DNA of 64,000 bases, taken from contig CAVYQE010000001.1 in assembly GCA_963770565.1 (NCBI GenBank), forward strand, positions 1,216,001 to 1,280,000. Direction: 5' to 3'. A program made the position numbers and the translations under genes. This DNA is from an uncultured Actinomycetota bacterium (lineage in GTDB: Bacteria > Actinomycetota > Actinomycetes > JAFAQI01). The notes under the pieces were generated by a model that made no database searches, was not told the origin of the DNA, and was given only the letters and a program-made list of their open reading frames with translations. Positions 1-64,000 of the stretch are shown here, piece by piece (within the stretch, counting starts at the first letter, position 1; each line of letters begins with the position of its first letter).

Positions 1-313
1 AGGTCCAGACCCGGTGATTGGCGGACTCGCTCCAACTGGTCGCGAACTCCGGCTCGATCTCCTTGGTGTTCAGGTTGTACTGCACGAGGTACGGGTAGAT
101 GTTGACGAACGAGTCGTAGGCCAGCGTGCTCTGAGACACGAACGGGTTCATCGACTCCAACGGGGCGTGGGTGCCGAGCCGGAGAATCCCGCCATCGCCG
201 CTTGACGACGAGCCGCCGGACGACCCGCCGCAGGAGGACGCAAGTAAGGCAACGGCCGCTGCGATCACGGCGGTGGCCCGCAGCGTTGGGCGTGCAGTTC
301 GACTCGCGATCAT
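1..313 (-). CDS. Peptide/nickel ABC transporter substrate-binding lipoprotein (family 5), N-terminal part, runs off the window edge
   Basis: Translated manually from the ATG at 313: MIASRTARPTLRATAVIAAAVALLASSCGGSS...LESMNPF...YPYLVQY...PEFATSW. Lipobox ASSC, GGAGGG RBS, directly downstream of two Dpp/Opp permeases. Confidence 0.85.
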   Translation of the reverse strand, partial: MIASRTARPTLRATAVIAAAVALLASSCGGSSGGSSSSGDGGILRLGTHAPLESMNPFVSQSTLAYDSFVNIYPYLVQYNLNTKEIEPEFATSWSESANHRVWT

Positions 314-347
314 TCCTGATCCCTCCACCCGGTGGTGCCGTCGTTCG

Positions 348-1316
348 TCATGACTGGGACTTGGCGGCGGCTCGCCCGTCGCGCGCGGTGCGCAGTCGCC
401 AATAGCGCGACGAGACGTGCGCGACCTTCAGCCGCGGGTTCAGGCCGTCTTCGAGCGCGTTGCCGACGAGGTAGCAGGCGACGATCACCAGCGCAATGCA
501 CACGCCGGGCGGCACGAAGGCCCACCAGGCGCCGAAGCTGACCGCCGTACGGTCGTCCGCGTGCTCCAGCAGGGTGCCCCACGTGATTGACGAGGCCGAT
601 CCCAGGCCTAGGAAGTCCAGCGTGGTCTCGTCGAAGATCGCGACCGCGATCATCAGAACCATGTTGGCGATCAGCAGCGGCGCCACGTGCGGCAGTACGT
701 GCTTGAAGATAATCCGCCAGTTGGTGGCGCCGAGTGAGCGCGCGTGCGCGACGAAGCCGCGCTCTCGCACGCTCTTGACCTGCGCGCGGATGACCCGGGC
801 CGTCGTGGTCCACAGCAACAGGCCGATCACGAAGATCACGTGAGTGATGCTCGGGCCCCACAGTGCCGCGACGACGATCATCAGCACCAGGTCGGGGATG
901 ACCAGGAAGAAGTCGGTGATGCGCATGAGCACGGCCTCGGTGATCCCGCCGAAATAGCCGGACAGTACGCCGATGCCGCCGCCGATCACGAGCGACACCA
1001 GCGTGGCGGCTCCGCCGACGAGCAGTGAGATCCGTGCGCCCTGGACCGTCTCGCTGAACATGTCGATGCCGCCGTCGTCCAGACCGAACCAGTGATGGAC
1101 GGACGGATGCCCGAAGACCTTGCCGGTCTGCAGCGATGTGCTGTACGGCTCAAAGAACGGGCCGAACAGCGCGAGGAGGACGAAGAAGCCGAGAATTGCC
1201 AGGCCGGCCAGCGCGGCGGGGTGGCCCCGAAGGCTGCGTTGGATCTGGCGTCGCCGGCTGATGCCGCCTTCGGCGACGACGAGGTCCCCGCCCGCGCTGA
1301 TCGTGCTAGTGCTCAT
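348..1316 (-). CDS. Peptide ABC transporter permease (DppC/OppC-like)
   Basis: HWFGLDDGGIDMFSETVQGARISL motif, EAA-like loop (FVAHARSLGA), multiple TM helices. Confidence 0.9.
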   Translation of the reverse strand: MSTSTISAGGDLVVAEGGISRRRQIQRSLRGHPAALAGLAILGFFVLLALFGPFFEPYSTSLQTGKVFGHPSVHHWFGLDDGGIDMFSETVQGARISLLVGGAATLVSLVIGGGIGVLSGYFGGITEAVLMRITDFFLVIPDLVLMIVVAALWGPSITHVIFVIGLLLWTTTARVIRAQVKSVRERGFVAHARSLGATNWRIIFKHVLPHVAPLLIANMVLMIAVAIFDETTLDFLGLGSASSITWGTLLEHADDRTAVSFGAWWAFVPPGVCIALVIVACYLVGNALEDGLNPRLKVAHVSSRYWRLRTARDGRAAAKSQS

Positions 1317-2274
1317 GCGAGATCCGCGGGTCGAGGCTGAAGTAGAGCGTCTCGGCGAGGAAGTTGAAGAAGATGACCGAGAACGCGATGACCAGGAAGC
1401 CGCCCTGCATCATCGGGTAGTCACGGGTGACGACCGCGTTGTAGAGGGCGGAGCCGATGCCCGGCCAGGTGAAGACGATCTCGACGAGGATCGCGCCGGC
1501 CACGATGTAGCCCAGCGAGAGCGCGATGAGGGTGACGATCGGCAGCATGGCGTTGCGCAACGCGTGTCGGCGCACGATCGACCGCTGGGTCAGCCCTTTC
1601 GCGCGCGCGGTCAGGATGAAGTCCTCGCCGAGGACCTCGAGCATCGCCGAGCGGATGATCAACGTCATGCTGCCGTAGATCGTGAGGACCAGCGTGATCC
1701 CGGGCAGGATCATGTGCTTGGCGATGTCCTCCATGTGCTGCCAGAACGGCGGGGTGGTGAACTCGAACGGACTGCTCATGCCGGCGGATGGCAGGTGGCC
1801 GCCGAGCAGGATGAGCAGCAACAGACCGATCCACTGGGTGGGCAGGGCGTAGAGCACGACCGCGGTGCCGGTGCTGATGTGGTCGACGAGCGTCCCGCGC
1901 CGGCGGGCGGAGATGATCCCGGTCCACAGCCCGAGGAGCAGCGCGATCAGGGTCGAGATGCCGACCAGCGGGATCGTGTTCTTCAGCGCGATATAGAGGT
2001 TGTGGCTCACCGGCTGCTGGTTGGTGAACGAGATCCCCAGGTTGCCGTGCAGGAGCTGCTTGACGTAGAGGAAGTACTGCGCCGTGGTGGACCGGTCTAA
2101 GCCGAACTCGCGCTTGAGCGCGGCTTGGAGCTGTGGCGAGGAGTTCGGGACGTGCGCCCAGTTGGTGATCGCGCTGCCGGGCAGGACCCGGAAGAGGAAG
2201 AAGTTGATCGTGACCGCGACAATCGCGGTCACCAGCGCGAAGACCGCGCGCTTGAGGATCCCGTACCGCAGCAT
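1306..2274 (-). CDS. Peptide ABC transporter permease (DppB/OppB-like)
   Basis: FGLDRS..QYF.Y...LLHGNLGISF, EDFILTARAKGL, EIVFTWPGIG, RDYPMMQG, C-terminal DPRI. Confidence 0.92.
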   Translation of the reverse strand: MLRYGILKRAVFALVTAIVAVTINFFLFRVLPGSAITNWAHVPNSSPQLQAALKREFGLDRSTTAQYFLYVKQLLHGNLGISFTNQQPVSHNLYIALKNTIPLVGISTLIALLLGLWTGIISARRRGTLVDHISTGTAVVLYALPTQWIGLLLLILLGGHLPSAGMSSPFEFTTPPFWQHMEDIAKHMILPGITLVLTIYGSMTLIIRSAMLEVLGEDFILTARAKGLTQRSIVRRHALRNAMLPIVTLIALSLGYIVAGAILVEIVFTWPGIGSALYNAVVTRDYPMMQGGFLVIAFSVIFFNFLAETLYFSLDPRISHEH

Positions 2275-2334
2275 CGCGGCCTCAGCCCCCGTCTCCGAAC
2301 GTCGTCAACACGCTCGCAGGCCTTCCTTCCGGCC

Positions 2335-2363
2335 GACTGTCAACGGTCGGAGTGTTGACAGTC
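2335..2363. promoter_or_regulatory. Inverted repeat GACTGTCAAC-N9-GTTGACAGTC (operator or hairpin) upstream of the peptide ABC operon
   Basis: Perfect 10-bp arms; the TGTCAAC core matches boxes at 4768-4866. Confidence 0.5.
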
Positions 2364-2384
2364 CGGTAAAACTACCATCGCCGG

Positions 2385-3512
2385 TCAACGGTTGTCCCGC
2401 CCGTTTGGTGCCGCCCGGGCGAAGTCCGCGATCACCGCGGCGAGCACCCGGGCGGCCTTGACGACCTCCCGGATGTCGATCTGTTCGCCGGGCCCGTGCG
2501 CGCTTCGAAGGAGGCCGGGTCCGAAGACGATCGTCTCGGCCCGCGAGACCGTGGCGAAGTTGTGCGCGTCCGTCCAGGCCGGCATGTACGTCGGCCCCCG
2601 GCTGTCACCGAGGACAGCCGCAGTCGCCGCCAGCGTCGCGCGCGGCAGCCAAGCATCGCTCGGTGTCTCGAACCCGGGAACCGAGTCCACGACCTGCAGT
2701 CGGGCCTGGTGGGCGCCGCACAGCTGGGTCAGCTCCGTGATGACTCGCTCGGGTGTGACCGGCGCGAAGAACTGGGACTCGAGGAAGAAACGGGCCCGGT
2801 CAGGGACCACGTTGAGTTCCTGGGGGCTCGAGAAGGCGTGCACGGATACCCGGTTGGGTGCGCCGAGCGGATGCTCGACCGTCGTAAAGGGTGCCTGCGT
2901 GCAGGCGTGGATCAGGCCGGCCGCGTTCTCGATCGCGTTGTCGCCGTCGCGGCCGAAGGAGTGGTGCGCGGTCACCCCTTCGACGTCGATCCACGAGTCG
3001 ACGTAGCCCGCCTCCGCGCTGGCGACTCTGAGGTCGGTCCCCTCAAGCGCGACGACGTACTCCGGTTGTGCCGCCGAGGCCATCTGAAGCGAGCCGGTTC
3101 CGCCGGACTCCTCGTCGACGCACAGCCCGAGGCCGACCGGTGTCCGGCCGAGGTCGACGCCGTCGTCGCGCGCCAGCATCAGCGCGAGCAGGCCGGTGAC
3201 GACGCCGCCCTTGTCGTCCTGCGCGCCCAATCCCCGGACGACGGTTCCGTCGACGCTCGCATCAGCGCATTCCCAACCGGGGGTGATCGTGTCGGTGTGC
3301 GCGGTCAGCAGGAGTGCGGGGCGGCTGGTCACGCCGACCACCAGGTTCGGCCCGCTGCCCTCGACCGGGTCCGGATGCACCGACCAGCCGCGCTCGCCGA
3401 GGCGGGTCGACAGATGTGCGACGAGCTCGGACTCCTCGTGGCTGTAGGAACGGATGTTGACGAGTTCGACCAGCTCGGTACGCGCCCACTCGAGGGCTTG
3501 CCGGTCGTTCAC
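2385..3512 (-). CDS. M20 family metallopeptidase/deacylase (ArgE/DapE-like)
   Basis: Metal-binding motifs HTDT, GAQDDKGG, DEE, and C-terminal FGPG...AHGPGE. Confidence 0.85.
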   Translation of the reverse strand: MNDRQALEWARTELVELVNIRSYSHEESELVAHLSTRLGERGWSVHPDPVEGSGPNLVVGVTSRPALLLTAHTDTITPGWECADASVDGTVVRGLGAQDDKGGVVTGLLALMLARDDGVDLGRTPVGLGLCVDEESGGTGSLQMASAAQPEYVVALEGTDLRVASAEAGYVDSWIDVEGVTAHHSFGRDGDNAIENAAGLIHACTQAPFTTVEHPLGAPNRVSVHAFSSPQELNVVPDRARFFLESQFFAPVTPERVITELTQLCGAHQARLQVVDSVPGFETPSDAWLPRATLAATAAVLGDSRGPTYMPAWTDAHNFATVSRAETIVFGPGLLRSAHGPGEQIDIREVVKAARVLAAVIADFARAAPNGRDNR

Positions 3513-3539
3513 GGCCGCGGGCGGCCGGTCATCGTCTCG

Positions 3540-4694
3540 TCACGCGCCGATCGCGTAGGAATGCGGCGTGCTCCAGTGCAGCCAGACCTCGTCGCCTCGA
3601 GCGATCGGCTGCCTCGACGAGGCGGAGTTGAGTAGGTGGACCACCATCTCCTCGCCGGCCACGGTGGCCACCGAGAACGACGTCGACGTGCCGAGATAGA
3701 TCACTTCCCGCACGATCCCTTTGACTCGGCAGTCCGCACTTGTCGGCTCGTCGCCGGTCGTGATCGAGATCTTCTCGGGCCGAACGGTGAGATGCACCGA
3801 TGCGCCTTTGGTCACCCGGTCGTTCTGGCTGACCAGGACCCGGCCGGCCGCTCCGAACCGGATCACGCCGACGCCGTCGACGAGATCTGCGACCGAGCCG
3901 GTGAGGATGTTCGAGACGCCGATGAAGCCGGCGACGAAGCGGTTGGCCGGGAATTCGTAGACGTCGTGCGGCGTCCCGAGCTGCTCGACCCGCCCGGCGT
4001 TCATGATCGCGAGCCGGTCGCTCATGACCAGTGCTTCGGTCTGATCGTGCGTCACATAGACGAACGTGATCCCCACGTCACGCTGGATCCGCTTGAGCTC
4101 GGTCTGCATCGTCTGTCGGAGCTTGAGATCGAGCGCGCCGAGCGGCTCGTCGAGCAGCAGTGCTCCCGGTCGGTTGACGAGTGCGCGAGCCAAGGCGACG
4201 CGCTGCTGCTGACCCCCGGACAGGTCCCGGGAGCGCCGCGATCCGAGCCCACCGAGCTCGACCAGCTCGAGGATCTCGTTGACCCTTCGGGTCACCTCCT
4301 GCGACGGCACCTTCTTCCGTCGCAGCCCGTAAGCGATGTTGTTGAACACCGACATGTGGGGGAACAGCGCATAGTCCTGGAAGACCATGTTGACGTCGCG
4401 CCGGTTCGGCGGGACCCCGTCGGTGCGCTCGCCATGGAGCCGGATCTCACCGCTGTCCGGTTCGTCGAGTCCGGCGATCATCCGCAACGTGGTCGACTTG
4501 CCGCATCCGGACGGACCGAGCAGGGAGAAGAACTCCCCGGGCCGGATCGCGAGGTCGATGCCGTTCACCGCTTGGACGTTGCCGTCCTTGACGCCGAACC
4601 GCTTGACCACGTCGATCAGCTCGATCGCCGGGGTGTGGTCGTCGTACTGCGGGCTGGCCGCGACGACCGACGAGGGCTGGCCGACGGTGCTCAC
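3540..4694 (-). CDS. Polyamine-type ABC transporter ATP-binding protein (PotA-like, C-terminal TOBE)
   Basis: Walker A GPSGCGKS, LSGGQQQR, LLLDEPLGALD, VFQDYALFPH. The start (GTG at 4694) is an estimate. Confidence 0.9.
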   Translation of the reverse strand: MSTVGQPSSVVAASPQYDDHTPAIELIDVVKRFGVKDGNVQAVNGIDLAIRPGEFFSLLGPSGCGKSTTLRMIAGLDEPDSGEIRLHGERTDGVPPNRRDVNMVFQDYALFPHMSVFNNIAYGLRRKKVPSQEVTRRVNEILELVELGGLGSRRSRDLSGGQQQRVALARALVNRPGALLLDEPLGALDLKLRQTMQTELKRIQRDVGITFVYVTHDQTEALVMSDRLAIMNAGRVEQLGTPHDVYEFPANRFVAGFIGVSNILTGSVADLVDGVGVIRFGAAGRVLVSQNDRVTKGASVHLTVRPEKISITTGDEPTSADCRVKGIVREVIYLGTSTSFSVATVAGEEMVVHLLNSASSRQPIARGDEVWLHWSTPHSYAIGA

Positions 4695-4767
4695 CGAGGC
4701 GTCAACCGACGACCGGGCCGGGCGGGCGGCACGTGCATGAGGCAGGGTAACCGCGCACTCCGGTAAG

Positions 4768-4866
4768 TTGTCAACACTCGACTTATCAGAGAATCCGCGA
4801 ATCCTCTTGACCTGGCGCGCTCCGGCCCCTAGGTTGTCCACAATTCGCGCGTACTCATGTCGACAA
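4768..4866. promoter_or_regulatory. Three TTGTC(G/C/A)ACA-type boxes in the divergent promoter region, probable GntR/FadR operators
   Basis: TTGTCAACA at 4768-4776, TTGTCCACAA at 4834-4843, ATGTCGACAA at 4857-4866. Confidence 0.5.
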
Positions 4867-4933
4867 CGGCGTCGGGGCGGGACACGTCGGCACGGGCGGG
4901 TGACCTCGAGGAGTCGGTTCCGGGAGGCAGCGA

Positions 4934-5752
4934 ATGCGACGACGCTCACCGGGGTGGGGCGGCGGGCTCGGCCTGCTGAGCGGTGCTTACGTCGGCCTCT
5001 GCCTGCTCATCCTCTTCGCGCCGCTCATCGTCTTGCTGCTGTTCTCGTTCAACTCGGCCGGCACCATCAGTCTGCCGTTCACCGGCTTCAGTCTCGAGTG
5101 GTTCCGGGCGCTCGCACAGGAGCCCGACGCGGTCCAGGCGTTCAAGAGCTCGCTGGTGGTCGCCGGCGTCGTCACGCCGATCTGCATCCTCGCCGGTCTG
5201 ACCAGCGCGTACGCCGTCGCCCGGCTGAAGGGCGTGTGGAAGGGCCTCTGCCTGGGGTTCTTCAGCATCCCGCTCGTCGTGCCCTGGCTGGTCATCGGCG
5301 TCGCGGCGCTGCTGTTCTTCACCACGATCGGGGTGACGACCTCGACGCTGACCGTGGTCGTGATGCAGGTCGTGGTCACCTTCCCGCTGATCACCCTGAT
5401 TCTCTACGCCCGCCTCGCCGGGATGTCGCCATCGGTTGAGGAGGCGGCGTTCGACCTCGGCTCCGGGCGCCTCGGCGTGCTGTGCCGGATCGTCCTGCCG
5501 CAGCTCGTCACGCCGATCATCGTCAGCGGGCTGTTCGCGTTCATCTCGTCGTTGGGCAACTTCGTCGTGACGTTCTTCGTCAGTGGTTACAACGCCACCA
5601 TTCCGGTCTGGGCATACAGCTCGCTGCGGCATGCGCAGGACCTGCCGATCGTCAATGCGGCCTCGACGATCATGCTCGCCATCACGCTCGTCGTCTTCGG
5701 TTTGGTCTATGTCCTGACCCGTCGGGACGGTGATGACACCTCGTGGCTGTGA
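4934..5752 (+). CDS. Polyamine-type ABC permease (PotC-like)
   Basis: LLLFSFNS...FTGFSLEWF, EEAAFDLG EAA motif, GGAGG RBS. Confidence 0.9.
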   Translation: MRRRSPGWGGGLGLLSGAYVGLCLLILFAPLIVLLLFSFNSAGTISLPFTGFSLEWFRALAQEPDAVQAFKSSLVVAGVVTPICILAGLTSAYAVARLKGVWKGLCLGFFSIPLVVPWLVIGVAALLFFTTIGVTTSTLTVVVMQVVVTFPLITLILYARLAGMSPSVEEAAFDLGSGRLGVLCRIVLPQLVTPIIVSGLFAFISSLGNFVVTFFVSGYNATIPVWAYSSLRHAQDLPIVNAASTIMLAITLVVFGLVYVLTRRDGDDTSWL

Positions 5753-6624
5753 CCGCAACGGTTGACACGGTTCGCCCCCGCCGCGGCGCGAACCGGATCC
5801 AGCGGGTGGCGTGGGCGATGACGCCGCTCGGCCTGTTGCTGCTCCTGCCGTTCTTCTACGTGCCGCTGTTCGCGCTGCTCGTTCGCAGCCTGCACCCCGG
5901 TCATGGCCTGCATTGGTGGAGCGCCTACCACCAGATCCTGTCCCAGGGCGACTTGCTGCCGATCCTCCGGCAGTCGTTCACAATTGCCGGCCTGACCTTC
6001 CTGATCATGTTGGTGATCGGCTATCCGCTCGCCTACATCATCACGTTCCGAATGAAGAAGTCGGCGCACCTTCCGATGCTTCTCATCCTGATCATCTCCG
6101 GCAGTGTCAGCGACATCGTGCGGATCTTTGCGTGGTTCACGCTGCTCGGCTACCACGGCATCCTCAACGAGGCGCTGCTCAAGCTGCACATCATCCACCA
6201 GCCGATCACGGTCATCCTGTTCAGCCGGCTTGCCGTGATTCTTGTCCTCGGGGCCGGCTGGCTGCCGTACGTCGTGATCCCGATCTACGCCGCCATGCGC
6301 ACGATCGACCGGAGCTGTCTTGAAGCGGCGAGTGACCTTTACTCGAGCCGGTTCGCGGTGATCCGCCATGTGATCGTGCCGATGTCGGCGCCAGGCATTC
6401 TCGGCGCATTCATCGTCGTCTTCGTTCCACTCCTCAGCGAGTTCGCGACGCCTCAGCTGGTCGGCGGCCCGAACTCTCTCATGGTCGGCAACCTCGTGAG
6501 CGACCAGCTGCTGGAGGTCGGCAACTGGCCGGCCGCGGCGGCCGGCGCCACGTTGTTGCTCGTGATCGCGGTCGTGCTGATCACGCTCGCGCAACGCGTG
6601 TCGAGGCGGGCCTATGGCAGCTGA
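5743..6624 (+). CDS. Polyamine-type ABC permease (PotB-like)
   Basis: GYPLAY, VRIFAW..LL...GILN, LEAASDL, ATPQLVGG, NWPAAAA. Confidence 0.9.
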   Translation: MAVTATVDTVRPRRGANRIQRVAWAMTPLGLLLLLPFFYVPLFALLVRSLHPGHGLHWWSAYHQILSQGDLLPILRQSFTIAGLTFLIMLVIGYPLAYIITFRMKKSAHLPMLLILIISGSVSDIVRIFAWFTLLGYHGILNEALLKLHIIHQPITVILFSRLAVILVLGAGWLPYVVIPIYAAMRTIDRSCLEAASDLYSSRFAVIRHVIVPMSAPGILGAFIVVFVPLLSEFATPQLVGGPNSLMVGNLVSDQLLEVGNWPAAAAGATLLLVIAVVLITLAQRVSRRAYGS

Positions 6625-6679
6625 CCAGATATTGACCGACAACCACCCAGGACCGGCTTCACCACTCAAGGAGTGCACA

Positions 6680-7789
6680 GTGTCGTCACGGCTCAGAAAG
6701 CTTCGACTAGTAGCGATTGGCGCGGCGATGACAGTCGTCGCAGCCGCATGTTCATCGTCCGGCAGCTCGCCGGCCTCGAGCGGCGGTTCGTCGAGTCCCG
6801 GTGGCTCCACCGGCGCGTCGGGCCCGCTCACCGGAAGCCTGCGAATCTTCGCGTACGACGACGCGTTCGCGCCTGCCGTGTTCAACAGCTTCACCAAGCA
6901 GAACCCGGACCTGAAGGTGCAGAAGGCGGACATCGCAAGCGACGAGGGCGCGGTGGCAAAGTTGAAGGCCGGATTCCAAGCCGACATCGTGAACACGTGT
7001 GCGGGTCCGATCGACCAAGAGATCGGCAACGGCGACCTCCAGCCGATCGACACCTCCAGGATCAAGGACTGGAGCCAGATCTATCCGTTCTTCACGCAGA
7101 TCAAGGGCGTCAATGTCAATGGAAAGACCTACATGCTCCCGCTCGTCGGTGGCGCGTACGGCCTGGTCTACCGCCCGTCGGCCTTCCCGACCCCGCCGAC
7201 GTCGTGGATGGACCTGTTCACGACAAGCAAGCGAGTCACTGAGCCGGACGACCCGCTGACGAACATCATCGTGGCCGGCCTGGCGCTCGGCTATTTCCCG
7301 CCGCAGACGATGAACGCGACCCAGTTGGCGAACGTCAAGAAGCTTCTCATCCAGCAGAAGTCGCACGTCGTGACCTACTACCAGGGCTCGGCGCTCACCA
7401 ATCTTTGGGCGAACGACGAGGTCGACATCGTGCCGACCGACATCACCCTGGTCGACCAGATGAAGGGCAAGGACGTCGCGTTCGCTCCGATGAACCCGCC
7501 GCTCGCATGGACCTGCGGCTACTCGATCGGTGCGCATGCACAGAACCTGAACGCGGTGTATGCGTATCTCAACTACGCGCTCTCGCCGCTGGTCCAGGAC
7601 GTCCAGGCCAAGAGCTTCAGCTACCTGGTCTCCAACAAGGCGTCCGTCGCGTCGTTGTCGCCTGCCGTGCTCTCTCGGTCAGGGCAGAACAACGTCAGCA
7701 AGTACCACAGCGCGGCAACTTTCGGTACGCCGACGAACAACTCGGTGTGGACGCAGCTATGGCAGGACGTCAAGGCCTCAGGGGGTTGA
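6680..7789 (+). CDS. Polyamine-type ABC substrate-binding lipoprotein (PotD/PotF-like)
   Basis: AAGGAG RBS, lipobox AAAC, Ser/Gly linker, LQPIDTSRIKDW, P.SWMDLF. Confidence 0.85.
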   Translation: MSSRLRKLRLVAIGAAMTVVAAACSSSGSSPASSGGSSSPGGSTGASGPLTGSLRIFAYDDAFAPAVFNSFTKQNPDLKVQKADIASDEGAVAKLKAGFQADIVNTCAGPIDQEIGNGDLQPIDTSRIKDWSQIYPFFTQIKGVNVNGKTYMLPLVGGAYGLVYRPSAFPTPPTSWMDLFTTSKRVTEPDDPLTNIIVAGLALGYFPPQTMNATQLANVKKLLIQQKSHVVTYYQGSALTNLWANDEVDIVPTDITLVDQMKGKDVAFAPMNPPLAWTCGYSIGAHAQNLNAVYAYLNYALSPLVQDVQAKSFSYLVSNKASVASLSPAVLSRSGQNNVSKYHSAATFGTPTNNSVWTQLWQDVKASGG

Positions 7790-7796
7790 GGCGGAT

Positions 7797-7838
7797 CGGC
7801 GCGCGCCCCTTCACCAGCAGTGGAGGTGGCGCGCGCCG
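7797..7838 (+). terminator. Intercistronic GC-rich stem-loop after the substrate-binding protein gene
   Basis: CGGCGCGCGCC...GGCGCGCGCCG arms with additional inner pairing. Confidence 0.55.
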
Positions 7839-7873
7839 TTCCCGTGGCTCGTCGTCGACCGAAGGGGCTGGCT

Positions 7874-9496
7874 GTGACCGCTGACCTGGTGCTCACCAAT
7901 GCGGTGCTGTGGGATCGCCCTCGTTCCTCCGCGCTGGCCGTGGCGGGCGAGCGGATCGTGGCAATCGGCCCGAGCGACGACCTCCGGGACCTCGTCGGCC
8001 CGTCGACCCGGGTGATCGACGTACGGGGGCGCAGCGTGCTTCCGAGCTTCCAGGACGCGCATGTCCACCCGCTGCCGGCCGGCCTGGCGATGACCCGCTG
8101 CAATCTCCACGGACTGAGCGGTCCTGACGCGCTGAGGGCGGGGGTCGCGGCGTACGCGGCTGCGCATCCGGCTGAGTCGTGGATCCTCGGCTTCGGGTGG
8201 GAGGAGGACCACGCCGCCGACTGGCTGGACAAGCGGTTGCTCGATGAGGTGGCGCCGGATCGCCCGGTCTTCCTCATGAGCGCCGGACTGCACGATGCGT
8301 GGCTCAACAGCGCGGCGTTGGCGGCCGCGGGGATCGACGCCGGTCGCGCCGATCCGCCCGACGGCCGGATCGGGAAGGACGCCCGGGGTGAGCCGAACGG
8401 ACTGTTGCACGAGGGCGCGGTTCGCTTCGCCGAGGCGGCGGCGCCGCCGGTCTCGGACGAGGTCAACGACGCAGCGATGCTGGCGGCCCAGGCGCACATG
8501 CACGCACTTGGCATCACCGCGTGGCAGGACGCCTGGACCACGCCGGAGGTGCTGGGCACCTACCAACGGCTCGCGCGGAGCGGCGCACTGACCGCGAGGG
8601 TTACCGCGGCTCTGTGGTGGGAGCGGCTACGCGGCGAGGAGCAGATCGAGGAGTTCGTCGCCAGCCGCACGGAGTCGTTCATCGGCCGGCTGAAGGCGAC
8701 CTCGGTCAAGATCATGGTGGACGGTACGACCGGGAACTACAGCGCGTCGGTGCTCGAGCCCTACCTCGACGGCGAGGGCCTCCCGACCTGCGGATGTGGC
8801 ACCGACTTCGTCCCGGCCGACAAGTTGACCAGTGCGGTGACGAAGCTCGACGCCGCGGGTTTCCAGGTCCACTTCCACGCGATCGGTGAGCGGGCCGTGC
8901 GCAACGCGCTCGACGCGGTCGAGGCCGCCCGCCTCGCCAACGGCTGGTCGGACCTTCGCCATCACATCGCGCACGTCTGCCTCGTACACCCGGATGACAT
9001 CCCGCGCTTTGCCACCCTCGACGTCACCGCAAACATCCAGCCGCTGTGGGCGGCGGCGAGCCCTGACATGATCCGGGAGAGCCGGATCCTCGGCGAACCG
9101 CGATCGACCTGGTGGTATCCCTTCGAGGGCATCCGGACCGGCGGCGGCCGCCTGGCCGGTGGAAGCGACTGGCCGGTGAGTACGGCTGACCCGTTCCAGG
9201 AGATGCACGTCGCGGTGAATCGAACCTTGCCGGGCGATGACGGTCCGTCGTTCCTGCCGGATGAGCGATTGTCCGTCGACGCGGCGGTGCGTTCGTTCAC
9301 GTCGGGTGCGGCGTACGTCAACCGGCTCGACGACCTGAGCGGTGACCTCACGGTGGGGAAGCTTGCCGACCTGATCGTGCTCGACCGCGACCTCATGGCC
9401 GCGGATCCCGCCGCGCTGTGCGAGGCGCGGGTCCTGCTCACGCTCGTCGGCGGCTCCGTCGTCGACGAGCACTCCGAGCTCGAGCCGGCCGGGTAA
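7874..9496 (+). CDS. Amidohydrolase_3 family metallohydrolase (YtcJ/NfdA-like)
   Basis: PSFQDAHVH, VKIMVDG, FHAIGERA, HHIAH, GGSDWPV, GKLADLIVLD. Confidence 0.9.
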   Translation: MTADLVLTNAVLWDRPRSSALAVAGERIVAIGPSDDLRDLVGPSTRVIDVRGRSVLPSFQDAHVHPLPAGLAMTRCNLHGLSGPDALRAGVAAYAAAHPAESWILGFGWEEDHAADWLDKRLLDEVAPDRPVFLMSAGLHDAWLNSAALAAAGIDAGRADPPDGRIGKDARGEPNGLLHEGAVRFAEAAAPPVSDEVNDAAMLAAQAHMHALGITAWQDAWTTPEVLGTYQRLARSGALTARVTAALWWERLRGEEQIEEFVASRTESFIGRLKATSVKIMVDGTTGNYSASVLEPYLDGEGLPTCGCGTDFVPADKLTSAVTKLDAAGFQVHFHAIGERAVRNALDAVEAARLANGWSDLRHHIAHVCLVHPDDIPRFATLDVTANIQPLWAAASPDMIRESRILGEPRSTWWYPFEGIRTGGGRLAGGSDWPVSTADPFQEMHVAVNRTLPGDDGPSFLPDERLSVDAAVRSFTSGAAYVNRLDDLSGDLTVGKLADLIVLDRDLMAADPAALCEARVLLTLVGGSVVDEHSELEPAG

Positions 9497-9513
9497 CTCG
9501 AGCGGGTCGACGG

Positions 9514-10233
9514 TCAGGACCAGCGCGGGCGGATCGCTCCCCAGGTCGAGACGGCGGACTCGTTTCCGGTGATCGTGACCGCGGCCGGGCGGTGCCAGAG
9601 CCACAGGTAGAGCTGCGAAGCGGTCCCCGACACGGTTGCCTCGCTCGGACCTGCATCGCCGACCCGCGCCCCGGAGTCGTCGATCACGACCCGGATCGTC
9701 GGCCCGTCGCTCGGTGCGAGCAGGAGTGTCGAGGGCGTCATCCCCTTCTTCCGCCCGCCGAAGACGGTGACGATCTCATCGATGCCATCCAGGGCGAACG
9801 CGGTGTCGAACAGCGGCACGAGGCCAGCGGCAGTCTCCGCATCTGCGCGGTGGATCGCGGTCTCGTGGGCCTGTCGCCGGCACCAGAAGGCCACCGGCGG
9901 CAACGAGTCGGAGAACGCCGCGCAGACAAGGTCCGGCGGCGCGCTTCGCAGCGTCTCGACGAGAGCGCGGCGGCCCTCGGTGCACCACGCGGCCAGGTCG
10001 TCAGCGTCCGGCCCGGTTCCCACGGCGTCGCCTGCCACCGTCTCGAAGCTCTGCCGGGCCTCGCCCACGATGTCGGCGGCCCAGCGATGGATGCCACCGA
10101 TGTGGATCAGCAGGTCGCGCACGGCCCAGTCCGGGCAGGCCGGCACGGCCTCGTCAAAGCCGGCCGCCGTCGCGGCCTCGACCAGCTTTGTCCCCTCGGA
10201 CTCGACGTACGCGATGTGTTCCGCAGTCTGCAT
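9514..10233 (-). CDS. Mycothiol-dependent maleylpyruvate isomerase-family (MDMPI/DinB-like) protein
   Basis: VPACPDWAVRDLLIHIG..HRWA, RRQAHETAIHRADA, DGIDE. Confidence 0.88.
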   Translation of the reverse strand: MQTAEHIAYVESEGTKLVEAATAAGFDEAVPACPDWAVRDLLIHIGGIHRWAADIVGEARQSFETVAGDAVGTGPDADDLAAWCTEGRRALVETLRSAPPDLVCAAFSDSLPPVAFWCRRQAHETAIHRADAETAAGLVPLFDTAFALDGIDEIVTVFGGRKKGMTPSTLLLAPSDGPTIRVVIDDSGARVGDAGPSEATVSGTASQLYLWLWHRPAAVTITGNESAVSTWGAIRPRWS

Positions 10234-10247
10234 GGCCTCAGTGTTGC

Positions 10248-11189
10248 TCAGGCGTACGACGTTGCCGCGTAGGCCTCGACGTACGGCTCGAGCGCGGCAA
10301 GCACCGGCATTGCGACCCCGAGTTCCCTGCCCGTGGTGGTCACATCACGGTAGATCCGCGCGAGGTCGTCCCCGCCGGTGTGGCGCTCCATGATCAGCCG
10401 GGCGGCCCGGTCAACCTGGTACATGGTTCGGATGCCGGCAGCGACGTCACCCGCATCCGCGAGGAACATCTGCGCTTCTGGCCGCTGCCACGGATCGATG
10501 CCACGGGCTGCAACGACCGCAAGTCCCTCGCGTACGGCGAGCACTCCTTCGGTGAGCGCGTCGATATCGTCGAGGAAGGCCGCGACGTCGCCCGCCTTGA
10601 TCGCCGCGGCGATGATGCCCGCTTCGGTGGCGAAATGGACCCACAGCCACGCGAGCATGTCCGGTGGCCGCTCGACGCCCAAGTCGGATCCGGCGAATAG
10701 CTGCGCCACCCGTGCACTGCATGCGTCTGCCTGACGCTGGTCGCCGCTGACCACGACCTGATCGAGCAGCGCCGCATGGAGACGCGGTCCGGCGAACCCG
10801 CCGCCGGCAACCGGAAAGGCCCAGGTGTATCGACCGGCGAGGTGCGCCTCGACCGGTGCGAAGGTGTCCCACCAGTTGTTGAAAAGGGCTACGTCGCTCC
10901 CTGCAGCCGCCAGCGCCGGTAACAGATCCACGACCTGGTTGTGGTGGACGCTCGCCAGCACGAGCTCGAACCGGCCGGGCTCAAGGTGGTCAACTGTCGG
11001 CGGTCGGTAGGGGATCCGCCGCTCGCGAACCTGGCCCAGGCGGGCGTCGAGGAGCTCCACCTCGACTCCACCGTCCAGATGGCTCGCCCGACCCGAGCGG
11101 ACCAGGTGGGTGACCGCGGAGCCGGACTCGGCCAGCACTGCCCCGTAGATCGTCCCGATCACCCCGGTGCCCACGACGCAGATCTCCAT
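10248..11189 (-). CDS. Ketopantoate reductase (PanE/ApbA)-family oxidoreductase
   Basis: N-terminal VVGTGVIGTIYG Rossmann motif, FPVAGG, G.ELGVAMP tail. Confidence 0.75.
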   Translation of the reverse strand: MEICVVGTGVIGTIYGAVLAESGSAVTHLVRSGRASHLDGGVEVELLDARLGQVRERRIPYRPPTVDHLEPGRFELVLASVHHNQVVDLLPALAAAGSDVALFNNWWDTFAPVEAHLAGRYTWAFPVAGGGFAGPRLHAALLDQVVVSGDQRQADACSARVAQLFAGSDLGVERPPDMLAWLWVHFATEAGIIAAAIKAGDVAAFLDDIDALTEGVLAVREGLAVVAARGIDPWQRPEAQMFLADAGDVAAGIRTMYQVDRAARLIMERHTGGDDLARIYRDVTTTGRELGVAMPVLAALEPYVEAYAATSYA

Positions 11190-11315
11190 CGCTGACTCCC
11201 ATCAGGGCATCGCCGACTGCTGCTGCTTCCTCCCGACCACCGTGGCGCCACCGGCAAGAAGCGGCAAGTGCCAAAGGTCCCGTCCGTCAGTCGTGCGGGG
11301 CTCGTCGCAAGGCTT

Positions 11316-12278
11316 TCAGGGTCGACGCTCTAGCAGGGACTCGCAGAACTCGCAGAACCGCTCAGGTTCCTCGAAGTTGGGCAGATGGCCCGACTCCTCG
11401 AACCAGACGACGGCCTTGTGAGGAGCTCGGAGCAGGTCGGCGTACTCGGTGACCAGCTCGAACGGAACGGTGTAGTCCCTGCGGCCGCAGCAGAAATACA
11501 CCGGAACCTCCAGTTCTGGGATGTCACGGATGTGGTTGACGCCCATCTGCTGGTCCTCGAGGCTCGACAGGGAGAACATCGCTCCGGCGACGAACCTGAT
11601 GGGGTCGAGCGGACGGAGGTCGCGCAATGCAACGTTCTTCAGGATGGTGCCGGACATGGACCCCTGGTAGGTGGCTCCGTGGAATCTCGACAGCCATTTT
11701 CGCTGGACCCCGCCAGAGCGCAGCTTGGCGTACGGCGGTGGTCCGATCTGCTCCAGCTGCCGGATCGCCTTCTTGTTGGCCAGTCGCTTCGCTTCGCTCA
11801 GCGTGAACTCATACGACAACGTCTCGCCCCGCAGCATGTCGACCACTTGGCCGATCCCGACATACGCGGTGAGCAGTTCGGGCCTCTTTGCGGCCAGGCG
11901 CAGTCCGATGATGCTGCCCCACGAATGCCCCACGAGGATCAGTCCAGGCGAGCCGAAACGCTGCAGGAGCGTCTCCACCAATTGTTCGGCATCTTCGACG
12001 AAGCGCTCGATCGTCATGTCTTCCTTGCGGAGCGAGCGCGAGTAGGACCTGCCGGCGCCCCGCTGATCCCAGTTGACGACGAGGAACCTTCGCGCCAGCT
12101 CCTTCTGTGTCCTTCTGGAGAACGCGATCTGCGCAGTGCCGGGGCCTCCGTGCAGGAAGAGGATCGGTGGGCTGCCGACGTCGTCCGATCGCAGCGATAT
12201 CCATTGGGTGATGCCGCCAATCGTGAGGCCTTCGATCGTGTCGATCCCGGTGCCACTGTGCTCGCCGTGGTGCCTCAT
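11316..12278 (-). CDS. Alpha/beta hydrolase (proline iminopeptidase-like)
   Basis: LHGGPG, WDQRGAGRS, GHSWG nucleophile elbow, FEESGH. Confidence 0.88.
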   Translation of the reverse strand: MRHHGEHSGTGIDTIEGLTIGGITQWISLRSDDVGSPPILFLHGGPGTAQIAFSRRTQKELARRFLVVNWDQRGAGRSYSRSLRKEDMTIERFVEDAEQLVETLLQRFGSPGLILVGHSWGSIIGLRLAAKRPELLTAYVGIGQVVDMLRGETLSYEFTLSEAKRLANKKAIRQLEQIGPPPYAKLRSGGVQRKWLSRFHGATYQGSMSGTILKNVALRDLRPLDPIRFVAGAMFSLSSLEDQQMGVNHIRDIPELEVPVYFCCGRRDYTVPFELVTEYADLLRAPHKAVVWFEESGHLPNFEEPERFCEFCESLLERRP

Positions 12279-12314
12279 TGCGCGCCTCCAATGGCCGGAT
12301 TCGTCGGGTGGCGT

Positions 12315-13274
12315 CTACGGGACGATGACGGTGCGCTGGCCGGGAGGGCATTCGCTGGTCCAGGCTGCTTCGACGTCGCGGAGCGGGACAGGCCGAGGCA
12401 CCAGCCGGAAGCGGCCGGCGCTGATCTCGTCGATCAGCGCCGGCAGCTCGGCGAGGTATCCCGCGGTTGAGACCGCGCCTTGGCCGTTGCCTTGGATCCG
12501 CAGGTTCGCCGACCGGAGTACGACGGAGGGTAGTTGCAGGGTGCTGCCGGCCACCGCGCCGATCTCGATCCAGTCGATGGCCCGGCTGCGGTCGGCGCGC
12601 GCGGTGAGCAGGGCCATCATGGCGTGCTGAGTGGGCGCACCCCAGAGGTAGTCGATGACGATGTCGACGTCGGCTGCGACGCTGGCGAGCGCAGCCGCGG
12701 TGACCGCGTCGTCCTCCGTGAGTTGTACGACGTCGTCAGCGCCGAGCCCGATCAGCGCCGCCAGCCGATCCGGATCGCGGCCGGCGCCGATGACCCGGCC
12801 GGCGTGGAGATGTTTGGCGATCTGCACTGCCATCGTCCCTGCGTTGCCGGTCGCGCCGAGCACCAGCACGCTTTGCCCCGGCTGCAGCGGGACCCGCCGG
12901 CGGAGCGCGACCCATGCCGACATTGCGGGGTTCATGGCGGCTGCGATCAACTCGGCGTTCGCGGTTTCGGGCAGCACGACCGCGCGCCGCATGTCGATGA
13001 CGGTCTTCTCGGCCATCGGGCCCGGCATCTCGTCATCCGCGACGAAGTAGACCCGGCGCCCATCGCTGAGCCGGCCGACACCATCGACGCCTGGGATCAT
13101 CGGCAGCTTGCCCGTGCTCGTGTAGTGCTGGCCCGAGGCGTCGGTCCTGACCCGAGGGTGTAGGCCGACAGTCAGGACCTCCACCAGTTGCTGGTTCTCA
13201 TCCGTACAGGCCGGGACGTCGACCGGGAGGTAGTGCGGCGGCTCAGAGAAGGAGGTGACGACCGCGGCGTGCAT
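12315..13274 (-). CDS. MDR-family (quinone oxidoreductase-like) NAD(P)-dependent oxidoreductase
   Basis: PMIPGVDGVG, NPAMSAW, VLVLGATGNAG, IVIDYLWG. Confidence 0.85.
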   Translation of the reverse strand: MHAAVVTSFSEPPHYLPVDVPACTDENQQLVEVLTVGLHPRVRTDASGQHYTSTGKLPMIPGVDGVGRLSDGRRVYFVADDEMPGPMAEKTVIDMRRAVVLPETANAELIAAAMNPAMSAWVALRRRVPLQPGQSVLVLGATGNAGTMAVQIAKHLHAGRVIGAGRDPDRLAALIGLGADDVVQLTEDDAVTAAALASVAADVDIVIDYLWGAPTQHAMMALLTARADRSRAIDWIEIGAVAGSTLQLPSVVLRSANLRIQGNGQGAVSTAGYLAELPALIDEISAGRFRLVPRPVPLRDVEAAWTSECPPGQRTVIVP

Positions 13275-13421
13275 CTGTTCCAACAGAGGGCCCTTCTGCG
13301 ATTCGACGAGGACATCGCCGGTCATTGGTCAGTGTCGCCCATCAGTGGGCGGCTGCGATCCATCGCGTCGTCACGTTCGGCTCGGTGAACCAGGCACTGC
13401 GGTCCGTTCGTGAACAGCGGT

Positions 13422-14063
13422 ATGGAGCAGCTACTGAGCATTGAGGGTCTCAAGCTCCGGGCGCTCGTCGAGGACCACCATGAGTCGGCGCGGTCGCACC
13501 TCGCCGCACCGACCGGGCCAACCCTGTCGGGGGTGGTGTGGCTGTCGGCGCACCTCTCGGCGATCGAGCACGCGATCTACCACGCGTTGCCGCCCGGCAC
13601 ATCGTCCCGAACCGCCGTTGATGCCGACCAGGCGATCGCCCGTAGGCTCAAGCGTGGGCTTCGTCTCCTCGAGCGGCAACTGACGGGCGACTCGACAGCG
13701 CCCACCGGGTTCGCCGGCACCACCTTGATGACTGCACTCGACGCGCATGACCGCTCGGAGCTGAGCATGATCGAGGTGCTCGACCGGTCGCTGACGCCTG
13801 ACCAGATGCGTACTGTGCTCGACCGGTACCGCGACGCCTTGCAACACGGACCGACCCGCCCGCACCCCCACGGTCGGCACGCCGGAGCCATCGAACCCTT
13901 GATGTTCGCGCTCAACAGTGCCGCGGACCGGATCATGGACGCCCTCGACTCGCGGCCAAGCCCGCTGCCACGTACACCGAGGAGCCCGCGGCGTCTCGGC
14001 AAGTGGAGCCTCTACGTCCTCGGGGTCGGCTCGACCGGCACCGACGAGCCGCGGAGCCCCTAG
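13422..14063 (+). CDS. Hemerythrin-like (HHE cation-binding) domain protein
   Basis: HLSAIEHAIY and H.RSE helical motifs, actinobacterial PTRPHPH tail. The set of metal ligands looks degenerate. Confidence 0.55.
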   Translation: MEQLLSIEGLKLRALVEDHHESARSHLAAPTGPTLSGVVWLSAHLSAIEHAIYHALPPGTSSRTAVDADQAIARRLKRGLRLLERQLTGDSTAPTGFAGTTLMTALDAHDRSELSMIEVLDRSLTPDQMRTVLDRYRDALQHGPTRPHPHGRHAGAIEPLMFALNSAADRIMDALDSRPSPLPRTPRSPRRLGKWSLYVLGVGSTGTDEPRSP

Positions 14064-14100
14064 ACGGGCATGGCGTCGTCGGTCGTTCCGCTCGCTAGGT

Positions 14101-14859
14101 TCAGTGCTTGTCGGACTGCAGAGCGTTGGCGAGGGTGCCTTGTGCGGCTTGCTCGCTGACCTTGTCGCCACCCGGCCCATGCAGGACAAACGCGATCCCG
14201 ACGGCCGCGACGACGCCGGCGAGCGGTCCCGCGACGTACACCCAGTAGCTGGTGAATGTCGTGGATGCAAGGTCCGGGCCGAAGGTGCGGGCCGGGTTCA
14301 TCGACGCGCCGGAGATCGGGCTGCCCCACAGCCCGGCCAAAGCGACATAGCCGCTGACGCCGAGAGCGCCGAAGATCCCGACGTTCTGGGCGCCGGAGGC
14401 GGTGCCCAGGATCACACTGACCAGCCCGACGGTGAGGATGAACTCCATCCAGAACGCCGCCCCGGCCGAGTAACCCGCTGCTGGAAAGTTCGATCCGTAA
14501 CTGGCGGAGACGTTGATCACAGCATGCAGGAACAGTGCCGCGAGGGTGGCCCCGACGAGCTGGACCAGGACGTAGCCCGGGACTCGCTGCCACGGGAAGT
14601 CACGTCGGAGCGCAAAGGCGATGCTGACTGCCGGGTTGAGATGGGCGCCGGAGATCTTGCCCATGAACAGGATGATCGCCATCACCATCAGGGCCGGTGC
14701 AACGACGGCGGCTTGGTGGCTGATGACTCCCGGGAAGGCGTGGCCCATCATGCCGGCGCCGGCCGCGACCAGCACCAGGAAGAAGGTGCCGAGCAGCTCG
14801 GCGAACAACCGCCGCCACTCTTGCCGTGGATCGTTGAAGTCGGCGATCCGCTTGAGCAC
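14101..14859 (-). CDS. Aquaporin/MIP family channel
   Basis: Two NPA motifs (SGAHLNPAVS, GASMNPART), AELLGTF. The true start may lie further upstream. Confidence 0.92.
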   Translation of the reverse strand: MLKRIADFNDPRQEWRRLFAELLGTFFLVLVAAGAGMMGHAFPGVISHQAAVVAPALMVMAIILFMGKISGAHLNPAVSIAFALRRDFPWQRVPGYVLVQLVGATLAALFLHAVINVSASYGSNFPAAGYSAGAAFWMEFILTVGLVSVILGTASGAQNVGIFGALGVSGYVALAGLWGSPISGASMNPARTFGPDLASTTFTSYWVYVAGPLAGVVAAVGIAFVLHGPGGDKVSEQAAQGTLANALQSDKH

Positions 14860-14923
14860 GGCCCGTTCGTAGTGGGCGAGCGGACCCGCTTGGACTCCGT
14901 CGCTGCTCGTGGGGTGCTCCGTC

Positions 14924-15226
14924 TCACGCCTCGTAACGGGTGGGCGGGAACGGGTGCTCCTCGGTCAGCGGGTAGAGCTCGCCCTCGGACGCTTGCCGAT
15001 CGATCTCAGCACCTTCCTCCAGGTATTCCTCGGTCTCGGTGACGTCGAACTCCTGGCCCTCATCAGTTGCTGCCGGGACATCCGCGGGGTCGTAGTCATC
15101 GAGTCCCGCCGCCACCCGCTCGCTCTCGGTCCGCTGGGCAAGCGCGTCATCATCGGGATGGGTGGGTGCGCCGCCGTGCTCGCGCCGGTCCCGGCGAATC
15201 TCTTGCCCCTCGTCATTCGTTGACAT
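14924..15226 (-). CDS. Small, very acidic hypothetical protein (100 aa)
   Basis: GGAGG RBS before the ATG at 15226; D/E-rich sequence MSTNDEGQ...DDYDPADVPAATD. Confidence 0.7.
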   Translation of the reverse strand: MSTNDEGQEIRRDRREHGGAPTHPDDDALAQRTESERVAAGLDDYDPADVPAATDEGQEFDVTETEEYLEEGAEIDRQASEGELYPLTEEHPFPPTRYEA

Positions 15227-15492
15227 CGAACCTCCCAGATGTTCGGTCACTGCAACGATAGGTCTCGCATGCGGGTGGTCAGCGCGCGGCCAGGTGCCAG
15301 CGGTAAGGCACGACCAAGCGAGTGAGCGAGCGCTCCGGACGCCACGTGCCCGGTCGGTACGGCTCAACCGCCGGCGGACTCTCCAGCAGGCATGGGCAAA
15401 CCTCCCATCGCCGTTCGACCGGCTCCGATCGTCGATCACCGGGATGTAGCCGCGGCGTTCGTGCCGAACGCGGCCGGCCCTCAGCCGACTGG

Positions 15493-15825
15493 CTATGCCG
15501 GGTCGGCTTGATCCGGCGTCAAAGCGAATCCGTCGGCGTAGCACCAGCCCCACGTGTCGCCGGCGGACTGGTTGGCAATCACGGCGTGCCCGGTGTCGGT
15601 GAAGTGCGCAGTCGCATGGCGACGGGGCGAGGACTCACAGCAACCGGTATGGCCGCAGACCAAGCAGCGTCGGAGCTCAACCCAGGTGGTGCTGTCGTTC
15701 GGGCATTCCTTGCAGGCGTCCGGTGGATCTGCCGGGGCCGGTGGTACCGCGATCGTGTGGAGATGGCCGCAGATCACCGCCCGAGCTCCGGGCTGGTCGT
15801 CCCACAGCTCGTGCCATCCGTTCAT
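15493..15825 (-). CDS. UBP-type zinc finger domain protein
   Basis: CGHL...CKEC...WVELRRCLVCGHTGCCESSPRRHATAHF..TGH...WGWCY.D. Confidence 0.88.
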   Translation of the reverse strand: MNGWHELWDDQPGARAVICGHLHTIAVPPAPADPPDACKECPNDSTTWVELRRCLVCGHTGCCESSPRRHATAHFTDTGHAVIANQSAGDTWGWCYADGFALTPDQADPA

Positions 15826-15984
15826 GGCTCCACCATCGCTCTGCCCACGGCTTCCCCTTTCGCTGCCCCCGGCCAGGCCATCATGCCGGTTCGCCAACGC
15901 ACGACGCCGCGACCGGTCGCTCAGGTCATCTGACCGCCGCTTTCGGGGCGGTCAGGACCGTGGGCGACCAGTCGCGGGCGCCGG

Positions 15985-16785
15985 TTACAGGTGGTGGTCG
16001 GCCATCCAGCCGAGGCACGCCTCAGCGACCCCCTGCCAGCCGTGATCGATGGTGAGGGAGTGTCCGCGGTCCTCGAACTCGAGCAGGTCGGTCTCGGCGT
16101 TCGAATGCCGGTACTGCTTCAGGGTGGACTTCGTGATCGCCTCGGGGACGGTGTGGTCCTGACCGCCCATGACCAGCAGCAGCGGACCGCGCTGCTGATT
16201 GTCGGTAGCAACCTTCGCGGGGGAGTGCAGGGAGAAGTTCGCACTCGCCGCTTCGAATAGTGGGAGCCCTGGTGCCGGGATCGCCCAGCGCTCGAAGAGC
16301 GTGTTCGACTCGTCTTCGGGGATGGCGTTTCCGAAGCTGTATCGGAACTGCTCGGCGGTGAGTGACACGGCCTTGTGCCTGTTGGTCGGGTTCTTGAACA
16401 CCGGCAGTGTCGAGTGCAGCGCAGACAGCGGAAGCGGGAGGACTCCCTTGATCTGCGCGGCGTCGATCCCGATCGCGGCCGCACCGTAGTTCTCGCCGAG
16501 CAGCTTCTGGGCGATCATGCCGCCGAAGGAGTGCCCGATGATCACTGGCAGCGCGGTGAGGTCCTCGATGATCTTGACGTAGTGCTCGGTGACCTCCTCG
16601 ATGCCACGGTTCGCGAGCGCGTCCGGGTTCTCGCGAGCGCCCGCAACTGTGCCGGGGTCGCCGGGCCAGCCAGGTGCGATCGGCGCGTAGCCGTTCTGCT
16701 CGAACAGTGCGATCCAGGGCTCCCAGGACGAAGCGTGGAGCCAGAGACCGTGGATGAACACGACTGGCGTGGGTTGCGTACTCAT
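15985..16785 (-). CDS. Alpha/beta hydrolase (non-heme haloperoxidase/esterase-like)
   Basis: VVFIHGLW, IGHSFGG, GGQDHTVP, RGHSL; AAAGGAG RBS. Confidence 0.88.
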   Translation of the reverse strand: MSTQPTPVVFIHGLWLHASSWEPWIALFEQNGYAPIAPGWPGDPGTVAGARENPDALANRGIEEVTEHYVKIIEDLTALPVIIGHSFGGMIAQKLLGENYGAAAIGIDAAQIKGVLPLPLSALHSTLPVFKNPTNRHKAVSLTAEQFRYSFGNAIPEDESNTLFERWAIPAPGLPLFEAASANFSLHSPAKVATDNQQRGPLLLVMGGQDHTVPEAITKSTLKQYRHSNAETDLLEFEDRGHSLTIDHGWQGVAEACLGWMADHHL

Positions 16786-17368
16786 GAGTCTCCTTTGCTG
16801 GTGGCTGAAGTGCTTCGGTAGCGGCTCACGTCGCGACAGCGGCCTTCTCGATATCGGCTTCGCGACCGCAGTCGGCGTGCTGACCATCGGAAGAGGCGAG
16901 GTCTTCCGCCTGGCGATGCGGCGCCGGCGTGATGCTCCATCGCCAGTTGGCGGACGACCCGTGGTCACCCTAATCAAGGGTCCCGATCTCGGCTCCCAGC
17001 GGGGTCGGTCGCCGGTGTGAATACCTACCGGGCGTACCGCGAGCCCTGCCTGCGTCACCCGGCCTCCACCACCGTTAAGCCAACCGGGCCGCGAGGGCCG
17101 TTCGAGTCGCCTGCAGTGTGCCGGCGTTCGAGCGGCCCTCGCGCATCTGTCGCGATGGTCCAGCACCGGCCAGGTGAACGGCCACGTACCGTTGGCGCCA
17201 CGGCGCAAGATCCGGAGATGGTGGCCTGATGCGTTGAGTGTGGGGGCGCGGACGTGCGGCTGCCCGTTACGACGGATCGTCCCCGAATGGTCCGGCGGCC
17301 CACTCCGGACCGACCTCTTCGCCGAGCAAGGCGGACAGAATGAACGTCGCGACCAGGAGGTAGCTGTC

Positions 17369-18442
17369 ATGGATACGACGACGACATTCGCCGCGGATGC
17401 TGGCCGGTACGACGCGATGGGCTACCGCCGGTCGGGGCGGAGCGGGGTCTTCCTGCCGCTGGTGTCGTTGGGGTTCTGGCAGAACTTCGGCGGTGACCGC
17501 CCGTTGGAGCTCCAGCGTTCGATTGTGCGTCGGGCGTTCGACCTCGGCATCACGCACTTCGACCTGGCGAACAACTACGGGCCGCCGTATGGCGTCGCGG
17601 AAGAGAACGTCGGGCGGCTGCTGGCCCAGGACTTCGCGGGCTACCGCGACGAGCTCATCATCAGCACAAAGGCGGGCTGGGATATGTGGCCCGGCCCGTA
17701 CGGCGATCACGGGTCGCGGAAGTATCTGTTGGCCAGCCTCGACCAGTCCTTGTCGCGGCTCGGCCTGGACCACGTCGACATCTTCTACTCGCATCGCCCG
17801 GATCCGGGGACGCCGTTGGAGGAGACGATGGGCGCCCTGCACACCGCGGTACAGCAGGGCAAGGCACTCTACGTCGGGATCTCTTCCTACGGTCGGGAGC
17901 GCACCCGGCAGGCCGCAGCGATCCTGCGCGACCTCGGCACGCCATTGCTGATCCACGAACCGTCGTACTCGATGCTCAACCGATGGGTCGAGCACGGCCT
18001 GCTCGACGTCCTCGAGGAGATCGGCGCCGGCGCGATCGCCTTCACGGCTCTTGCGCAGGGATTGCTCACGCCGAAATACCTCGACGGCATCCCGGGGGAC
18101 TCGCGGGCTGCAGCCCACAACTCCACCCTGTCCCAAGATGTGTTGACCTCACATCGGCAGCGCTTGCGTGAGCTCAACATGCTCGCGGCCGAGCGGGGGC
18201 AATCACTGCCACAGATGGCGCTGTCGTGGGTGCTGCGGGATCCGCGCGTCACCTCCGTCGTGGTGGGCGCCAGCTCGGTCCGGCAACTCGAGGACAACAT
18301 CGCGGCCACCGAACAACTCGAGTTCACCTCGGACGAGCTCGCGGCGATCGACGAAGTCGCCACGGACGACCCTCAGGTCGACCTGTGGCGAGACCAGTCC
18401 CAGATCGGCGTCGACCCGCGCGCCCCGCACAATCTGAGCTGA
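17369..18442 (+). CDS. Aldo/keto reductase (YghZ/Gpr-like, L-glyceraldehyde-3-phosphate/methylglyoxal reductase family)
   Basis: GITHFDLANNYGPP, ISTKAGWDMWPGPYG, VDIFYSHRPD; AGGAGG RBS. Confidence 0.9.
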   Translation: MDTTTTFAADAGRYDAMGYRRSGRSGVFLPLVSLGFWQNFGGDRPLELQRSIVRRAFDLGITHFDLANNYGPPYGVAEENVGRLLAQDFAGYRDELIISTKAGWDMWPGPYGDHGSRKYLLASLDQSLSRLGLDHVDIFYSHRPDPGTPLEETMGALHTAVQQGKALYVGISSYGRERTRQAAAILRDLGTPLLIHEPSYSMLNRWVEHGLLDVLEEIGAGAIAFTALAQGLLTPKYLDGIPGDSRAAAHNSTLSQDVLTSHRQRLRELNMLAAERGQSLPQMALSWVLRDPRVTSVVVGASSVRQLEDNIAATEQLEFTSDELAAIDEVATDDPQVDLWRDQSQIGVDPRAPHNLS

Positions 18443-18475
18443 CGCCGCCGACCGCCTGGTCAGCCGGGACGTGTA

Positions 18476-18520
18476 CCAGGGCTTCCTACGGGCGCGACGG
18501 GCCGGCGTCAGAGCCACGCT
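18476..18520 (+). promoter_or_regulatory. Conserved island promoter element (copy 1) upstream of dyp-encapsulin
   Basis: CCAGGG-CTTCCT-ACGGGCGCGA, 17-bp spacer, CACGCT. Confidence 0.7.
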
Positions 18521-18637
18521 GATCTCGACCCGACGGATGGAGGTCTCCTGGCTCCACTCTTGCCCTCGCGTCACCAAACCACTAGGCGATGTCGGTCGCG
18601 ACGCGGAGTGCTTGGATGGGTCGGCGAGGTGATTGAC

Positions 18638-19660
18638 GTGGTGGTATCACAGGACGTGTTGCCGCAGCGCGCAGGCGCGGCAATCTTCTTGGTGGCGACG
18701 GTGGAGGTTGGCGCCGAAACCGATGTTCGCCAGTTGCTGGCGGACCTGTCGGGGCTGACGAGGTCGGTGGGGTTCCGTCTTCCGGACCGCGACTTGAGTT
18801 GTGTGGTTGGGATTGGCGCTGCGTTGTGGGATCGCTTGTTCGCAGGTCCGCGTCCGGCGTCGCTGCATCCGTTTCAGGAGATTGTCGGCACGCGCCACAT
18901 CGCGGTGTCGACGGCGGGCGACCTGCTCTTTCACCTGCGGGCGCACCAGATCGATGTGTGCTTTGAACTGGCGCGCCAGTTGACCCTCCGCTTGGCTGGT
19001 CGGGCGCAGGTGGTCGACGAGGTCCATGGGTTCACGTACTTCGATCAGCGTGACCTGATGGGCTTTGTCGACGGCACCGAGAACCCGACCGGGGCGGCGG
19101 CCGAGGCCGCCGCATTCATCAACGCGAGCGATCCGGACTTTGCCGGGGGCAGCTACGTCATCGTGCAGAAGTATCTGCACGACCTCGACGCGTGGGACGC
19201 ATTGCCGGTTGAGCAGCAGGAGCGCGTTGTGGGACGTACCAAACTCAGCGACATCGAGCTGTCCGATGAAACCAAGCCCTCGAACTCGCACGTCGCGCTG
19301 AACACGATCGTTGGTGACGATGGCGTCGAACGCCAGATCGTCCGGGAGAACATGGCATTCGGCCGGCCCGGGGCCGGCGAGTTCGGCACCTACTTTATCG
19401 GTTACGCCGCGGATCCTGAGGTGACCGAACTGATGCTTCACAACATGTTCATCGGCAAGCCAATGGGGAACTACGACCGGATCCTCGACTTCTCGACGGC
19501 TGTGACCGGCGCGCTATTCTTCGTGCCGAGCGTTGACTTTCTCGACGATCTGCCCGGCCTGCCGACAGCTGCGCTGCCAGCAGCGAAATCCGGGCACGAC
19601 GACGATGTGCAATCGCTTGACCGATCCTTGCGAATCGGCAGTTTGAAGGGGACCGACTGA
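18638..19660 (+). CDS. dyp: Dye-decolorizing peroxidase (DyP), encapsulin cargo
   Basis: GFVDGTEN (GXXDG motif), SHV proximal His, IVRENM, C-terminal targeting peptide RSLRIGSLKG. Confidence 0.95.
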   Translation: MVVSQDVLPQRAGAAIFLVATVEVGAETDVRQLLADLSGLTRSVGFRLPDRDLSCVVGIGAALWDRLFAGPRPASLHPFQEIVGTRHIAVSTAGDLLFHLRAHQIDVCFELARQLTLRLAGRAQVVDEVHGFTYFDQRDLMGFVDGTENPTGAAAEAAAFINASDPDFAGGSYVIVQKYLHDLDAWDALPVEQQERVVGRTKLSDIELSDETKPSNSHVALNTIVGDDGVERQIVRENMAFGRPGAGEFGTYFIGYAADPEVTELMLHNMFIGKPMGNYDRILDFSTAVTGALFFVPSVDFLDDLPGLPTAALPAAKSGHDDDVQSLDRSLRIGSLKGTD

Positions 19661-20466
19661 TGGACAACCTGAACCGTGAGCTCGCGCCGATCGCTGACGC
19701 AGCCTGGGCCGAGATCGAGGCAGAGGCCCATCGCACCTTCATCAGGCACGTCGCTGCGCGTCGAGTCGTCGACCTCGTTGGGCCGTCGGGTCCGACGTTG
19801 GCCGGCGTGGGCACGGGACATGCCCGAGACCTCGACCCACCAGCAGGCGGAGTGCTCGCACGATGCCGCGAGTTTGCGCCAGTAGTTGAGTTCCGGGTCC
19901 CGTTCACCATCGACCGGCGAGCGGTTGACGACGTGGAGCGTGGAGCCAAGGACTCCGACTGGCAACCGGTGAAGGACGCAGCCAAACAGATCGCGTACGC
20001 CGAGGATGGTGCGATCTTCGCCGGCTATGCCGCCGCCGGTATCGAGGGGATCAGTGCCAGCACCTCCAACCCGGCAGTGGCGCTCCCCTCCGACGTCCGC
20101 GAGTATCCGACCGCGGTGGCGCATGCGCTCAGTGGACTTCGGCTGGCCGGTGTCGGTGGTCCCTACAGCCTGTTGCTCCCTGCCGAGATCTATACCGAGA
20201 TCGCGGAGACCACCGATCACGGCTATCCGATCCGCGAGCACATCGCTCGCGTGATCGAGGGTGGCGACATCATCTGGGCGCCGGCTGCCGAGGAGGGTTT
20301 CCTGCTCTCGACCCGAGGCGGCGATTACGAGCTGCACCTCGGCCAGGACGTGTCGATCGGCTATCTCTCACACGACGCCGACCACATCACGTTGTACTTC
20401 CAGGAGTCACTGACCTTCATCGTCCAGACCAGCGAAGCGGGTGTCGTCCTCACCGGCGCCGGCTGA
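19660..20466 (+). CDS. Family 1 encapsulin shell protein (Linocin M18/CFP29)
   Basis: MDNLNRELAPI...AW.EIE.EA, DDVERGAKDSDW, STRGGDYEL.LGQDVSIGY. Its ATG overlaps the dyp stop codon. Confidence 0.96.
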   Translation: MDNLNRELAPIADAAWAEIEAEAHRTFIRHVAARRVVDLVGPSGPTLAGVGTGHARDLDPPAGGVLARCREFAPVVEFRVPFTIDRRAVDDVERGAKDSDWQPVKDAAKQIAYAEDGAIFAGYAAAGIEGISASTSNPAVALPSDVREYPTAVAHALSGLRLAGVGGPYSLLLPAEIYTEIAETTDHGYPIREHIARVIEGGDIIWAPAAEEGFLLSTRGGDYELHLGQDVSIGYLSHDADHITLYFQESLTFIVQTSEAGVVLTGAG

Positions 20467-20484
20467 CCGCCACCGTTCACTGCA

Positions 20485-21158
20485 TCAGGTCGGCAGTTCC
20501 CCGCCGGCCCGCTCCTGCACGATGAAGTCGGCGTACCAGTCGGGCCAGTCGGGGTCTGCGTGGCCGATCCGCACCTCGTGCTCACCGTGGGCCGCCGCCG
20601 CGCGGCGAAGGGCGCCCGCCAGGTCGGACGTGGACCCAAACTCGGTCTGCGCGGAGTCGATCCGCCCGGGCAGCCGCGTCGTGACCTCCTGCACCAGCCA
20701 GCCGTTGCCGTCGGGATCGTCGAACGACACGAACGAGCCGTAGCTCTTGTGATCGGCGGGGGGCCGCTGACCCGGCCGCTCGCGGCGGCCTGGAACCGCG
20801 CGCCGCGGGTGCCTTCGTGGAACACCTCGCTGGCCCGTACACCGCGGGCCGTGAGGTCGTCACGCGCGGCCTCGATGTCGGCCACGATCAGGTACAGGGC
20901 CTGGGCCGAACCTGGCGTTGCAGGCGTCAGGTTCTGGCCGAACTGGATGGAGCAGGACGAGCCGGGCGGCGTGAACTGGACCAGCCGGAAATCGTCACTG
21001 GCGACGTCGGCGTCGAGCCTCCAGTCGAGACGGCCGTAGAACTCCTTTGCGCGATCAATGTCCGAGACCGGGATGACGATCACTTCGAGCTTCATGTCGA
21101 CGTTCGTGACGCCGATCTTCCCGCTCGCGTCCTTGCTGAGAACATCCGTCGTGCTCAT
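20485..21158 (-). CDS. VOC/glyoxalase family protein with C-terminal extension (one frameshift near 20760)
   Basis: MKLEVIVIPVSDIDRAKEFY in one frame; SFDDPDGNGWLVQE...WPDWYA in another. The break sits in a G run. Confidence 0.85.
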
Positions 21159-21187
21159 GCCGCCTCCTCAAGTTGTCGAATGAGGTC

Positions 21188-21242
21188 AGACTCCCGCAAG
21201 GACGGCGGCGTCGAGCCAGGCAAACCCCCTGGCCTCCCCTGG
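21188..21242 (-). promoter_or_regulatory. Conserved island promoter element (copy 2, variant) upstream of the VOC gene
   Basis: Minus strand CCAGGG-N4-CCAGGG-GGTTTG-CCTGGCTCGA, 17 bp, GAGTCT. Confidence 0.6.
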
Positions 21243-21311
21243 CCACGGTGCGGGTCACGACCAGCTTCCGGCCGGCTGCCGGGTCGCGGCGGCGCGGGTT
21301 CGGCCAGCGCG

Positions 21312-22316
21312 TTATTGGGGGCTGACCGTGCAGGTCCTGCCGCCGGGGATGGGAGTGCAGGTGGTGTGACCCCTTGGAAGCCGCTGCGCGGACGCCACTG
21401 ACGACGCACCAGCCGAGTTGGGGCTGACGACGATCTTGAAGTTGTAAGTGTCCAGCGGGAAGGTCGACAGCGTCGGCAAGGTGGCGCTCGAGTCGATTTG
21501 GATGAAGTAGAACATCAGCACCACGTGCCCGGGACTCGCGACGTAGGTGAAGTTGTAGGTGTAGCCGAAGCTCGAGTCGAACTGGTAAGGCAGCGGCAGC
21601 CAGGCACCGGGGTTGTTGGCCGGCGCCGGCGTCATGAACACCTGCAGCGATCCGCTGTCGAGTACCGACTGGGTCAGCGCGGGCACCGATACGTCGTCGT
21701 AGCGGGTGAAGTACTCGGTGTACGAACCAGGGCTGGTCTCGAAGACGTAGTTGGAGTTCCAGAGAAAGTCCGCTGACGGTGGCGAGGTGACGTAGGTCGT
21801 CGGCTTATCCGGCGGTGCGTAGTAGCCGAGCACGCGGACGGTGACGGTCACTTTCCCGGTCCGGTTCAATAGCGCGATCTTGCCGCCTTGACCCACTCGG
21901 ATCGTGAGCTGCTGGAGCTCGGACTGTCCGACCTTCCAACGCAGCGAGGGCTGCGGGCTACCGGTCCCGTACGGATAGACGTCGAGCGTGCCGTTGGTGG
22001 TTCCTGCGGAGACGCTCACGCTCAGCAGGACGGACGTGGCCGAGATCGGCACGGTGGTCTTGCCACCGGCCACGACGGGTCGGGCCGTCCCGTTCGCCTT
22101 GATGACGCGGCTGCTGAGCACACTGACCGGATGGAGCGCCGTGTACACCGACGGCGCGGCCGGAGTCGAATGCGTGGCATTGGCCAACCCCGTTGTCGCG
22201 AGGCTGGCCGCGGCCGCGACACCAACAGCAGCCAGCACACGGCGGCGCTTGCCTCGCCAGCTGCTGACCGTCTGGTCCGACTCGGATCGTTCGATCCTGA
22301 TGCTGACAACGCGCAT
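21312..22316 (-). CDS. Secreted two-domain beta-rich protein
   Basis: Basic RGKRRR followed by a hydrophobic signal ending ANA; VP.SATSVLLSVSV actinobacterial surface domain; aromatic-rich C-terminal domain. Start uncertain. Confidence 0.7.
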   Translation of the reverse strand: MRVVSIRIERSESDQTVSSWRGKRRRVLAAVGVAAAASLATTGLANATHSTPAAPSVYTALHPVSVLSSRVIKANGTARPVVAGGKTTVPISATSVLLSVSVSAGTTNGTLDVYPYGTGSPQPSLRWKVGQSELQQLTIRVGQGGKIALLNRTGKVTVTVRVLGYYAPPDKPTTYVTSPPSADFLWNSNYVFETSPGSYTEYFTRYDDVSVPALTQSVLDSGSLQVFMTPAPANNPGAWLPLPYQFDSSFGYTYNFTYVASPGHVVLMFYFIQIDSSATLPTLSTFPLDTYNFKIVVSPNSAGASSVASAQRLPRGHTTCTPIPGGRTCTVSPQ

Positions 22317-22535
22317 GATGCCGGCCTCCCCCAGGTCGTCAAACTGGGGCAAATGCTAGGCCATCGCGACTTCTGGCGGGCGTTGCGTGGCCGAGTGTCG
22401 TGACGCCAAGTGGAGCGGGCTTCCTGACCCGGCCGGCTTGGTCGAGGGGTCCAAAGGACGTACCAAGAGCCTTGGTCGGGGCGCGTCAACACGGTTGCCA
22501 TGGCCACGGCCGACGCAGACCCTGACTCGCCGAGA

Positions 22536-23957
22536 TCAGGTCGTCGCGAGATGCCAGCGGTGCGGGGCGATCAGTCGAGTGAGCGACGGTTCGGGGCCCC
22601 AAGATCCTGGGCGGTAGGTCTCGACCGCGGGTGGGTTGTCGAGCAGAGGCGAGGAGATCTCCCATAGGCGCTCGACGCCGTCATCTCTGGTGAAGAGGGT
22701 CTGGTCGCCGAGCATCGCCTCAACGATGAGCCGCTCGTAGCCTTCGAGATCGTTGGCAGTGCAGAACGAGTCCTCGTACCGGAACTGCATGGTGGCAGCG
22801 CCCAGGATCATCTCCAGCCCTGGCTGCTTTGCCAAGAACCCGGTGCTGATCGACCCTGGGTCGGCGAAGTCGATGACAATCTCGTTCCCACGGTCGGTCG
22901 GCCCTTGCCGGTTCGAGGTGTGGAACATGCGAAGGGTCGGCCGGCGGAGACCGAGCGTGATCAGCTGCCGGCTGGCACCAAGTCGCTTTCCGCTGCGGAG
23001 AAAGAACGGCACCCCGGCCCACCGCCAGTTGTCGATCTCGACTCGCACCGCCGCCATCGTCTCGGTGGTGCTGTCGGGTGGCACGCCCAGCTCGTCGAGG
23101 TAGCCGTCGTACTGGCCGCGCACCACGTGGCGCACGTCGAGGGGCTTGACGGCGTCGAAGACCTTTGCTCGCTCATCGAGAAGGTGCTTGGCGTCCAGTG
23201 TTGTCGGGGGCTCCATGGCCACGAACCCCAGAACCTGGAACAGGTGGGTCACGATCATGTCGCGATAGGCGCCGGTGCCGTCGTAGAAGTCGGCCCGTCC
23301 TTCGATCGAGAGCGCCTCCGGGACGTCTATCTGCACGTAAGAGATGTGATCGCGGTTCCAGATCGGCTCGAACAGGCCGTTGGCGAACCGGAACGCCAGG
23401 ATGTTGTCCACCGCCTCCTTGCCGAGGAAGTGGTCGATCCGGAAGATCTGTAACTCGTCGAACGCCGTGTGCAGCTCCCGATCGAGATCCTGGGCGGAGC
23501 GAAGGTCAGTGCCGAACGGCTTCTCGACGATGATGCGGGCACCCTGCGCGAGGCCCGCCGCGACGAGCATGCCAACGGTCGGCTCGAATGCCGTCGGCGG
23601 GATCGCCAGGTGCAGCAGCCGGCGCGGAGCGCCGCCGACCTGGTCGGTGGCGCGCTGGACCGCGGCCTCCAGCGGCGCCGTGTCTCCGGGACTCGCGCGG
23701 CCGAAGGACAGCGTGCTCGCGAAGGCATCCCACGCGTCGCCGCTCGGCTTGCTGGCCCCGAACTCAGCCACCGCGTCTCGCGCGTGTTCGCGGAACTGCT
23801 CGTCGGTGCGGGCGCTTCGGGCCGTACCGACGATGCGAAATCTGGGCGGCAGAAGGCCGCGAATGGACAACTGGAACAGCCCCGGCAGCAGCTTGCGTTT
23901 CGCGAGGTCGCCCGTTGCACCGAACAGGACATACACGTGGTTGTCCGGGCCAGACAT
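22536..23957 (-). CDS. zwf: Glucose-6-phosphate 1-dehydrogenase (stand-alone, no opcA or pgl adjacent)
   Basis: FGATGDLAKRK, EKPFG, RIDHFLGKE, NWRWAGVPFFLRSGK. Confidence 0.95.
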   Translation of the reverse strand: MSGPDNHVYVLFGATGDLAKRKLLPGLFQLSIRGLLPPRFRIVGTARSARTDEQFREHARDAVAEFGASKPSGDAWDAFASTLSFGRASPGDTAPLEAAVQRATDQVGGAPRRLLHLAIPPTAFEPTVGMLVAAGLAQGARIIVEKPFGTDLRSAQDLDRELHTAFDELQIFRIDHFLGKEAVDNILAFRFANGLFEPIWNRDHISYVQIDVPEALSIEGRADFYDGTGAYRDMIVTHLFQVLGFVAMEPPTTLDAKHLLDERAKVFDAVKPLDVRHVVRGQYDGYLDELGVPPDSTTETMAAVRVEIDNWRWAGVPFFLRSGKRLGASRQLITLGLRRPTLRMFHTSNRQGPTDRGNEIVIDFADPGSISTGFLAKQPGLEMILGAATMQFRYEDSFCTANDLEGYERLIVEAMLGDQTLFTRDDGVERLWEISSPLLDNPPAVETYRPGSWGPEPSLTRLIAPHRWHLATT

Positions 23958-23996
23958 AGGCAGTCCCTCCATCCCGTGCCCTGGGCAGGCTTCGGG

Positions 23997-25256
23997 CTAG
24001 CTGAAGATGCCGCGCGGGAACGTCATCGAGACGAGCCAGTTCGGCAAGTCGACGGTCTCACTGATCTTGAGGTCGCCGACAACGCTACAGAGCGTGTACG
24101 CCTCGTGCATGCTCAGCTCGTGATCGGTGACGAGCCAATCGATCATCTCCCGAACGGCATTCTTGGCGTTCTCCATCAGATCGGGGCCGACGCCGCTGGT
24201 GATGTAGTAGCCCTCATCTCGCATGTCGGCGGGCATCGCAAGCTGGGTGGGGTCGGCGGCCGGAACGATGGCGCGAGGCGAGGTGATCACGGAGTCCTTG
24301 ATCACGTTGAATCGCAGCGTTGCGGCCATCAGCGTCTCGATCGCAGTGCCGGTGATCTCGCCGTCGCCTTGGGCCATGTGACCGTCGCCGGCCGAGAACT
24401 TGGCGCCTTCGACATAGACCGGCAGCTGGAGACGGGAGCCCTTGACGAGCTGCCGGACATCGGTGTTGCCACCCATGCCGCCGCTGACGTTCGGCGGGAA
24501 GGTTCGATACATGCCTTTTCGCAATGGCGCGTTGCCGAGGATGCCCATGAACGGCGTGATCGGAATCCGTGCTTCGCGTCCGGTGTCGGAGCCGACGAAG
24601 GTCGCGAAGCCGGAGTTCTGGCCGCGCCCGAAGGTGAACAGCTGAACGCACGCCGCCCCGCTGTTGAACGGCTGGTCAGCCGGAATCGCTTGTGGCACTG
24701 CGCCGGGGCTCGGGTCGCTCAGCTGGGCGGCTTCGGTGTACGGCGCAAAGGCAGCGAGCGCCTCGGGCCGTAGCGTGCCGAAGATGCCAAGGGCAGGACT
24801 GATTGTGGTGTAGCCGAAGTCGACGATCGGGCTCACGTCGAGGATCTCCACCTCGAGGATGTCGCCGGGCTCGGCGCCCTCGATCTCGACCGGGCCGGTG
24901 AGCGGGTGAATTCTGCCGAGGTCGATCGTCATCGTGCCATCGGCGGTCATGGTCCGGGCCTGCTCGCCGATATCGAGCGCGTCACGGCACAGCAGCTGGA
25001 TCTCCTCGCCGGGCCGCACCGTCACCGCGGCCTGCAAGTCGCGGTTCCACCGGTTGTGCAGCACAGTCCGGTAGCCGTCGAGCACGCGGTCGCCGGATGG
25101 CGCGGCGATCGCTTCAGGTGTGCCCGATCCCGAGACGTTGACGGCGCCGAGACCGCCGCCGTCCGCGAGCCCGGCAAAGGCTTGGATTGCGGCGGAGGTC
25201 AGGCCCGCCTGGACGTGAAGCGACTCGCTGGCGGTCCCGGAGTGGGCGAAGCACAT
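23997..25256 (-). CDS. Acetamidase/formamidase family protein
   Basis: HNRW, HPLTGPVEIEGAEPGD, GGNTD, GDGHMAQGDGEITGTAIE; GAGGAG RBS. Confidence 0.92.
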   Translation of the reverse strand: MCFAHSGTASESLHVQAGLTSAAIQAFAGLADGGGLGAVNVSGSGTPEAIAAPSGDRVLDGYRTVLHNRWNRDLQAAVTVRPGEEIQLLCRDALDIGEQARTMTADGTMTIDLGRIHPLTGPVEIEGAEPGDILEVEILDVSPIVDFGYTTISPALGIFGTLRPEALAAFAPYTEAAQLSDPSPGAVPQAIPADQPFNSGAACVQLFTFGRGQNSGFATFVGSDTGREARIPITPFMGILGNAPLRKGMYRTFPPNVSGGMGGNTDVRQLVKGSRLQLPVYVEGAKFSAGDGHMAQGDGEITGTAIETLMAATLRFNVIKDSVITSPRAIVPAADPTQLAMPADMRDEGYYITSGVGPDLMENAKNAVREMIDWLVTDHELSMHEAYTLCSVVGDLKISETVDLPNWLVSMTFPRGIFS

Positions 25257-25309
25257 GCTGGTCTCCTCATTCGGTCTAGACGCGACGCCGTCGCGGGTCG
25301 TCGGAGGTC

Positions 25310-25365
25310 AGGATGCCGCTGCGTGACCTGAGTCGCGCCCGGGTGAGACCCGGGCCGGTCACTGG
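25310..25365 (-). promoter_or_regulatory. Conserved island promoter element (copy 3) upstream of acetamidase-zwf
   Basis: Minus strand CCAGTG-N5-CCCGGG-TCTCAC-CCGGGCGCGA, 17 bp, CATCCT. Confidence 0.65.
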
Positions 25366-25376
25366 TCACTGCGGCA

Positions 25377-26129
25377 TCAGGGAATGAGGTGTTGCCCGCC
25401 GTCGATGTCGAACGTCGCACCGGTCACAGCAGTGTTGGTCATCAGATGGATCACGAGCGCGGCCACGTCGGCGGGTCCGACCACACGTCTGATCGGGAGG
25501 CTGGCCCGCAGCTCGTCGCGGCGACGTTCGATGTCATCGCCCAACAGGCGACTCGAGAGCGGCGTGTCAACGAAGCCGGCGGCGATGGCATTCGCCCGCA
25601 TCGGCGCGAGCTCGACCGCGATGTTTGCGACGATCGCCGGCACGGCCGCCGCCTCGATGGCCGCCGCGCTGAGCCCGATGCCCGGGCGTCGCGCGTAGGT
25701 TCCCGTGATCAGCGTGAGCGAACCGCCTGAGCGCACCCGCCCGGCGCACGCCTTCGCGATCCGCAGGGAACCGATCAGGTGCTCGTCGAGCGCGCGCCGG
25801 ACCTGGTCGAAATCGAGCTCGGTGATGGGGGTGTACGGCGGACCGCTGCCCGTGACGAACACGTGGTCGATCGTTGCTGGCAGGCCCGCAAAGAACCTGT
25901 CGAGCTGATCCGGGTGGTCGAGATCCAGCTCGCCGGTGCTCAGCGCCTCGACCTCCTTGCCGGCTTGTTCGAGCCGACCGGGGTCACGCCCGGTGAGGAT
26001 CAGGCTGGCACCGGCGTTCTTGGCTTGTCGGGCTGTCTCCAGCCCCATGCCCGAGCTGCCGCCGATGACAACTACCGTTTGCCCGGCCAGGCTTCCGGCT
26101 CGCTGGGTCTCCGTACCGGTGTCACTCAC
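25377..26129 (-). CDS. Short-chain dehydrogenase/reductase (atypical, lacks YxxxK)
   Basis: VVIGGSSGMG, RANAIAAGFVDT, VTGATFDIDGG. Confidence 0.88.
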   Translation of the reverse strand: MSDTGTETQRAGSLAGQTVVVIGGSSGMGLETARQAKNAGASLILTGRDPGRLEQAGKEVEALSTGELDLDHPDQLDRFFAGLPATIDHVFVTGSGPPYTPITELDFDQVRRALDEHLIGSLRIAKACAGRVRSGGSLTLITGTYARRPGIGLSAAAIEAAAVPAIVANIAVELAPMRANAIAAGFVDTPLSSRLLGDDIERRRDELRASLPIRRVVGPADVAALVIHLMTNTAVTGATFDIDGGQHLIP

Positions 26130-26181
26130 GCCGTCTCCTCTTTGCCGGCGGTTGACCCCACGACCGCGCTGCCCCCGCTGG

Positions 26182-26655
26182 TCAATGGGTCGCCAGACGA
26201 AGCGCCTGCAGATGGGCAAGGATGGTGCCCCTGAGCTGCATCGCCGTGATTGTTCGGGACGTGACTATCAAGCAGGCGAGGGCGCAGATCGTCACCCGCA
26301 GTGTCGCGTTGTCTGCCGGGGCAGAGTGTTGCCGGTGGGTCTCGTCGACGGTCCCTGAACCAGCCGCCAGCTGATCAATTTCCTCGAGCGCCGCTTCGGC
26401 ATACATCGCCGCGCGGATGACCTGCAGGCGAAGCCTTGCCGCGCTGGGGCGCTCCACGCCCTCGGCCGCGCGTCGAACGCTGACCGAGTGTCGCAGTGAC
26501 TCGGCAAGAAACCACCAGGTAGCCAGTGGCACGTCATCGTCGAGCGGCTTGGCCAGCAGAACCGCAGCCAGCGCTGGATCCGTCGGGCGCACCGGGGTGA
26601 TCGCTCGGTACGTGGGCGAGTGCACTGGCATCACCCGGTGCGGCATTGCTGTCAT
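26182..26655 (-). CDS. Hypothetical helical protein, paralogue of 63425-63919
   Basis: Colinear similarity to the ORF at 63425-63919 (ALAA.L..KP.DD..P...WW..AE.LR.SV..RR; AEAAL.E; AHL.AL); preceded by the island promoter. Confidence 0.75.
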   Translation of the reverse strand: MTAMPHRVMPVHSPTYRAITPVRPTDPALAAVLLAKPLDDDVPLATWWFLAESLRHSVSVRRAAEGVERPSAARLRLQVIRAAMYAEAALEEIDQLAAGSGTVDETHRQHSAPADNATLRVTICALACLIVTSRTITAMQLRGTILAHLQALRLATH

Positions 26656-26714
26656 TGGTCCGGTCTTCCGCTAGTTGGTGGAGATCCGAAGTGGGGCTTT
26701 CCGCTCCCCGATTG

Positions 26715-26825
26715 AGAGTGCCGAGCTGCCCGCCGGGTCGCGCCCGTGAAGATCCCTGGCGCCGCCCTGGTCGCCAATGCCAGGGCATGTCACGGGCGCG
26801 AGCCGAACACCTGCGGCGCAACTGT
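26715..26825. promoter_or_regulatory. Back-to-back pair of island promoter elements (copies 4 and 5)
   Basis: Minus strand: CCAGGG-N5-CCAGGG-ATCTTC-ACGGGCGCGA (26738-26770) plus CACTCT. Plus strand: CCAGGG-CATGTC-ACGGGCGCGA (26780-26801) plus AACTGT. Confidence 0.75.
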
Positions 26826-26872
26826 GACGACGGCAAGGGTGCCAGAGCTGAAGACAGCGGAGGAGTCAAGCC

Positions 26873-27316
26873 GTGGATACGAAACTCGAGGTAGTGCTGT
26901 TGCCCGTCTCCGATGTCGATCGGGCAAAGGCCTTCTACAAGACCCTGCAATGGCGGTTGGACGCGGACTTCGCGCCTCGCTCGGACTATCGGATCGTGCA
27001 GCTAACGCCGCCCGGCTCGGAGTGCTCGATCATCATGGGCACTGGGATCACCTCAGCCGCGCCTGGGTCGAGTGAGGGCCTGCAACTGACGGTGACCGAC
27101 ATCGACGCGGCCTGCGCCGAGCTGAGAAGTTACGGCGTCGACGTGGAAGGGCCGTTCCACGACGTCGACGACCTGTTTCACCGGATCGGCACTGACGGCC
27201 GAGTGCAGGGGCCGGATCCGGAGCATCGCAGCTACGTGTCCTTCGCGTCCTTCAGTGACCCGGACGGGAACGGCTGGCTGCTCCAGGAAGTCAAGCAGCG
27301 CGCCCCGGGTCGCTGA
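26873..27316 (+). CDS. VOC/glyoxalase family protein
   Basis: KLEVVLLPVSDVDRAKAFY, QLTPPGS, SFSDPDGNGWLLQE; GGAGGAG RBS; paralogue of 20485-21158. Confidence 0.9.
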   Translation: MDTKLEVVLLPVSDVDRAKAFYKTLQWRLDADFAPRSDYRIVQLTPPGSECSIIMGTGITSAAPGSSEGLQLTVTDIDAACAELRSYGVDVEGPFHDVDDLFHRIGTDGRVQGPDPEHRSYVSFASFSDPDGNGWLLQEVKQRAPGR

Positions 27317-27321
27317 TCATC

Positions 27322-27840
27322 ATGAACACGACGATGACCCCACTCGGTGCTGTCATTCGTGGTTTGGCCGCCGGTGTGGTTGGCACCGCGGCGATGGACG
27401 CGTTGCTGTTCGCCCGCTACCGACGTGGCGGCGGCGAGACGGGTTTCGCGACGTGGGAGTTCTCCACCGGGATCACGAGCTGGGATGACGCGCCCGCGCC
27501 GGCGCAAGTCGGCAAGCGCCTCGTCGAGGGTCTCTTCGAGCGCAAGCTCGAACCCGACCAGGCACCTCTGGTCAACAACGTCACCCACTGGGGCTACGGC
27601 GTGCTTGGCGCCGCGCAGTACGGCCTTGTGGCCGGATCGTTGCGCCGTCCGCGAATCGCGTACGGCCTGCCGTTCGGCGCGAGCGTCTGGGCCGCGAGCT
27701 ACGTGGTGCTGCCCGCCCTCAAGCTGTACAAGCCGATCTGGGACTACGACCGGGTCACCCTGGCAAAGGATCTGAGCGCCCACCTCGTCTACGGGCTCAC
27801 CACAGCCGCCGCATTCCGGCTGGTGTCGAAGGCGTCCTGA
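27322..27840 (+). CDS. Conserved membrane protein (DUF1440-like)
   Basis: GLAAGVVGTAAMD, HWGYG, LP.LKLYKP.W.Y, AHLVYG. Confidence 0.7.
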   Translation: MNTTMTPLGAVIRGLAAGVVGTAAMDALLFARYRRGGGETGFATWEFSTGITSWDDAPAPAQVGKRLVEGLFERKLEPDQAPLVNNVTHWGYGVLGAAQYGLVAGSLRRPRIAYGLPFGASVWAASYVVLPALKLYKPIWDYDRVTLAKDLSAHLVYGLTTAAAFRLVSKAS

Positions 27841-27878
27841 CTCAACTCGTCATTTCGAGCGTCAGCCGCGGACGCGAC

Positions 27879-29384
27879 TCAGCGCGCTGAGGAGTCCCAC
27901 ACGATTGGAAGCGCGGCGGACAGGCAAGTGCCCATGGTCGAGCTGCTCTCGACCATGAAGTCGCCCCCGACCGCGTCGATCCGATCCTTGAGCCCACGAA
28001 GGCCGGTGCCACCGTCCCAATTCACTCCGCCTCGGCCGTTGTCTCGAAGCTCCACCAGGAGCCGACCTGCTTGCTCGCGGATCGATACCGCGGCGTACGA
28101 CGCGTTCGCGTGCTTCGCGATGTTCGTCAGGCCTTCGGCAACCAGGAAGTAGATGTCGGACTCGAGATGCGCTGGGTATCGCCCGGTCGGGACCTCCGCC
28201 CTGACCGGAACCGGGCTCTGTTCCGCAAGCGCCTCGATCGCTGCGCCGAGCCCATGATTGGTCAGGATGCTCGGGTGCAGGCCCGCGGCCAGATCGCGGA
28301 GTTCTCCCAGTCCTTGACGAACTCCGTCCAACGCCTGCCGCAGGCCGTCGCGCGCCGCCTCGCGGTCGAGGTCGAAGCGCTCGGAGGCGAGTTGGAGGTT
28401 CATCAACGAGACCACCAGTCGTTGCTGGGCACCATCGTGCAGGTCTCGCCCCAGCTTCCGTCGCGCGTCGTCGGCGGCGTGCACGAGTCGCCGGCGGGAC
28501 GTGATCAGCTCGTCCTTCGTTACGGCGTTCCCGATCGAGATCGCCACGATGTCGGCAAACAAGGCGACCCTGGTTTCGGTCTCGGCCGGGAATCCACCCG
28601 GAGTCGCAGACTCAGCCACCAGCGCTCCCCACCGCCGCCCGCTGAGAACGATCGGCGCTCCCACCTCCGACTTGACTCGGCGGCCTTCGAGGTGCTCCAA
28701 AGGGTCCGACGGTGCGTCCGCTCGCTCCGGGGCGCCGGTGTCGCGGATGAGTGCAGTGATCGGATGCTCGTCGAGTGCTGACATCGCCTCGAGGTCGATC
28801 GTGGCTCCGTCGGACCGCCAGCACGCCATCGCCCGCACGCCAGGACCCGCGCCGAACTGAACGAGGGTGACTTGCGCAGCATCGATGAGGCGCGCCGACT
28901 CGCTGCACACGGTGTCGAACACCTGATGGGCCTCGCTTCCTCGCGCGACCAGGATGGCGACCCGACGAAGTGCGGCTTGCTCGTCGGCGAGCCGGCGGAG
29001 GTCTGCTTCGGCCTGCTTCGCAGCCGTCAGGTCGCGCAGGGCGCCGAAGATCAAGAGGGGCTCGTGGTCGACCTGGCTCAACGCGAGCTCGACCGGGAAC
29101 TCGCTGCCGTCGGCGCGCATCCCGGTGACCTCGATCCGTTGGCCGAACAGCGTGGGCCGCCGGGTGTCGACGAAGTTGCGCAGTGCGTTGCGATGGCGAT
29201 CTCGCAGTGACGGAGGCACGATCAGGTCGGCGAGCGTGCGTCCGACCACATCAGCGCGCCGATAGCCGAATGTCCGCTCTGCGGCCGGGTTGAACTCAAC
29301 CACGAGGCCGTTGCTGTCGATCATGATCACGCAATCCAGGGCAGCCTCGAGATAGCCCTGCTGTCGGGCCTCGCTGGCGTCCAC
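27879..29384 (-). CDS. PAS-GAF sensor histidine kinase (HisKA_3 type), soluble
   Basis: PAS (FNPAAERTFGY...RADGSEFPVEL), GAF, H-box RDLHDGAQQRL, EGLTNIAKHA, DNGRGG, GTGLRGL; no TM segment seen. Confidence 0.92.
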   Translation of the reverse strand: MDASEARQQGYLEAALDCVIMIDSNGLVVEFNPAAERTFGYRRADVVGRTLADLIVPPSLRDRHRNALRNFVDTRRPTLFGQRIEVTGMRADGSEFPVELALSQVDHEPLLIFGALRDLTAAKQAEADLRRLADEQAALRRVAILVARGSEAHQVFDTVCSESARLIDAAQVTLVQFGAGPGVRAMACWRSDGATIDLEAMSALDEHPITALIRDTGAPERADAPSDPLEHLEGRRVKSEVGAPIVLSGRRWGALVAESATPGGFPAETETRVALFADIVAISIGNAVTKDELITSRRRLVHAADDARRKLGRDLHDGAQQRLVVSLMNLQLASERFDLDREAARDGLRQALDGVRQGLGELRDLAAGLHPSILTNHGLGAAIEALAEQSPVPVRAEVPTGRYPAHLESDIYFLVAEGLTNIAKHANASYAAVSIREQAGRLLVELRDNGRGGVNWDGGTGLRGLKDRIDAVGGDFMVESSSTMGTCLSAALPIVWDSSAR

Positions 29385-29463
29385 ACCCTCTACCTATCCT
29401 GACCGAGGACGATTCGGCAAGATCACATTGCTGCGCCGCGCGTGGCCGCGTACGTTTACGCCT

Positions 29464-30153
29464 GTGGAGCCCCAGGCGCAGGCCGGCGCCGCGGCGAGCC
29501 AATCGCCGGTCCGAGTCGTGATCGGCGAGGACCACGCCCTAGTGCAGGCGGGCATCGTCCACGTGCTTGAACTCGCCGGATTCGATGTGGTCGGCGTTGC
29601 AGGTGACGCGGACGCGCTCGTGCAGATCACCCGCGTGCAGCAGCCCGATGTCGTCGTGACCGACATCCAGATGCCCCCGACGTCGACCGACGACGGCCTG
29701 AAGGCAGCGCAAGAGATTCGTGCCACCTGGCCCACGATCGGCGTCGTTGTCCTGTCCCAGTTCCTCGAGACTCGCTATGCGCTCGATCTCGTCGAGGCGG
29801 GTGCGGCAGGAGTCGGCTACCTGCTCAAGGACCGGCTCGGCGACCTGACGATGTTTACCGATTCGGTCCGGCGCGTGGCGGCCGGCGGCTCGGCGCTCGA
29901 CCCCGACGTCGTGCAACGGATGGTCAATCGCCCGCGCGAGACGGACCCGATCCAGCAACTGTCGCGACGAGAGCGCGAGGTTCTGGCGCTCATGGCCGAG
30001 GGATACTCCAACCATGGAATCGCCCAGCGGCTCACGGTGACGGTAGCGGCCGTTGAGCGGCACGTCACGAGCATCTTCATGAAGCTCGATCTTCAACACA
30101 CTCGCGAAGACCACCTACGCATCCTCGCGGTACTCCGCTACCTGCAGCGCTGA
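29464..30153 (+). CDS. NarL/LuxR family response regulator
   Basis: VVIGEDH, VVTDIQMPP, GYLLKD, LSRREREVLALMAEGYSN helix-turn-helix. Confidence 0.92.
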   Translation: MEPQAQAGAAASQSPVRVVIGEDHALVQAGIVHVLELAGFDVVGVAGDADALVQITRVQQPDVVVTDIQMPPTSTDDGLKAAQEIRATWPTIGVVVLSQFLETRYALDLVEAGAAGVGYLLKDRLGDLTMFTDSVRRVAAGGSALDPDVVQRMVNRPRETDPIQQLSRREREVLALMAEGYSNHGIAQRLTVTVAAVERHVTSIFMKLDLQHTREDHLRILAVLRYLQR

Positions 30154-30158
30154 TCGGG

Positions 30159-30515
30159 TTAGGTCGCGAACACGCGGTCGAGATCCGCTTCGGCGAGGTC
30201 TGCCTTAGAGACGAAGCCAACGGCACCGTGCTGCCGCGCCAGTTCCGAGGTCACCGCAGCGGAGTCCGACGACGTCAGCAACACCCGCGGCGGGTTCGGG
30301 AGACCGATCAGACTCGCGAGCGTGTCCATCACGTCGTCAGGGCCGAGGTGGACGTCGAGAAGTACCGCATCCGGCCGAAGCATCTCCACCCTGCTGATCG
30401 CGTCCACAGAGTTAGCGGCGGTGCCGACGACGTCGAAGCCCCGCGTGCGCAGCAGGTCGGCCGCGACGACCAGGAATGACGTCTGGTCATCGACGAGGAG
30501 GACCGAAACAGGCAC
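30159..30515 (-). CDS. Single-domain response regulator (receiver only)
   Basis: VLLVDD, PDAVLLDVHL, LLTSS, GAVGFVSK. Confidence 0.85.
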   Translation of the reverse strand: MPVSVLLVDDQTSFLVVAADLLRTRGFDVVGTAANSVDAISRVEMLRPDAVLLDVHLGPDDVMDTLASLIGLPNPPRVLLTSSDSAAVTSELARQHGAVGFVSKADLAEADLDRVFAT

Positions 30516-30550
30516 CCGTAGAGGCTGGCATCTACGCGCGTGCGCGGCAA

Positions 30551-30599
30551 TAGGGCAAACCCGAGGTTCTGCCTTGCCGGCCGGGGCTAGCCCGAGGTC
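30551..30599. promoter_or_regulatory. Two imperfect palindromes 31 bp apart, possible NarL-type response-regulator sites
   Basis: TAGGGCAAACCCGAGGT at 30551 and CGGGGCTAGCCCGAGGT at 30582. Confidence 0.5.
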
Positions 30600-30725
30600 G
30601 GTGCTGGAGTCCGCCCGCGGCCATGAGTGGAGCCGCCTCCATAGGCAGGGCGAGAACGAACGGTGAGAATCCGAGGTGCATTTGCACAACGATCCCGGGG
30701 GCCGGCCAGATACGGAAGTACGCCG

Positions 30726-33569
30726 ATGACCATGACCATGACCGAGTCGGACCGAGCGACGCTTGACGGCAATGCGAGCAAGCCGCTGCGCGGCCGGACC
30801 GACGAGTGCGATGCCATCGATCGTCTAGTTGCGACGGTCCGAGCTGGACGTAGCCAGGTGCTGGTTCTTCGCGGTGAGGCCGGTATCGGCAAGACGGCCC
30901 TGTTGGACCACTTGGCGGCATCGGCGCGTGACCTGACGGTGGTGCGCGCGGCTGGTGTCGAGTCGGAGATGACGCTGGCGTTTGCCGCGCTCCATCAGCT
31001 GTGTGCGCCAATGCTCAGCTATCGCGGGAGCCTGCCCGCACCTCAACGCGAGGCGTTGGAGGTGGTATTCGGGCTCGCGCTGCCTACAACCGACCAGTTC
31101 CTGGTCGGCCTCGCCGTATTGAGCCTGCTGACCGAGGTCGCCGCCGAGGGCCCGCTGATCTGTGTGGTGGACGACGCCCAATGGCTGGACGACGCGTCCG
31201 CTCGGACGCTCGCCTTTGCCGCGCGCAGGCTGCGCGCCGAGCCGGTCGGGCTGGTGTTCGCGACGCGCGAGCCAGGCGCGGAGCTGCGCCATCTGCCGGA
31301 GCTGGCGGTGCGGGGTCTGCACAGCGAGGATGCCCACGCGCTGTTGAGTGGGACGGTCAGGTTCGGGCTCGATGAGCGGGTGCGGGCTCGAATCGTCGCC
31401 GAAACCAGGGGCAACCCGCTCGCCCTCCTCGAGTTGCCGCGCGGGATGACGGGTGCCCATCTGGCTGGCGGGTACGGCCTGCTCGACGTACAGCAACTGC
31501 CCGGCCGCATCGAAGAGAGCTATCGGGGACGGCTTAGTGAGCTGCCCGTCGAAACCCTGCGGCTGCTGCTCGTCGCAACCGCCGAGCCGGTCGGCGACCC
31601 CCTGTTGGTGTGGCGGGCCGCCGAGCGACTGGGCATCGATCTGGGGGCGGCGGCCCCGGCCGAGACCGCCGGCCTGCTCGCTATCGCCGATCGAGTGACC
31701 TTTGACCATCCGCTCGTCCGGTCTGCGGTGTATCAATCCGCGGCGCCCGCGGACCGCCGGGCCGCACACCTGGCGCTCGCGGAGGTCATGGATCCTGAGC
31801 ACGATCCCGACCATCGTGCCTGGCACCTCGCCGCTGCCGCCTTCGGGCCGGACGAGGACGTGGCCGAGGAGCTTGATCGTTGCGCCGACCGAGCGCAGGC
31901 CCGTGGCGGGCTCGCGGCCGCTGCCGCGTTCTTGTGCCGGTCGGTGGAGCTGACCGGCGACCCGGCCAAGCGGGTGAACCGGGCCCTTGCCGCAACGCAG
32001 GTCAGCCTCCAAGCTGGCGCTTTCGACCTCGCGGACAAGTTGCTCGCAACAGCCGAGGTGGGTCCGCTCGATGAGCTCCAGCACACCCGGATGGATCTGC
32101 TCCGTGCGGAAGCCGCTTCATCACAGAATCGCGGTAGTGACGCTCCCGGGCCGCTGCTGGCGGCCGCGGCGGCGCTCGAGCGAACCGATCCGACGATGGC
32201 GCGCGACGCTTATCTCGACGCATGGAGCGCTGCGCTGTTTGCCGGCGGCCTGGCGAGCGCGGGCGGCCTGGTGGAGGTTTCTCGCGCAGCTCAGGTCGCC
32301 GTACGCCCACGCAGACCGGTACGTTCCGCGGACCTGCTGCTCGGCGGGTTGTCGAGGCTCGTCACCGACGGGCGCACAGCAGCGAGCCCGGTGCTCGCCC
32401 GGGCGGCGGCCCGATTCGCCGGCGGCACTGCACAGCCCGACGAGGTGCTCAGGTGGGGCTGGCTCGCCACCACCGCCGCGCTGGCGGTTTGGGACTACGA
32501 CTCCGCCCTCGCCAACGCGACCCGGGCCGCAGAGCTTGCACGTGACGCGGGGGCGCTCAGCGTGCTCGCGGTAAGTGTCAACGCGCTCGCGCAATCGGCG
32601 GTCCTTGGCGGCGACTTCGGGATGGCCGCGACGCTGATTGCTGAAGCCGACGTCGTCGTCGAAGCAACCGGCACTCGGCTTGCGCCGTACGGCGCTGTTG
32701 CGCTTGCGGGCTTCCGGGGCCGGCAAGTGGACGCCGACCGGTTGATCGATGCCACCATCCGTGAGGCGACCGCTGGTGGGCAGGGCACCGCGGTCCAGCA
32801 CGCCCACTGGGCGCGCTCGGTCGTCCTCAACGGTCTCGGACAGTACGGACAGGCGCTGGTGGCGGCGCGTGCGGCGAGCGACGATACGCCCGAGCTGTCG
32901 GTCGCTTCGTGGGCACTGAGCGAGCTGGTGGAGGCGGCCATGCGAAGCGGGCAGCACGCGCTAGCCGATGACGCGGTCGCCCGAATAGGCGATCACGCCG
33001 GCGCCAGCAAGTCGGATTGGGCGAGTGGTGTGCGCTCGCGCGCTCGCGCCCTGGTGAGCGACGGGGGGTCGGCCGAAGGCCTCTACCTGGAAGCGATCGA
33101 CGCCTTCGGCCGAACCCAGCTTCGCCCGGAGCTGGCCCGTACGCACCTCCTCATCGGTGAGTGGCTGCGCCGTGAGGGGCGGCGGGTCGACGCACAGCAT
33201 CACCTCAGGACCGCCCACGGCATGTTCGCCTCCATCGGCATGGAGGCGTTCGCCGAGCGCACTCGCCGCGAGCTCAGTGCGACCGGCGAGAAGCTTCGCA
33301 AGCGCAACGTCGCCTCGACCGAGCTCACGCCTCAGGAGATGCAGATCGCGTTGCTGGCGCGTGACGGCCTGACCAACCCCGAGGTTGGGGAGCGGTTGTT
33401 CATCAGCGCGCGCACCGTCGAATGGCACCTGCGCAAGGTGTTCACCAAACTCTCGATTGCCTCGAGGCGCGAACTGCGCAACGCCCTCGCCGACCCTCAG
33501 TACGGGCTGGCACAGACCAGTGCCTCACACGGGCGCGAAGGACCTCTAGCGGTGCGAGCGTGTGGCTGA
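30726..33569 (+). CDS. Large ATP-binding LuxR (LAL/MalT-like STAND) transcriptional regulator
   Basis: Walker A GEAGIGKT, Walker B VVDDAQW, GNPLALLEL, C-terminal LTPQE...LFISARTVEWHLRKVFTKL. Confidence 0.93.
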   Translation: MTMTMTESDRATLDGNASKPLRGRTDECDAIDRLVATVRAGRSQVLVLRGEAGIGKTALLDHLAASARDLTVVRAAGVESEMTLAFAALHQLCAPMLSYRGSLPAPQREALEVVFGLALPTTDQFLVGLAVLSLLTEVAAEGPLICVVDDAQWLDDASARTLAFAARRLRAEPVGLVFATREPGAELRHLPELAVRGLHSEDAHALLSGTVRFGLDERVRARIVAETRGNPLALLELPRGMTGAHLAGGYGLLDVQQLPGRIEESYRGRLSELPVETLRLLLVATAEPVGDPLLVWRAAERLGIDLGAAAPAETAGLLAIADRVTFDHPLVRSAVYQSAAPADRRAAHLALAEVMDPEHDPDHRAWHLAAAAFGPDEDVAEELDRCADRAQARGGLAAAAAFLCRSVELTGDPAKRVNRALAATQVSLQAGAFDLADKLLATAEVGPLDELQHTRMDLLRAEAASSQNRGSDAPGPLLAAAAALERTDPTMARDAYLDAWSAALFAGGLASAGGLVEVSRAAQVAVRPRRPVRSADLLLGGLSRLVTDGRTAASPVLARAAARFAGGTAQPDEVLRWGWLATTAALAVWDYDSALANATRAAELARDAGALSVLAVSVNALAQSAVLGGDFGMAATLIAEADVVVEATGTRLAPYGAVALAGFRGRQVDADRLIDATIREATAGGQGTAVQHAHWARSVVLNGLGQYGQALVAARAASDDTPELSVASWALSELVEAAMRSGQHALADDAVARIGDHAGASKSDWASGVRSRARALVSDGGSAEGLYLEAIDAFGRTQLRPELARTHLLIGEWLRREGRRVDAQHHLRTAHGMFASIGMEAFAERTRRELSATGEKLRKRNVASTELTPQEMQIALLARDGLTNPEVGERLFISARTVEWHLRKVFTKLSIASRRELRNALADPQYGLAQTSASHGREGPLAVRACG
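33517..33561 (+). promoter_or_regulatory. Conserved island promoter element (copy 6) upstream of the poxB operon
   Basis: CCAGTG-CCTCAC-ACGGGCGCGA, 17 bp, GAGCGT; lies within the 3' tail of the LAL ORF. Confidence 0.7.
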
Positions 33570-33611
33570 TCGAATCGCCGCGAGACCGACCTCACATACA
33601 AGGACAGCGAC

Positions 33612-35363
33612 ATGCCCCGACGCGTAGCCGATGATCTTCTCGACGTACTCGTACAAGCCGGCGTCCATCGGGTCTACGGGCTGGTCGGGGACAGCCTCAA
33701 CGCGTTCAGTGACGCGGTGCGCCGCAGCGGTGGGTCAGCCAACGGCGGCATCGACTGGGTGCACGTCCACAACGAGGAATCCGCCGCCTTCGCGGCGTCG
33801 GCGGAAGCGCAGCTCACCGGTCGGCTGGCGGTGTGCGGGGGGAGTTGCGGCCCTGGCAACACCCACCTGATCCAGGGCGTCATGGACGCGCATCGCTCCG
33901 GTGCCCCTGTCCTCGCGCTTGCCACACATATCCCCAGTCGGCAGATCGGCACCGGGTATTTCCAGGAGACCAAGCCGGAGGCGTTGTACGCGCAGACGAG
34001 TCACTACTGCGAGACGGTCGCCCACCCCGACCAGGTCGTCCGGGTGGCCCGCAGCGCGGTCCAGAACGCGGTCGGCAAGCAAGGTGCGGCTGTCCTCGTG
34101 CTGCCCGGCGACATCCTCGCCGAAAGATCGGATGGCAAGGTCAAGCCGGCGGCGACTGTGCTCGACCGACCGTTGCCCATTCCCGCCGATGGGGCGATCA
34201 CCGAGCTCGCGGACCGCATCAGGGCCGCGGACAAGATCACCATCTTCGGCGGCATCGGCTGCACCAACGCGCGGAAAGAGGTGTTCGAGCTGGCCGGCCT
34301 GCTCAACGCTCCGATCGGGCATACGTTGCGGGGCAAAGACGTCTTGCAGTACGACAACCCGTTCGATGTCGGCATGACCGGGCTGCTCGGGTACGGCAGC
34401 TGTTACCAAGCACTTCACGACGCGGATTTGGTGCTGTTCCTCGGCACCGACTTCCCGTACGACGACTTTCTGCCGGCCTCGAACAATGTCCAGATCGACA
34501 TCGACCCGTCCCGCCTCGGTCGACGAGCACCGATCGTGCAGGGTATTGCGGCCGATCTTCGCCTAACGTTGCAGGCGTTGTTGCCACTGCTCGAGCAACG
34601 GGTGGACCGTGCGTTCCTCGACGACATGCTCCGAGCCCATGAGAAGGCGATCACGCACAGCGTCGACACCTACAGCACCCACGTCAGCAAGCGGCAGCCG
34701 ATCCATCCGGAATACCTGTCCGCGGTCGTCGACGAGGTCGCGGCGAGCGACGCGATCTTCACTGTGGACACCGGGATGTGCTGCACCTGGACCGCCCGCT
34801 ACATGACGCCGAACGGGCATCGACGGCTGATTGGCTCGTTCGATCATGGCGCGATGGCCAACGCGCTACCGATGGCGATCGGCGCCCAGATCTCCCACCC
34901 GGACCGGCAGGTCGTCGCGCTCTGTGGCGACGGCGGGCTGGCCATGTTGCTCGGCGAGCTGCTGACCGCGAAGACCCACAACCTGCCGGTCAAGGTCGTC
35001 GTGTTCAACAACTCCAGCCTCGACATGGTCCGGCTGGAAATGCTTGTTGACGGCGACCCGCCGTTTGAGACCGATCACGACGACGTGGACTACGCCGCGA
35101 TCGCCGCAGCGGCAGGTTTCTTCACCCGTCGAGTCACCGAGCCCGGCGACCTCCATGACGCTGCCAAGGCGGTGTTCAGCCACGATGGGCCGGCGCTCCT
35201 CGACGTCGTCACCACCCCCGATGCGCTCGAGGTGCCGACCCACATCACTCTCCAGGAGACCAAGGGCTTCGCATTGGCTCTCGGCAAGATCGTTCTCGGC
35301 GGCGGGATCGGCGAAGTCGCAAACGTGGCCCGGCTCAACGTGCGCAACATCCCACGACCATGA
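33612..35363 (+). CDS. poxB: Pyruvate dehydrogenase (quinone)/pyruvate oxidase, TPP enzyme
   Basis: GLVGDSLN, GSCGPGNTHL, NPFDVGMTGLLG, GDGGLAMLLGEL...NNSSL. Confidence 0.9.
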   Translation: MPRRVADDLLDVLVQAGVHRVYGLVGDSLNAFSDAVRRSGGSANGGIDWVHVHNEESAAFAASAEAQLTGRLAVCGGSCGPGNTHLIQGVMDAHRSGAPVLALATHIPSRQIGTGYFQETKPEALYAQTSHYCETVAHPDQVVRVARSAVQNAVGKQGAAVLVLPGDILAERSDGKVKPAATVLDRPLPIPADGAITELADRIRAADKITIFGGIGCTNARKEVFELAGLLNAPIGHTLRGKDVLQYDNPFDVGMTGLLGYGSCYQALHDADLVLFLGTDFPYDDFLPASNNVQIDIDPSRLGRRAPIVQGIAADLRLTLQALLPLLEQRVDRAFLDDMLRAHEKAITHSVDTYSTHVSKRQPIHPEYLSAVVDEVAASDAIFTVDTGMCCTWTARYMTPNGHRRLIGSFDHGAMANALPMAIGAQISHPDRQVVALCGDGGLAMLLGELLTAKTHNLPVKVVVFNNSSLDMVRLEMLVDGDPPFETDHDDVDYAAIAAAAGFFTRRVTEPGDLHDAAKAVFSHDGPALLDVVTTPDALEVPTHITLQETKGFALALGKIVLGGGIGEVANVARLNVRNIPRP

Positions 35364-35770
35364 GCGACGACGCGATGGATCCGACTCGGGCCGCGATCGA
35401 GGAGCACTGGCGGGCATCGGAAAGCGGGGACTCCGAGACCGAGCACGCCATCTACGCCGAGGACGCGATTCTCGACTACCCCCAATCAGGTGAGCGGTTC
35501 CGGGGCCGCTCGGCGATCGCGGCGCAACGGGGCGGCCACCCGGCTGATCGGCATTTCACGGTGCTGAGGATCCTTGGCGGTGATGACCTGTGGGTCAGCG
35601 AGTGCATCATCACGTATGACGGCACACCGACGTACTCGGTCAGCGTCATGGAGTTCGTTGTCGCGAAGGTGGCGCACGAGACTCAGTACTTCGCCGACCC
35701 GTTCGGGGCACCGCAGTGGCGGAGCGCGCTTTCCGAACCGATGCCCGGCCGACAGATCCAGCATGCCTAG
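35360..35770 (+). CDS. SnoaL/NTF2-like protein
   Basis: IYAEDAILDYPQSGERFRG, ETQYFADPF; ATGA overlap with poxB. Confidence 0.85.
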   Translation: MSDDAMDPTRAAIEEHWRASESGDSETEHAIYAEDAILDYPQSGERFRGRSAIAAQRGGHPADRHFTVLRILGGDDLWVSECIITYDGTPTYSVSVMEFVVAKVAHETQYFADPFGAPQWRSALSEPMPGRQIQHA

Positions 35771-36191
35771 TTGCCGTGGGCGGTTGCTGCAGCGCGTCCT
35801 GCCCGAGGACGTCGACTGGGAGCCGTTCCCGTCGTTTCCGCCGGAGGCGCGTCTCGCCGCTGTGGTGGGTGATCCATCAGAGGCCGCTCCGTACGTGGTC
35901 CGGGTCAAGGTCCCGTCCGGCGTGAAGCTGATGCCCCACCGGCACCACGAGGACCGCGTCTACACGGTCATGTCCGGCGTCTTCTACATCGGAGTGGGCG
36001 AACACTTCGATGATGAGAGGCTGGAGGCGTTTCCACCCGGTGCCGTCATCGTGCTGCCCGGCGGTACGCCGCACTTTCACTGGGCGAAGTCGGGTGAGTA
36101 CGTCACCCAGGTGACCGCGACCGGGCCGATCAGCCTGGACTATGTCGACCCGGCCCACGACCCGCGGCAGCATCACGCCGTTTCCGTGTGA
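35763..36191 (+). CDS. Cupin domain protein
   Basis: PHRHHEDR.YTV.SG and PGGTPHFHW cupin motifs. Confidence 0.85.
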   Translation: MPSCRGRLLQRVLPEDVDWEPFPSFPPEARLAAVVGDPSEAAPYVVRVKVPSGVKLMPHRHHEDRVYTVMSGVFYIGVGEHFDDERLEAFPPGAVIVLPGGTPHFHWAKSGEYVTQVTATGPISLDYVDPAHDPRQHHAVSV

Positions 36192-36267
36192 CGCGCAACT
36201 CCGTGACCGGGGTTCCGGCCGCCGACTTTCGCTGAAGCCGAACGTCCTCAGAAGTGATCGCCACCGC

Positions 36268-36324
36268 CCAGGGTGCGGCCAGTGGTATCCACGGGCGCGA
36301 CCGCACGGCCCGGTCTGCGACCGT
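36268..36324 (+). promoter_or_regulatory. Conserved island promoter element (copy 7), probably giving a leaderless transcript
   Basis: CCAGGG-TGCGG-CCAGTG-GTATCC-ACGGGCGCGA, 18 bp, GACCGT, 7 bp, ATG. Confidence 0.75.
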
Positions 36325-36331
36325 CGCAGGT

Positions 36332-36931
36332 ATGAGACCTGACATCAGACCAGGCGGCACGTTCCCCGACTACGCTCTGCCGGATCACACCGGCACGGTT
36401 TGCAGTCTCAGCGAGCTGCAGGGCCGCGATCCGCTGATCCTGACCTTGGCGCGCGGCAACTACTGCCCCAAGGAGCATCAGCAGCACCTCGAGCTGGCGG
36501 TCAACTACCCGAAGATTGCGGTCGCCTACACCCAGGTCGCCACGATCGCTACGGACGACCACCACACCTTGCAGGAGTTCCGCGCGTCGGTCGGCGCCCA
36601 GTGGACCTTTCTGTCCGATCCGGAGCGGACGGTTCAGCAGGATCTCGACATCCAGGAGTACACCGACCCCGAGCACAACCCGATGATTCCGCACACACTC
36701 GTGCTCAAGCCGGGACTGGTCGTTCACAGCGTCTACAACGGCTACTGGTTCTGGGGGCGGCCGTCGTTCTACGAGTTGTGGCAGGACCTGAGGGCCGCCA
36801 GCGCCGAGATCCGCCCGGACTGGGACCTGAGTGTCCCCGGGCTCCGCGATGAATGGGACGCGCACGAGTACGCGCACTTTCACGGCTGGGACCGGAAGTC
36901 CGCCGCGTCGATGCCGTCTTCCTATGTATGA
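36332..36931 (+). CDS. AhpC/TSA/redoxin-like thioredoxin-fold protein (single Cys, YCPKE)
   Basis: PGGTFPDYALPDHTG...LSEL.G, RGNYCPKE, FLSDPER. Confidence 0.8.
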   Translation: MRPDIRPGGTFPDYALPDHTGTVCSLSELQGRDPLILTLARGNYCPKEHQQHLELAVNYPKIAVAYTQVATIATDDHHTLQEFRASVGAQWTFLSDPERTVQQDLDIQEYTDPEHNPMIPHTLVLKPGLVVHSVYNGYWFWGRPSFYELWQDLRAASAEIRPDWDLSVPGLRDEWDAHEYAHFHGWDRKSAASMPSSYV

Positions 36932-37877
36932 GACGCCCGTTTGCACGATGCTCGGAATTGAGCATCCGATCGTGCAGGCACCCATGGCCGATGTTCCCCA
37001 GCTCGCGGCGGCGGTCTCGAATGCCGGCGCGCTCGGCATGGTGACGCTGACCTGGTCTGCTGATGTCGGTGCGGTCGTTCGCGAGACGAGGGCACTGACG
37101 GATCGGCCGTTCGGCGGCAACCTCGTGCTTACCGAAGATCACCACCGCCGTCTTGACCAGGCCCTAGCGGCGGGCTTGCGGATCGTCTCGTTCATGTGGG
37201 GGGATCCCAGCGGGTACATCAAGACGGTGCACGACGCGGGCGGGATCGTCATGCACACCGTCGGCAGTGCCGAGGAGGCTCGGCGGGCGGTCGGGTCTGG
37301 TGTGGACGTGATCGTCGCGCAGGGCTGGGAGGCCGGCGGGCACGTATGGGGCCGGATCGCCACACTTCCGCTGGTGCCTGCGGTTGTGGACGCGGTGACG
37401 CCGGTGCCGGTGATCGCGGCTGGCGGGATCGGTGACGCTCGTGGTGTCGCCGCAGTGCTTGCCCTGGGCGCCCAGGCGGCGTGGCTCGGAACGCGATTCC
37501 TGCTCGCCGAGGAGATGCCGATCCACGACGACTACCGGCGTCGGCTGATAGCAGCGGACGAGACCGACCCACAGTGGTACCCAGACCTGTATGCGGTCGG
37601 GTGGCCCGACTCTCCCCATCGCGCGCTCCGCAACTCAACTGCCGAGACGTGGGACGCCGCGGGTCGCCCGCCACTCGGGCAGCGGCCAGGGGAGGGAGAC
37701 GTGATCGCGAAGTTCGCCTCCGGCGAGGCAATCGTTCGTTACGAGCCCGCGCCACCGATGACAGGGACGACCGGTGAGATCGAGGCGCTCTCGATGTGGG
37801 CCGGCCAGGACGTCGCGCTGGCGAGGAAGTCACAGCCGGCAGCGGACATCGTGGCCGAGCTCACCTCGCGCCTCTGA
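36924..37877 (+). CDS. Nitronate monooxygenase family flavoprotein
   Basis: PIVQAPM, LAAAVSNAGALG, QGWEAGGH, AAGGIGDARG, GTRF. Confidence 0.9.
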   Translation: MYETPVCTMLGIEHPIVQAPMADVPQLAAAVSNAGALGMVTLTWSADVGAVVRETRALTDRPFGGNLVLTEDHHRRLDQALAAGLRIVSFMWGDPSGYIKTVHDAGGIVMHTVGSAEEARRAVGSGVDVIVAQGWEAGGHVWGRIATLPLVPAVVDAVTPVPVIAAGGIGDARGVAAVLALGAQAAWLGTRFLLAEEMPIHDDYRRRLIAADETDPQWYPDLYAVGWPDSPHRALRNSTAETWDAAGRPPLGQRPGEGDVIAKFASGEAIVRYEPAPPMTGTTGEIEALSMWAGQDVALARKSQPAADIVAELTSRL

Positions 37878-37916
37878 CCGGGACGGGCGCATATAAGAGG
37901 AGAAGTCGCTCGCGAG

Positions 37917-38363
37917 CTAGGTGAGCGGTGCCCAGCTGTCGGGCCACCAGTCTCCCTGTGGGTCGGTGGTTTGCCCGACCTCGATGATGTAACCGTCGGG
38001 ATCCCGGATGTAGCACCGGATCTCGTACTGGTGCTGCTTCGGCGGTGTCAGGAACTCAGCCCCCCGGGCGCTCCATTCGGCGTACACGGCGTGGATGTCC
38101 GTGACCCGGATGTTGAGGAAGCTGCTGACCCGGTCGGGGTCGCGTGGCGTCTCGAGGGTGACGGTGGGTTTGTCGTCGGTTGGGCCGCCGCCGGCATTGA
38201 TGACGATGAAGCTGTTGGCGAGCGCGACGTTGGTGGGCGCCGGGCCGAAGACCACTCGGCCGCCGAGGACCTCGGTGTAGAAGCGCTGGGAGCGCTCGAC
38301 GTCGTCGGAAACGATGAAGTACGCCACCACCATCTGGTTGGCGGCCTCCGCGAATTCAGTCAC
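37917..38363 (-). CDS. VOC/glyoxalase family protein
   Basis: VSDDVERSQRFYTEVLGG, RVTDI, YIRDPDGYIIEVGQ. Confidence 0.88.
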   Translation of the reverse strand: MTEFAEAANQMVVAYFIVSDDVERSQRFYTEVLGGRVVFGPAPTNVALANSFIVINAGGGPTDDKPTVTLETPRDPDRVSSFLNIRVTDIHAVYAEWSARGAEFLTPPKQHQYEIRCYIRDPDGYIIEVGQTTDPQGDWWPDSWAPLT

Positions 38364-38396
38364 TGCACCTCCAAGTGTCGCGGCTCATTTCCATCG

Positions 38397-39113
38397 TCAG
38401 TGGCCGGCGATCTGGCCACCATCGATGTGCAGGATTTCGCCGGTGATGAACGACGACGACTCAAGGAACAGGATGCCGTCAACGATGTCGCGGACCTGAC
38501 CCACGTGCCCAACCGGCGGGAGCTGCGTACCCAGCCCGGCGTAGCTCTCGGCCGGATGCACCGGCGTCTGGATGATGCCTGGCGAGACCGCGTTGACCCG
38601 GATGCCGCGGGAGGCGTACTCGATGGCCAGGGACTTGGTGGCCGACGCAAGGCCGCCCTTGGTGAGCGCAGTCAGGACAGCGGGCGCGCTCGAGATGGCG
38701 TAGTCGGCCAGAGTGGTCGTGATGTTGACGACGTGGCCGCCACCGCGTTCCAGCATTTCGGCGATAGCGCGCTGCGTCAGCGTGAAGAAACCGGTGAGGT
38801 TGACGCCGACCACGGCGGCGTAGTCCTCTGCGCTGTAGTCGGTGAACGGTTTGGAGATGTAGATCCCGGCATTGTTCACGAGTGTGTCGATGCGGCCGAA
38901 GCGCTCGAGTGCCCCGCTGATGACCCGGTCGGTGGTGGCAGCATCAGAGATGTCACCGGCAATGGTCAGCAACGTCGGGTCGGCGTCGCCCGTGATGGTC
39001 CGGGACGTAGCCACGACCGCCCACCCCCGCCGGCGATACTCCGCAACCACGCCGGCGCCAATGCCTTGAGAACCCCCCGTGACGATCGCGACCTTGCGAC
39101 GGTGTTCGCTCAT
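38397..39113 (-). CDS. Short-chain dehydrogenase/reductase
   Basis: VTGGSQGIG, LVNNAGI, RVNAVSPG, ITGEILHIDGG. Confidence 0.9.
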   Translation of the reverse strand: MSEHRRKVAIVTGGSQGIGAGVVAEYRRRGWAVVATSRTITGDADPTLLTIAGDISDAATTDRVISGALERFGRIDTLVNNAGIYISKPFTDYSAEDYAAVVGVNLTGFFTLTQRAIAEMLERGGGHVVNITTTLADYAISSAPAVLTALTKGGLASATKSLAIEYASRGIRVNAVSPGIIQTPVHPAESYAGLGTQLPPVGHVGQVRDIVDGILFLESSSFITGEILHIDGGQIAGH

Positions 39114-39123
39114 GACCTTCTTC

Positions 39124-39268
39124 ATTGTGGGGGTCAAAGGTGCCGCGTGGAGCCAGGAGGTGTCCCTGGTCGATCCCTGGTCGCCTCTGGCCTCTGACCT
39201 CTGAGGGCAGGCCAGGGGAGCGCCAGGGAGTTTCACGGGCGCGACCGTTGGGTCGCTGCGAGGATTGT
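39124..39268. promoter_or_regulatory. Back-to-back pair of island promoter elements (copies 8 and 9)
   Basis: Minus strand: CCAGGG-N5-CCAGGG-ACACCT-CCTGGCTCCA (39148-39180) plus CACAAT. Plus strand: CCAGGG-N5-CCAGGG-AGTTTC-ACGGGCGCGA (39212-39244) plus GATTGT. Confidence 0.72.
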
Positions 39269-39300
39269 GAGCAGGCCGGGGTCACCGAGGAGGTCGCGAG

Positions 39301-39957
39301 ATGGCATCGACGGCAACGATTGGTTACCAGCGCCTGACCCGCGATGAGTCCGCGACGCTGTTCGGCCAAACGATGGGTCTCGTCGCAGTCACGACAGCGA
39401 CGTTCGCCCTGGGTGCCTATGCCGGCCGTAACGTGTCGTCGGGGTGGATGTGGGTCTTCTTCATCGCAGCGTTTGTCACCCTGCTAGGAGTCTCGGCCGC
39501 GAGCCGGCGCTCGGAGTGGGCCGCCGTCGGGCTGCTGCTCGCTTTCGGTGCGCTCATCGGGGCAGCGGTGGCGCCGGTCATTGCCGTCTACGCCAAGGCC
39601 GACCCGCAGGCGCTGTGGGACGCCGGAGGTGCGACCGCGCTGTTCATCGTCGGGTTCGGTGCCGCGGGCTACTCCACTCGACGCGACCTGTCACAGCTGG
39701 GGCGGGTGCTGATCTGGGCCCTGCTCGGGCTGATTCTGTTCGGCCTGATCACCCTCCTTCTCCACGTGCCGAACGGAGACGTCGTGTACGACGTCCTCGG
39801 GCTCGTTATCTTCGCCGGCCTCACTGCGTACGACTTCCAGCGACTACGCCGGGTGAAGGACATCAGAACGGCGCCGCTGCTCGCCGCGTCGATCTTCCTC
39901 GACATCCTGAACGTGTTCCTGCTGTTCCTGTCGTTCGGCGGCCGCGGCGAGCGTTGA
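39301..39957 (+). CDS. Bax inhibitor-1/YccA family membrane protein
   Basis: About seven TM helices; IFAGLTAYDFQRL and ASIFLDILNVFL motifs. Confidence 0.88.
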   Translation: MASTATIGYQRLTRDESATLFGQTMGLVAVTTATFALGAYAGRNVSSGWMWVFFIAAFVTLLGVSAASRRSEWAAVGLLLAFGALIGAAVAPVIAVYAKADPQALWDAGGATALFIVGFGAAGYSTRRDLSQLGRVLIWALLGLILFGLITLLLHVPNGDVVYDVLGLVIFAGLTAYDFQRLRRVKDIRTAPLLAASIFLDILNVFLLFLSFGGRGER

Positions 39958-39967
39958 CGACAGTCAG

Positions 39968-40225
39968 TCAGTTTTCGTGGTGTGTTCCCGATGTGCGGGA
40001 GGGTGACGTCGTCGGCTGTGTCCAGGGGTCGGCCACTGAGAGTTTGGCGGATTTGACGTGGGTGACGTTTCGGGTCGCGAGGGTGGCCTCGTGCTGCCGG
40101 CAGATCGATGCGATCTGGGCGTCTAGTGCGCTCATTGGCCGGCCGAGTCGCTGACCGGCTGCCACGATGTCGGCGTAATGTCCGCTGGACTCGGCGTCAA
40201 AGGCCAGGACGTAACCCCGGTACTT
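39968..40225 (-). pseudogene. VapC/FitB PIN-domain toxin remnant (C-terminal half)
   Basis: VLAFD...YADIV....RLGRPMSALDAQIASICRQH.ATLATRN...DPW; N-terminus missing. Confidence 0.75.
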
Positions 40226-40392
40226 CGAACAGCTCACAAACCGCCCGGGAACGGCTGCGACACGACGTAGGGGGTGATTAGACCTGCGCTTCGCGAAGTG
40301 GCATGTGCCGCTCGGCTTGATCACCAACCGCACCCGCCGGTACGACAGAGTAGACGGTTCTGTTCGTTCACGCCGCGTCAGCGGATCCTGCC

Positions 40393-40710
40393 TCAGGTGC
40401 CAGGAAGTGCGCCGAGTTCGGCGCCAGCGAAGGCAGTTGCAATCCGGTCAAGGTGATGCGTCCAAAGTTGATGGTAGAAAGCGTCATCCTCCGCACTCAG
40501 GCCGGAGAACTGGACCTTCACAGTTGTGCTGTCACCGGTCGGGGTGAGGGTGATCTCAATGAGTGCAGGTGTCGGTGTCGCGCTGTCGGGTCCTTGACGG
40601 TTCCATTCCATCACCAGGCGGTGCGGGCGATCTACTTCGATGTAGCGGCCAGTTATCGCAGTCTCGCCGAGGTCAAGGTGGAATGTGTCTCCGGGTCGAG
40701 GAGCCGTCAT
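40393..40710 (-). CDS. SRPBCC/AHSA1-like protein, short or N-terminally truncated
   Basis: GRYIEVDRPHRLVMEW, IEITLTP.GD.T.V, W.HHLDRI; ATGA overlap with the upstream SDR. Confidence 0.65.
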   Translation of the reverse strand: MTAPRPGDTFHLDLGETAITGRYIEVDRPHRLVMEWNRQGPDSATPTPALIEITLTPTGDSTTVKVQFSGLSAEDDAFYHQLWTHHLDRIATAFAGAELGALPGT

Positions 40711-41627
40711 GAAATGAAACGGTGGATGGCCTCGTTGGCGTTGTCCTGGAATGACGGGTTGGCCAGATCGGGCAAGAAGTCCGCTTGGTTGAGCAACGGA
40801 CCGGTGAGCGTGTTGGCCCCGCTGGCGTAGAACACGCCGCTGCACAGGGTCGGGTCGGTGACCCCGTCGACGAGCCGCTTCGCTCCCACGTCGAGTTTGT
40901 GGGCGAGACCTAGGGCGGGCATGACGTACTTGGCGGCTACCCGCATCGGTAGCGGAAGGTCGCTGGCTGCCTGGGTGCCGGTGGTGTTGCCGGGGCTCAC
41001 GGTGATGAATCGGCGGTCGGGGTGTTGGCGGGCCAGGTAGGCCATCCAGAGGGCCCCGATGTACTTGGCCTGGCCGAACGCCAGGTTGAAGTCAGCTTTT
41101 CTGCTGGCGAAGTAGCTGCCGTCGATGACGGTGGCGAGTTCATCGGCTGAGGTTGAGACGAAGGATGGCCCTTTCATCCGCAACTTCGGAACTCCGCGGA
41201 CTGCTTCACTTCCGGCGAGGACCGCAACCTCGCCAAGCCGGTCATCGGCCAGGAGCCCTTCGAGGAGGACGACGTGGCCGAGGACGTTCGTCGCGAACAC
41301 TGTGGTGACCCCGTCAGCGGTCAAGTCCATCGTCTTCGGGCCAATGACGCCGGCGTTCATGACCAGCGCGTCGATCGATCCGTCGATGGCCGCCAGGCCG
41401 TCGCGAACCGAACCCGGATCGGCAACATCCATGACAACGATGTCGAAGAGGCGCCGCCCGGTCGCGGCTTCGAGCTCGGCCTTTGCCGTTGTCGCCCGAT
41501 CCCGGTTCCGGCACGCCAGGTAGATCCGCGCCATGTCGGGACGTGACGCCAGTTGCCGGGCCACCTCCTTGCCGATCCCGACGTTGGCCCCCGTAATCAG
41601 CACCGTCTTTCCCAGGGGTGTGCTCAT
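40707..41627 (-). CDS. SDR family oxidoreductase (retinol dehydrogenase-like)
   Basis: LITGANVGIG, LACRN, VMNAG, FATNVLGH. Confidence 0.85.
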   Translation of the reverse strand: MSTPLGKTVLITGANVGIGKEVARQLASRPDMARIYLACRNRDRATTAKAELEAATGRRLFDIVVMDVADPGSVRDGLAAIDGSIDALVMNAGVIGPKTMDLTADGVTTVFATNVLGHVVLLEGLLADDRLGEVAVLAGSEAVRGVPKLRMKGPSFVSTSADELATVIDGSYFASRKADFNLAFGQAKYIGALWMAYLARQHPDRRFITVSPGNTTGTQAASDLPLPMRVAAKYVMPALGLAHKLDVGAKRLVDGVTDPTLCSGVFYASGANTLTGPLLNQADFLPDLANPSFQDNANEAIHRFIS

Positions 41628-41944
41628 TGGGATGCCCGTTCATCCTCTGTGGGCCTCGGGAGGCCGTCGAGCAAGCTGAAGCGGGCATCCATCGCGACAC
41701 TTCGGACATCGATCAGCCGCTGATATTCAGGCGAGTGGTACCACTTGATGGCCGTCTCATGGTCGGGAAACCGCATGAGTGCCCCTGAAGTGAGCGAGCC
41801 ATCGCCGTGCAGGATCTCCCAGTTACTGTTGGCGAGAGCCTCGCCTCCGTGCTCTTTGGCCGTCTGCCCGGCGTTGGGGCCGTATTTCTCACGATAAACA
41901 TCCGGGTCCTTGACGGTGAATTCGACAATTACGTATGCGCTCAT
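41624..41944 (-). CDS. DUF1330 family protein
   Basis: MSAYVIVEFTVKDP, HGGE.L, FPD.ETA.KWYHSPEYQ. Confidence 0.85.
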   Translation of the reverse strand: MSAYVIVEFTVKDPDVYREKYGPNAGQTAKEHGGEALANSNWEILHGDGSLTSGALMRFPDHETAIKWYHSPEYQRLIDVRSVAMDARFSLLDGLPRPTEDERASQ

Positions 41945-42016
41945 GTGGATACTCCCGAGTTGTATTCCGGATCTGCGTTCTAGGTCCTCACTGTCAAACG
42001 TCACCGCCAACCGGCG

Positions 42017-42769
42017 TTACGCCGCCGCTACTCGGCCTCCATCGACGGCGAGGGTGACGCCGCGGACGAAGCTGGCATCGTCACTGGCGAGGAAGACGAT
42101 CGCCGAAGCGAGTTCCTCAGGTTCAGCTACGCGGCCCGCTGGTGCGAGAAGTGCGAGTGAGGTCACCGTCTCCGCGGGGACTGCCTCCATCATCCGGGTG
42201 CGTGTCGGGCCGGGCGCAACGGCGTTGACTCGGACACCACGCGGGCCGTACTCGGCGGCCCAGGCCTTCGTCAACAGTTCGAGGGCGGCTCGGCTCGCGC
42301 CGTACAGCGCCATACCCGCCTGCCCGAAGCTGGCGACCATCGTGCTGATGTTGACGATCGAACCCCATCCGCGTTCGGCCATGGCCGGCGCCAGTGACGC
42401 GACGAGGAACAACGGAACCTTGACGTTGAGTGCAAAGGTCTCGTCGAACTCTGCTTCGGTCGCTGCCTCGCTTGGTCCGAGAAAGGCGACGCCAGCGTTG
42501 TTGATGAGGATGTCGACGTGGCCATCGCCGGCCTCCTTGGCCCATTCGACCAACTCCTGGGCCGATGCCAGGTCGGCCAACGTGGTGAGGTTGAACGACG
42601 CGCTGCCTCCGCCGTCTTCGATCTCGGCGACCACGTCTTTGGCTCGCTGTCCGTTGCGTCCGACTACCAGTACGTGAGCGCCGCGGGCAGCGAGGCCGAT
42701 GGCCGTAGCCTGGCCGATCCCGCTCGTCGAGCCCGTTACCAGAGCTGTCCTGCCCTTTAGGTCAGTCAT
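42017..42769 (-). CDS. Short-chain dehydrogenase/reductase
   Basis: VTGSTSGIG, LINNAG, YGASR, RVNAVAPGP, VDGG. Confidence 0.92.
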   Translation of the reverse strand: MTDLKGRTALVTGSTSGIGQATAIGLAARGAHVLVVGRNGQRAKDVVAEIEDGGGSASFNLTTLADLASAQELVEWAKEAGDGHVDILINNAGVAFLGPSEAATEAEFDETFALNVKVPLFLVASLAPAMAERGWGSIVNISTMVASFGQAGMALYGASRAALELLTKAWAAEYGPRGVRVNAVAPGPTRTRMMEAVPAETVTSLALLAPAGRVAEPEELASAIVFLASDDASFVRGVTLAVDGGRVAAA

Positions 42770-42790
42770 GCGATGTGTCGCCCTCCAAAG

Positions 42791-42839
42791 TGGGTTCTAT
42801 AACTCACTCTGGCAGGCGCGTTCTGGGTTGTCAAACTCA
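42791..42839. promoter_or_regulatory. Two TGGGTT-N4-AACTCA palindromes, probable TetR operators
   Basis: At 42791-42806 and 42824-42839, between the divergent SDR and TetR genes; TAACCT -10 sits 6 bp before the tetR ATG (leaderless). Confidence 0.7.
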
Positions 42840-42860
42840 GAATCCTGCTAACCTGGGTGC

Positions 42861-43568
42861 ATGGTCAACGAGACAACTGACCGGCCGAAGCTCACCCCCA
42901 AGGGAGCACGCACCCGGGCACGAATCGTGGAGGAGGCCGCCGCCCTAATTCATGAGCGCGGAGTCGCGGCGACCACCTTGGAAGACGTCAAGGTGGCAGC
43001 GGAAGTCAGCGGCTCACAGATGTACCACTACTTCCCCGACAAGGACGAGCTCGTGCAGGCGGTCATCGACTACCAGGCCGACACCATCGTCAGTCGCCAG
43101 CGGCACGCGCTCGGTAGCGCGAACGGTATCGAAGCCTGGCGGAACATGGTGATCACTTCGGCGAGGCGAACCAAGGGAAAGGGGGGCTGCCAACTTGGTT
43201 CGCTCGGTGGTCAACTCGCCGAGAGCGATCCCGAGGCCCGTGACCTCATCGCGGCCGGGTTCGATCAGTGGGCGGCCGCCATCAGCGATGGGCTGCGGTC
43301 CCTCCATGCCGACGGGAAACTCCCGCCGGGCATTGACCCGGACGACCTCGCCACCACTCTGCTCGCCACACTCCAAGGCGGACTTGTCCTCTCCCAAGTG
43401 CAACGGAGTTCCCGCCCGTTCGAAACTGCGGTCGATACCCTCCTCGCCCTTGCCATCGGCAGAGATCACACGGTGCCCCCGGCAGGAATCGAACCTGCGC
43501 CACCGCCTCCGGAGAGCCTTCAGGGCGCGTTGGAAGGCGTTGGACAGAGCCGAAAAACCGCTGTTTGA
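42861..43568 (+). CDS. TetR family regulator (NemR/LmrA-like); the C-terminal extension reads through the att repeat
   Basis: TRARIVEEAA...GVAATTLEDV...SQMYHYFPDK, GCQLG. Confidence 0.9.
   Translation: MVNETTDRPKLTPKGARTRARIVEEAAALIHERGVAATTLEDVKVAAEVSGSQMYHYFPDKDELVQAVIDYQADTIVSRQRHALGSANGIEAWRNMVITSARRTKGKGGCQLGSLGGQLAESDPEARDLIAAGFDQWAAAISDGLRSLHADGKLPPGIDPDDLATTLLATLQGGLVLSQVQRSSRPFETAVDTLLALAIGRDHTVPPAGIEPAPPPPESLQGALEGVGQSRKTAV
43473..43514 (-). repeat. att site: duplicated 3' half of tRNA-Arg(CCG)
   Basis: 41/42 identity to 49465-49506, from the anticodon loop to the 3' end; one T-loop mismatch. Confidence 0.93.
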
Positions 43569-43665
43569 CGCTCGGTCTGGCGTTGGTTGGGTTGGCCCGG
43601 GACGGCCAGATTCGGTTGTGCTGTGTACCAGATGTGTACCGGCTCAGGTCTGCGTTTGGGTGGGT

Positions 43666-43776
43666 TCAAGGGTTGGCAACCGTGAGTTTGGCCGCATTGA
43701 AAGCGACGTTTCGGTCGCGGACGGCGGTGTCGTGCTGTCGGCAGATCGCCGCGATTTCGGTGTCCAATGCGCTCAT
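43666..43776 (-). pseudogene. Second VapC/PIN toxin remnant
   Basis: Manual translation MSALDTEIAAICRQHDTAVRDRNVAFNAAKLTVANP* aligns with the remnant at 39968-40225; the Trp codon is replaced by TGA. Confidence 0.7.
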
Positions 43777-43791
43777 GCTCGGCCGCGGCTT

Positions 43792-44328
43792 CTAGGGCCG
43801 GCGACCGCTGTACGCCAGCATTCTGTCCTGGATGTTGGCGTCGGCGGCGATCTCTACCGCCGGCCCCATCATCGCCTGGCCGAGCGGGTTGTGACCCCGC
43901 AGAAGTTCTGGTGGCACGTGGTGCAGGCCGGCCATCGTTGCCTCGACCGCGGCCGGCGGGAGCGTTTCGTCGGCGCCGATCGATCGCGCCAGGTCCCAGG
44001 TATGAATCAGCAGATCGCCAATCAGGAACCCGGCGAGTTCTTGCTTGGGGATTCCCGCGAACTCCTCCGCCGTCCCTGCGAGATTTGACGGGTCCGCCAG
44101 ATGGACTGCAAAGGCCTCGCGGATCGTCTTCCAGTCGTTACCCGGGGCGGTGGCGGCCCCGAGCATGGCGCCACCGGTCGCCTGCCATTGCAGGGTGTGC
44201 TCGACGAGTGCCTTCACGCTCCAGTCCTGGCATGGCGTCTGGGTGTCCCAGTCCGCGTCGCCGACGAGGGCGGACACCTCGGTCCATTTGTCTGCGACCG
44301 GGCGCCAGACGTCGATTGGTCCGCTCAT
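43792..44328 (-). CDS. TIGR03086-like metal-binding protein (MDMPI/DinB superfamily)
   Basis: WDTQTPCQDWSVKALVEH, DLLIHTWDLARSIG, RMLAYSGR.P. Confidence 0.85.
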   Translation of the reverse strand: MSGPIDVWRPVADKWTEVSALVGDADWDTQTPCQDWSVKALVEHTLQWQATGGAMLGAATAPGNDWKTIREAFAVHLADPSNLAGTAEEFAGIPKQELAGFLIGDLLIHTWDLARSIGADETLPPAAVEATMAGLHHVPPELLRGHNPLGQAMMGPAVEIAADANIQDRMLAYSGRRP

Positions 44329-44474
44329 GGCGATTCTCCCTTGTCGTCGTTGTGACGCAGCGGATCTACTATCGCTGTTCGGTCGATTCATGGCAGGCCA
44401 ACACAAGGATTGGGCTCGCTGCCCGTTGGCCCTCGTCACCGGCAACAGCCGTACCGCGCGGATAGGGTGCGGCC

Positions 44475-47387
44475 ATGGGGGCCGAGCCACCAGCAGGGAC
44501 GGTGACGTTCCTGATCACGGCTGTCGACAATGCGAGTCGCCGGTGGGGGGAAACGCCCGAGGTAACCGCCGCAGCGACCGAGTGGCATGCCGCCACCGTC
44601 CGAGATGCGATCGATCGACACGGCGGGTACGTGTTCATAAGCGATGATGATGGCGTTGCCGCGACATTCGAGACTGCGGTCGATGCCGCTGAGGCCGCGG
44701 TGGAGCTGCAGGGCCGCATGGTCGCAGAGCGCGACCGGTTCGGGTTCGAGTTGCAGGTCGGCCTGCATACCTGCGAGGCGCGTGACGGCGGGCCCGACTA
44801 CCTCGGTCCGGAAGTTGACCGCGCGGCCCGATTGACGTCGATCGCCCATGGTGGGCAGGTCGTCGTGTCGGAGACGACCGAGCTCCTGCTGCGCGACCGG
44901 ATGACGTTGCGCACGCTCGGCGAGCACCGGCTGCGCGACCTTGACCGCCGCATGACGGTGCACCAGCTGATGGCGGCCGGCTTGCCGTCGGAGTTCCCGG
45001 CGTTGCGAAGCGTGGACCCGCGCATCGGAAACCTGCCGGAGCAACTGACGTCCTTCGTCGGGCGCGACCATTTGGTCGTCGACGTTGCCGATCTCGTGCG
45101 CTCGAACCGGCTGGTGACGCTCGGCGGGGCCGGCGGTGTCGGCAAGACGCGTCTTGCGCTCGAGGTGGCAGCGGGTCTCGCCGCCGAGTTTCCCGACGGC
45201 GTGTGGGTCGTCGAACTGGCCACGGTGGGCGACGCCTCATCGGTGACCGCCATTATCGCGACCACGTTGGGAATCCTTCCGCGCGGCGATGAGGACCTTG
45301 TCGGCACCGTCGCTGACGTGCTGTCGAATCGGCGCGCGCTGGTGGTGATCGACAACTGCGAGCACGTGCTCCCGGCGGTGGCCGCGGCAATCGGCGTGAT
45401 CCTCGCCAGGTCGGGAAGCGTCCGGATCCTCGCGACCTCGCGCGAGTACCTATGGATCCCGGACGAGACGCTGGTCGAGGTGCCACCGCTCGGGCTGGAC
45501 GGTGGTGTCGCCTCAGACGCGGTGCAGTTGTTCGTCGAGCGGGCCCGAGCGGTTCGGTCAATGTTCGGGTTGCATGACCCGCAGACCGCGGCGGCTGTCA
45601 CCGAGATATGCGAAACGCTCGACGGACTGCCGCTCGGGATCGAACTCGCGGCGGCGCGGATGGCCGCGATGAGCCCGATCGAGGTGCGGGACCGGCTCGG
45701 TGCTCGTTTTCGCTTGTTGAAAGGACAGCGATCACAGCCTGAACGCCAGCAGACTTTGTTTCGTGCGGTGGGGTGGTCCTACGACCTACTCGACGTCGAC
45801 GAGCAGCGGCTGCTGCGCAACTCGTCGGTGTTCTCTGGCGGGTTCGACCTGGTGAGCATCGCGGCCGTCGTCGGCGCCGACGACGTGGACGCGTTGGGAC
45901 AGCTCGACTCGCTGGTCGGCCAGTCGATGATCGTCGCCGATCACAGCGCCCGCCACACCCGCTACCGGCTGTACGAGACGATCCGGCAGTTCGCCGAGGA
46001 TCGGTTGACAGAATCCGCAGGACTTGAGGTCATGCGCGATCGGCACGCGGCGTACTTCGCCACCACGGCCGCGGCGCGCTGGGAGGGGTGGAACGGGCCG
46101 GGCTGGCGAGACGCGGTCGACTGGGTTGACGCCGAGTTCGGCAACCTGCGGACGGCGTTCCAATGGAGCAAACAGCGGGGCGACATGACGGTCGCCACGG
46201 ACATCGCCGCGCATGCCGCGCTGATGGGGTTTTCGATCGAGCTCTTCGAGACGGTGGCGTGGGCGGAAGAGCTGCTGCAGCCTGCGGATGGCGCAGCTGT
46301 TCCCCGACTTCCTCGGCTGTACACCGCCGCCGGCTACGCCTGTTTCGTCGGGCGAGCCGAGGCGGCGACCGTCAATGCCCATCGTGCCGTGGAGCTGGAG
46401 TCGATGCCCGGCTACGAACCCTGCGAGCCCGGGTACGCGACGTTCATCGAGGCGTTGGGTCAGGTGTACTGCGGCCATCTGGACCGGTACATCGAACTGA
46501 CCGAATCGGTCGCGACCCGGTTCGGCGGTGCCCGCGCCTACGGGTTGGCGTCGTACGTCGATGGCCTGCAGGCGAGCGGTCGGGTGGCCGAGGCGCTCGA
46601 GCTGGTCGACGCGTCGGTCGTCGCCGCGCGGGACCTCGGGAACCCGTACTGGATCGCCTACGCGCTCTGGATCGCCGGGCTGGCCCTGTCGAAGGCAGAG
46701 CCGAAGCGCGCGCTGGCGACCTGGGACGAGGCGGTCGACCACGTCCGCAAGCACCAGGTCCACTTCTTCGACGCGTTCCTCGCTCGTGATGCGGGTCGAA
46801 TGCACGCGTCGGATGGTGAGGCAGACCGTGCCCTTGCGCTGTTCGACACAGCCGTCAGGTCGGCGCACCAGGCCGGCAATGTCGCGCAGCTCATCATCAC
46901 CCTGGCCAGCGTGCCGGCCCTGCTCGAGCGGCTCGACCGCTACGAACCGGCGATGACATTGTTCGGCGCCCTCTCGCGTGAGCCCGCCAGCTTCCACCAC
47001 GTGCCCGAGCTCACCGAGCTCGGCGAACGGCTGGCGCGGCGGCTTGGCGCCGATCCGGCAACGAAGCTCAGGTCGGCGGGGGCCGCGCTCGACCTCAACG
47101 ACGCCGCTGCCTGGACGCTGGACGAGCTGGCCGCTGCCAGCCTCGAGCTTCGCCGGCAGGCCGGTGATGCTCGTCCCGCCGGCCTCAGCCGTCGCGAGAT
47201 CGAGGTGCTCAAGCTCGTCGCCGCCGGCCGCACCACCAGCGATATCGCCACGCAACTGTTCATCTCGGCGAAGACCGCGGACCACCACATCCAGCACATC
47301 TACACGAAGATCGGCGCGTCCAACCGCGCTGCCGCCACCCGCTGGGCGTTGGAGCACGAGATCGTCGCGAACGACATACGACGCTGA
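44475..47387 (+). CDS. STAND regulator: degenerate adenylate/guanylate cyclase - NB-ARC ATPase - TPR - LuxR HTH
   Basis: GTVTFLI...AHGGQV...GEHRLRDL, LTSFVGR, GAGGVGKTRLA, VIDNCEH, LDGLPLGIELAAAR, LSRREIEVL...HIYTKIG. Confidence 0.92.
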   Translation: MGAEPPAGTVTFLITAVDNASRRWGETPEVTAAATEWHAATVRDAIDRHGGYVFISDDDGVAATFETAVDAAEAAVELQGRMVAERDRFGFELQVGLHTCEARDGGPDYLGPEVDRAARLTSIAHGGQVVVSETTELLLRDRMTLRTLGEHRLRDLDRRMTVHQLMAAGLPSEFPALRSVDPRIGNLPEQLTSFVGRDHLVVDVADLVRSNRLVTLGGAGGVGKTRLALEVAAGLAAEFPDGVWVVELATVGDASSVTAIIATTLGILPRGDEDLVGTVADVLSNRRALVVIDNCEHVLPAVAAAIGVILARSGSVRILATSREYLWIPDETLVEVPPLGLDGGVASDAVQLFVERARAVRSMFGLHDPQTAAAVTEICETLDGLPLGIELAAARMAAMSPIEVRDRLGARFRLLKGQRSQPERQQTLFRAVGWSYDLLDVDEQRLLRNSSVFSGGFDLVSIAAVVGADDVDALGQLDSLVGQSMIVADHSARHTRYRLYETIRQFAEDRLTESAGLEVMRDRHAAYFATTAAARWEGWNGPGWRDAVDWVDAEFGNLRTAFQWSKQRGDMTVATDIAAHAALMGFSIELFETVAWAEELLQPADGAAVPRLPRLYTAAGYACFVGRAEAATVNAHRAVELESMPGYEPCEPGYATFIEALGQVYCGHLDRYIELTESVATRFGGARAYGLASYVDGLQASGRVAEALELVDASVVAARDLGNPYWIAYALWIAGLALSKAEPKRALATWDEAVDHVRKHQVHFFDAFLARDAGRMHASDGEADRALALFDTAVRSAHQAGNVAQLIITLASVPALLERLDRYEPAMTLFGALSREPASFHHVPELTELGERLARRLGADPATKLRSAGAALDLNDAAAWTLDELAAASLELRRQAGDARPAGLSRREIEVLKLVAAGRTTSDIATQLFISAKTADHHIQHIYTKIGASNRAAATRWALEHEIVANDIRR

Positions 47388-47401
47388 ACTGCAGGGCGGA
47401 A

Positions 47402-47419
47402 ATGGGGAGTTCTCCCGAT
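47402..47419 (+). promoter_or_regulatory. Near-palindrome ATGGGGAGTTCTCCCGAT, likely site for the adjacent LuxR regulator
   Basis: Immediately after the regulator stop codon, upstream of CAGAAT and the next gene. Confidence 0.5.
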
Positions 47420-47518
47420 GTAATCGCCTCGCGACAAACGCAGAATTCGTGGCGCGCCCGCTGACCGGCCGGCGATCCACGGCGAAGCACCTTCGCCCCG
47501 CACGAAGGAGTAGAAGTC

Positions 47519-47791
47519 ATGATCCTGGCAACCACGCAGGTCGAGGACATCGATCGCTTCCTGGACGTGTTCTCCACGAAGGGCGCCGAGAAGCGCGCCC
47601 AGCACGGGTCCAAGGGCTCGACCGTCTTCCGCGACCCGAGCGCTGAAGACCGGGTCTGGGTCCTATTCGACTGGGACGCGGACGGCTGGGCCGCCTTCGT
47701 GTCCGACCCCGACGTCCCGCCGATCCTCAAGGCCGCCGGCCACGTCGGCAAGCCGCAGGCCGCAGCGCTCGCGGGCACGTACTACGCCTGA
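47519..47791 (+). CDS. Small dimeric alpha/beta-barrel (ABM-like) protein
   Basis: AAGGAG RBS; VEDIDRF..VF....KRAQHGS.G..VFRDP....V.VLFDW pattern. Confidence 0.75.
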   Translation: MILATTQVEDIDRFLDVFSTKGAEKRAQHGSKGSTVFRDPSAEDRVWVLFDWDADGWAAFVSDPDVPPILKAAGHVGKPQAAALAGTYYA

Positions 47792-47899
47792 TCACCCCAT
47801 GCCGGGCGGCCGGTGTCGGCCGCTCGGACCCGAATCGAACACGCACGCGGGGGCGGGCGCGAGCGCGCCCGTTCCCCGCCTGACCGAAAGTGACGAGGC

Positions 47900-49018
47900 A
47901 TGACAACTACAACCGGCCGACCCGCGCGGGTCGGCATCATCACTGACCAGACCGGGGCGCTGTCCTTCATGGGCATCGCCAACGTCAACACGGCCACGAT
48001 GGTGGTCGACGACATCAACCATCGGGGAGGCCTGCTGGGTCACCCGATCGAGCTGTTCATCGAGGACAGCGCGACCGAGGACGACGTTGCTGCCGCGGCC
48101 GCAGCCAAGCTCGTGAACGAATCGCACGTCGACGTCGTACTTGGCGGGATCTACAGCTCGACCCGCCAAGCGATCAAAGGTCCCGTCGTCGAGCAAAGCA
48201 AGACGCTCTACATCTACCCGGAGCAGTACGAGGGCCAGGAGTGCGACCCGCTGATCTTCTGCACCGGACCGGTGCCGGCGCAACAGATCGAGCCGCTCTT
48301 CCCGTGGCTGATGCAGCGCACCGGCGCAAAGCGCTTCTACCTGCCGTCCGCCGACTACATCTGGCCGCACGTTCTGAACAAGAAGGTGTGGGAGGTCGTG
48401 ACGGCCGCAGGGGGCAACGTGGTGGGCGAGCAGTACTTCCCGCTCGACCACATGGACTACGACCAGCTCGTCGACGACATTATGGCGAGTGACGCCGAGG
48501 TCGTGTTCAACACGATCGTTCCGCCGGGGCTGACGCCGTTCCTGGCACGGCTGCACGAAGCAGGCTTCGCGAAGCGCGGGGGGAACGTTGTGTGCACCTA
48601 CTTCGACGAGAACTTCCTGAACCTCGTCCCCGCCGAGCAGGTCGAGGGGTTGTACGGCTGTCTCGACTACTACCGCGACGTGACCGACCCGTTCAGCGAT
48701 GCGCTGCTTGCGAGGTACGACGAGCGGTTCCCGGGCAGTGCGATGTTCACCGCTGGAAGTGCGTGCTCGGGAATGTATCGGGGACTGAAGCTCTGGGAAG
48801 CGGCCGTCAATGAAGCGGGGTCCCTGCGACAGGATGACGTCGTCGCGGCGCTCGACCACGCCACGATCGCCGAAGGTCCTGGCGGTCCGGCGGAGATGGT
48901 GCCGGGCCAGCATCACCTTCGACTGAACATGTACATCGCTCAGGCACAGAACGGCGCCTTCAAGGTGGTCAAGAATCTCGGTCCGATTGAGCCCAAGGAA
49001 TGTGAGGTCTCGCGCTGA
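47900..49018 (+). CDS. AmiC/UrtA-like type 1 ligand-binding protein without a signal peptide
   Basis: IN.RGGLLGHPIEL, GGIYSSTRQA, YPEQYEGQE, CTGPVPAQQ, ADYIWP, EQYFPL. Confidence 0.88.
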   Translation: MTTTTGRPARVGIITDQTGALSFMGIANVNTATMVVDDINHRGGLLGHPIELFIEDSATEDDVAAAAAAKLVNESHVDVVLGGIYSSTRQAIKGPVVEQSKTLYIYPEQYEGQECDPLIFCTGPVPAQQIEPLFPWLMQRTGAKRFYLPSADYIWPHVLNKKVWEVVTAAGGNVVGEQYFPLDHMDYDQLVDDIMASDAEVVFNTIVPPGLTPFLARLHEAGFAKRGGNVVCTYFDENFLNLVPAEQVEGLYGCLDYYRDVTDPFSDALLARYDERFPGSAMFTAGSACSGMYRGLKLWEAAVNEAGSLRQDDVVAALDHATIAEGPGGPAEMVPGQHHLRLNMYIAQAQNGAFKVVKNLGPIEPKECEVSR

Positions 49019-49032
49019 CGGACACGTCGGCA

Positions 49033-49077
49033 GCGGCGAGAGGCGACGCGCGGTCTGCGGACGTCACCTCTCGCCGC
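49033..49077 (+). terminator. GC-rich stem-loop after the AmiC-like gene
   Basis: 16-bp arms with one mismatch (GCGGCGAGAGGCGACG / CGTCACCTCTCGCCGC). Confidence 0.6.
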
Positions 49078-49326
49078 ACCGTGCGAGGCGAGAATGCGCG
49101 GTCGATAAAGGTGACGACGGCTGCGACGGCTAAGCACTCTTGAGCACCCGCCCCGGCTGGGCGGTAGCTCAACCTCACAGTTGCTGAAATCGTGCTGGTC
49201 GCAGAGCAAGGCCATGTTCGCTATCTTGCCGGTTTTCGTTGCGGCGCAAGGATCTCGTGACACCGGAGTGAGGAACCGCGCCGTACTGAGGCGCCGACGA
49301 GGCGTCTCTTACCGGGTCCGGTATAC

Positions 49327-49402
49327 GTCTGTACGCACACACGTCTGTACGCAAGTCTGTACGCAGTCTGTACGCAAGATCATGTGTACCCATGGTGTAC
49401 CC
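49327..49402. repeat. GTCTGTACGCA x4 plus TGTACCC x2, candidate recombinase/RDF binding sites
   Basis: Exact copies at 49327, 49343, 49355 and 49366; TGTGTACCC at 49383 and GGTGTACCC at 49394. Confidence 0.85.
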
Positions 49403-49465
49403 GGAGGGCGGTTCGATGATCTTGGCGCAGGCCGAAAACCGCCTCCGACCTGCGGTTTCGTTGTG

Positions 49466-49537
49466 TGCCCCCGGCAGGATTCGAACCTGCGCCACCGCCT
49501 CCGGAGGGCGGTGCTCTATCCCCTGAGCTACGGGGGC
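49466..49537 (-). tRNA. tRNA-Arg(CCG)
   Basis: GCCCCCGTAGCTCAGGGGATAGAGCACCGCCCTCCGGAGGCGGTGGCGCAGGTTCGAATCCTGCCGGGGGCA folds as a cloverleaf with anticodon CCG; usual position near argS. Confidence 0.97.
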
Positions 49538-49607
49538 CAGGGACCCGCCGAGGTTAGCAGCGGTACGCCGCCGCCTGCGGCAAGGGACGGCCCCGACGGA
49601 TCGAGAT

Positions 49608-49665
49608 CCGGAGTAGACGTTCCGGTTCGTAATAGGCTTCGCAGGAAGCGGAGCCAACACTCCGG
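49608..49665. promoter_or_regulatory. Two CGGAG-N6-(C/T)TCCG palindromes, probable TetR operators
   Basis: CCGGAG-TAGACG-TTCCGG and GCGGAG-CCAACA-CTCCGG upstream of the MFS-TetR operon. Confidence 0.65.
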
Positions 49666-49685
49666 TTAGCGGTCAGGGGAACCAG

Positions 49686-51158
49686 GTGACCGAGCAGCCC
49701 GAACGCGTTCACTACCAGGCGACGTTCGCGGTGCTCGCGACCGCGGTCGGCGCCTATGCGCTCCTTCAGTCCTTGGTGATCCCGGTCCTGCCGACTATCG
49801 AGCGCGGCCTGCACACCACTCAGAACACCGTGACCTGGGTGCTCACGGCGTACCTGCTCTCCGCCTCGATCTTCACGCCGATCATCGGCCGTCTCGGCGA
49901 CATGTGGGGCAAGCAGCGGTTGCTCGTGGCGGCCCTTGCGGCGCTTGCCGCCGGCACGCTGTTGTCCGCGCTGGCCGGCTCGATCGGCGTGATGCTCGCG
50001 GGTCGCGTCATCCAAGGGGTCGGCGGAGGGGTGGTGCCGCTCGCGTTCGGCATCATCCGCGACGAGTTCCCCGCGGATCGGGTGCCCGGCGCAGTCGGCG
50101 TGATTGCCGCGCTGGCTGCAGCCGGCGGCGGCCTCGGCATCGTGCTCGCCGGCCCGATCGTCGAGACCTTCGACTACCACTGGCTGTTCTGGATTCCGAT
50201 GGTGATGCTCGTGCTCGCCGGGATCGCTGCCCGCATCGTCGTCCCTGAGTCGCCGGTCCGTCAGCCCGGCAAGCTTGCATGGGGCTCGGCAGTCCTGCTG
50301 TCGGCCTGGCTGGTCGCACTGCTGCTTCCGGTGAGTGAAGCGCCGACCTGGGGCTGGGGCTCCGGCCGGGTGGTCGGCCTGCTGGCGATCGCGGTCGTGC
50401 TCGCCGCGGCCTGGGTGCGCACCGAGATCCGGTCGTCCCATCCGCTCATTGATATGCGGATGATGCGAATCCCGGTGGTGTGGACCGCGAACCTGGTCGC
50501 ACTGCTGTTCGGTGTCGGGATGTACGCGACGTTCGCGTTCCTGCCTGAGTTCCTCCAAACCGCACCGTCCGCGGGATACGGCTTCGGCGCGAGCATCACT
50601 CACTCCGGCCTGATCCTGTTGCCGTCGAGCGCGATGATGTTCGTCTTCGGCGCCGCATCGGGCCGGCTCACCCTGCGGTACGGCGGCAAAGCGGTGCTGA
50701 TCACAGGCGCGACGATCAGCGTGGTCCCGTTCATTCTGCTGGTGGTCGCGCACGCCCATCAGTGGCAGGTCGTGCTCGCGACCGCGCTGATGGGGATCGG
50801 CTTCGGTTTGGCGTTTTCGGCGATGTCGAGCCTGATCGTCGAAGGCGTCCCGCCCGGTCAGACCGGCGTCGCGAGCGGGATGAACGCCAACATCCGGACC
50901 ATCGGCGGCTCGATCGGCGCCGCCGTGATGAGCAGCATCGTGACCTCGACGGCACGGGCCGGCGGCCTGCCCCGCGAGTCCGGCTACACCCACGGGTTCG
51001 AGTTGCTGACGGTCACTGCGGCCGCCGCGGCGCTCGCGACGATCCTGATCCCGGCGCGGCAGCGAGTGCTGAGCCCGCCAGAGCTTCGGGACGCGCTGCC
51101 GCATGCGGAGCTCGGCATGATCGCGGCCGGCACCCTGGTCGGGGACGAACCCGAGTGA
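49686..51158 (+). CDS. MFS transporter (14-TMS DHA2-like)
   Basis: WVLTAYLL, GRLGDMWGK motif A, GRVIQGVGGG, about 14 TM helices. Confidence 0.92.
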   Translation: MTEQPERVHYQATFAVLATAVGAYALLQSLVIPVLPTIERGLHTTQNTVTWVLTAYLLSASIFTPIIGRLGDMWGKQRLLVAALAALAAGTLLSALAGSIGVMLAGRVIQGVGGGVVPLAFGIIRDEFPADRVPGAVGVIAALAAAGGGLGIVLAGPIVETFDYHWLFWIPMVMLVLAGIAARIVVPESPVRQPGKLAWGSAVLLSAWLVALLLPVSEAPTWGWGSGRVVGLLAIAVVLAAAWVRTEIRSSHPLIDMRMMRIPVVWTANLVALLFGVGMYATFAFLPEFLQTAPSAGYGFGASITHSGLILLPSSAMMFVFGAASGRLTLRYGGKAVLITGATISVVPFILLVVAHAHQWQVVLATALMGIGFGLAFSAMSSLIVEGVPPGQTGVASGMNANIRTIGGSIGAAVMSSIVTSTARAGGLPRESGYTHGFELLTVTAAAAALATILIPARQRVLSPPELRDALPHAELGMIAAGTLVGDEPE

Positions 51159-51787
51159 GCAGGACAGCTACGGTCGCCACCCGGCCACACCTGCGCCGCG
51201 ACGCAGCGGCCAACCGGCAGCACCTGATCGATGCCGCCTGGCAGGTTTTCGCGGAACGCGGGCTGGACGCGAGCGTCGAGGAGATCGCCCGCGTCGCGGG
51301 GGTCGGCGTGGGCACCCTCTATCGCCGCTTCAGCACCAAGGACGCGCTGGTCGCGGCCCTCGTCCAGGACGTGCTCGACGCCATGCTCTCCTTCGCCGAG
51401 GACGCCGCCAAGCAGCCCGACGGTGGCGGCCTCGAGCGCTACCTCGAGGCGGCGAGTGCCTACCAGGCCGAGCACAGCGGCTGCCTTCCCCGGTTGTGGA
51501 ACACCGACGTCGACAACCCGTCGATCCATCGACTGCGTACGACGGTCGGCGCCCTGCTCGAGGACGCCAAGCGCCACGGCCGGGTGAGGGGCGACCTCAC
51601 CAGCACGGACCTAACGGTGATCATGTGGTCGATCCGCGGGGTGATCGAGACGACCCGCGCGGTCGCGCCCGACGCCTGGCGCCGGCACCTCGGGGTCGTC
51701 GTGGCCGGGATGCGGCCGGCCGAGCAGCCACTTGCCCACCGGCCCCTGACCCGGCCGCAGGTCGACCGGATCATCGCCGGGGACTAA
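51155..51787 (+). CDS. TetR family regulator
   Basis: LRRDAAANR, EEIARVAGVGVGTLYRRF; GTGA overlap with the MFS gene. Confidence 0.92.
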   Translation: MSRTATVATRPHLRRDAAANRQHLIDAAWQVFAERGLDASVEEIARVAGVGVGTLYRRFSTKDALVAALVQDVLDAMLSFAEDAAKQPDGGGLERYLEAASAYQAEHSGCLPRLWNTDVDNPSIHRLRTTVGALLEDAKRHGRVRGDLTSTDLTVIMWSIRGVIETTRAVAPDAWRRHLGVVVAGMRPAEQPLAHRPLTRPQVDRIIAGD

Positions 51788-51830
51788 CAACCCGCGGGCT
51801 GTTTGAACGGCCAAACGATAACCTCGGAGG

Positions 51831-53504
51831 GTGACCCCCGGCGATCTTGCGGGCGCCGTCGTGTCCGCGATTCGAGCCGCGGTCGCCGACGGCGAGCTCG
51901 CCGTGCCCGTCCCCGAGAGCGTGGTGATCGAGCGCCCTAAGAACAAGGAGCACGGCGACTACGCGACGAACGTCGCCCTGCAGCTCGCCAAGCCGGCCGG
52001 CCGGCCGCCGCGAGAGGTCGCCGAGGTCATCGCTGGTCGGCTACGGACGGCGGACGGCATCGACCGGGTCGAGGTCGCCGGGTCCGGGCTTCCTCAACAT
52101 CAGACTCTCGCGCGGCGCTCAGGGCGAGCTGGCCCGGTCTGATCGTCCATGCCGGCACCGAATACGGCCACAGCGACGTACTGGCCAAGGAGCGGATCAA
52201 CCTCGAGTTCGTCTCGGCCAACCCGACCGGACCGGTGCACATCGGCGCGGTGCGGTGGGCCGCGGTCGGCGACGCGCTAGGCCGGGTGCTCAGCGCGGCC
52301 GGCGCCGAGGTCGCTCGGGAGTACTACTTCAACGACGCCGGGGCCCAGATCGACCGGTTCGCCCGCTCATTGCTGGCCTCGGCCCGGCACCAGCCGATCC
52401 CCGAGGACGGGTACGTCGGCGACTACATCGACGACATCGCCGCCGCGATCGTCGCCAGCCGGCCCGGGATTCTCGACCTGCCCGACGCCGAGGCCGAGGA
52501 GGCGTTCCGCAGCGACGGGGTCGAGCTGATGTTCGCCGAGATCCGGCAGTCGCTAGCCGACTTCGGCGTTGTGTTCGACGTGTACTTCAACGAGAAGTCG
52601 CTGCACGACAACGGAAAGCTCGATGTTGCCCTCGCGCGGCTGACGCGAGCTGGGCCACGTCTACGAGGACGACGGCGCGCTCTGGCTGCGGACGACCGAC
52701 TTCGGTGACGACAAGGACCGGGTGCTGCGTCAAGGGCGACGGCGAGTCGACCTACTTCGCCGCCGACTGCGCCTACTACCTCGACAAGCGGGAGCGCGGA
52801 TTCGACCGGCTGATCTACATGCTGGGCGCCGACCACCACGGCTACGTCGGCCGGCTGCGCGCGGTTGCCGCATGCTTCGGCGACGACCCGGACCGGACCG
52901 CTCGAGATCCTGATCGGCCAGATGGTCAACCTGGTCACAGGACGGCGAGCCGGTCCGGATGAGCAAGCGCGCCGGCAACGTCGTCACTGCTGGACGACCT
53001 GGTCGACGCCATCGGGGTCGATGCGCGCGCGCTACGCGCTGGCCCGCTACAGTCAGCGACTCGCCGATCGACCTCGACCTCGACCTGCTGGGCCCGGCAG
53101 ACCAACGACAACCCGGTGTTCTACGTGCAGTACGCCCACGCCCGGGTCTCCTCTCTATTGCGCAACGCCGCCAGCCTCGGCATCGAGCGCGGGCCCGACG
53201 AGGGCTTCGACCCTGCTCTCCTCGCCGATCCGCATGAGGCCGACGCTGCTCGGCGCGCTCGGCGAATTCCCGCGGATCGTCGTCAGTGCGGCCGAGCTGC
53301 GCGAGCCGCACCGGGTCGCGCGCTACCTCGAAGAGCTCGCCGGCCACTTATCACCGGTTCTACGACGCCTGCCGGGTCCTGCCGATGGCCGACGAGCCGG
53401 CGACCGACCTCACCCGCGCGCGGCTCTGGCTGGTCGAGGCCACCCGGATCGTGCTCGCCAACGGGCTCGCTCTGCTCGGCGTGACCGCCCCGGAGCGGAT
53501 GTGA
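51831..53504 (+). CDS. argS: Arginine--tRNA ligase (many apparent indels, likely sequencing errors)
   Basis: Fragments in shifting frames: [21 protein letters not shown] (HIGH-like), [32 protein letters not shown]. Confidence 0.93.
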
Positions 53505-54886
53505 GGGCGCACCCGGCCGGCGCGCTGCACGGCGACGTCACGGCACCGCCGCACCCGCTCGGTCCGCCTCCCGAGGATCTCGGCCGGCTCGATCCCGCGG
53601 TCTGGCCGATCGGCACCGACCGGGTGGGCGGCGTCATGCAGGTCGGCGGATGTGATGTGCGGGACCTCGCGGCCGCCCACGGCACCCCGTCCTACCTCAT
53701 CGTCGAGGACGACGTGCGGGCCCGCTGCCGGGCGTATCGCGCTGCCTTCGGCTCGGACACCGATATCTACTACGCCGCCAAGGCGTTCCTGTCGAAACAG
53801 GTCGCGCGCTGGATCCTCGAGGAGGAGCTGTCGCTCGACGTTGCACCGGCGGGGAGCTCGAGACCGCTCTTGCGGCCGGCGTGCCAGGCGAGCGAATCCT
53901 GTTGCACGGCAACAACAAGTCGAGCGCCGAGCTCCGCGCGGCGATCGAGGCCGGGGTTGGCCGGATCGTGCGTCGACAGCGACTCGAGATCGCCCGGCTC
54001 GCCGATGCCGCAGACGCGGCCGGAGTGCGGCCGAAGGTGCTCGTGCGGGTCACCGTCGGCGTCGAGGCGCACACCCACGAGTTCATCGCGACCGCGCACG
54101 AGGACCAGAAGTTCGGCTTCTCACTGACCAGCGGCGCCGCGCTCGAGGCGGTCCGCCGGGTCACGATGCTGCCGTCGCTGGAGCTGGTCGGGCTGCACAG
54201 CCATATCGGTTCGCAGATCTTCGACACCGCCGGGTTCGACGTGGCGGCGCACCGGGTGGTCGGCCTGCTCGGCACGATTCGCGACGCGCTCGGCGTCACC
54301 CTGCCGGAGCTCGATCTCGGTGGCGGCCTCGGTATCGCCTATACGTCCGACGACGACCCGGCCGACGTCGCCGAGGTCGCCAAGCAGCTCCGCACGATCG
54401 TCGAACGAGAGTGCGCCGCGCAGTCGTTGCCGGTGCCGCGGCTCGCGTTCGAGCCGGGCCGGGCAATCATCGGACCGGCCGGCGTCACCCTCTATGAGGT
54501 CGGCACCATCAAGGACGTCGACCACATCCGCACCTACGTCAGCGTCGACGGCGGGATGAGCGACAACATCCGGACCGCCTTGTACGACGCCGACTACACC
54601 TGTGTGTTGGCCTCACGGGCGAGCGCTGCCGAGCCGATGCTTGCTCGTGTGGTCGGAAAGCACTGCGAGAGCGGGCGACATCGTCGTCCGTGACGCCTGG
54701 CTGCCCGGCGACCTCGCGCCCGGCGACCTGCTCGCCGTCGCCGCGACCGGCGCCTACTGCCGGTCGATGGCGAGCAACTACAACCCCGTACCCCGCCCGC
54801 CGGTCGTCGCGGTGCGCGACGGGGAGAGCCACGTGCTGATCCGCCGCGAGACCGATGCCGACCTGCTTGCGTTGGACCAGGGATGA
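53501..54886 (+). CDS. lysA: Diaminopimelate decarboxylase (frameshifts near 53840 and 54670, probably also near 53970)
   Basis: YAAKAF PLP lysine, [39 protein letters not shown]. Confidence 0.93.
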
Positions 54887-56190
54887 CCGTCAAGACGCTG
54901 CGGGTGGCGCTGCTCGGGTGCGGCGTGGTCGGCACCGAGGTGGTCCGCCTGCTGCAGCTCCAGCACGACGATCTGGCCCGCGGATCGGCGCGCCGCTCGA
55001 GCTGGTCGGAATCGCGGTCCGCCGGCCGCGGCCGCGCGCGCGACCTGCCGGTCGACCCGTCGCTGTTCACCTCCGACGCCGCGGCGCTGGTCGCGCGAGA
55101 GGACGTCGACGTCGTGGTCGAGGTGATCGGCGGCATCGAACCGGCCCGTTCACTGCTGGTCACCGCGCTCGAACGTGGCGCCTCGGTGGTGACCGCCAAC
55201 AAGGCGTTGCTCGCCGAGGACGGCGCGACCTTGTACGACGCGGCCCGCCGCGGCAACGCCGACCTGTATTGCGAGGCGAGCGTGGGGGGCGCGATCCCAT
55301 TGCTGCGGCCGCTGCGCGAGTCGCTGGCCGGCGACCGGGTGACCCGCGTCATCGGCATCGTCAACGGCACCACCAACTACGTCCTCACCCAGATGGACTC
55401 CACCGGCGCCGGGTTCGCCGAGGCACTCGAGGAAGCCCAGGCACTCGGCTATGCCGAGGCCGATCCGTCCGCGGACATCGACGGCTTCGATGCGGCCGCG
55501 AAGGCGGCGATCCTGGCCGGACTCGCCTTCCACACCCGGGTCACTGCCGCCGACGTCTACCGCGAGGGCATCGCCGACGTGACCGCGAGCGACGTCAAGA
55601 CCGCGAGCGACATGAACGGCGTCGTCAAGCTGCTCGCGATCGCCGAACGCGGTCCGGACCACTCGGGACGCGACTCGATCGGTGTGCGGGTGCACCCGGC
55701 GATCCTGTCCAGAACCCACCCGCTGGCCGGTGTCCGCGATGCCTACAACGCGGTGTTCGTCGAAGCCGACGCGGCGGGCCAGCTGATGTTCTACGGCCGC
55801 GGCGCCGGTGGCGCCCCGACCGCGAGCGCGGTGCTCGGCGACCTGGTCGCGGTGTGCCGCAACCGGTTGAGCGGCGCGCGTGGCGCCGGGGATTCGTCGT
55901 ACGCGCAGTTGCGGATCCGCCCGATGGGGGAGACCGTCACCCGCTACCACGTCAGCCTCGACGTCGCCGACAAGGCCGGTGTGCTGGCGAGCGTCGCGCA
56001 GGCGTTTGCGGTGCACGACGTGTCGATCCAGACCGTGCGCCAGGAAGGCCACGGCGACGATGCGACCTTGGTGCTCGTGACGCACGAGGCCACCGACGCA
56101 GCGCTGTCGGCGACCGTCGAGGACGTCCGCCGGCTCGACTCGGTGCGGGCAGTGGCAAGTGTGATGAGGGTCGAAGGGGGCGTCGAATGA
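54883..56190 (+). CDS. hom: Homoserine dehydrogenase (compensating indels ~54975-55030)
   Basis: [40 protein letters not shown]-terminal ACT domain. Confidence 0.95.
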
Positions 56191-57261
56191 CCGCGACCAT
56201 TGCGCGCACGTCGCCGTGGCGAGGCGTGATCGAGGAGTTCCGCGACCGGCTTCCGGTGACCTCGACCACGCCGATCGTCACGTTGCTCGAAGGCGGCACA
56301 CCGCTCCTGACCGCGCCGCGACTGTCGGCGGTGACCGGTTGCGACGTACACCTCAAGGTCGAGGGCATGAACCCGACCGGTTCGTTCAAGGACCGCGGCA
56401 TGACCCTCGCGATCAGCAAGGCGGCCGAGGAAGGCTCGAAGGCGGTCATCTGCGCCTCGACCGGCAACACCTCAGCGAGTGCTGCGGCGTACGCAGTTCG
56501 GGCCGGGATGATCTGCGCGGTGCTCGTGCCGAGCGGCAAGATCGCGATGGGCAAGTTGGCGCAAGCGCTCGTACACGGCGCGCGACTCCTGCAGGTCGAC
56601 GGCAACTTCGACGACTGCCTCAACCTCGCGCGCGACCTCGCCGAGCATCACCCGGTCTCGCTGGTCAACTCGGTCAACGCCGTACCGGATCGACGGCCAG
56701 AAGACCGCCGCGTTCGAGATCTGCGACGCCCTCGGCGACGCACCGGACGTGCACTGCCTGCCGGTCGGCAACGCCGGGAACATCACGGCGTACTGGAAGG
56801 GATACACCGAGTACGCCGCTGACGGCACCGCCACGAAGCGGCCGGTGATGCGCGGCTTCCAGGCCGCCGGCGCGGCACCGATCGTTCGCGGCGAGGCAGT
56901 GGCGAATCCGTCGACGATCGCGACCGCGATCCGGATCGGCAACCCCGCCTCGTGGAAGCAAGCACTCGCCGCGCGCGATGAGTCCGGTGGCGCAATCGAG
57001 GCGGTCACCGACCGCGAGATCCTTTCGGCGTACCGGATGCTGGCCCGCGAGGAGGGCGTGTTCGTCGAGCCGGCGAGTGCGGCCAGCGTCGCTGGATTGC
57101 TGCAAGCACACGCGAACGGATCGATCCGGCCCGGCAGCAGAGTCGTCTGCACGGTGACCGGCAACGGCTTGAAGGACCCCGAGTGGGCGATCGCGGGCGC
57201 ACCCGTGCCCATGACGATCGCCGCCGATGTCGCCGCCGCGGCCGCGGCGCTCGAGCTGTAG
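56187..57261 (+). CDS. thrC: Threonine synthase (frameshift near 56680)
   Basis: [38 protein letters not shown]. Confidence 0.94.
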
Positions 57262-57275
57262 TCGCGGGAGACCTG

Positions 57276-58199
57276 ATGGCCCGACGCGGCGGCCCGGCGT
57301 TCCGAGCGGCACCGCTGCGGGTGAAAGTGCCGGCGACGAGTGCGAACCTCGGTCCCGGCTTCGACGCGCTCGGTCTCGCCCTCGGCTTGTACGACGACGT
57401 CGTGGTGCGAGTGACCGACGAGCCGGGGCTCAGCGTCGATGTCGCCGGCATGGGGGCCGCAAGCGTGCCGCGCAACGCACGCCACCTCGTGGTCAAGTCG
57501 ATGCGGGCCGCCTTCAAGGTCCTCGGCGGCGCACCGAAGGGCCTCGAAGTGGTGTGTGCGAACCGGATCCCGCACACTCGCGGCCTCGGCTCGTCTGCTG
57601 CCGCGATCGTCGCCGGCGTCGTCGCGGCCCGTGGTCTTGTCGTCGGTGGCGCGGAGCGGCTCGACAATGCCGGCGTACTCGAACTTGCAGCGTCGCTCGA
57701 AGGCCATCCGGACAACGTCGCGGCCTGCCTGCTCGGTGGGCTGACCGTGGCGTGGGTCGATGACGGGCGCGCGAAAGCGGTGTCCGTACCGGTGACCACC
57801 TCGCTCGCACCGGTGGCATTCGTGCCGGGCGCGAGCTCCTCGACCCGGGCGGCGCGACGACTGCTGCCGGAGTCGGTCAGTCACAGCGATGCGGCCAGGA
57901 ACGCCGGTCGCGCGGCACTGCTTGTCGCGGCGCTGCGCTCGGAGCCGGATCTGCTGATGGCCGCAACCGAGGATGCGCTCCACCAGTCGTACCGAGCGGA
58001 GGCCATGCCGCGCAGTACGGCGTTGCTCCGCGAGCTCCGCGATGCCGGGGTGCCCGCAGTGATCTCGGGCGCCGGCCCGACCGTGCTTGCATTGACCACT
58101 ACGGAGACCCGCGAGCACGCGATGGGGTTCGCCCGTCGCGGGTGGTCCGCCCTCGCGCTCGAGGTCGATCGCGGCGGGGCGCAGGTGGTCGCGCTGTAG
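57276..58199 (+). CDS. thrB: Homoserine kinase
   Basis: VPATSANLGPGFD, P..RGLGSS, EGHPDN, SGAGPT. Confidence 0.96.
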   Translation: MARRGGPAFRAAPLRVKVPATSANLGPGFDALGLALGLYDDVVVRVTDEPGLSVDVAGMGAASVPRNARHLVVKSMRAAFKVLGGAPKGLEVVCANRIPHTRGLGSSAAAIVAGVVAARGLVVGGAERLDNAGVLELAASLEGHPDNVAACLLGGLTVAWVDDGRAKAVSVPVTTSLAPVAFVPGASSSTRAARRLLPESVSHSDAARNAGRAALLVAALRSEPDLLMAATEDALHQSYRAEAMPRSTALLRELRDAGVPAVISGAGPTVLALTTTETREHAMGFARRGWSALALEVDRGGAQVVAL

Positions 58200-58525
58200 G
58201 CGAACGAGAAAGGGTCACCCGACACGCGGAACAAAACGATTTTGTGAATTGTTGGCAGGAACAGGTAGCGACGACTACGCTATGTATTGCGACAGCCGCC
58301 CCGACGGGGCGAGGTCCTCGCGAATTGCGCACCGAACTCAGATGACATCCTCACGTGAGGAACTCGTTTTCTGATTCTGTCGCGACCCCGCAGTCAACAA
58401 CCGCGGGTGCACTGCGAGAGAACCCCTCCCGGGAGTGGCTCCACACACGTCCGCCGCACAGGCGGACCACGGTGCCGCCAGGCCGAAATTGGCCGGCCGC
58501 ACCAACCAGTAAGGAAGGATCCTTG

Positions 58526-60376
<1,851 letters not shown>

Positions 60377-60502
60377 CGAGCCGCAAGCAACGCGGAACAA
60401 GGGCCTCCGCTTCGGCGTTCAGGCTCTGGCACACTGGACAGCGGTTCCGGTTCACGTCCGAGCACTCGGGCGACCCGGCGACCAGAAGCGACAGGAGCAG
60501 TA

Positions 60503-60709
60503 GTGAAACCCGACATTCACCCGCAGTACGTCGAGACCACCGTGACGTGCACGTGCGGGAACACCTTTACCACCCGCAGCACCGCAGCCAACGGCGTGAT
60601 CCACGCCGACGTCTGCTCGGCCTGCCACCCCTTCTACACCGGCAAGCAGAAGATCCTGGACACCGGCGGACGCGTAGCCCGCTTCGAACAGCGCTACGCC
60701 AAGAAGTAG
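60503..60709 (+). CDS. rpmE: 50S ribosomal protein L31 (zinc-binding type)
   Basis: [13 protein letters not shown]...[13 protein letters not shown]. Confidence 0.97.
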
Positions 60710-60928
60710 CTCCGCTCAGCTCGGCGCTGGCCGCGTTCTCGGTCGCTTGCGTGCTCAAGCACGCGGCGCTCCCTGCGGCCTTGCCAGCCCCAACCTGAGC
60801 TGTCGCTACTCCTCGGCGTTGGAAGTGCGTTGCTGGTGGTTGCGCTCTTGATCTGTGACGTCTGGCCTGACGCGCGGCCCTGATTACGCGCCCGGCCACT
60901 AAGTTGGTGGTCGATGCAATAGGAGAGA

Positions 60929-61966
60929 GTGGTGTTCGAGCAGGTTGAGGAGCTCGTCACCGAGCACGCCGAGGTCGAGAAACAGCTGTCCGATCCGGCC
61001 ATCCACTCCGACCAGGGCCGCGCCCGCACGCTCGGCCAGCGCTATGCCGAGCTGACGCCGATCGTCACGACGTATCAGGAGTGGAAGCGGGTCGGCGACG
61101 ACCTGGCCGCCGCCCGCGAGCTCTCGGGCGAGGACTCGTCGTTCCGGGCCGAGGCGACCGAGCTCGAGGAGCGGCAGGATCATCTCGCCGACGAGCTCAG
61201 GCGGCTGTTGGTGCCCGCTGATCCGAACGACGACAAGGACGTCATCCTCGAAGTGCAGGCCGGCGAGGGCGGCGAGGAGTCGGCGCTGTTTGCCGGCGAC
61301 CTGCTGCGGATGTATCTGCGGTACGCCGAGCGGCAGGGCTGGAAGACCGAGCTGCTCGACGCCACCGAGAGCGACCTCGGCGGTTACAAGGCAGCGACGA
61401 TCGCGGTGCGCGGGCGACGTGACCCGAAGCCCTGGAGCCGGCTGAAGTACGAGGGCGGGGTGCACCGGGTACAGCGTGTGCCGGTGACCGAGGCCCAGGG
61501 CCGGATCCACACCAGCGCGGCCGGCGTACTCGTCCTTCCGGAGGCGGAGGACGTCGAGGTCGAGATCGACCCGAACGACCTGCGGATCGACGTCTACCGG
61601 TCGTCCGGCCCCGGTGGCCAGAGCGTCAATACGACCGACTCCGCTGTCCGGGTCACCCACATCCCGACCGGCATCGTCGTCTCCTGCCAGAACGAGAAGA
61701 GCCAGCTGCAGAACAAGGAGAGCGCGATGCGCATCCTGCGGGCCCGACTGCTCGCCGCTGCCCAGGAGCAGGCAGACGCGGATGCCTCCGCGGCCCGGCG
61801 GAGCCAGGTGCGCACGGTCGACCGCAGCGAGCGAGTGCGGACCTACAACTTCCCGGAGAACCGGATCAGCGACCACCGGGTCAACTTCAAGGCCTACAAC
61901 CTCGACGCGGTGCTCGACGGCGACCTCGACGCGGTGATCCAGGCGCTCATCGACGCCGACAGCTGA
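60929..61966 (+). CDS. prfA: Peptide chain release factor 1
   Basis: PVT specificity motif, [15 protein letters not shown]. Confidence 0.97.
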
Positions 61967-62012
61967 TCGCGCGCGCCCGAATCCTCCGACCGGCACTGAC
62001 AGACTGAGGCGC

Positions 62013-62816
62013 GTGACGATGACCGTGCGCGAGGTGGCCTCGGCGCTCGCGGCGGCCGGGGTGCCGAGCGCCGACCATGACGCCCGGGTGCTCGTCCGGC
62101 TTGCCGCCGACAACGCGGTCCCGCTCGACCAGCTGGTGGCGGCCCGGGCGGCCCGGGTGCCGCTGCAACACCTGACCGGCTCGGCCGGGTTCCGCTACCT
62201 CGACCTGGTGGTCGGGCCCGGCGTCTTCGTCCCGCGTCCCGAGACCGAACTGCTCGTCGACGCGGTCCTCGCGGCACTGGATCTCCTGCCCGCGGACCGT
62301 ACGCCGGTCGTCGTGGACCTCTGCGCCGGCAGCGGCGCGATCGGGTTGTCAGTGGCGCACGAGCATCCGCGCGCGGTCGTCCATCTCGTCGAGTCCTCAG
62401 CGGCAGCCTTCGAGTGGCTTCAGCGCAACGCGGCCGGTTCGGTCGCGCCCGGCCGGGTGCGGCTGCATCACGCCGATCTTGCCGATGCCCCGACCGGCCT
62501 GGACCGAACCGTCGACGTCGTCGTGTCGAACCCTCCCTATGTGCCCCTCGACGAACGCGACCTGGTCGACCCCGAGGTCCGCGAGCACGACCCGGACGAG
62601 GCGTTGTGGGCCGACGACGAGGGGCTGTCGGTGATCCGGCGCGTGGTCGACCGCGCCACCGCACTGTTGCGGCCGGCCGGCGTACTGGTCATCGAACACT
62701 CGGAACGCCACAATCGGTCAGTGCCCGACCTGCTCGACGCCGCGGGCTTCAGTGATGTCGTCGACCACCCCGACCTCGCCGGCCGACCGCGGTTCACGGT
62801 AGGAACCGCGGCATGA
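62013..62816 (+). CDS. prmC: Release factor glutamine methyltransferase
   Basis: VFVPRPETE, DLCAGSG, SNPPY. Confidence 0.95.
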   Translation: MTMTVREVASALAAAGVPSADHDARVLVRLAADNAVPLDQLVAARAARVPLQHLTGSAGFRYLDLVVGPGVFVPRPETELLVDAVLAALDLLPADRTPVVVDLCAGSGAIGLSVAHEHPRAVVHLVESSAAAFEWLQRNAAGSVAPGRVRLHHADLADAPTGLDRTVDVVVSNPPYVPLDERDLVDPEVREHDPDEALWADDEGLSVIRRVVDRATALLRPAGVLVIEHSERHNRSVPDLLDAAGFSDVVDHPDLAGRPRFTVGTAA

Positions 62817-63469
62817 AGACCGGGGTGTTCGACTGCACCAAACCCCACCACCGCGAAGAGGGCATCGACGCCGCGGTGAGCGCGGTCCTGCGTGCCGAGC
62901 TCGTCGTGTTGCCGACCGACACCGTGTACGGCGTCGGTACCGACGCGTTCTCGGCCGCCGCGGTCGAGGCGCTGCTCGCCGCGAAAGGCCGCGACCGAAG
63001 CATGCCGGTGCCGGTGCTGGTCGGGTCGCAGCACATGGTCGACGCGCTGGTCGCGGAGCTGTCCGACGCGGGCCGCGACCTCATTGCCGCCTTCTGGCCC
63101 GGTGCGCTGACGCTCGTGGTCCGGCATACCGCGCATCTCGCCTGGGACCTGGGCGAGACGCTCGGGACGGTTGCGATCCGGATGCCCGACAACGACATCG
63201 CCCTGGAGCTCATCTCGCGGACCGGACCGCTCGCCACCTCCAGCGCCAACCGCTCCGGACACGAGCCGGCGACGACCATGCTGGATGCGCGCCTGCAACT
63301 GGGCGCCTCGGTGTCGGTCTACCTCGACGGCGGGCCGACTGCCGGACCGGTCGCATCGTCGATCATCGACCTCACCGGCGAGCAGCCACGCGTGCTGCGC
63401 GCGGGTGCGATCGACCTCGACCGGCTACGCGAAGTCGTCCCGGAGCTCGGAGCTCTCGAAGCCGGATAG
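62813..63469 (+). CDS. tsaC: L-threonylcarbamoyladenylate synthase (Sua5/YrdC)
   Basis: LPTDTVYG, AKGR, FWPGALT, TSSANRSG. Confidence 0.93.
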   Translation: MKTGVFDCTKPHHREEGIDAAVSAVLRAELVVLPTDTVYGVGTDAFSAAAVEALLAAKGRDRSMPVPVLVGSQHMVDALVAELSDAGRDLIAAFWPGALTLVVRHTAHLAWDLGETLGTVAIRMPDNDIALELISRTGPLATSSANRSGHEPATTMLDARLQLGASVSVYLDGGPTAGPVASSIIDLTGEQPRVLRAGAIDLDRLREVVPELGALEAG

Positions 63470-63919
63470 CGCGCGCAGATGCGCGGCGAGGGTGTTGGCC
63501 AGCCGTTGCGGGGTGGTCGCGCGGTGCGAGACGAGCATCCGGGCGAGGAACAGCACGCTGAGCTGCAACCCGAACGTCGGCCGGACCGCCGCCCTGGGCG
63601 CATCGGCCGCCGGCGGCACCAGGGACAGCGGGGTCGGGCGCGCGCCGGTCGTCTCGGTGAGCTCGGCAAGTGCGGCCTCGGCGAGCAACCGGGCCTCCGC
63701 GACGAGGATCGGCAGGTCCTCGCGATCGGGGGAGTTCTCCGCGGCCAAGGTGCGCCGGATCGTGACCGACGTACGCAGCGTCTCGGCGATCAGCCACCAG
63801 ACCGCGGCCGGGATCCCGTCGTCGGGCGGCTTGGTTCGGAGCAGCGCCGCGAGGGCGACGTCACCCACCGAGTCCGCAAAAACCTCGTCTGCGGTCAAAC
63901 CCGACAGCTGGGTGGTCAT
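63425..63919 (-). CDS. Hypothetical helical protein, paralogue of 26182-26655
   Basis: AGGAGAGG RBS; colinear similarity with 26182-26655. Confidence 0.78.
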   Translation of the reverse strand: MTTQLSGLTADEVFADSVGDVALAALLRTKPPDDGIPAAVWWLIAETLRTSVTIRRTLAAENSPDREDLPILVAEARLLAEAALAELTETTGARPTPLSLVPPAADAPRAAVRPTFGLQLSVLFLARMLVSHRATTPQRLANTLAAHLRALSGFESSELRDDFA

Positions 63920-64000
63920 CGGCCTCTCCTACGGTCTGGCGCCCCGTGTCCTTGACCTTCACAACAGCACCTGAGTACGACGTGAGAGGTTCCTGTGTGC

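What the first reader, a model, noticed from the sequence alone, without database searches (positions are those of the whole stretch)
18476..39268. Candidate undescribed ~21-kb regulon: nine copies of one activator/promoter element around a MalT-like LAL regulator
Seen: the element [CCAG(G/T)G-N5]-CCAG(G/T)G-N6-ACGGGCGCGA, then 17-18 bp, then nAnnnT, has its core at +18476 (dyp-encapsulin), -21211 (VOC), -25333 (acetamidase-zwf), -26738 (unknown protein-SDR), +26780 (VOC-membrane protein), +33517 (poxB-SnoaL-cupin), +36279 (redoxin-nitronate monooxygenase), -39148 (SDR-VOC) and +39223 (BI-1/YccA). Six copies have the exact ACGGGCGCGA decamer and three are variants. Every copy points into the adjacent gene, two pairs are back-to-back, the hexamers mostly repeat at 11 bp, and one copy puts the expected start site on the ATG. 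Established: MalT-type STAND activators oligomerise on phased asymmetric direct repeats next to a poor -35. Inference: the LAL protein at 30726-33569 activates a redox/electrophile-stress programme with an encapsulated peroxidase, NADPH supply, pyruvate overflow, glyoxalases and a membrane-protective protein. I know no description of this motif or regulon, but could not search.
Basis: partly seen in the sequence, partly recalled or inferred. Interest (0 to 1): 0.85.

Follow-up and report, generated by a model that had tools for sequence, protein, structure and literature searches.

The report
Conserved LAL-activator box, nine promoters
Nine promoter-like sites in one gene island of a GC-rich bacterium share a hidden palindromic DNA box that recurs next to the same large ATP-binding regulator in many other bacteria, so the box is likely that regulator's docking site and would switch on a set of probable detoxification enzymes.

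Summary
The element is real: all 6 exact genome-wide matches, and the 9 best profile matches, lie in this island. The constant core is an imperfect palindrome, CCMGKG-N5-CMCKGG (N4 in some relatives). It is followed by YGCGA, then 17-18 bp, then (G/C)AnnnT. The upstream repeat is optional.

The box tracks one clade of AAA_16-LuxR (LAL) regulators with the helix RT[VI]EWH: 25 of 36 such loci carry sites, against 0 of 16 loci with other helices. A search that started from the motif found this LAL in 23 of 120 mostly short contigs, and the NarL-type pair in 1.

Recurrent targets are VOC proteins, SDRs, epoxide and alpha/beta hydrolases, a flavin reductase, redoxin, PoxB and BI-1. DyP-encapsulin, zwf and NMO were motif-linked only here.

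The layout matches the published Actinoplanes MalT regulon, which has a different DNA word and different genes. Ten literature searches found no description of this word. Binding, start sites and inducer are untested. This scan noted similar LAL boxes earlier on other DNA. Verdict: new variant of a known kind.

The parts
30726..33569 (+). LAL/STAND regulator, 947 aa: AAA_16 NTPase, TPR-like helical sensor, LuxR HTH with recognition helix SARTVEWH; likely reader of the box
   Evidence: Pfam AAA_16 and GerE; Walker A GEAGIGKT, Walker B CVVDDAQW, GNPLAL; AlphaFold pLDDT 89; Foldseek top hits STAND-TPR 6MFV, Avs3, MalT 8BOB; only close copy in the genome
18476..18520 (+). Site 1: dyad 18476-18492, tail CGCGA, -10 CACGCT 18515-18520; predicted start 18527
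18608..20466 (+). DyP peroxidase and family 1 encapsulin; site absent upstream of the 91%-identical dyp of same-genus G003
21188..21242 (-). Site 2 (variant): core 21232-21211, upstream half-site at 10 bp, -10 GAGTCT; predicted start 21181
20485..21158 (-). VOC-fold gene 1; appears frameshifted near 20765 (real or assembly indel)
25310..25365 (-). Site 3 (variant, dyad CCCGGG-N5-CCCGGG): core 25354-25333, half-site at 11 bp, -10 CATCCT; predicted start 25303
22536..25256 (-). FmdA/AmdA-family amidase (23997-25256) and zwf (22536-23957)
   Evidence: fmdA also has a site in G021 and G004
26715..26770 (-). Site 4: core 26759-26738, half-site at 11 bp, -10 CACTCT; predicted start 26708; back-to-back with site 5
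25377..26655 (-). 157-aa helical protein of no Pfam family (26182-26655; 48%-identical homologue in G004) and SDR (25377-26129)
26780..26825 (+). Site 5: core 26780-26801, -10 AACTGT; predicted start 26832
26873..27840 (+). VOC-fold gene 2 and DUF1440-like membrane protein
27879..30515 (.). PAS-GAF-HisKA_3 kinase (27879-29384 -), NarL-type regulator (29464-30153 +), lone receiver (30159-30515 -); no site upstream; rival reader
   Evidence: same trio beside the LAL in 1 of 120 motif-first loci (L134)
33517..33561 (+). Site 6, inside the 3' end of the LAL frame: core 33517-33538, -10 GAGCGT; predicted start 33568
   Evidence: relatives carry a site just after the LAL stop (e.g. L023, L028, L031, L035, L036)
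33612..36191 (+). PoxB-like pyruvate dehydrogenase, SnoaL-like protein, cupin
   Evidence: NF005114 870.8 bits, just under its 893 cut-off
36268..36324 (+). Site 7: half-site 36268, core 36279-36300, -10 GACCGT; predicted start 36331, leaderless ATG 36332
36332..37877 (+). AhpC/TSA-like redoxin and nitronate-monooxygenase-family flavoprotein
39124..39180 (-). Site 8 (weakest variant): core 39169-39148, half-site at 11 bp, -10 CACAAT; predicted start 39117
37917..39113 (-). SDR (38397-39113) and VOC-fold gene 3 (37917-38363)
39212..39268 (+). Site 9: half-site 39212, core 39223-39244, -10 GATTGT; predicted start 39275; back-to-back with site 8
39301..39957 (+). BI-1/YccA-family membrane protein
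   Evidence: site upstream of homologues in L091 and G004

Best explanation
The nine sites share a palindromic box ending at the -35 position of a predicted housekeeping-sigma promoter, and the adjacent LAL/STAND protein likely binds it and would switch on the downstream, probably detoxifying, enzymes when it senses an unknown small molecule. Shown by sequence: a dyad CCMGKG-N5-CMCKGG, a one-sided tail YGCGA, 17-18 bp, then (G/C)AnnnT with G mostly at -14; an optional extra half-site 11-12 bp upstream; confinement to the island; recurrence beside RT[VI]EWH-helix LAL genes across several actinobacterial families and two MAGs labelled Chloroflexia and Acidobacteriaceae. Inferred from geometry: the dyad is centred at -43/-44 and ends at -35/-36, a class II position, and the missing T-12 would keep the promoter weak without the activator. 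Inferred from MalT (partly recalled): a ligand binds the TPR-like sensor, ATP loading drives oligomerisation, two LuxR HTHs dock on the dyad, a third adds cooperativity at the upstream half-site, and sigma region 4 is recruited at the YGCGA side. Inferred from gene content: the inducer is most likely a reactive electrophile or xenobiotic (epoxide, carbonyl, quinone).
For: Confinement: 6 of 6 exact hits in this genome, and 16 of 17 exact hits in five other genomes (43 Mb) within 13 kb of such a LAL. De novo top dyad near LAL relatives is CCAGGG-N5-CCCTGG, in 12 of 29 loci (26 strand counts against about 0.7 expected). A model trained only on window sites plus the metagenome -10 finds sites in 23 of 33 RT[VI]EWH clusters and 0 of 9 other LAL loci; reversed-sequence control 0 of 33 and 1 of 9. 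With 10 more LAL loci the totals are 25 of 36 and 0 of 16, and six of the negatives are 49-54% identical overall. The positive LALs fall in one clade (SH-like 99, FastTree). Motif-first metagenome scan: LAL in 23 of 120 loci, NarL pair in 1 of 120. In unseeded columns, AnnnT lies at offset 19 or 20 in 60 of 66 non-redundant sites, with at most 3 at any other offset. Leaderless starts whose N-termini match homologues sit at +0/+1 in L114 (VOC), the window redoxin and L083 (PoxB). Homologues of target genes away from a LAL have no site in 8 of 8 loci, including a 91%-identical dyp. Precedent: Actinoplanes MalT, with deletion and overexpression data and a palindrome whose 3' end is 34.4 nt from mapped starts (PMC7567727).
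Against: No binding, TSS or expression data for any member (searches found none). 11 of 36 RT[VI]EWH loci have no site under the independent model. The helix grouping was chosen, and related genomes are not independent. 13 of the 20 motif-first contigs of 5 kb or more show no LAL (one, L112, does), including a full 20-kb locus (L066). In complete genome G131 a strong site lies 0.94 Mb from the nearest LAL, whose helix is the variant SRHTVEWH. The strict 16-base pattern alone is not enriched class-wide: 12 hits in 11 of 400 genomes against 21 for the reversed control. NarL-type regulators 41-52% identical to the local one exist in all 5 genomes tested. The window LAL departs from 21 of 320 conserved columns (median 12), including R327D and R363H. 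The inducer class rests only on Pfam labels of targets.
Confidence: 0.8

Rival explanations
1. Same regulator and box, but the programme is a general stress or stationary-phase response triggered by a metabolic or physiological signal, not an electrophile.
For: Targets include PoxB, BI-1, YflT, a ferritin/Dps-like protein, DJ-1/PfpI, carbonic anhydrase, a STAS protein and a SigJ-like ECF sigma. The Actinoplanes regulon responded to carbon source and growth phase, not to a toxin (PMC7567727).
Against: The commonest first genes are enzymes acting on small organic molecules: VOC 17, SDR 13, epoxide hydrolase 12, flavin disulfide reductase 7, one alpha/beta-hydrolase family 5, redoxin 4, of 132 non-redundant genes. 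The LAL is patchy: 9 of 60 relatives have any hit at E<=1e-40.
Confidence: 0.3
2. The neighbouring NarL-type response regulator (29464-30153), or another LuxR-HTH protein, reads the box; the LAL is only a co-travelling gene.
For: NarL-family proteins bind dyads (PMC6099782 passage). The kinase-regulator-receiver trio sits beside the LAL here and in L134. Similar regulators occur in all 5 genomes tested. Some sites lie far from any LAL.
Against: The NarL-type regulator matched in 1 of 120 motif-first metagenome loci and 0 of 29 LAL-first loci. Site presence follows the LAL recognition helix, 25 of 36 against 0 of 16.
Confidence: 0.07
3. The element is the promoter of an alternative sigma factor with a long -35 element and needs no activator.
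For: Fixed 17-18 bp spacing and non-standard letters at -35 (GYGCGA) and -12 (G in 73%). A SigJ-like sigma is a target in 4 LAL-first sites and in R. opacus pR1CP1.
Against: A-11 and T-7 are the hallmark of the principal sigma HrdB (PMC6344877 passage). A 17-bp dyad plus an upstream half-site is too long and symmetric for sigma region 4 alone (established knowledge). No sigma gene was found among the island's ORFs scanned.
Confidence: 0.05
4. The LAL binds the box but represses, or the window's copy is a decaying, inactive island.
For: The dyad overlaps -35. LALs SCO0877 and SCO7173 down-regulate PHO genes (PMC3282765 passages). VOC1 looks frameshifted and the LAL has R327D and R363H.
Against: The promoters lack T-12 and a TTGACA-like -35: 0 consensus promoters in 27000-41000, so there is little basal activity to repress. 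All nine sites keep exact spacing. The same geometry activates in Actinoplanes.
Confidence: 0.08

Closest known systems
[quoted passage not shown] SE50/110 (Droste et al. 2020, PMC7567727; parts 1-4 of 6 of the text read)
   Same: A large LuxR-family ATPase inside a local gene block; a 6-5-6 palindrome ending at about -35 (34.4 +/- 1.0 nt there; -35/-36 predicted here); shuffled gene order among relatives; often a second paralogous regulator.
   Different: The DNA word is TCATCC-N5-GGATGA there and CCMGKG-N4/5-CMCKGG here, with a conserved YGCGA tail and an optional upstream half-site. Targets there are amino-acid, membrane and hypothetical genes. That system was reported in Micromonosporaceae; this one spans several families. 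The two proteins were not compared directly (sequence not fetched).
MalT of Escherichia coli (STAND activator; PDB 8BOB; binding facts from passages in PMC7567727 and PMC6099782)
   Same: NTPase + helical sensor + LuxR HTH; Foldseek E 5e-7 to 8BOB; a box next to -35.
   Different: MalT uses asymmetric GGA(T/G)GA boxes in direct repeat. No sequence hit to MalT in PDB, and the MalT NCBIfam model was not among the hits at E<=1e-8. No maltose genes.
PAS-LuxR activators PimM/PteF/RazD (PMC6448028 and PMC13683440, passages)
   Same: A LuxR HTH dyad with a near-identical half-site: CTVGGG-AWWT-CCCBAG against CCAGGG-N4/5-CCCTGG.
   Different: Small PAS proteins that control polyketide clusters; 4-bp spacer; no NTPase.
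Other actinobacterial LAL regulators: SCO0877/SCO7173, TpdR, RazA/B (PMC3282765, PMC6099782, PMC13683440, passages)
   Same: Same domain plan and size.
   Different: No defined operator in the passages read, except a proposed 15-nt direct repeat for TpdR that does not match this box.

Membership tests
LAL (large ATP-binding LuxR) regulators | Large size with an N-terminal NTP-binding domain carrying Walker A/B | tested here: met
   947 aa, AAA_16 E 3.5e-18, GEAGIGKT and CVVDD
LAL (large ATP-binding LuxR) regulators | C-terminal LuxR/GerE HTH | tested here: met
   PF00196 E 2.4e-12; hits to VraR, ComA, NarL HTHs
STAND NTPases | NBD with GxP motif, winged helix and helical-repeat sensor | tested here: met
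   G229-N230-P231 and F326/H328/P329/L330 invariant in 70 sequences; top fold hits 6MFV, 8DGC, 8BOB, Apaf-1, with low whole-chain TM scores of 0.17-0.26
STAND NTPases | Ligand- and ATP-dependent oligomerisation | not testable with these tools
   needs biochemistry
E. coli-type MalT regulon | Asymmetric GGA(T/G)GA boxes in direct repeat | tested here: not met
   core is the dyad CCMGKG-N5-CMCKGG; upstream repeat absent in 36 of 72 sites
E. coli-type MalT regulon | Maltose transport and catabolism targets | tested here: not met
   none among the 37 window ORFs or 51 target representatives scanned
Actinoplanes MalT/MRLGR regulon | 6-5-6 palindrome ending near -35 | tested here: met
   predicted -35/-36, anchored on the -10 and on three leaderless starts, not on mapped TSSs
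Actinoplanes MalT/MRLGR regulon | Word TCATCC-N5-GGATGA | tested here: not met
   different word
Actinoplanes MalT/MRLGR regulon | Orthology of the regulator to ACSP50_3915 | not tested
   sequence not fetched
Actinoplanes MalT/MRLGR regulon | Activation shown by deletion and overexpression | not testable with these tools
   needs genetics
PAS-LuxR (PimM) regulons | PAS domain fused to a LuxR HTH | tested here: not met
   the only PAS protein among the ORFs scanned is a histidine kinase
Principal-sigma (HrdB/SigA) promoters | A-11 and T-7, often G-14/-13 | tested here: met
   60 of 66 sites, G-14 in 85%; criteria from PMC6344877; T-12 absent

The most novel reading that the evidence does not exclude
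The RT[VI]EWH clade (about 8000 database proteins at E<=1e-100, a capped count that includes other helices) is a widespread, mobile chemical-surveillance system. NLR-like STAND sensors with different TPR pockets all read one DNA word, often as tandem paralogues or cascades, and each lineage recruits new promoters into the set, as the dyp-encapsulin operon seems to have been here. The box would be the first operator code for AAA_16-type LAL regulators, and would let regulons and inducers be assigned from sequence across Actinomycetota.
Probability: 0.3. Interest if true: 0.7.

Novelty: new variant of a known kind. Interest (0 to 1): 0.5.

Why it matters
LAL regulators are abundant in actinobacteria and poorly characterised, and the papers read gave almost no defined operators. 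This gives a precise, testable operator, a promoter geometry and a recognition-helix signature for a very large subfamily, with cultured carriers (Streptomyces, Actinomadura, Streptosporangium, Actinomycetospora, Rhodococcus opacus 1CP). It also places many uncharacterised VOC, SDR, epoxide hydrolase, redoxin and DUF1440 genes in one predicted regulon. The promoters could become tight inducible tools once the inducer is found. The principle itself, a local regulon under a MalT-like protein with a palindrome at -35, is already published.

Tried and rejected
Direct-repeat-only model: rejected.

Strict 16-base pattern as a class-wide marker: not above its reversed control. It needs the -10 or the third half-site.

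Link between spacer length (N4 or N5) and regulator sequence: none seen. N4 sites concentrate in one 14-row clade that also has N5 members, and both spacers occur in G021 and G004.

Autoregulation: no site upstream of the window LAL.

Second STAND-LuxR gene at 44475-47387 as reader: only a 69-aa match in 1 of 120 motif-first loci.

Conserved sensor cysteines: C93 and C146 are 95% conserved but lie in the NTPase domain; none is well conserved in the sensor region.

Mapped TSSs: motif words were searched in the supplements of PMC6448022, PMC8022548, PMC4895711 and PMC8780764. There were no hits in three and five hits in PMC8022548, of which the four shown lack the geometry. Files without sequence columns, or cut when stored, cannot show a site.

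Expression: no RNA holder listed; three same-study RNA runs gave only short partial matches. Uninformative.

157-aa orphan: low-confidence helical model (pLDDT 52) and Atlas hits at 0.80 only.

An IQ-TREE run did not finish, so the tree is FastTree only. No complex model was obtained.

Literature searches found no description of this word; most subscription journals are not in the library. The PimM footprinting paper and the mycobacterial G-14/-13 promoter paper were not held, so they are cited only through papers that quote them.

Full report
OBSERVATION. The nine copies exist as described. The strict pattern CCAGKG-N6-ACGGGCGCGA has 6 matches in the 4.43-Mb genome, all between window 18476 and 39244, and allowing one mismatch adds none. 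Independence of hexamer and decamer predicts 0.016. A profile ranks the nine sites first to ninth, and each held-out site stays within the top 3-13 of 8.86 million positions. A model trained only on other genomes (seeded from the window profile) ranks eight of them 1-8 and the ninth about tenth. All nine have A..T 17-18 bp downstream and point into the next gene.

ANATOMY. In fact the first part of the decamer, with the base before it (CACGGG), is the inverted copy of the hexamer. De novo counting of spaced word pairs in intergenic DNA of 29 LAL-relative loci, with no seed, gave CCAGGG-N5-CCCTGG as the top pair (12 of 29 loci). The refined model is CCMGKG-N5-CMCKGG-YGCGA. A 4-bp spacer variant occurs in 16 of 78 raw hits near LAL relatives. 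The tail YGCGA is one-sided: the matching upstream positions read RGR, not TCGCR. It appears on both sides only where one dyad serves two opposite promoters (L034). The extra upstream half-site is optional: 5 of 9 at 11 bp here; among 72 sites in relatives it is absent in 36, at 12 bp in 23, at 13 bp in 7, at 11 bp in 5 and at 10 bp in 1.

PROMOTER. In 60 of the 66 with enough flank, AnnnT starts at offset 19 or 20; no other offset exceeds 3. G is 85% at -14 and 73% at -12, and T-12 was seen in 0 of 60. A-11 and T-7 with G at -14/-13 is the HrdB-type pattern (PMC6344877, passages). This places the dyad centre at -43/-44 and its 3' end at -35/-36, the class II position of LuxR-type activators (recalled). 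Three leaderless starts whose N-termini match homologues lie at +0/+1: L114 VOC, the window redoxin and L083 PoxB. Overall ATG enrichment is modest: 13 in four positions against 14 in the next fourteen, among 168 sites. No mapped TSS was found.

The 947-aa protein has AAA_16 and GerE domains, intact Walker and GxP motifs and a confident model (pLDDT 89) whose best fold matches are STAND proteins, including MalT 8BOB. It is the only close copy in the genome. Four tests point to it.
(1) LAL-first. A model built from window sites and the metagenome -10 finds sites in 23 of 33 clusters whose LAL has the helix RT[VI]EWH and in 0 of 9 others; reversed controls gave 0 and 1. Ten further loci bring this to 25 of 36 against 0 of 16, with six negatives 49-54% identical overall. 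The grouping was chosen, and related genomes are not independent.
(2) Motif-first. The LAL is present in 23 of 120 loci (40 of them 633 bp or shorter) and the kinase/NarL pair in 1.
(3) Confinement. 16 of 17 exact hits in five other genomes lie within 13 kb of such a LAL; the pattern was partly derived from those loci.
(4) Controls. Homologues of target genes away from a LAL lack the site in 8 of 8 loci, including the 91%-identical dyp of same-genus G003, whose upstream DNA differs.

RESULTS AGAINST. 13 of 20 motif-first contigs of 5 kb or more show no LAL. G131 has a strong site 0.94 Mb from its nearest LAL. NarL-like proteins occur in all five genomes tested. The strict pattern is not enriched over its control in 400 genomes (12 against 21). 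Of those 12 hits, 3 have a LAL within 10 kb and 7 pass the full model; the 6 genomes holding those 7 all encode a TVEWH-helix LAL somewhere. Remote targets therefore exist, although in this genome the set is local.

THE REGULON. First genes after 237 sites (199 called, 132 non-redundant) are led by VOC proteins (17), SDRs (13), epoxide hydrolases (12), a flavin disulfide reductase of the Lpd/MerA superfamily below all family cut-offs (7), alpha/beta hydrolases (5 and 2), redoxin (4), a SigJ-like sigma (4) and PoxB (3). Rarer ones include second LALs, MOSC, SnoaL, FmdA, BI-1, YflT, DJ-1/PfpI and a ferritin-like protein. The family labels come from one representative per cluster (51 of 60 proteins or substitutes sent). 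DyP, encapsulin, zwf and NMO matched none of the 181 other loci then held, so they look like recent local recruits. The LAL is patchy among relatives (9 of 60 with a hit) and also lies on records of the plasmid collection, as expected of a mobile island. An electrophile or xenobiotic signal fits best, but a general-stress signal remains open.

COMPARISON. There a MalT-like protein activates a 51-gene region through TCATCC-N5-GGATGA ending 34.4 nt before mapped starts, shown by deletion and overexpression. The architecture here is the same; the word, the flanks and the genes differ. The half-site resembles the PimM consensus CTVGGG-AWWT-CCCBAG (PMC13683440 and PMC6448028, passages). TpdR, MilO, AniF and SAV111 sites or descriptions do not match (passages). 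E. coli MalT membership fails on box type and targets, although the protein likely works like MalT. Ten searches found no description of this word; closed journals and unseen supplements could hold one. Notes e1-721748 and e1-5302990 describe 21-bp boxes flanking LAL genes in other genomes. These may be the N4 form of this box (6+4+11 bp), but their sequences were not shown to me.

VERDICT. Observation confirmed; interpretation partly supported. LAL as reader and activator: about 0.8. Electrophile or xenobiotic inducer, given that: about 0.55. New variant of a known kind; interest 0.5.

Noticed in passing
window 33497-33569: The LAL runs about 20 residues past the usual end, so site 6 lies inside the coding region; in relatives this site follows the stop codon. 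Possible loss of a stop.
   Followed up: partly
window 20485-21158 (-): VOC gene 1 appears frameshifted near 20765. Several LAL genes in MAG loci (L004, L021, L033, L037, L051) are also split, which may be assembly indels.
   Followed up: partly
window 27879-30515: PAS-GAF-HisKA_3 kinase, NarL-type regulator and lone receiver sit directly upstream of the LAL; the same trio lies beside a LAL in L134. It could control LAL expression.
   Followed up: partly
window 21312-22316 (-): 334-aa protein with a signal-peptide-like N-terminus, no Pfam or NCBIfam hit and no site; lies between zwf and site 2.
   Followed up: no
window 44475-47387 (+): A second large ATPase-LuxR protein (970 aa) of another type, not linked to the box.
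   Followed up: partly
window 12315-17951 and 39968-44490: The flanks also hold oxidoreductases, an aquaporin, an alpha/beta hydrolase, an aldo-keto reductase, DUF1330, AHSA1 and TetR genes without the box; the island may be wider than the regulon.
   Followed up: no
L039:16583, L042:16821, L046:20328, L047:14640, L038:6966: In Nonomuraea the box, with a GGCTC-like tail, precedes a second, divergent LAL (helix SPRTVSSH where seen), suggesting a two-tier cascade.
   Followed up: partly
L009:6311, L034:8937, L028:4573, L036:5839, L182:24208: The box precedes a SigJ/SigX4-like ECF sigma factor gene in several genera, including R. opacus 1CP plasmid pR1CP1.
   Followed up: partly
L022, L023, L024, L030, L040, L049, L003: A 4-bp-spacer form of the dyad with the upstream half-site at 12 bp keeps the distal-to-proximal distance at 22 bp, as in the 5-bp/11-bp form.
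   Followed up: partly
L055:10003-12167: A lone strong site in genome G131 starts right after a gene for a UvrD/HelD-like ATPase (HelR resemblance recalled) and precedes a thioredoxin-like gene.
   Followed up: no
L187, L188 (G004 contig C7): In a same-genus genome, seven sites lie on a contig with no LAL in the 28 kb fetched; they precede fmdA, VOC and SDR genes and, further upstream, the homologue of the 157-aa orphan.
   Followed up: partly
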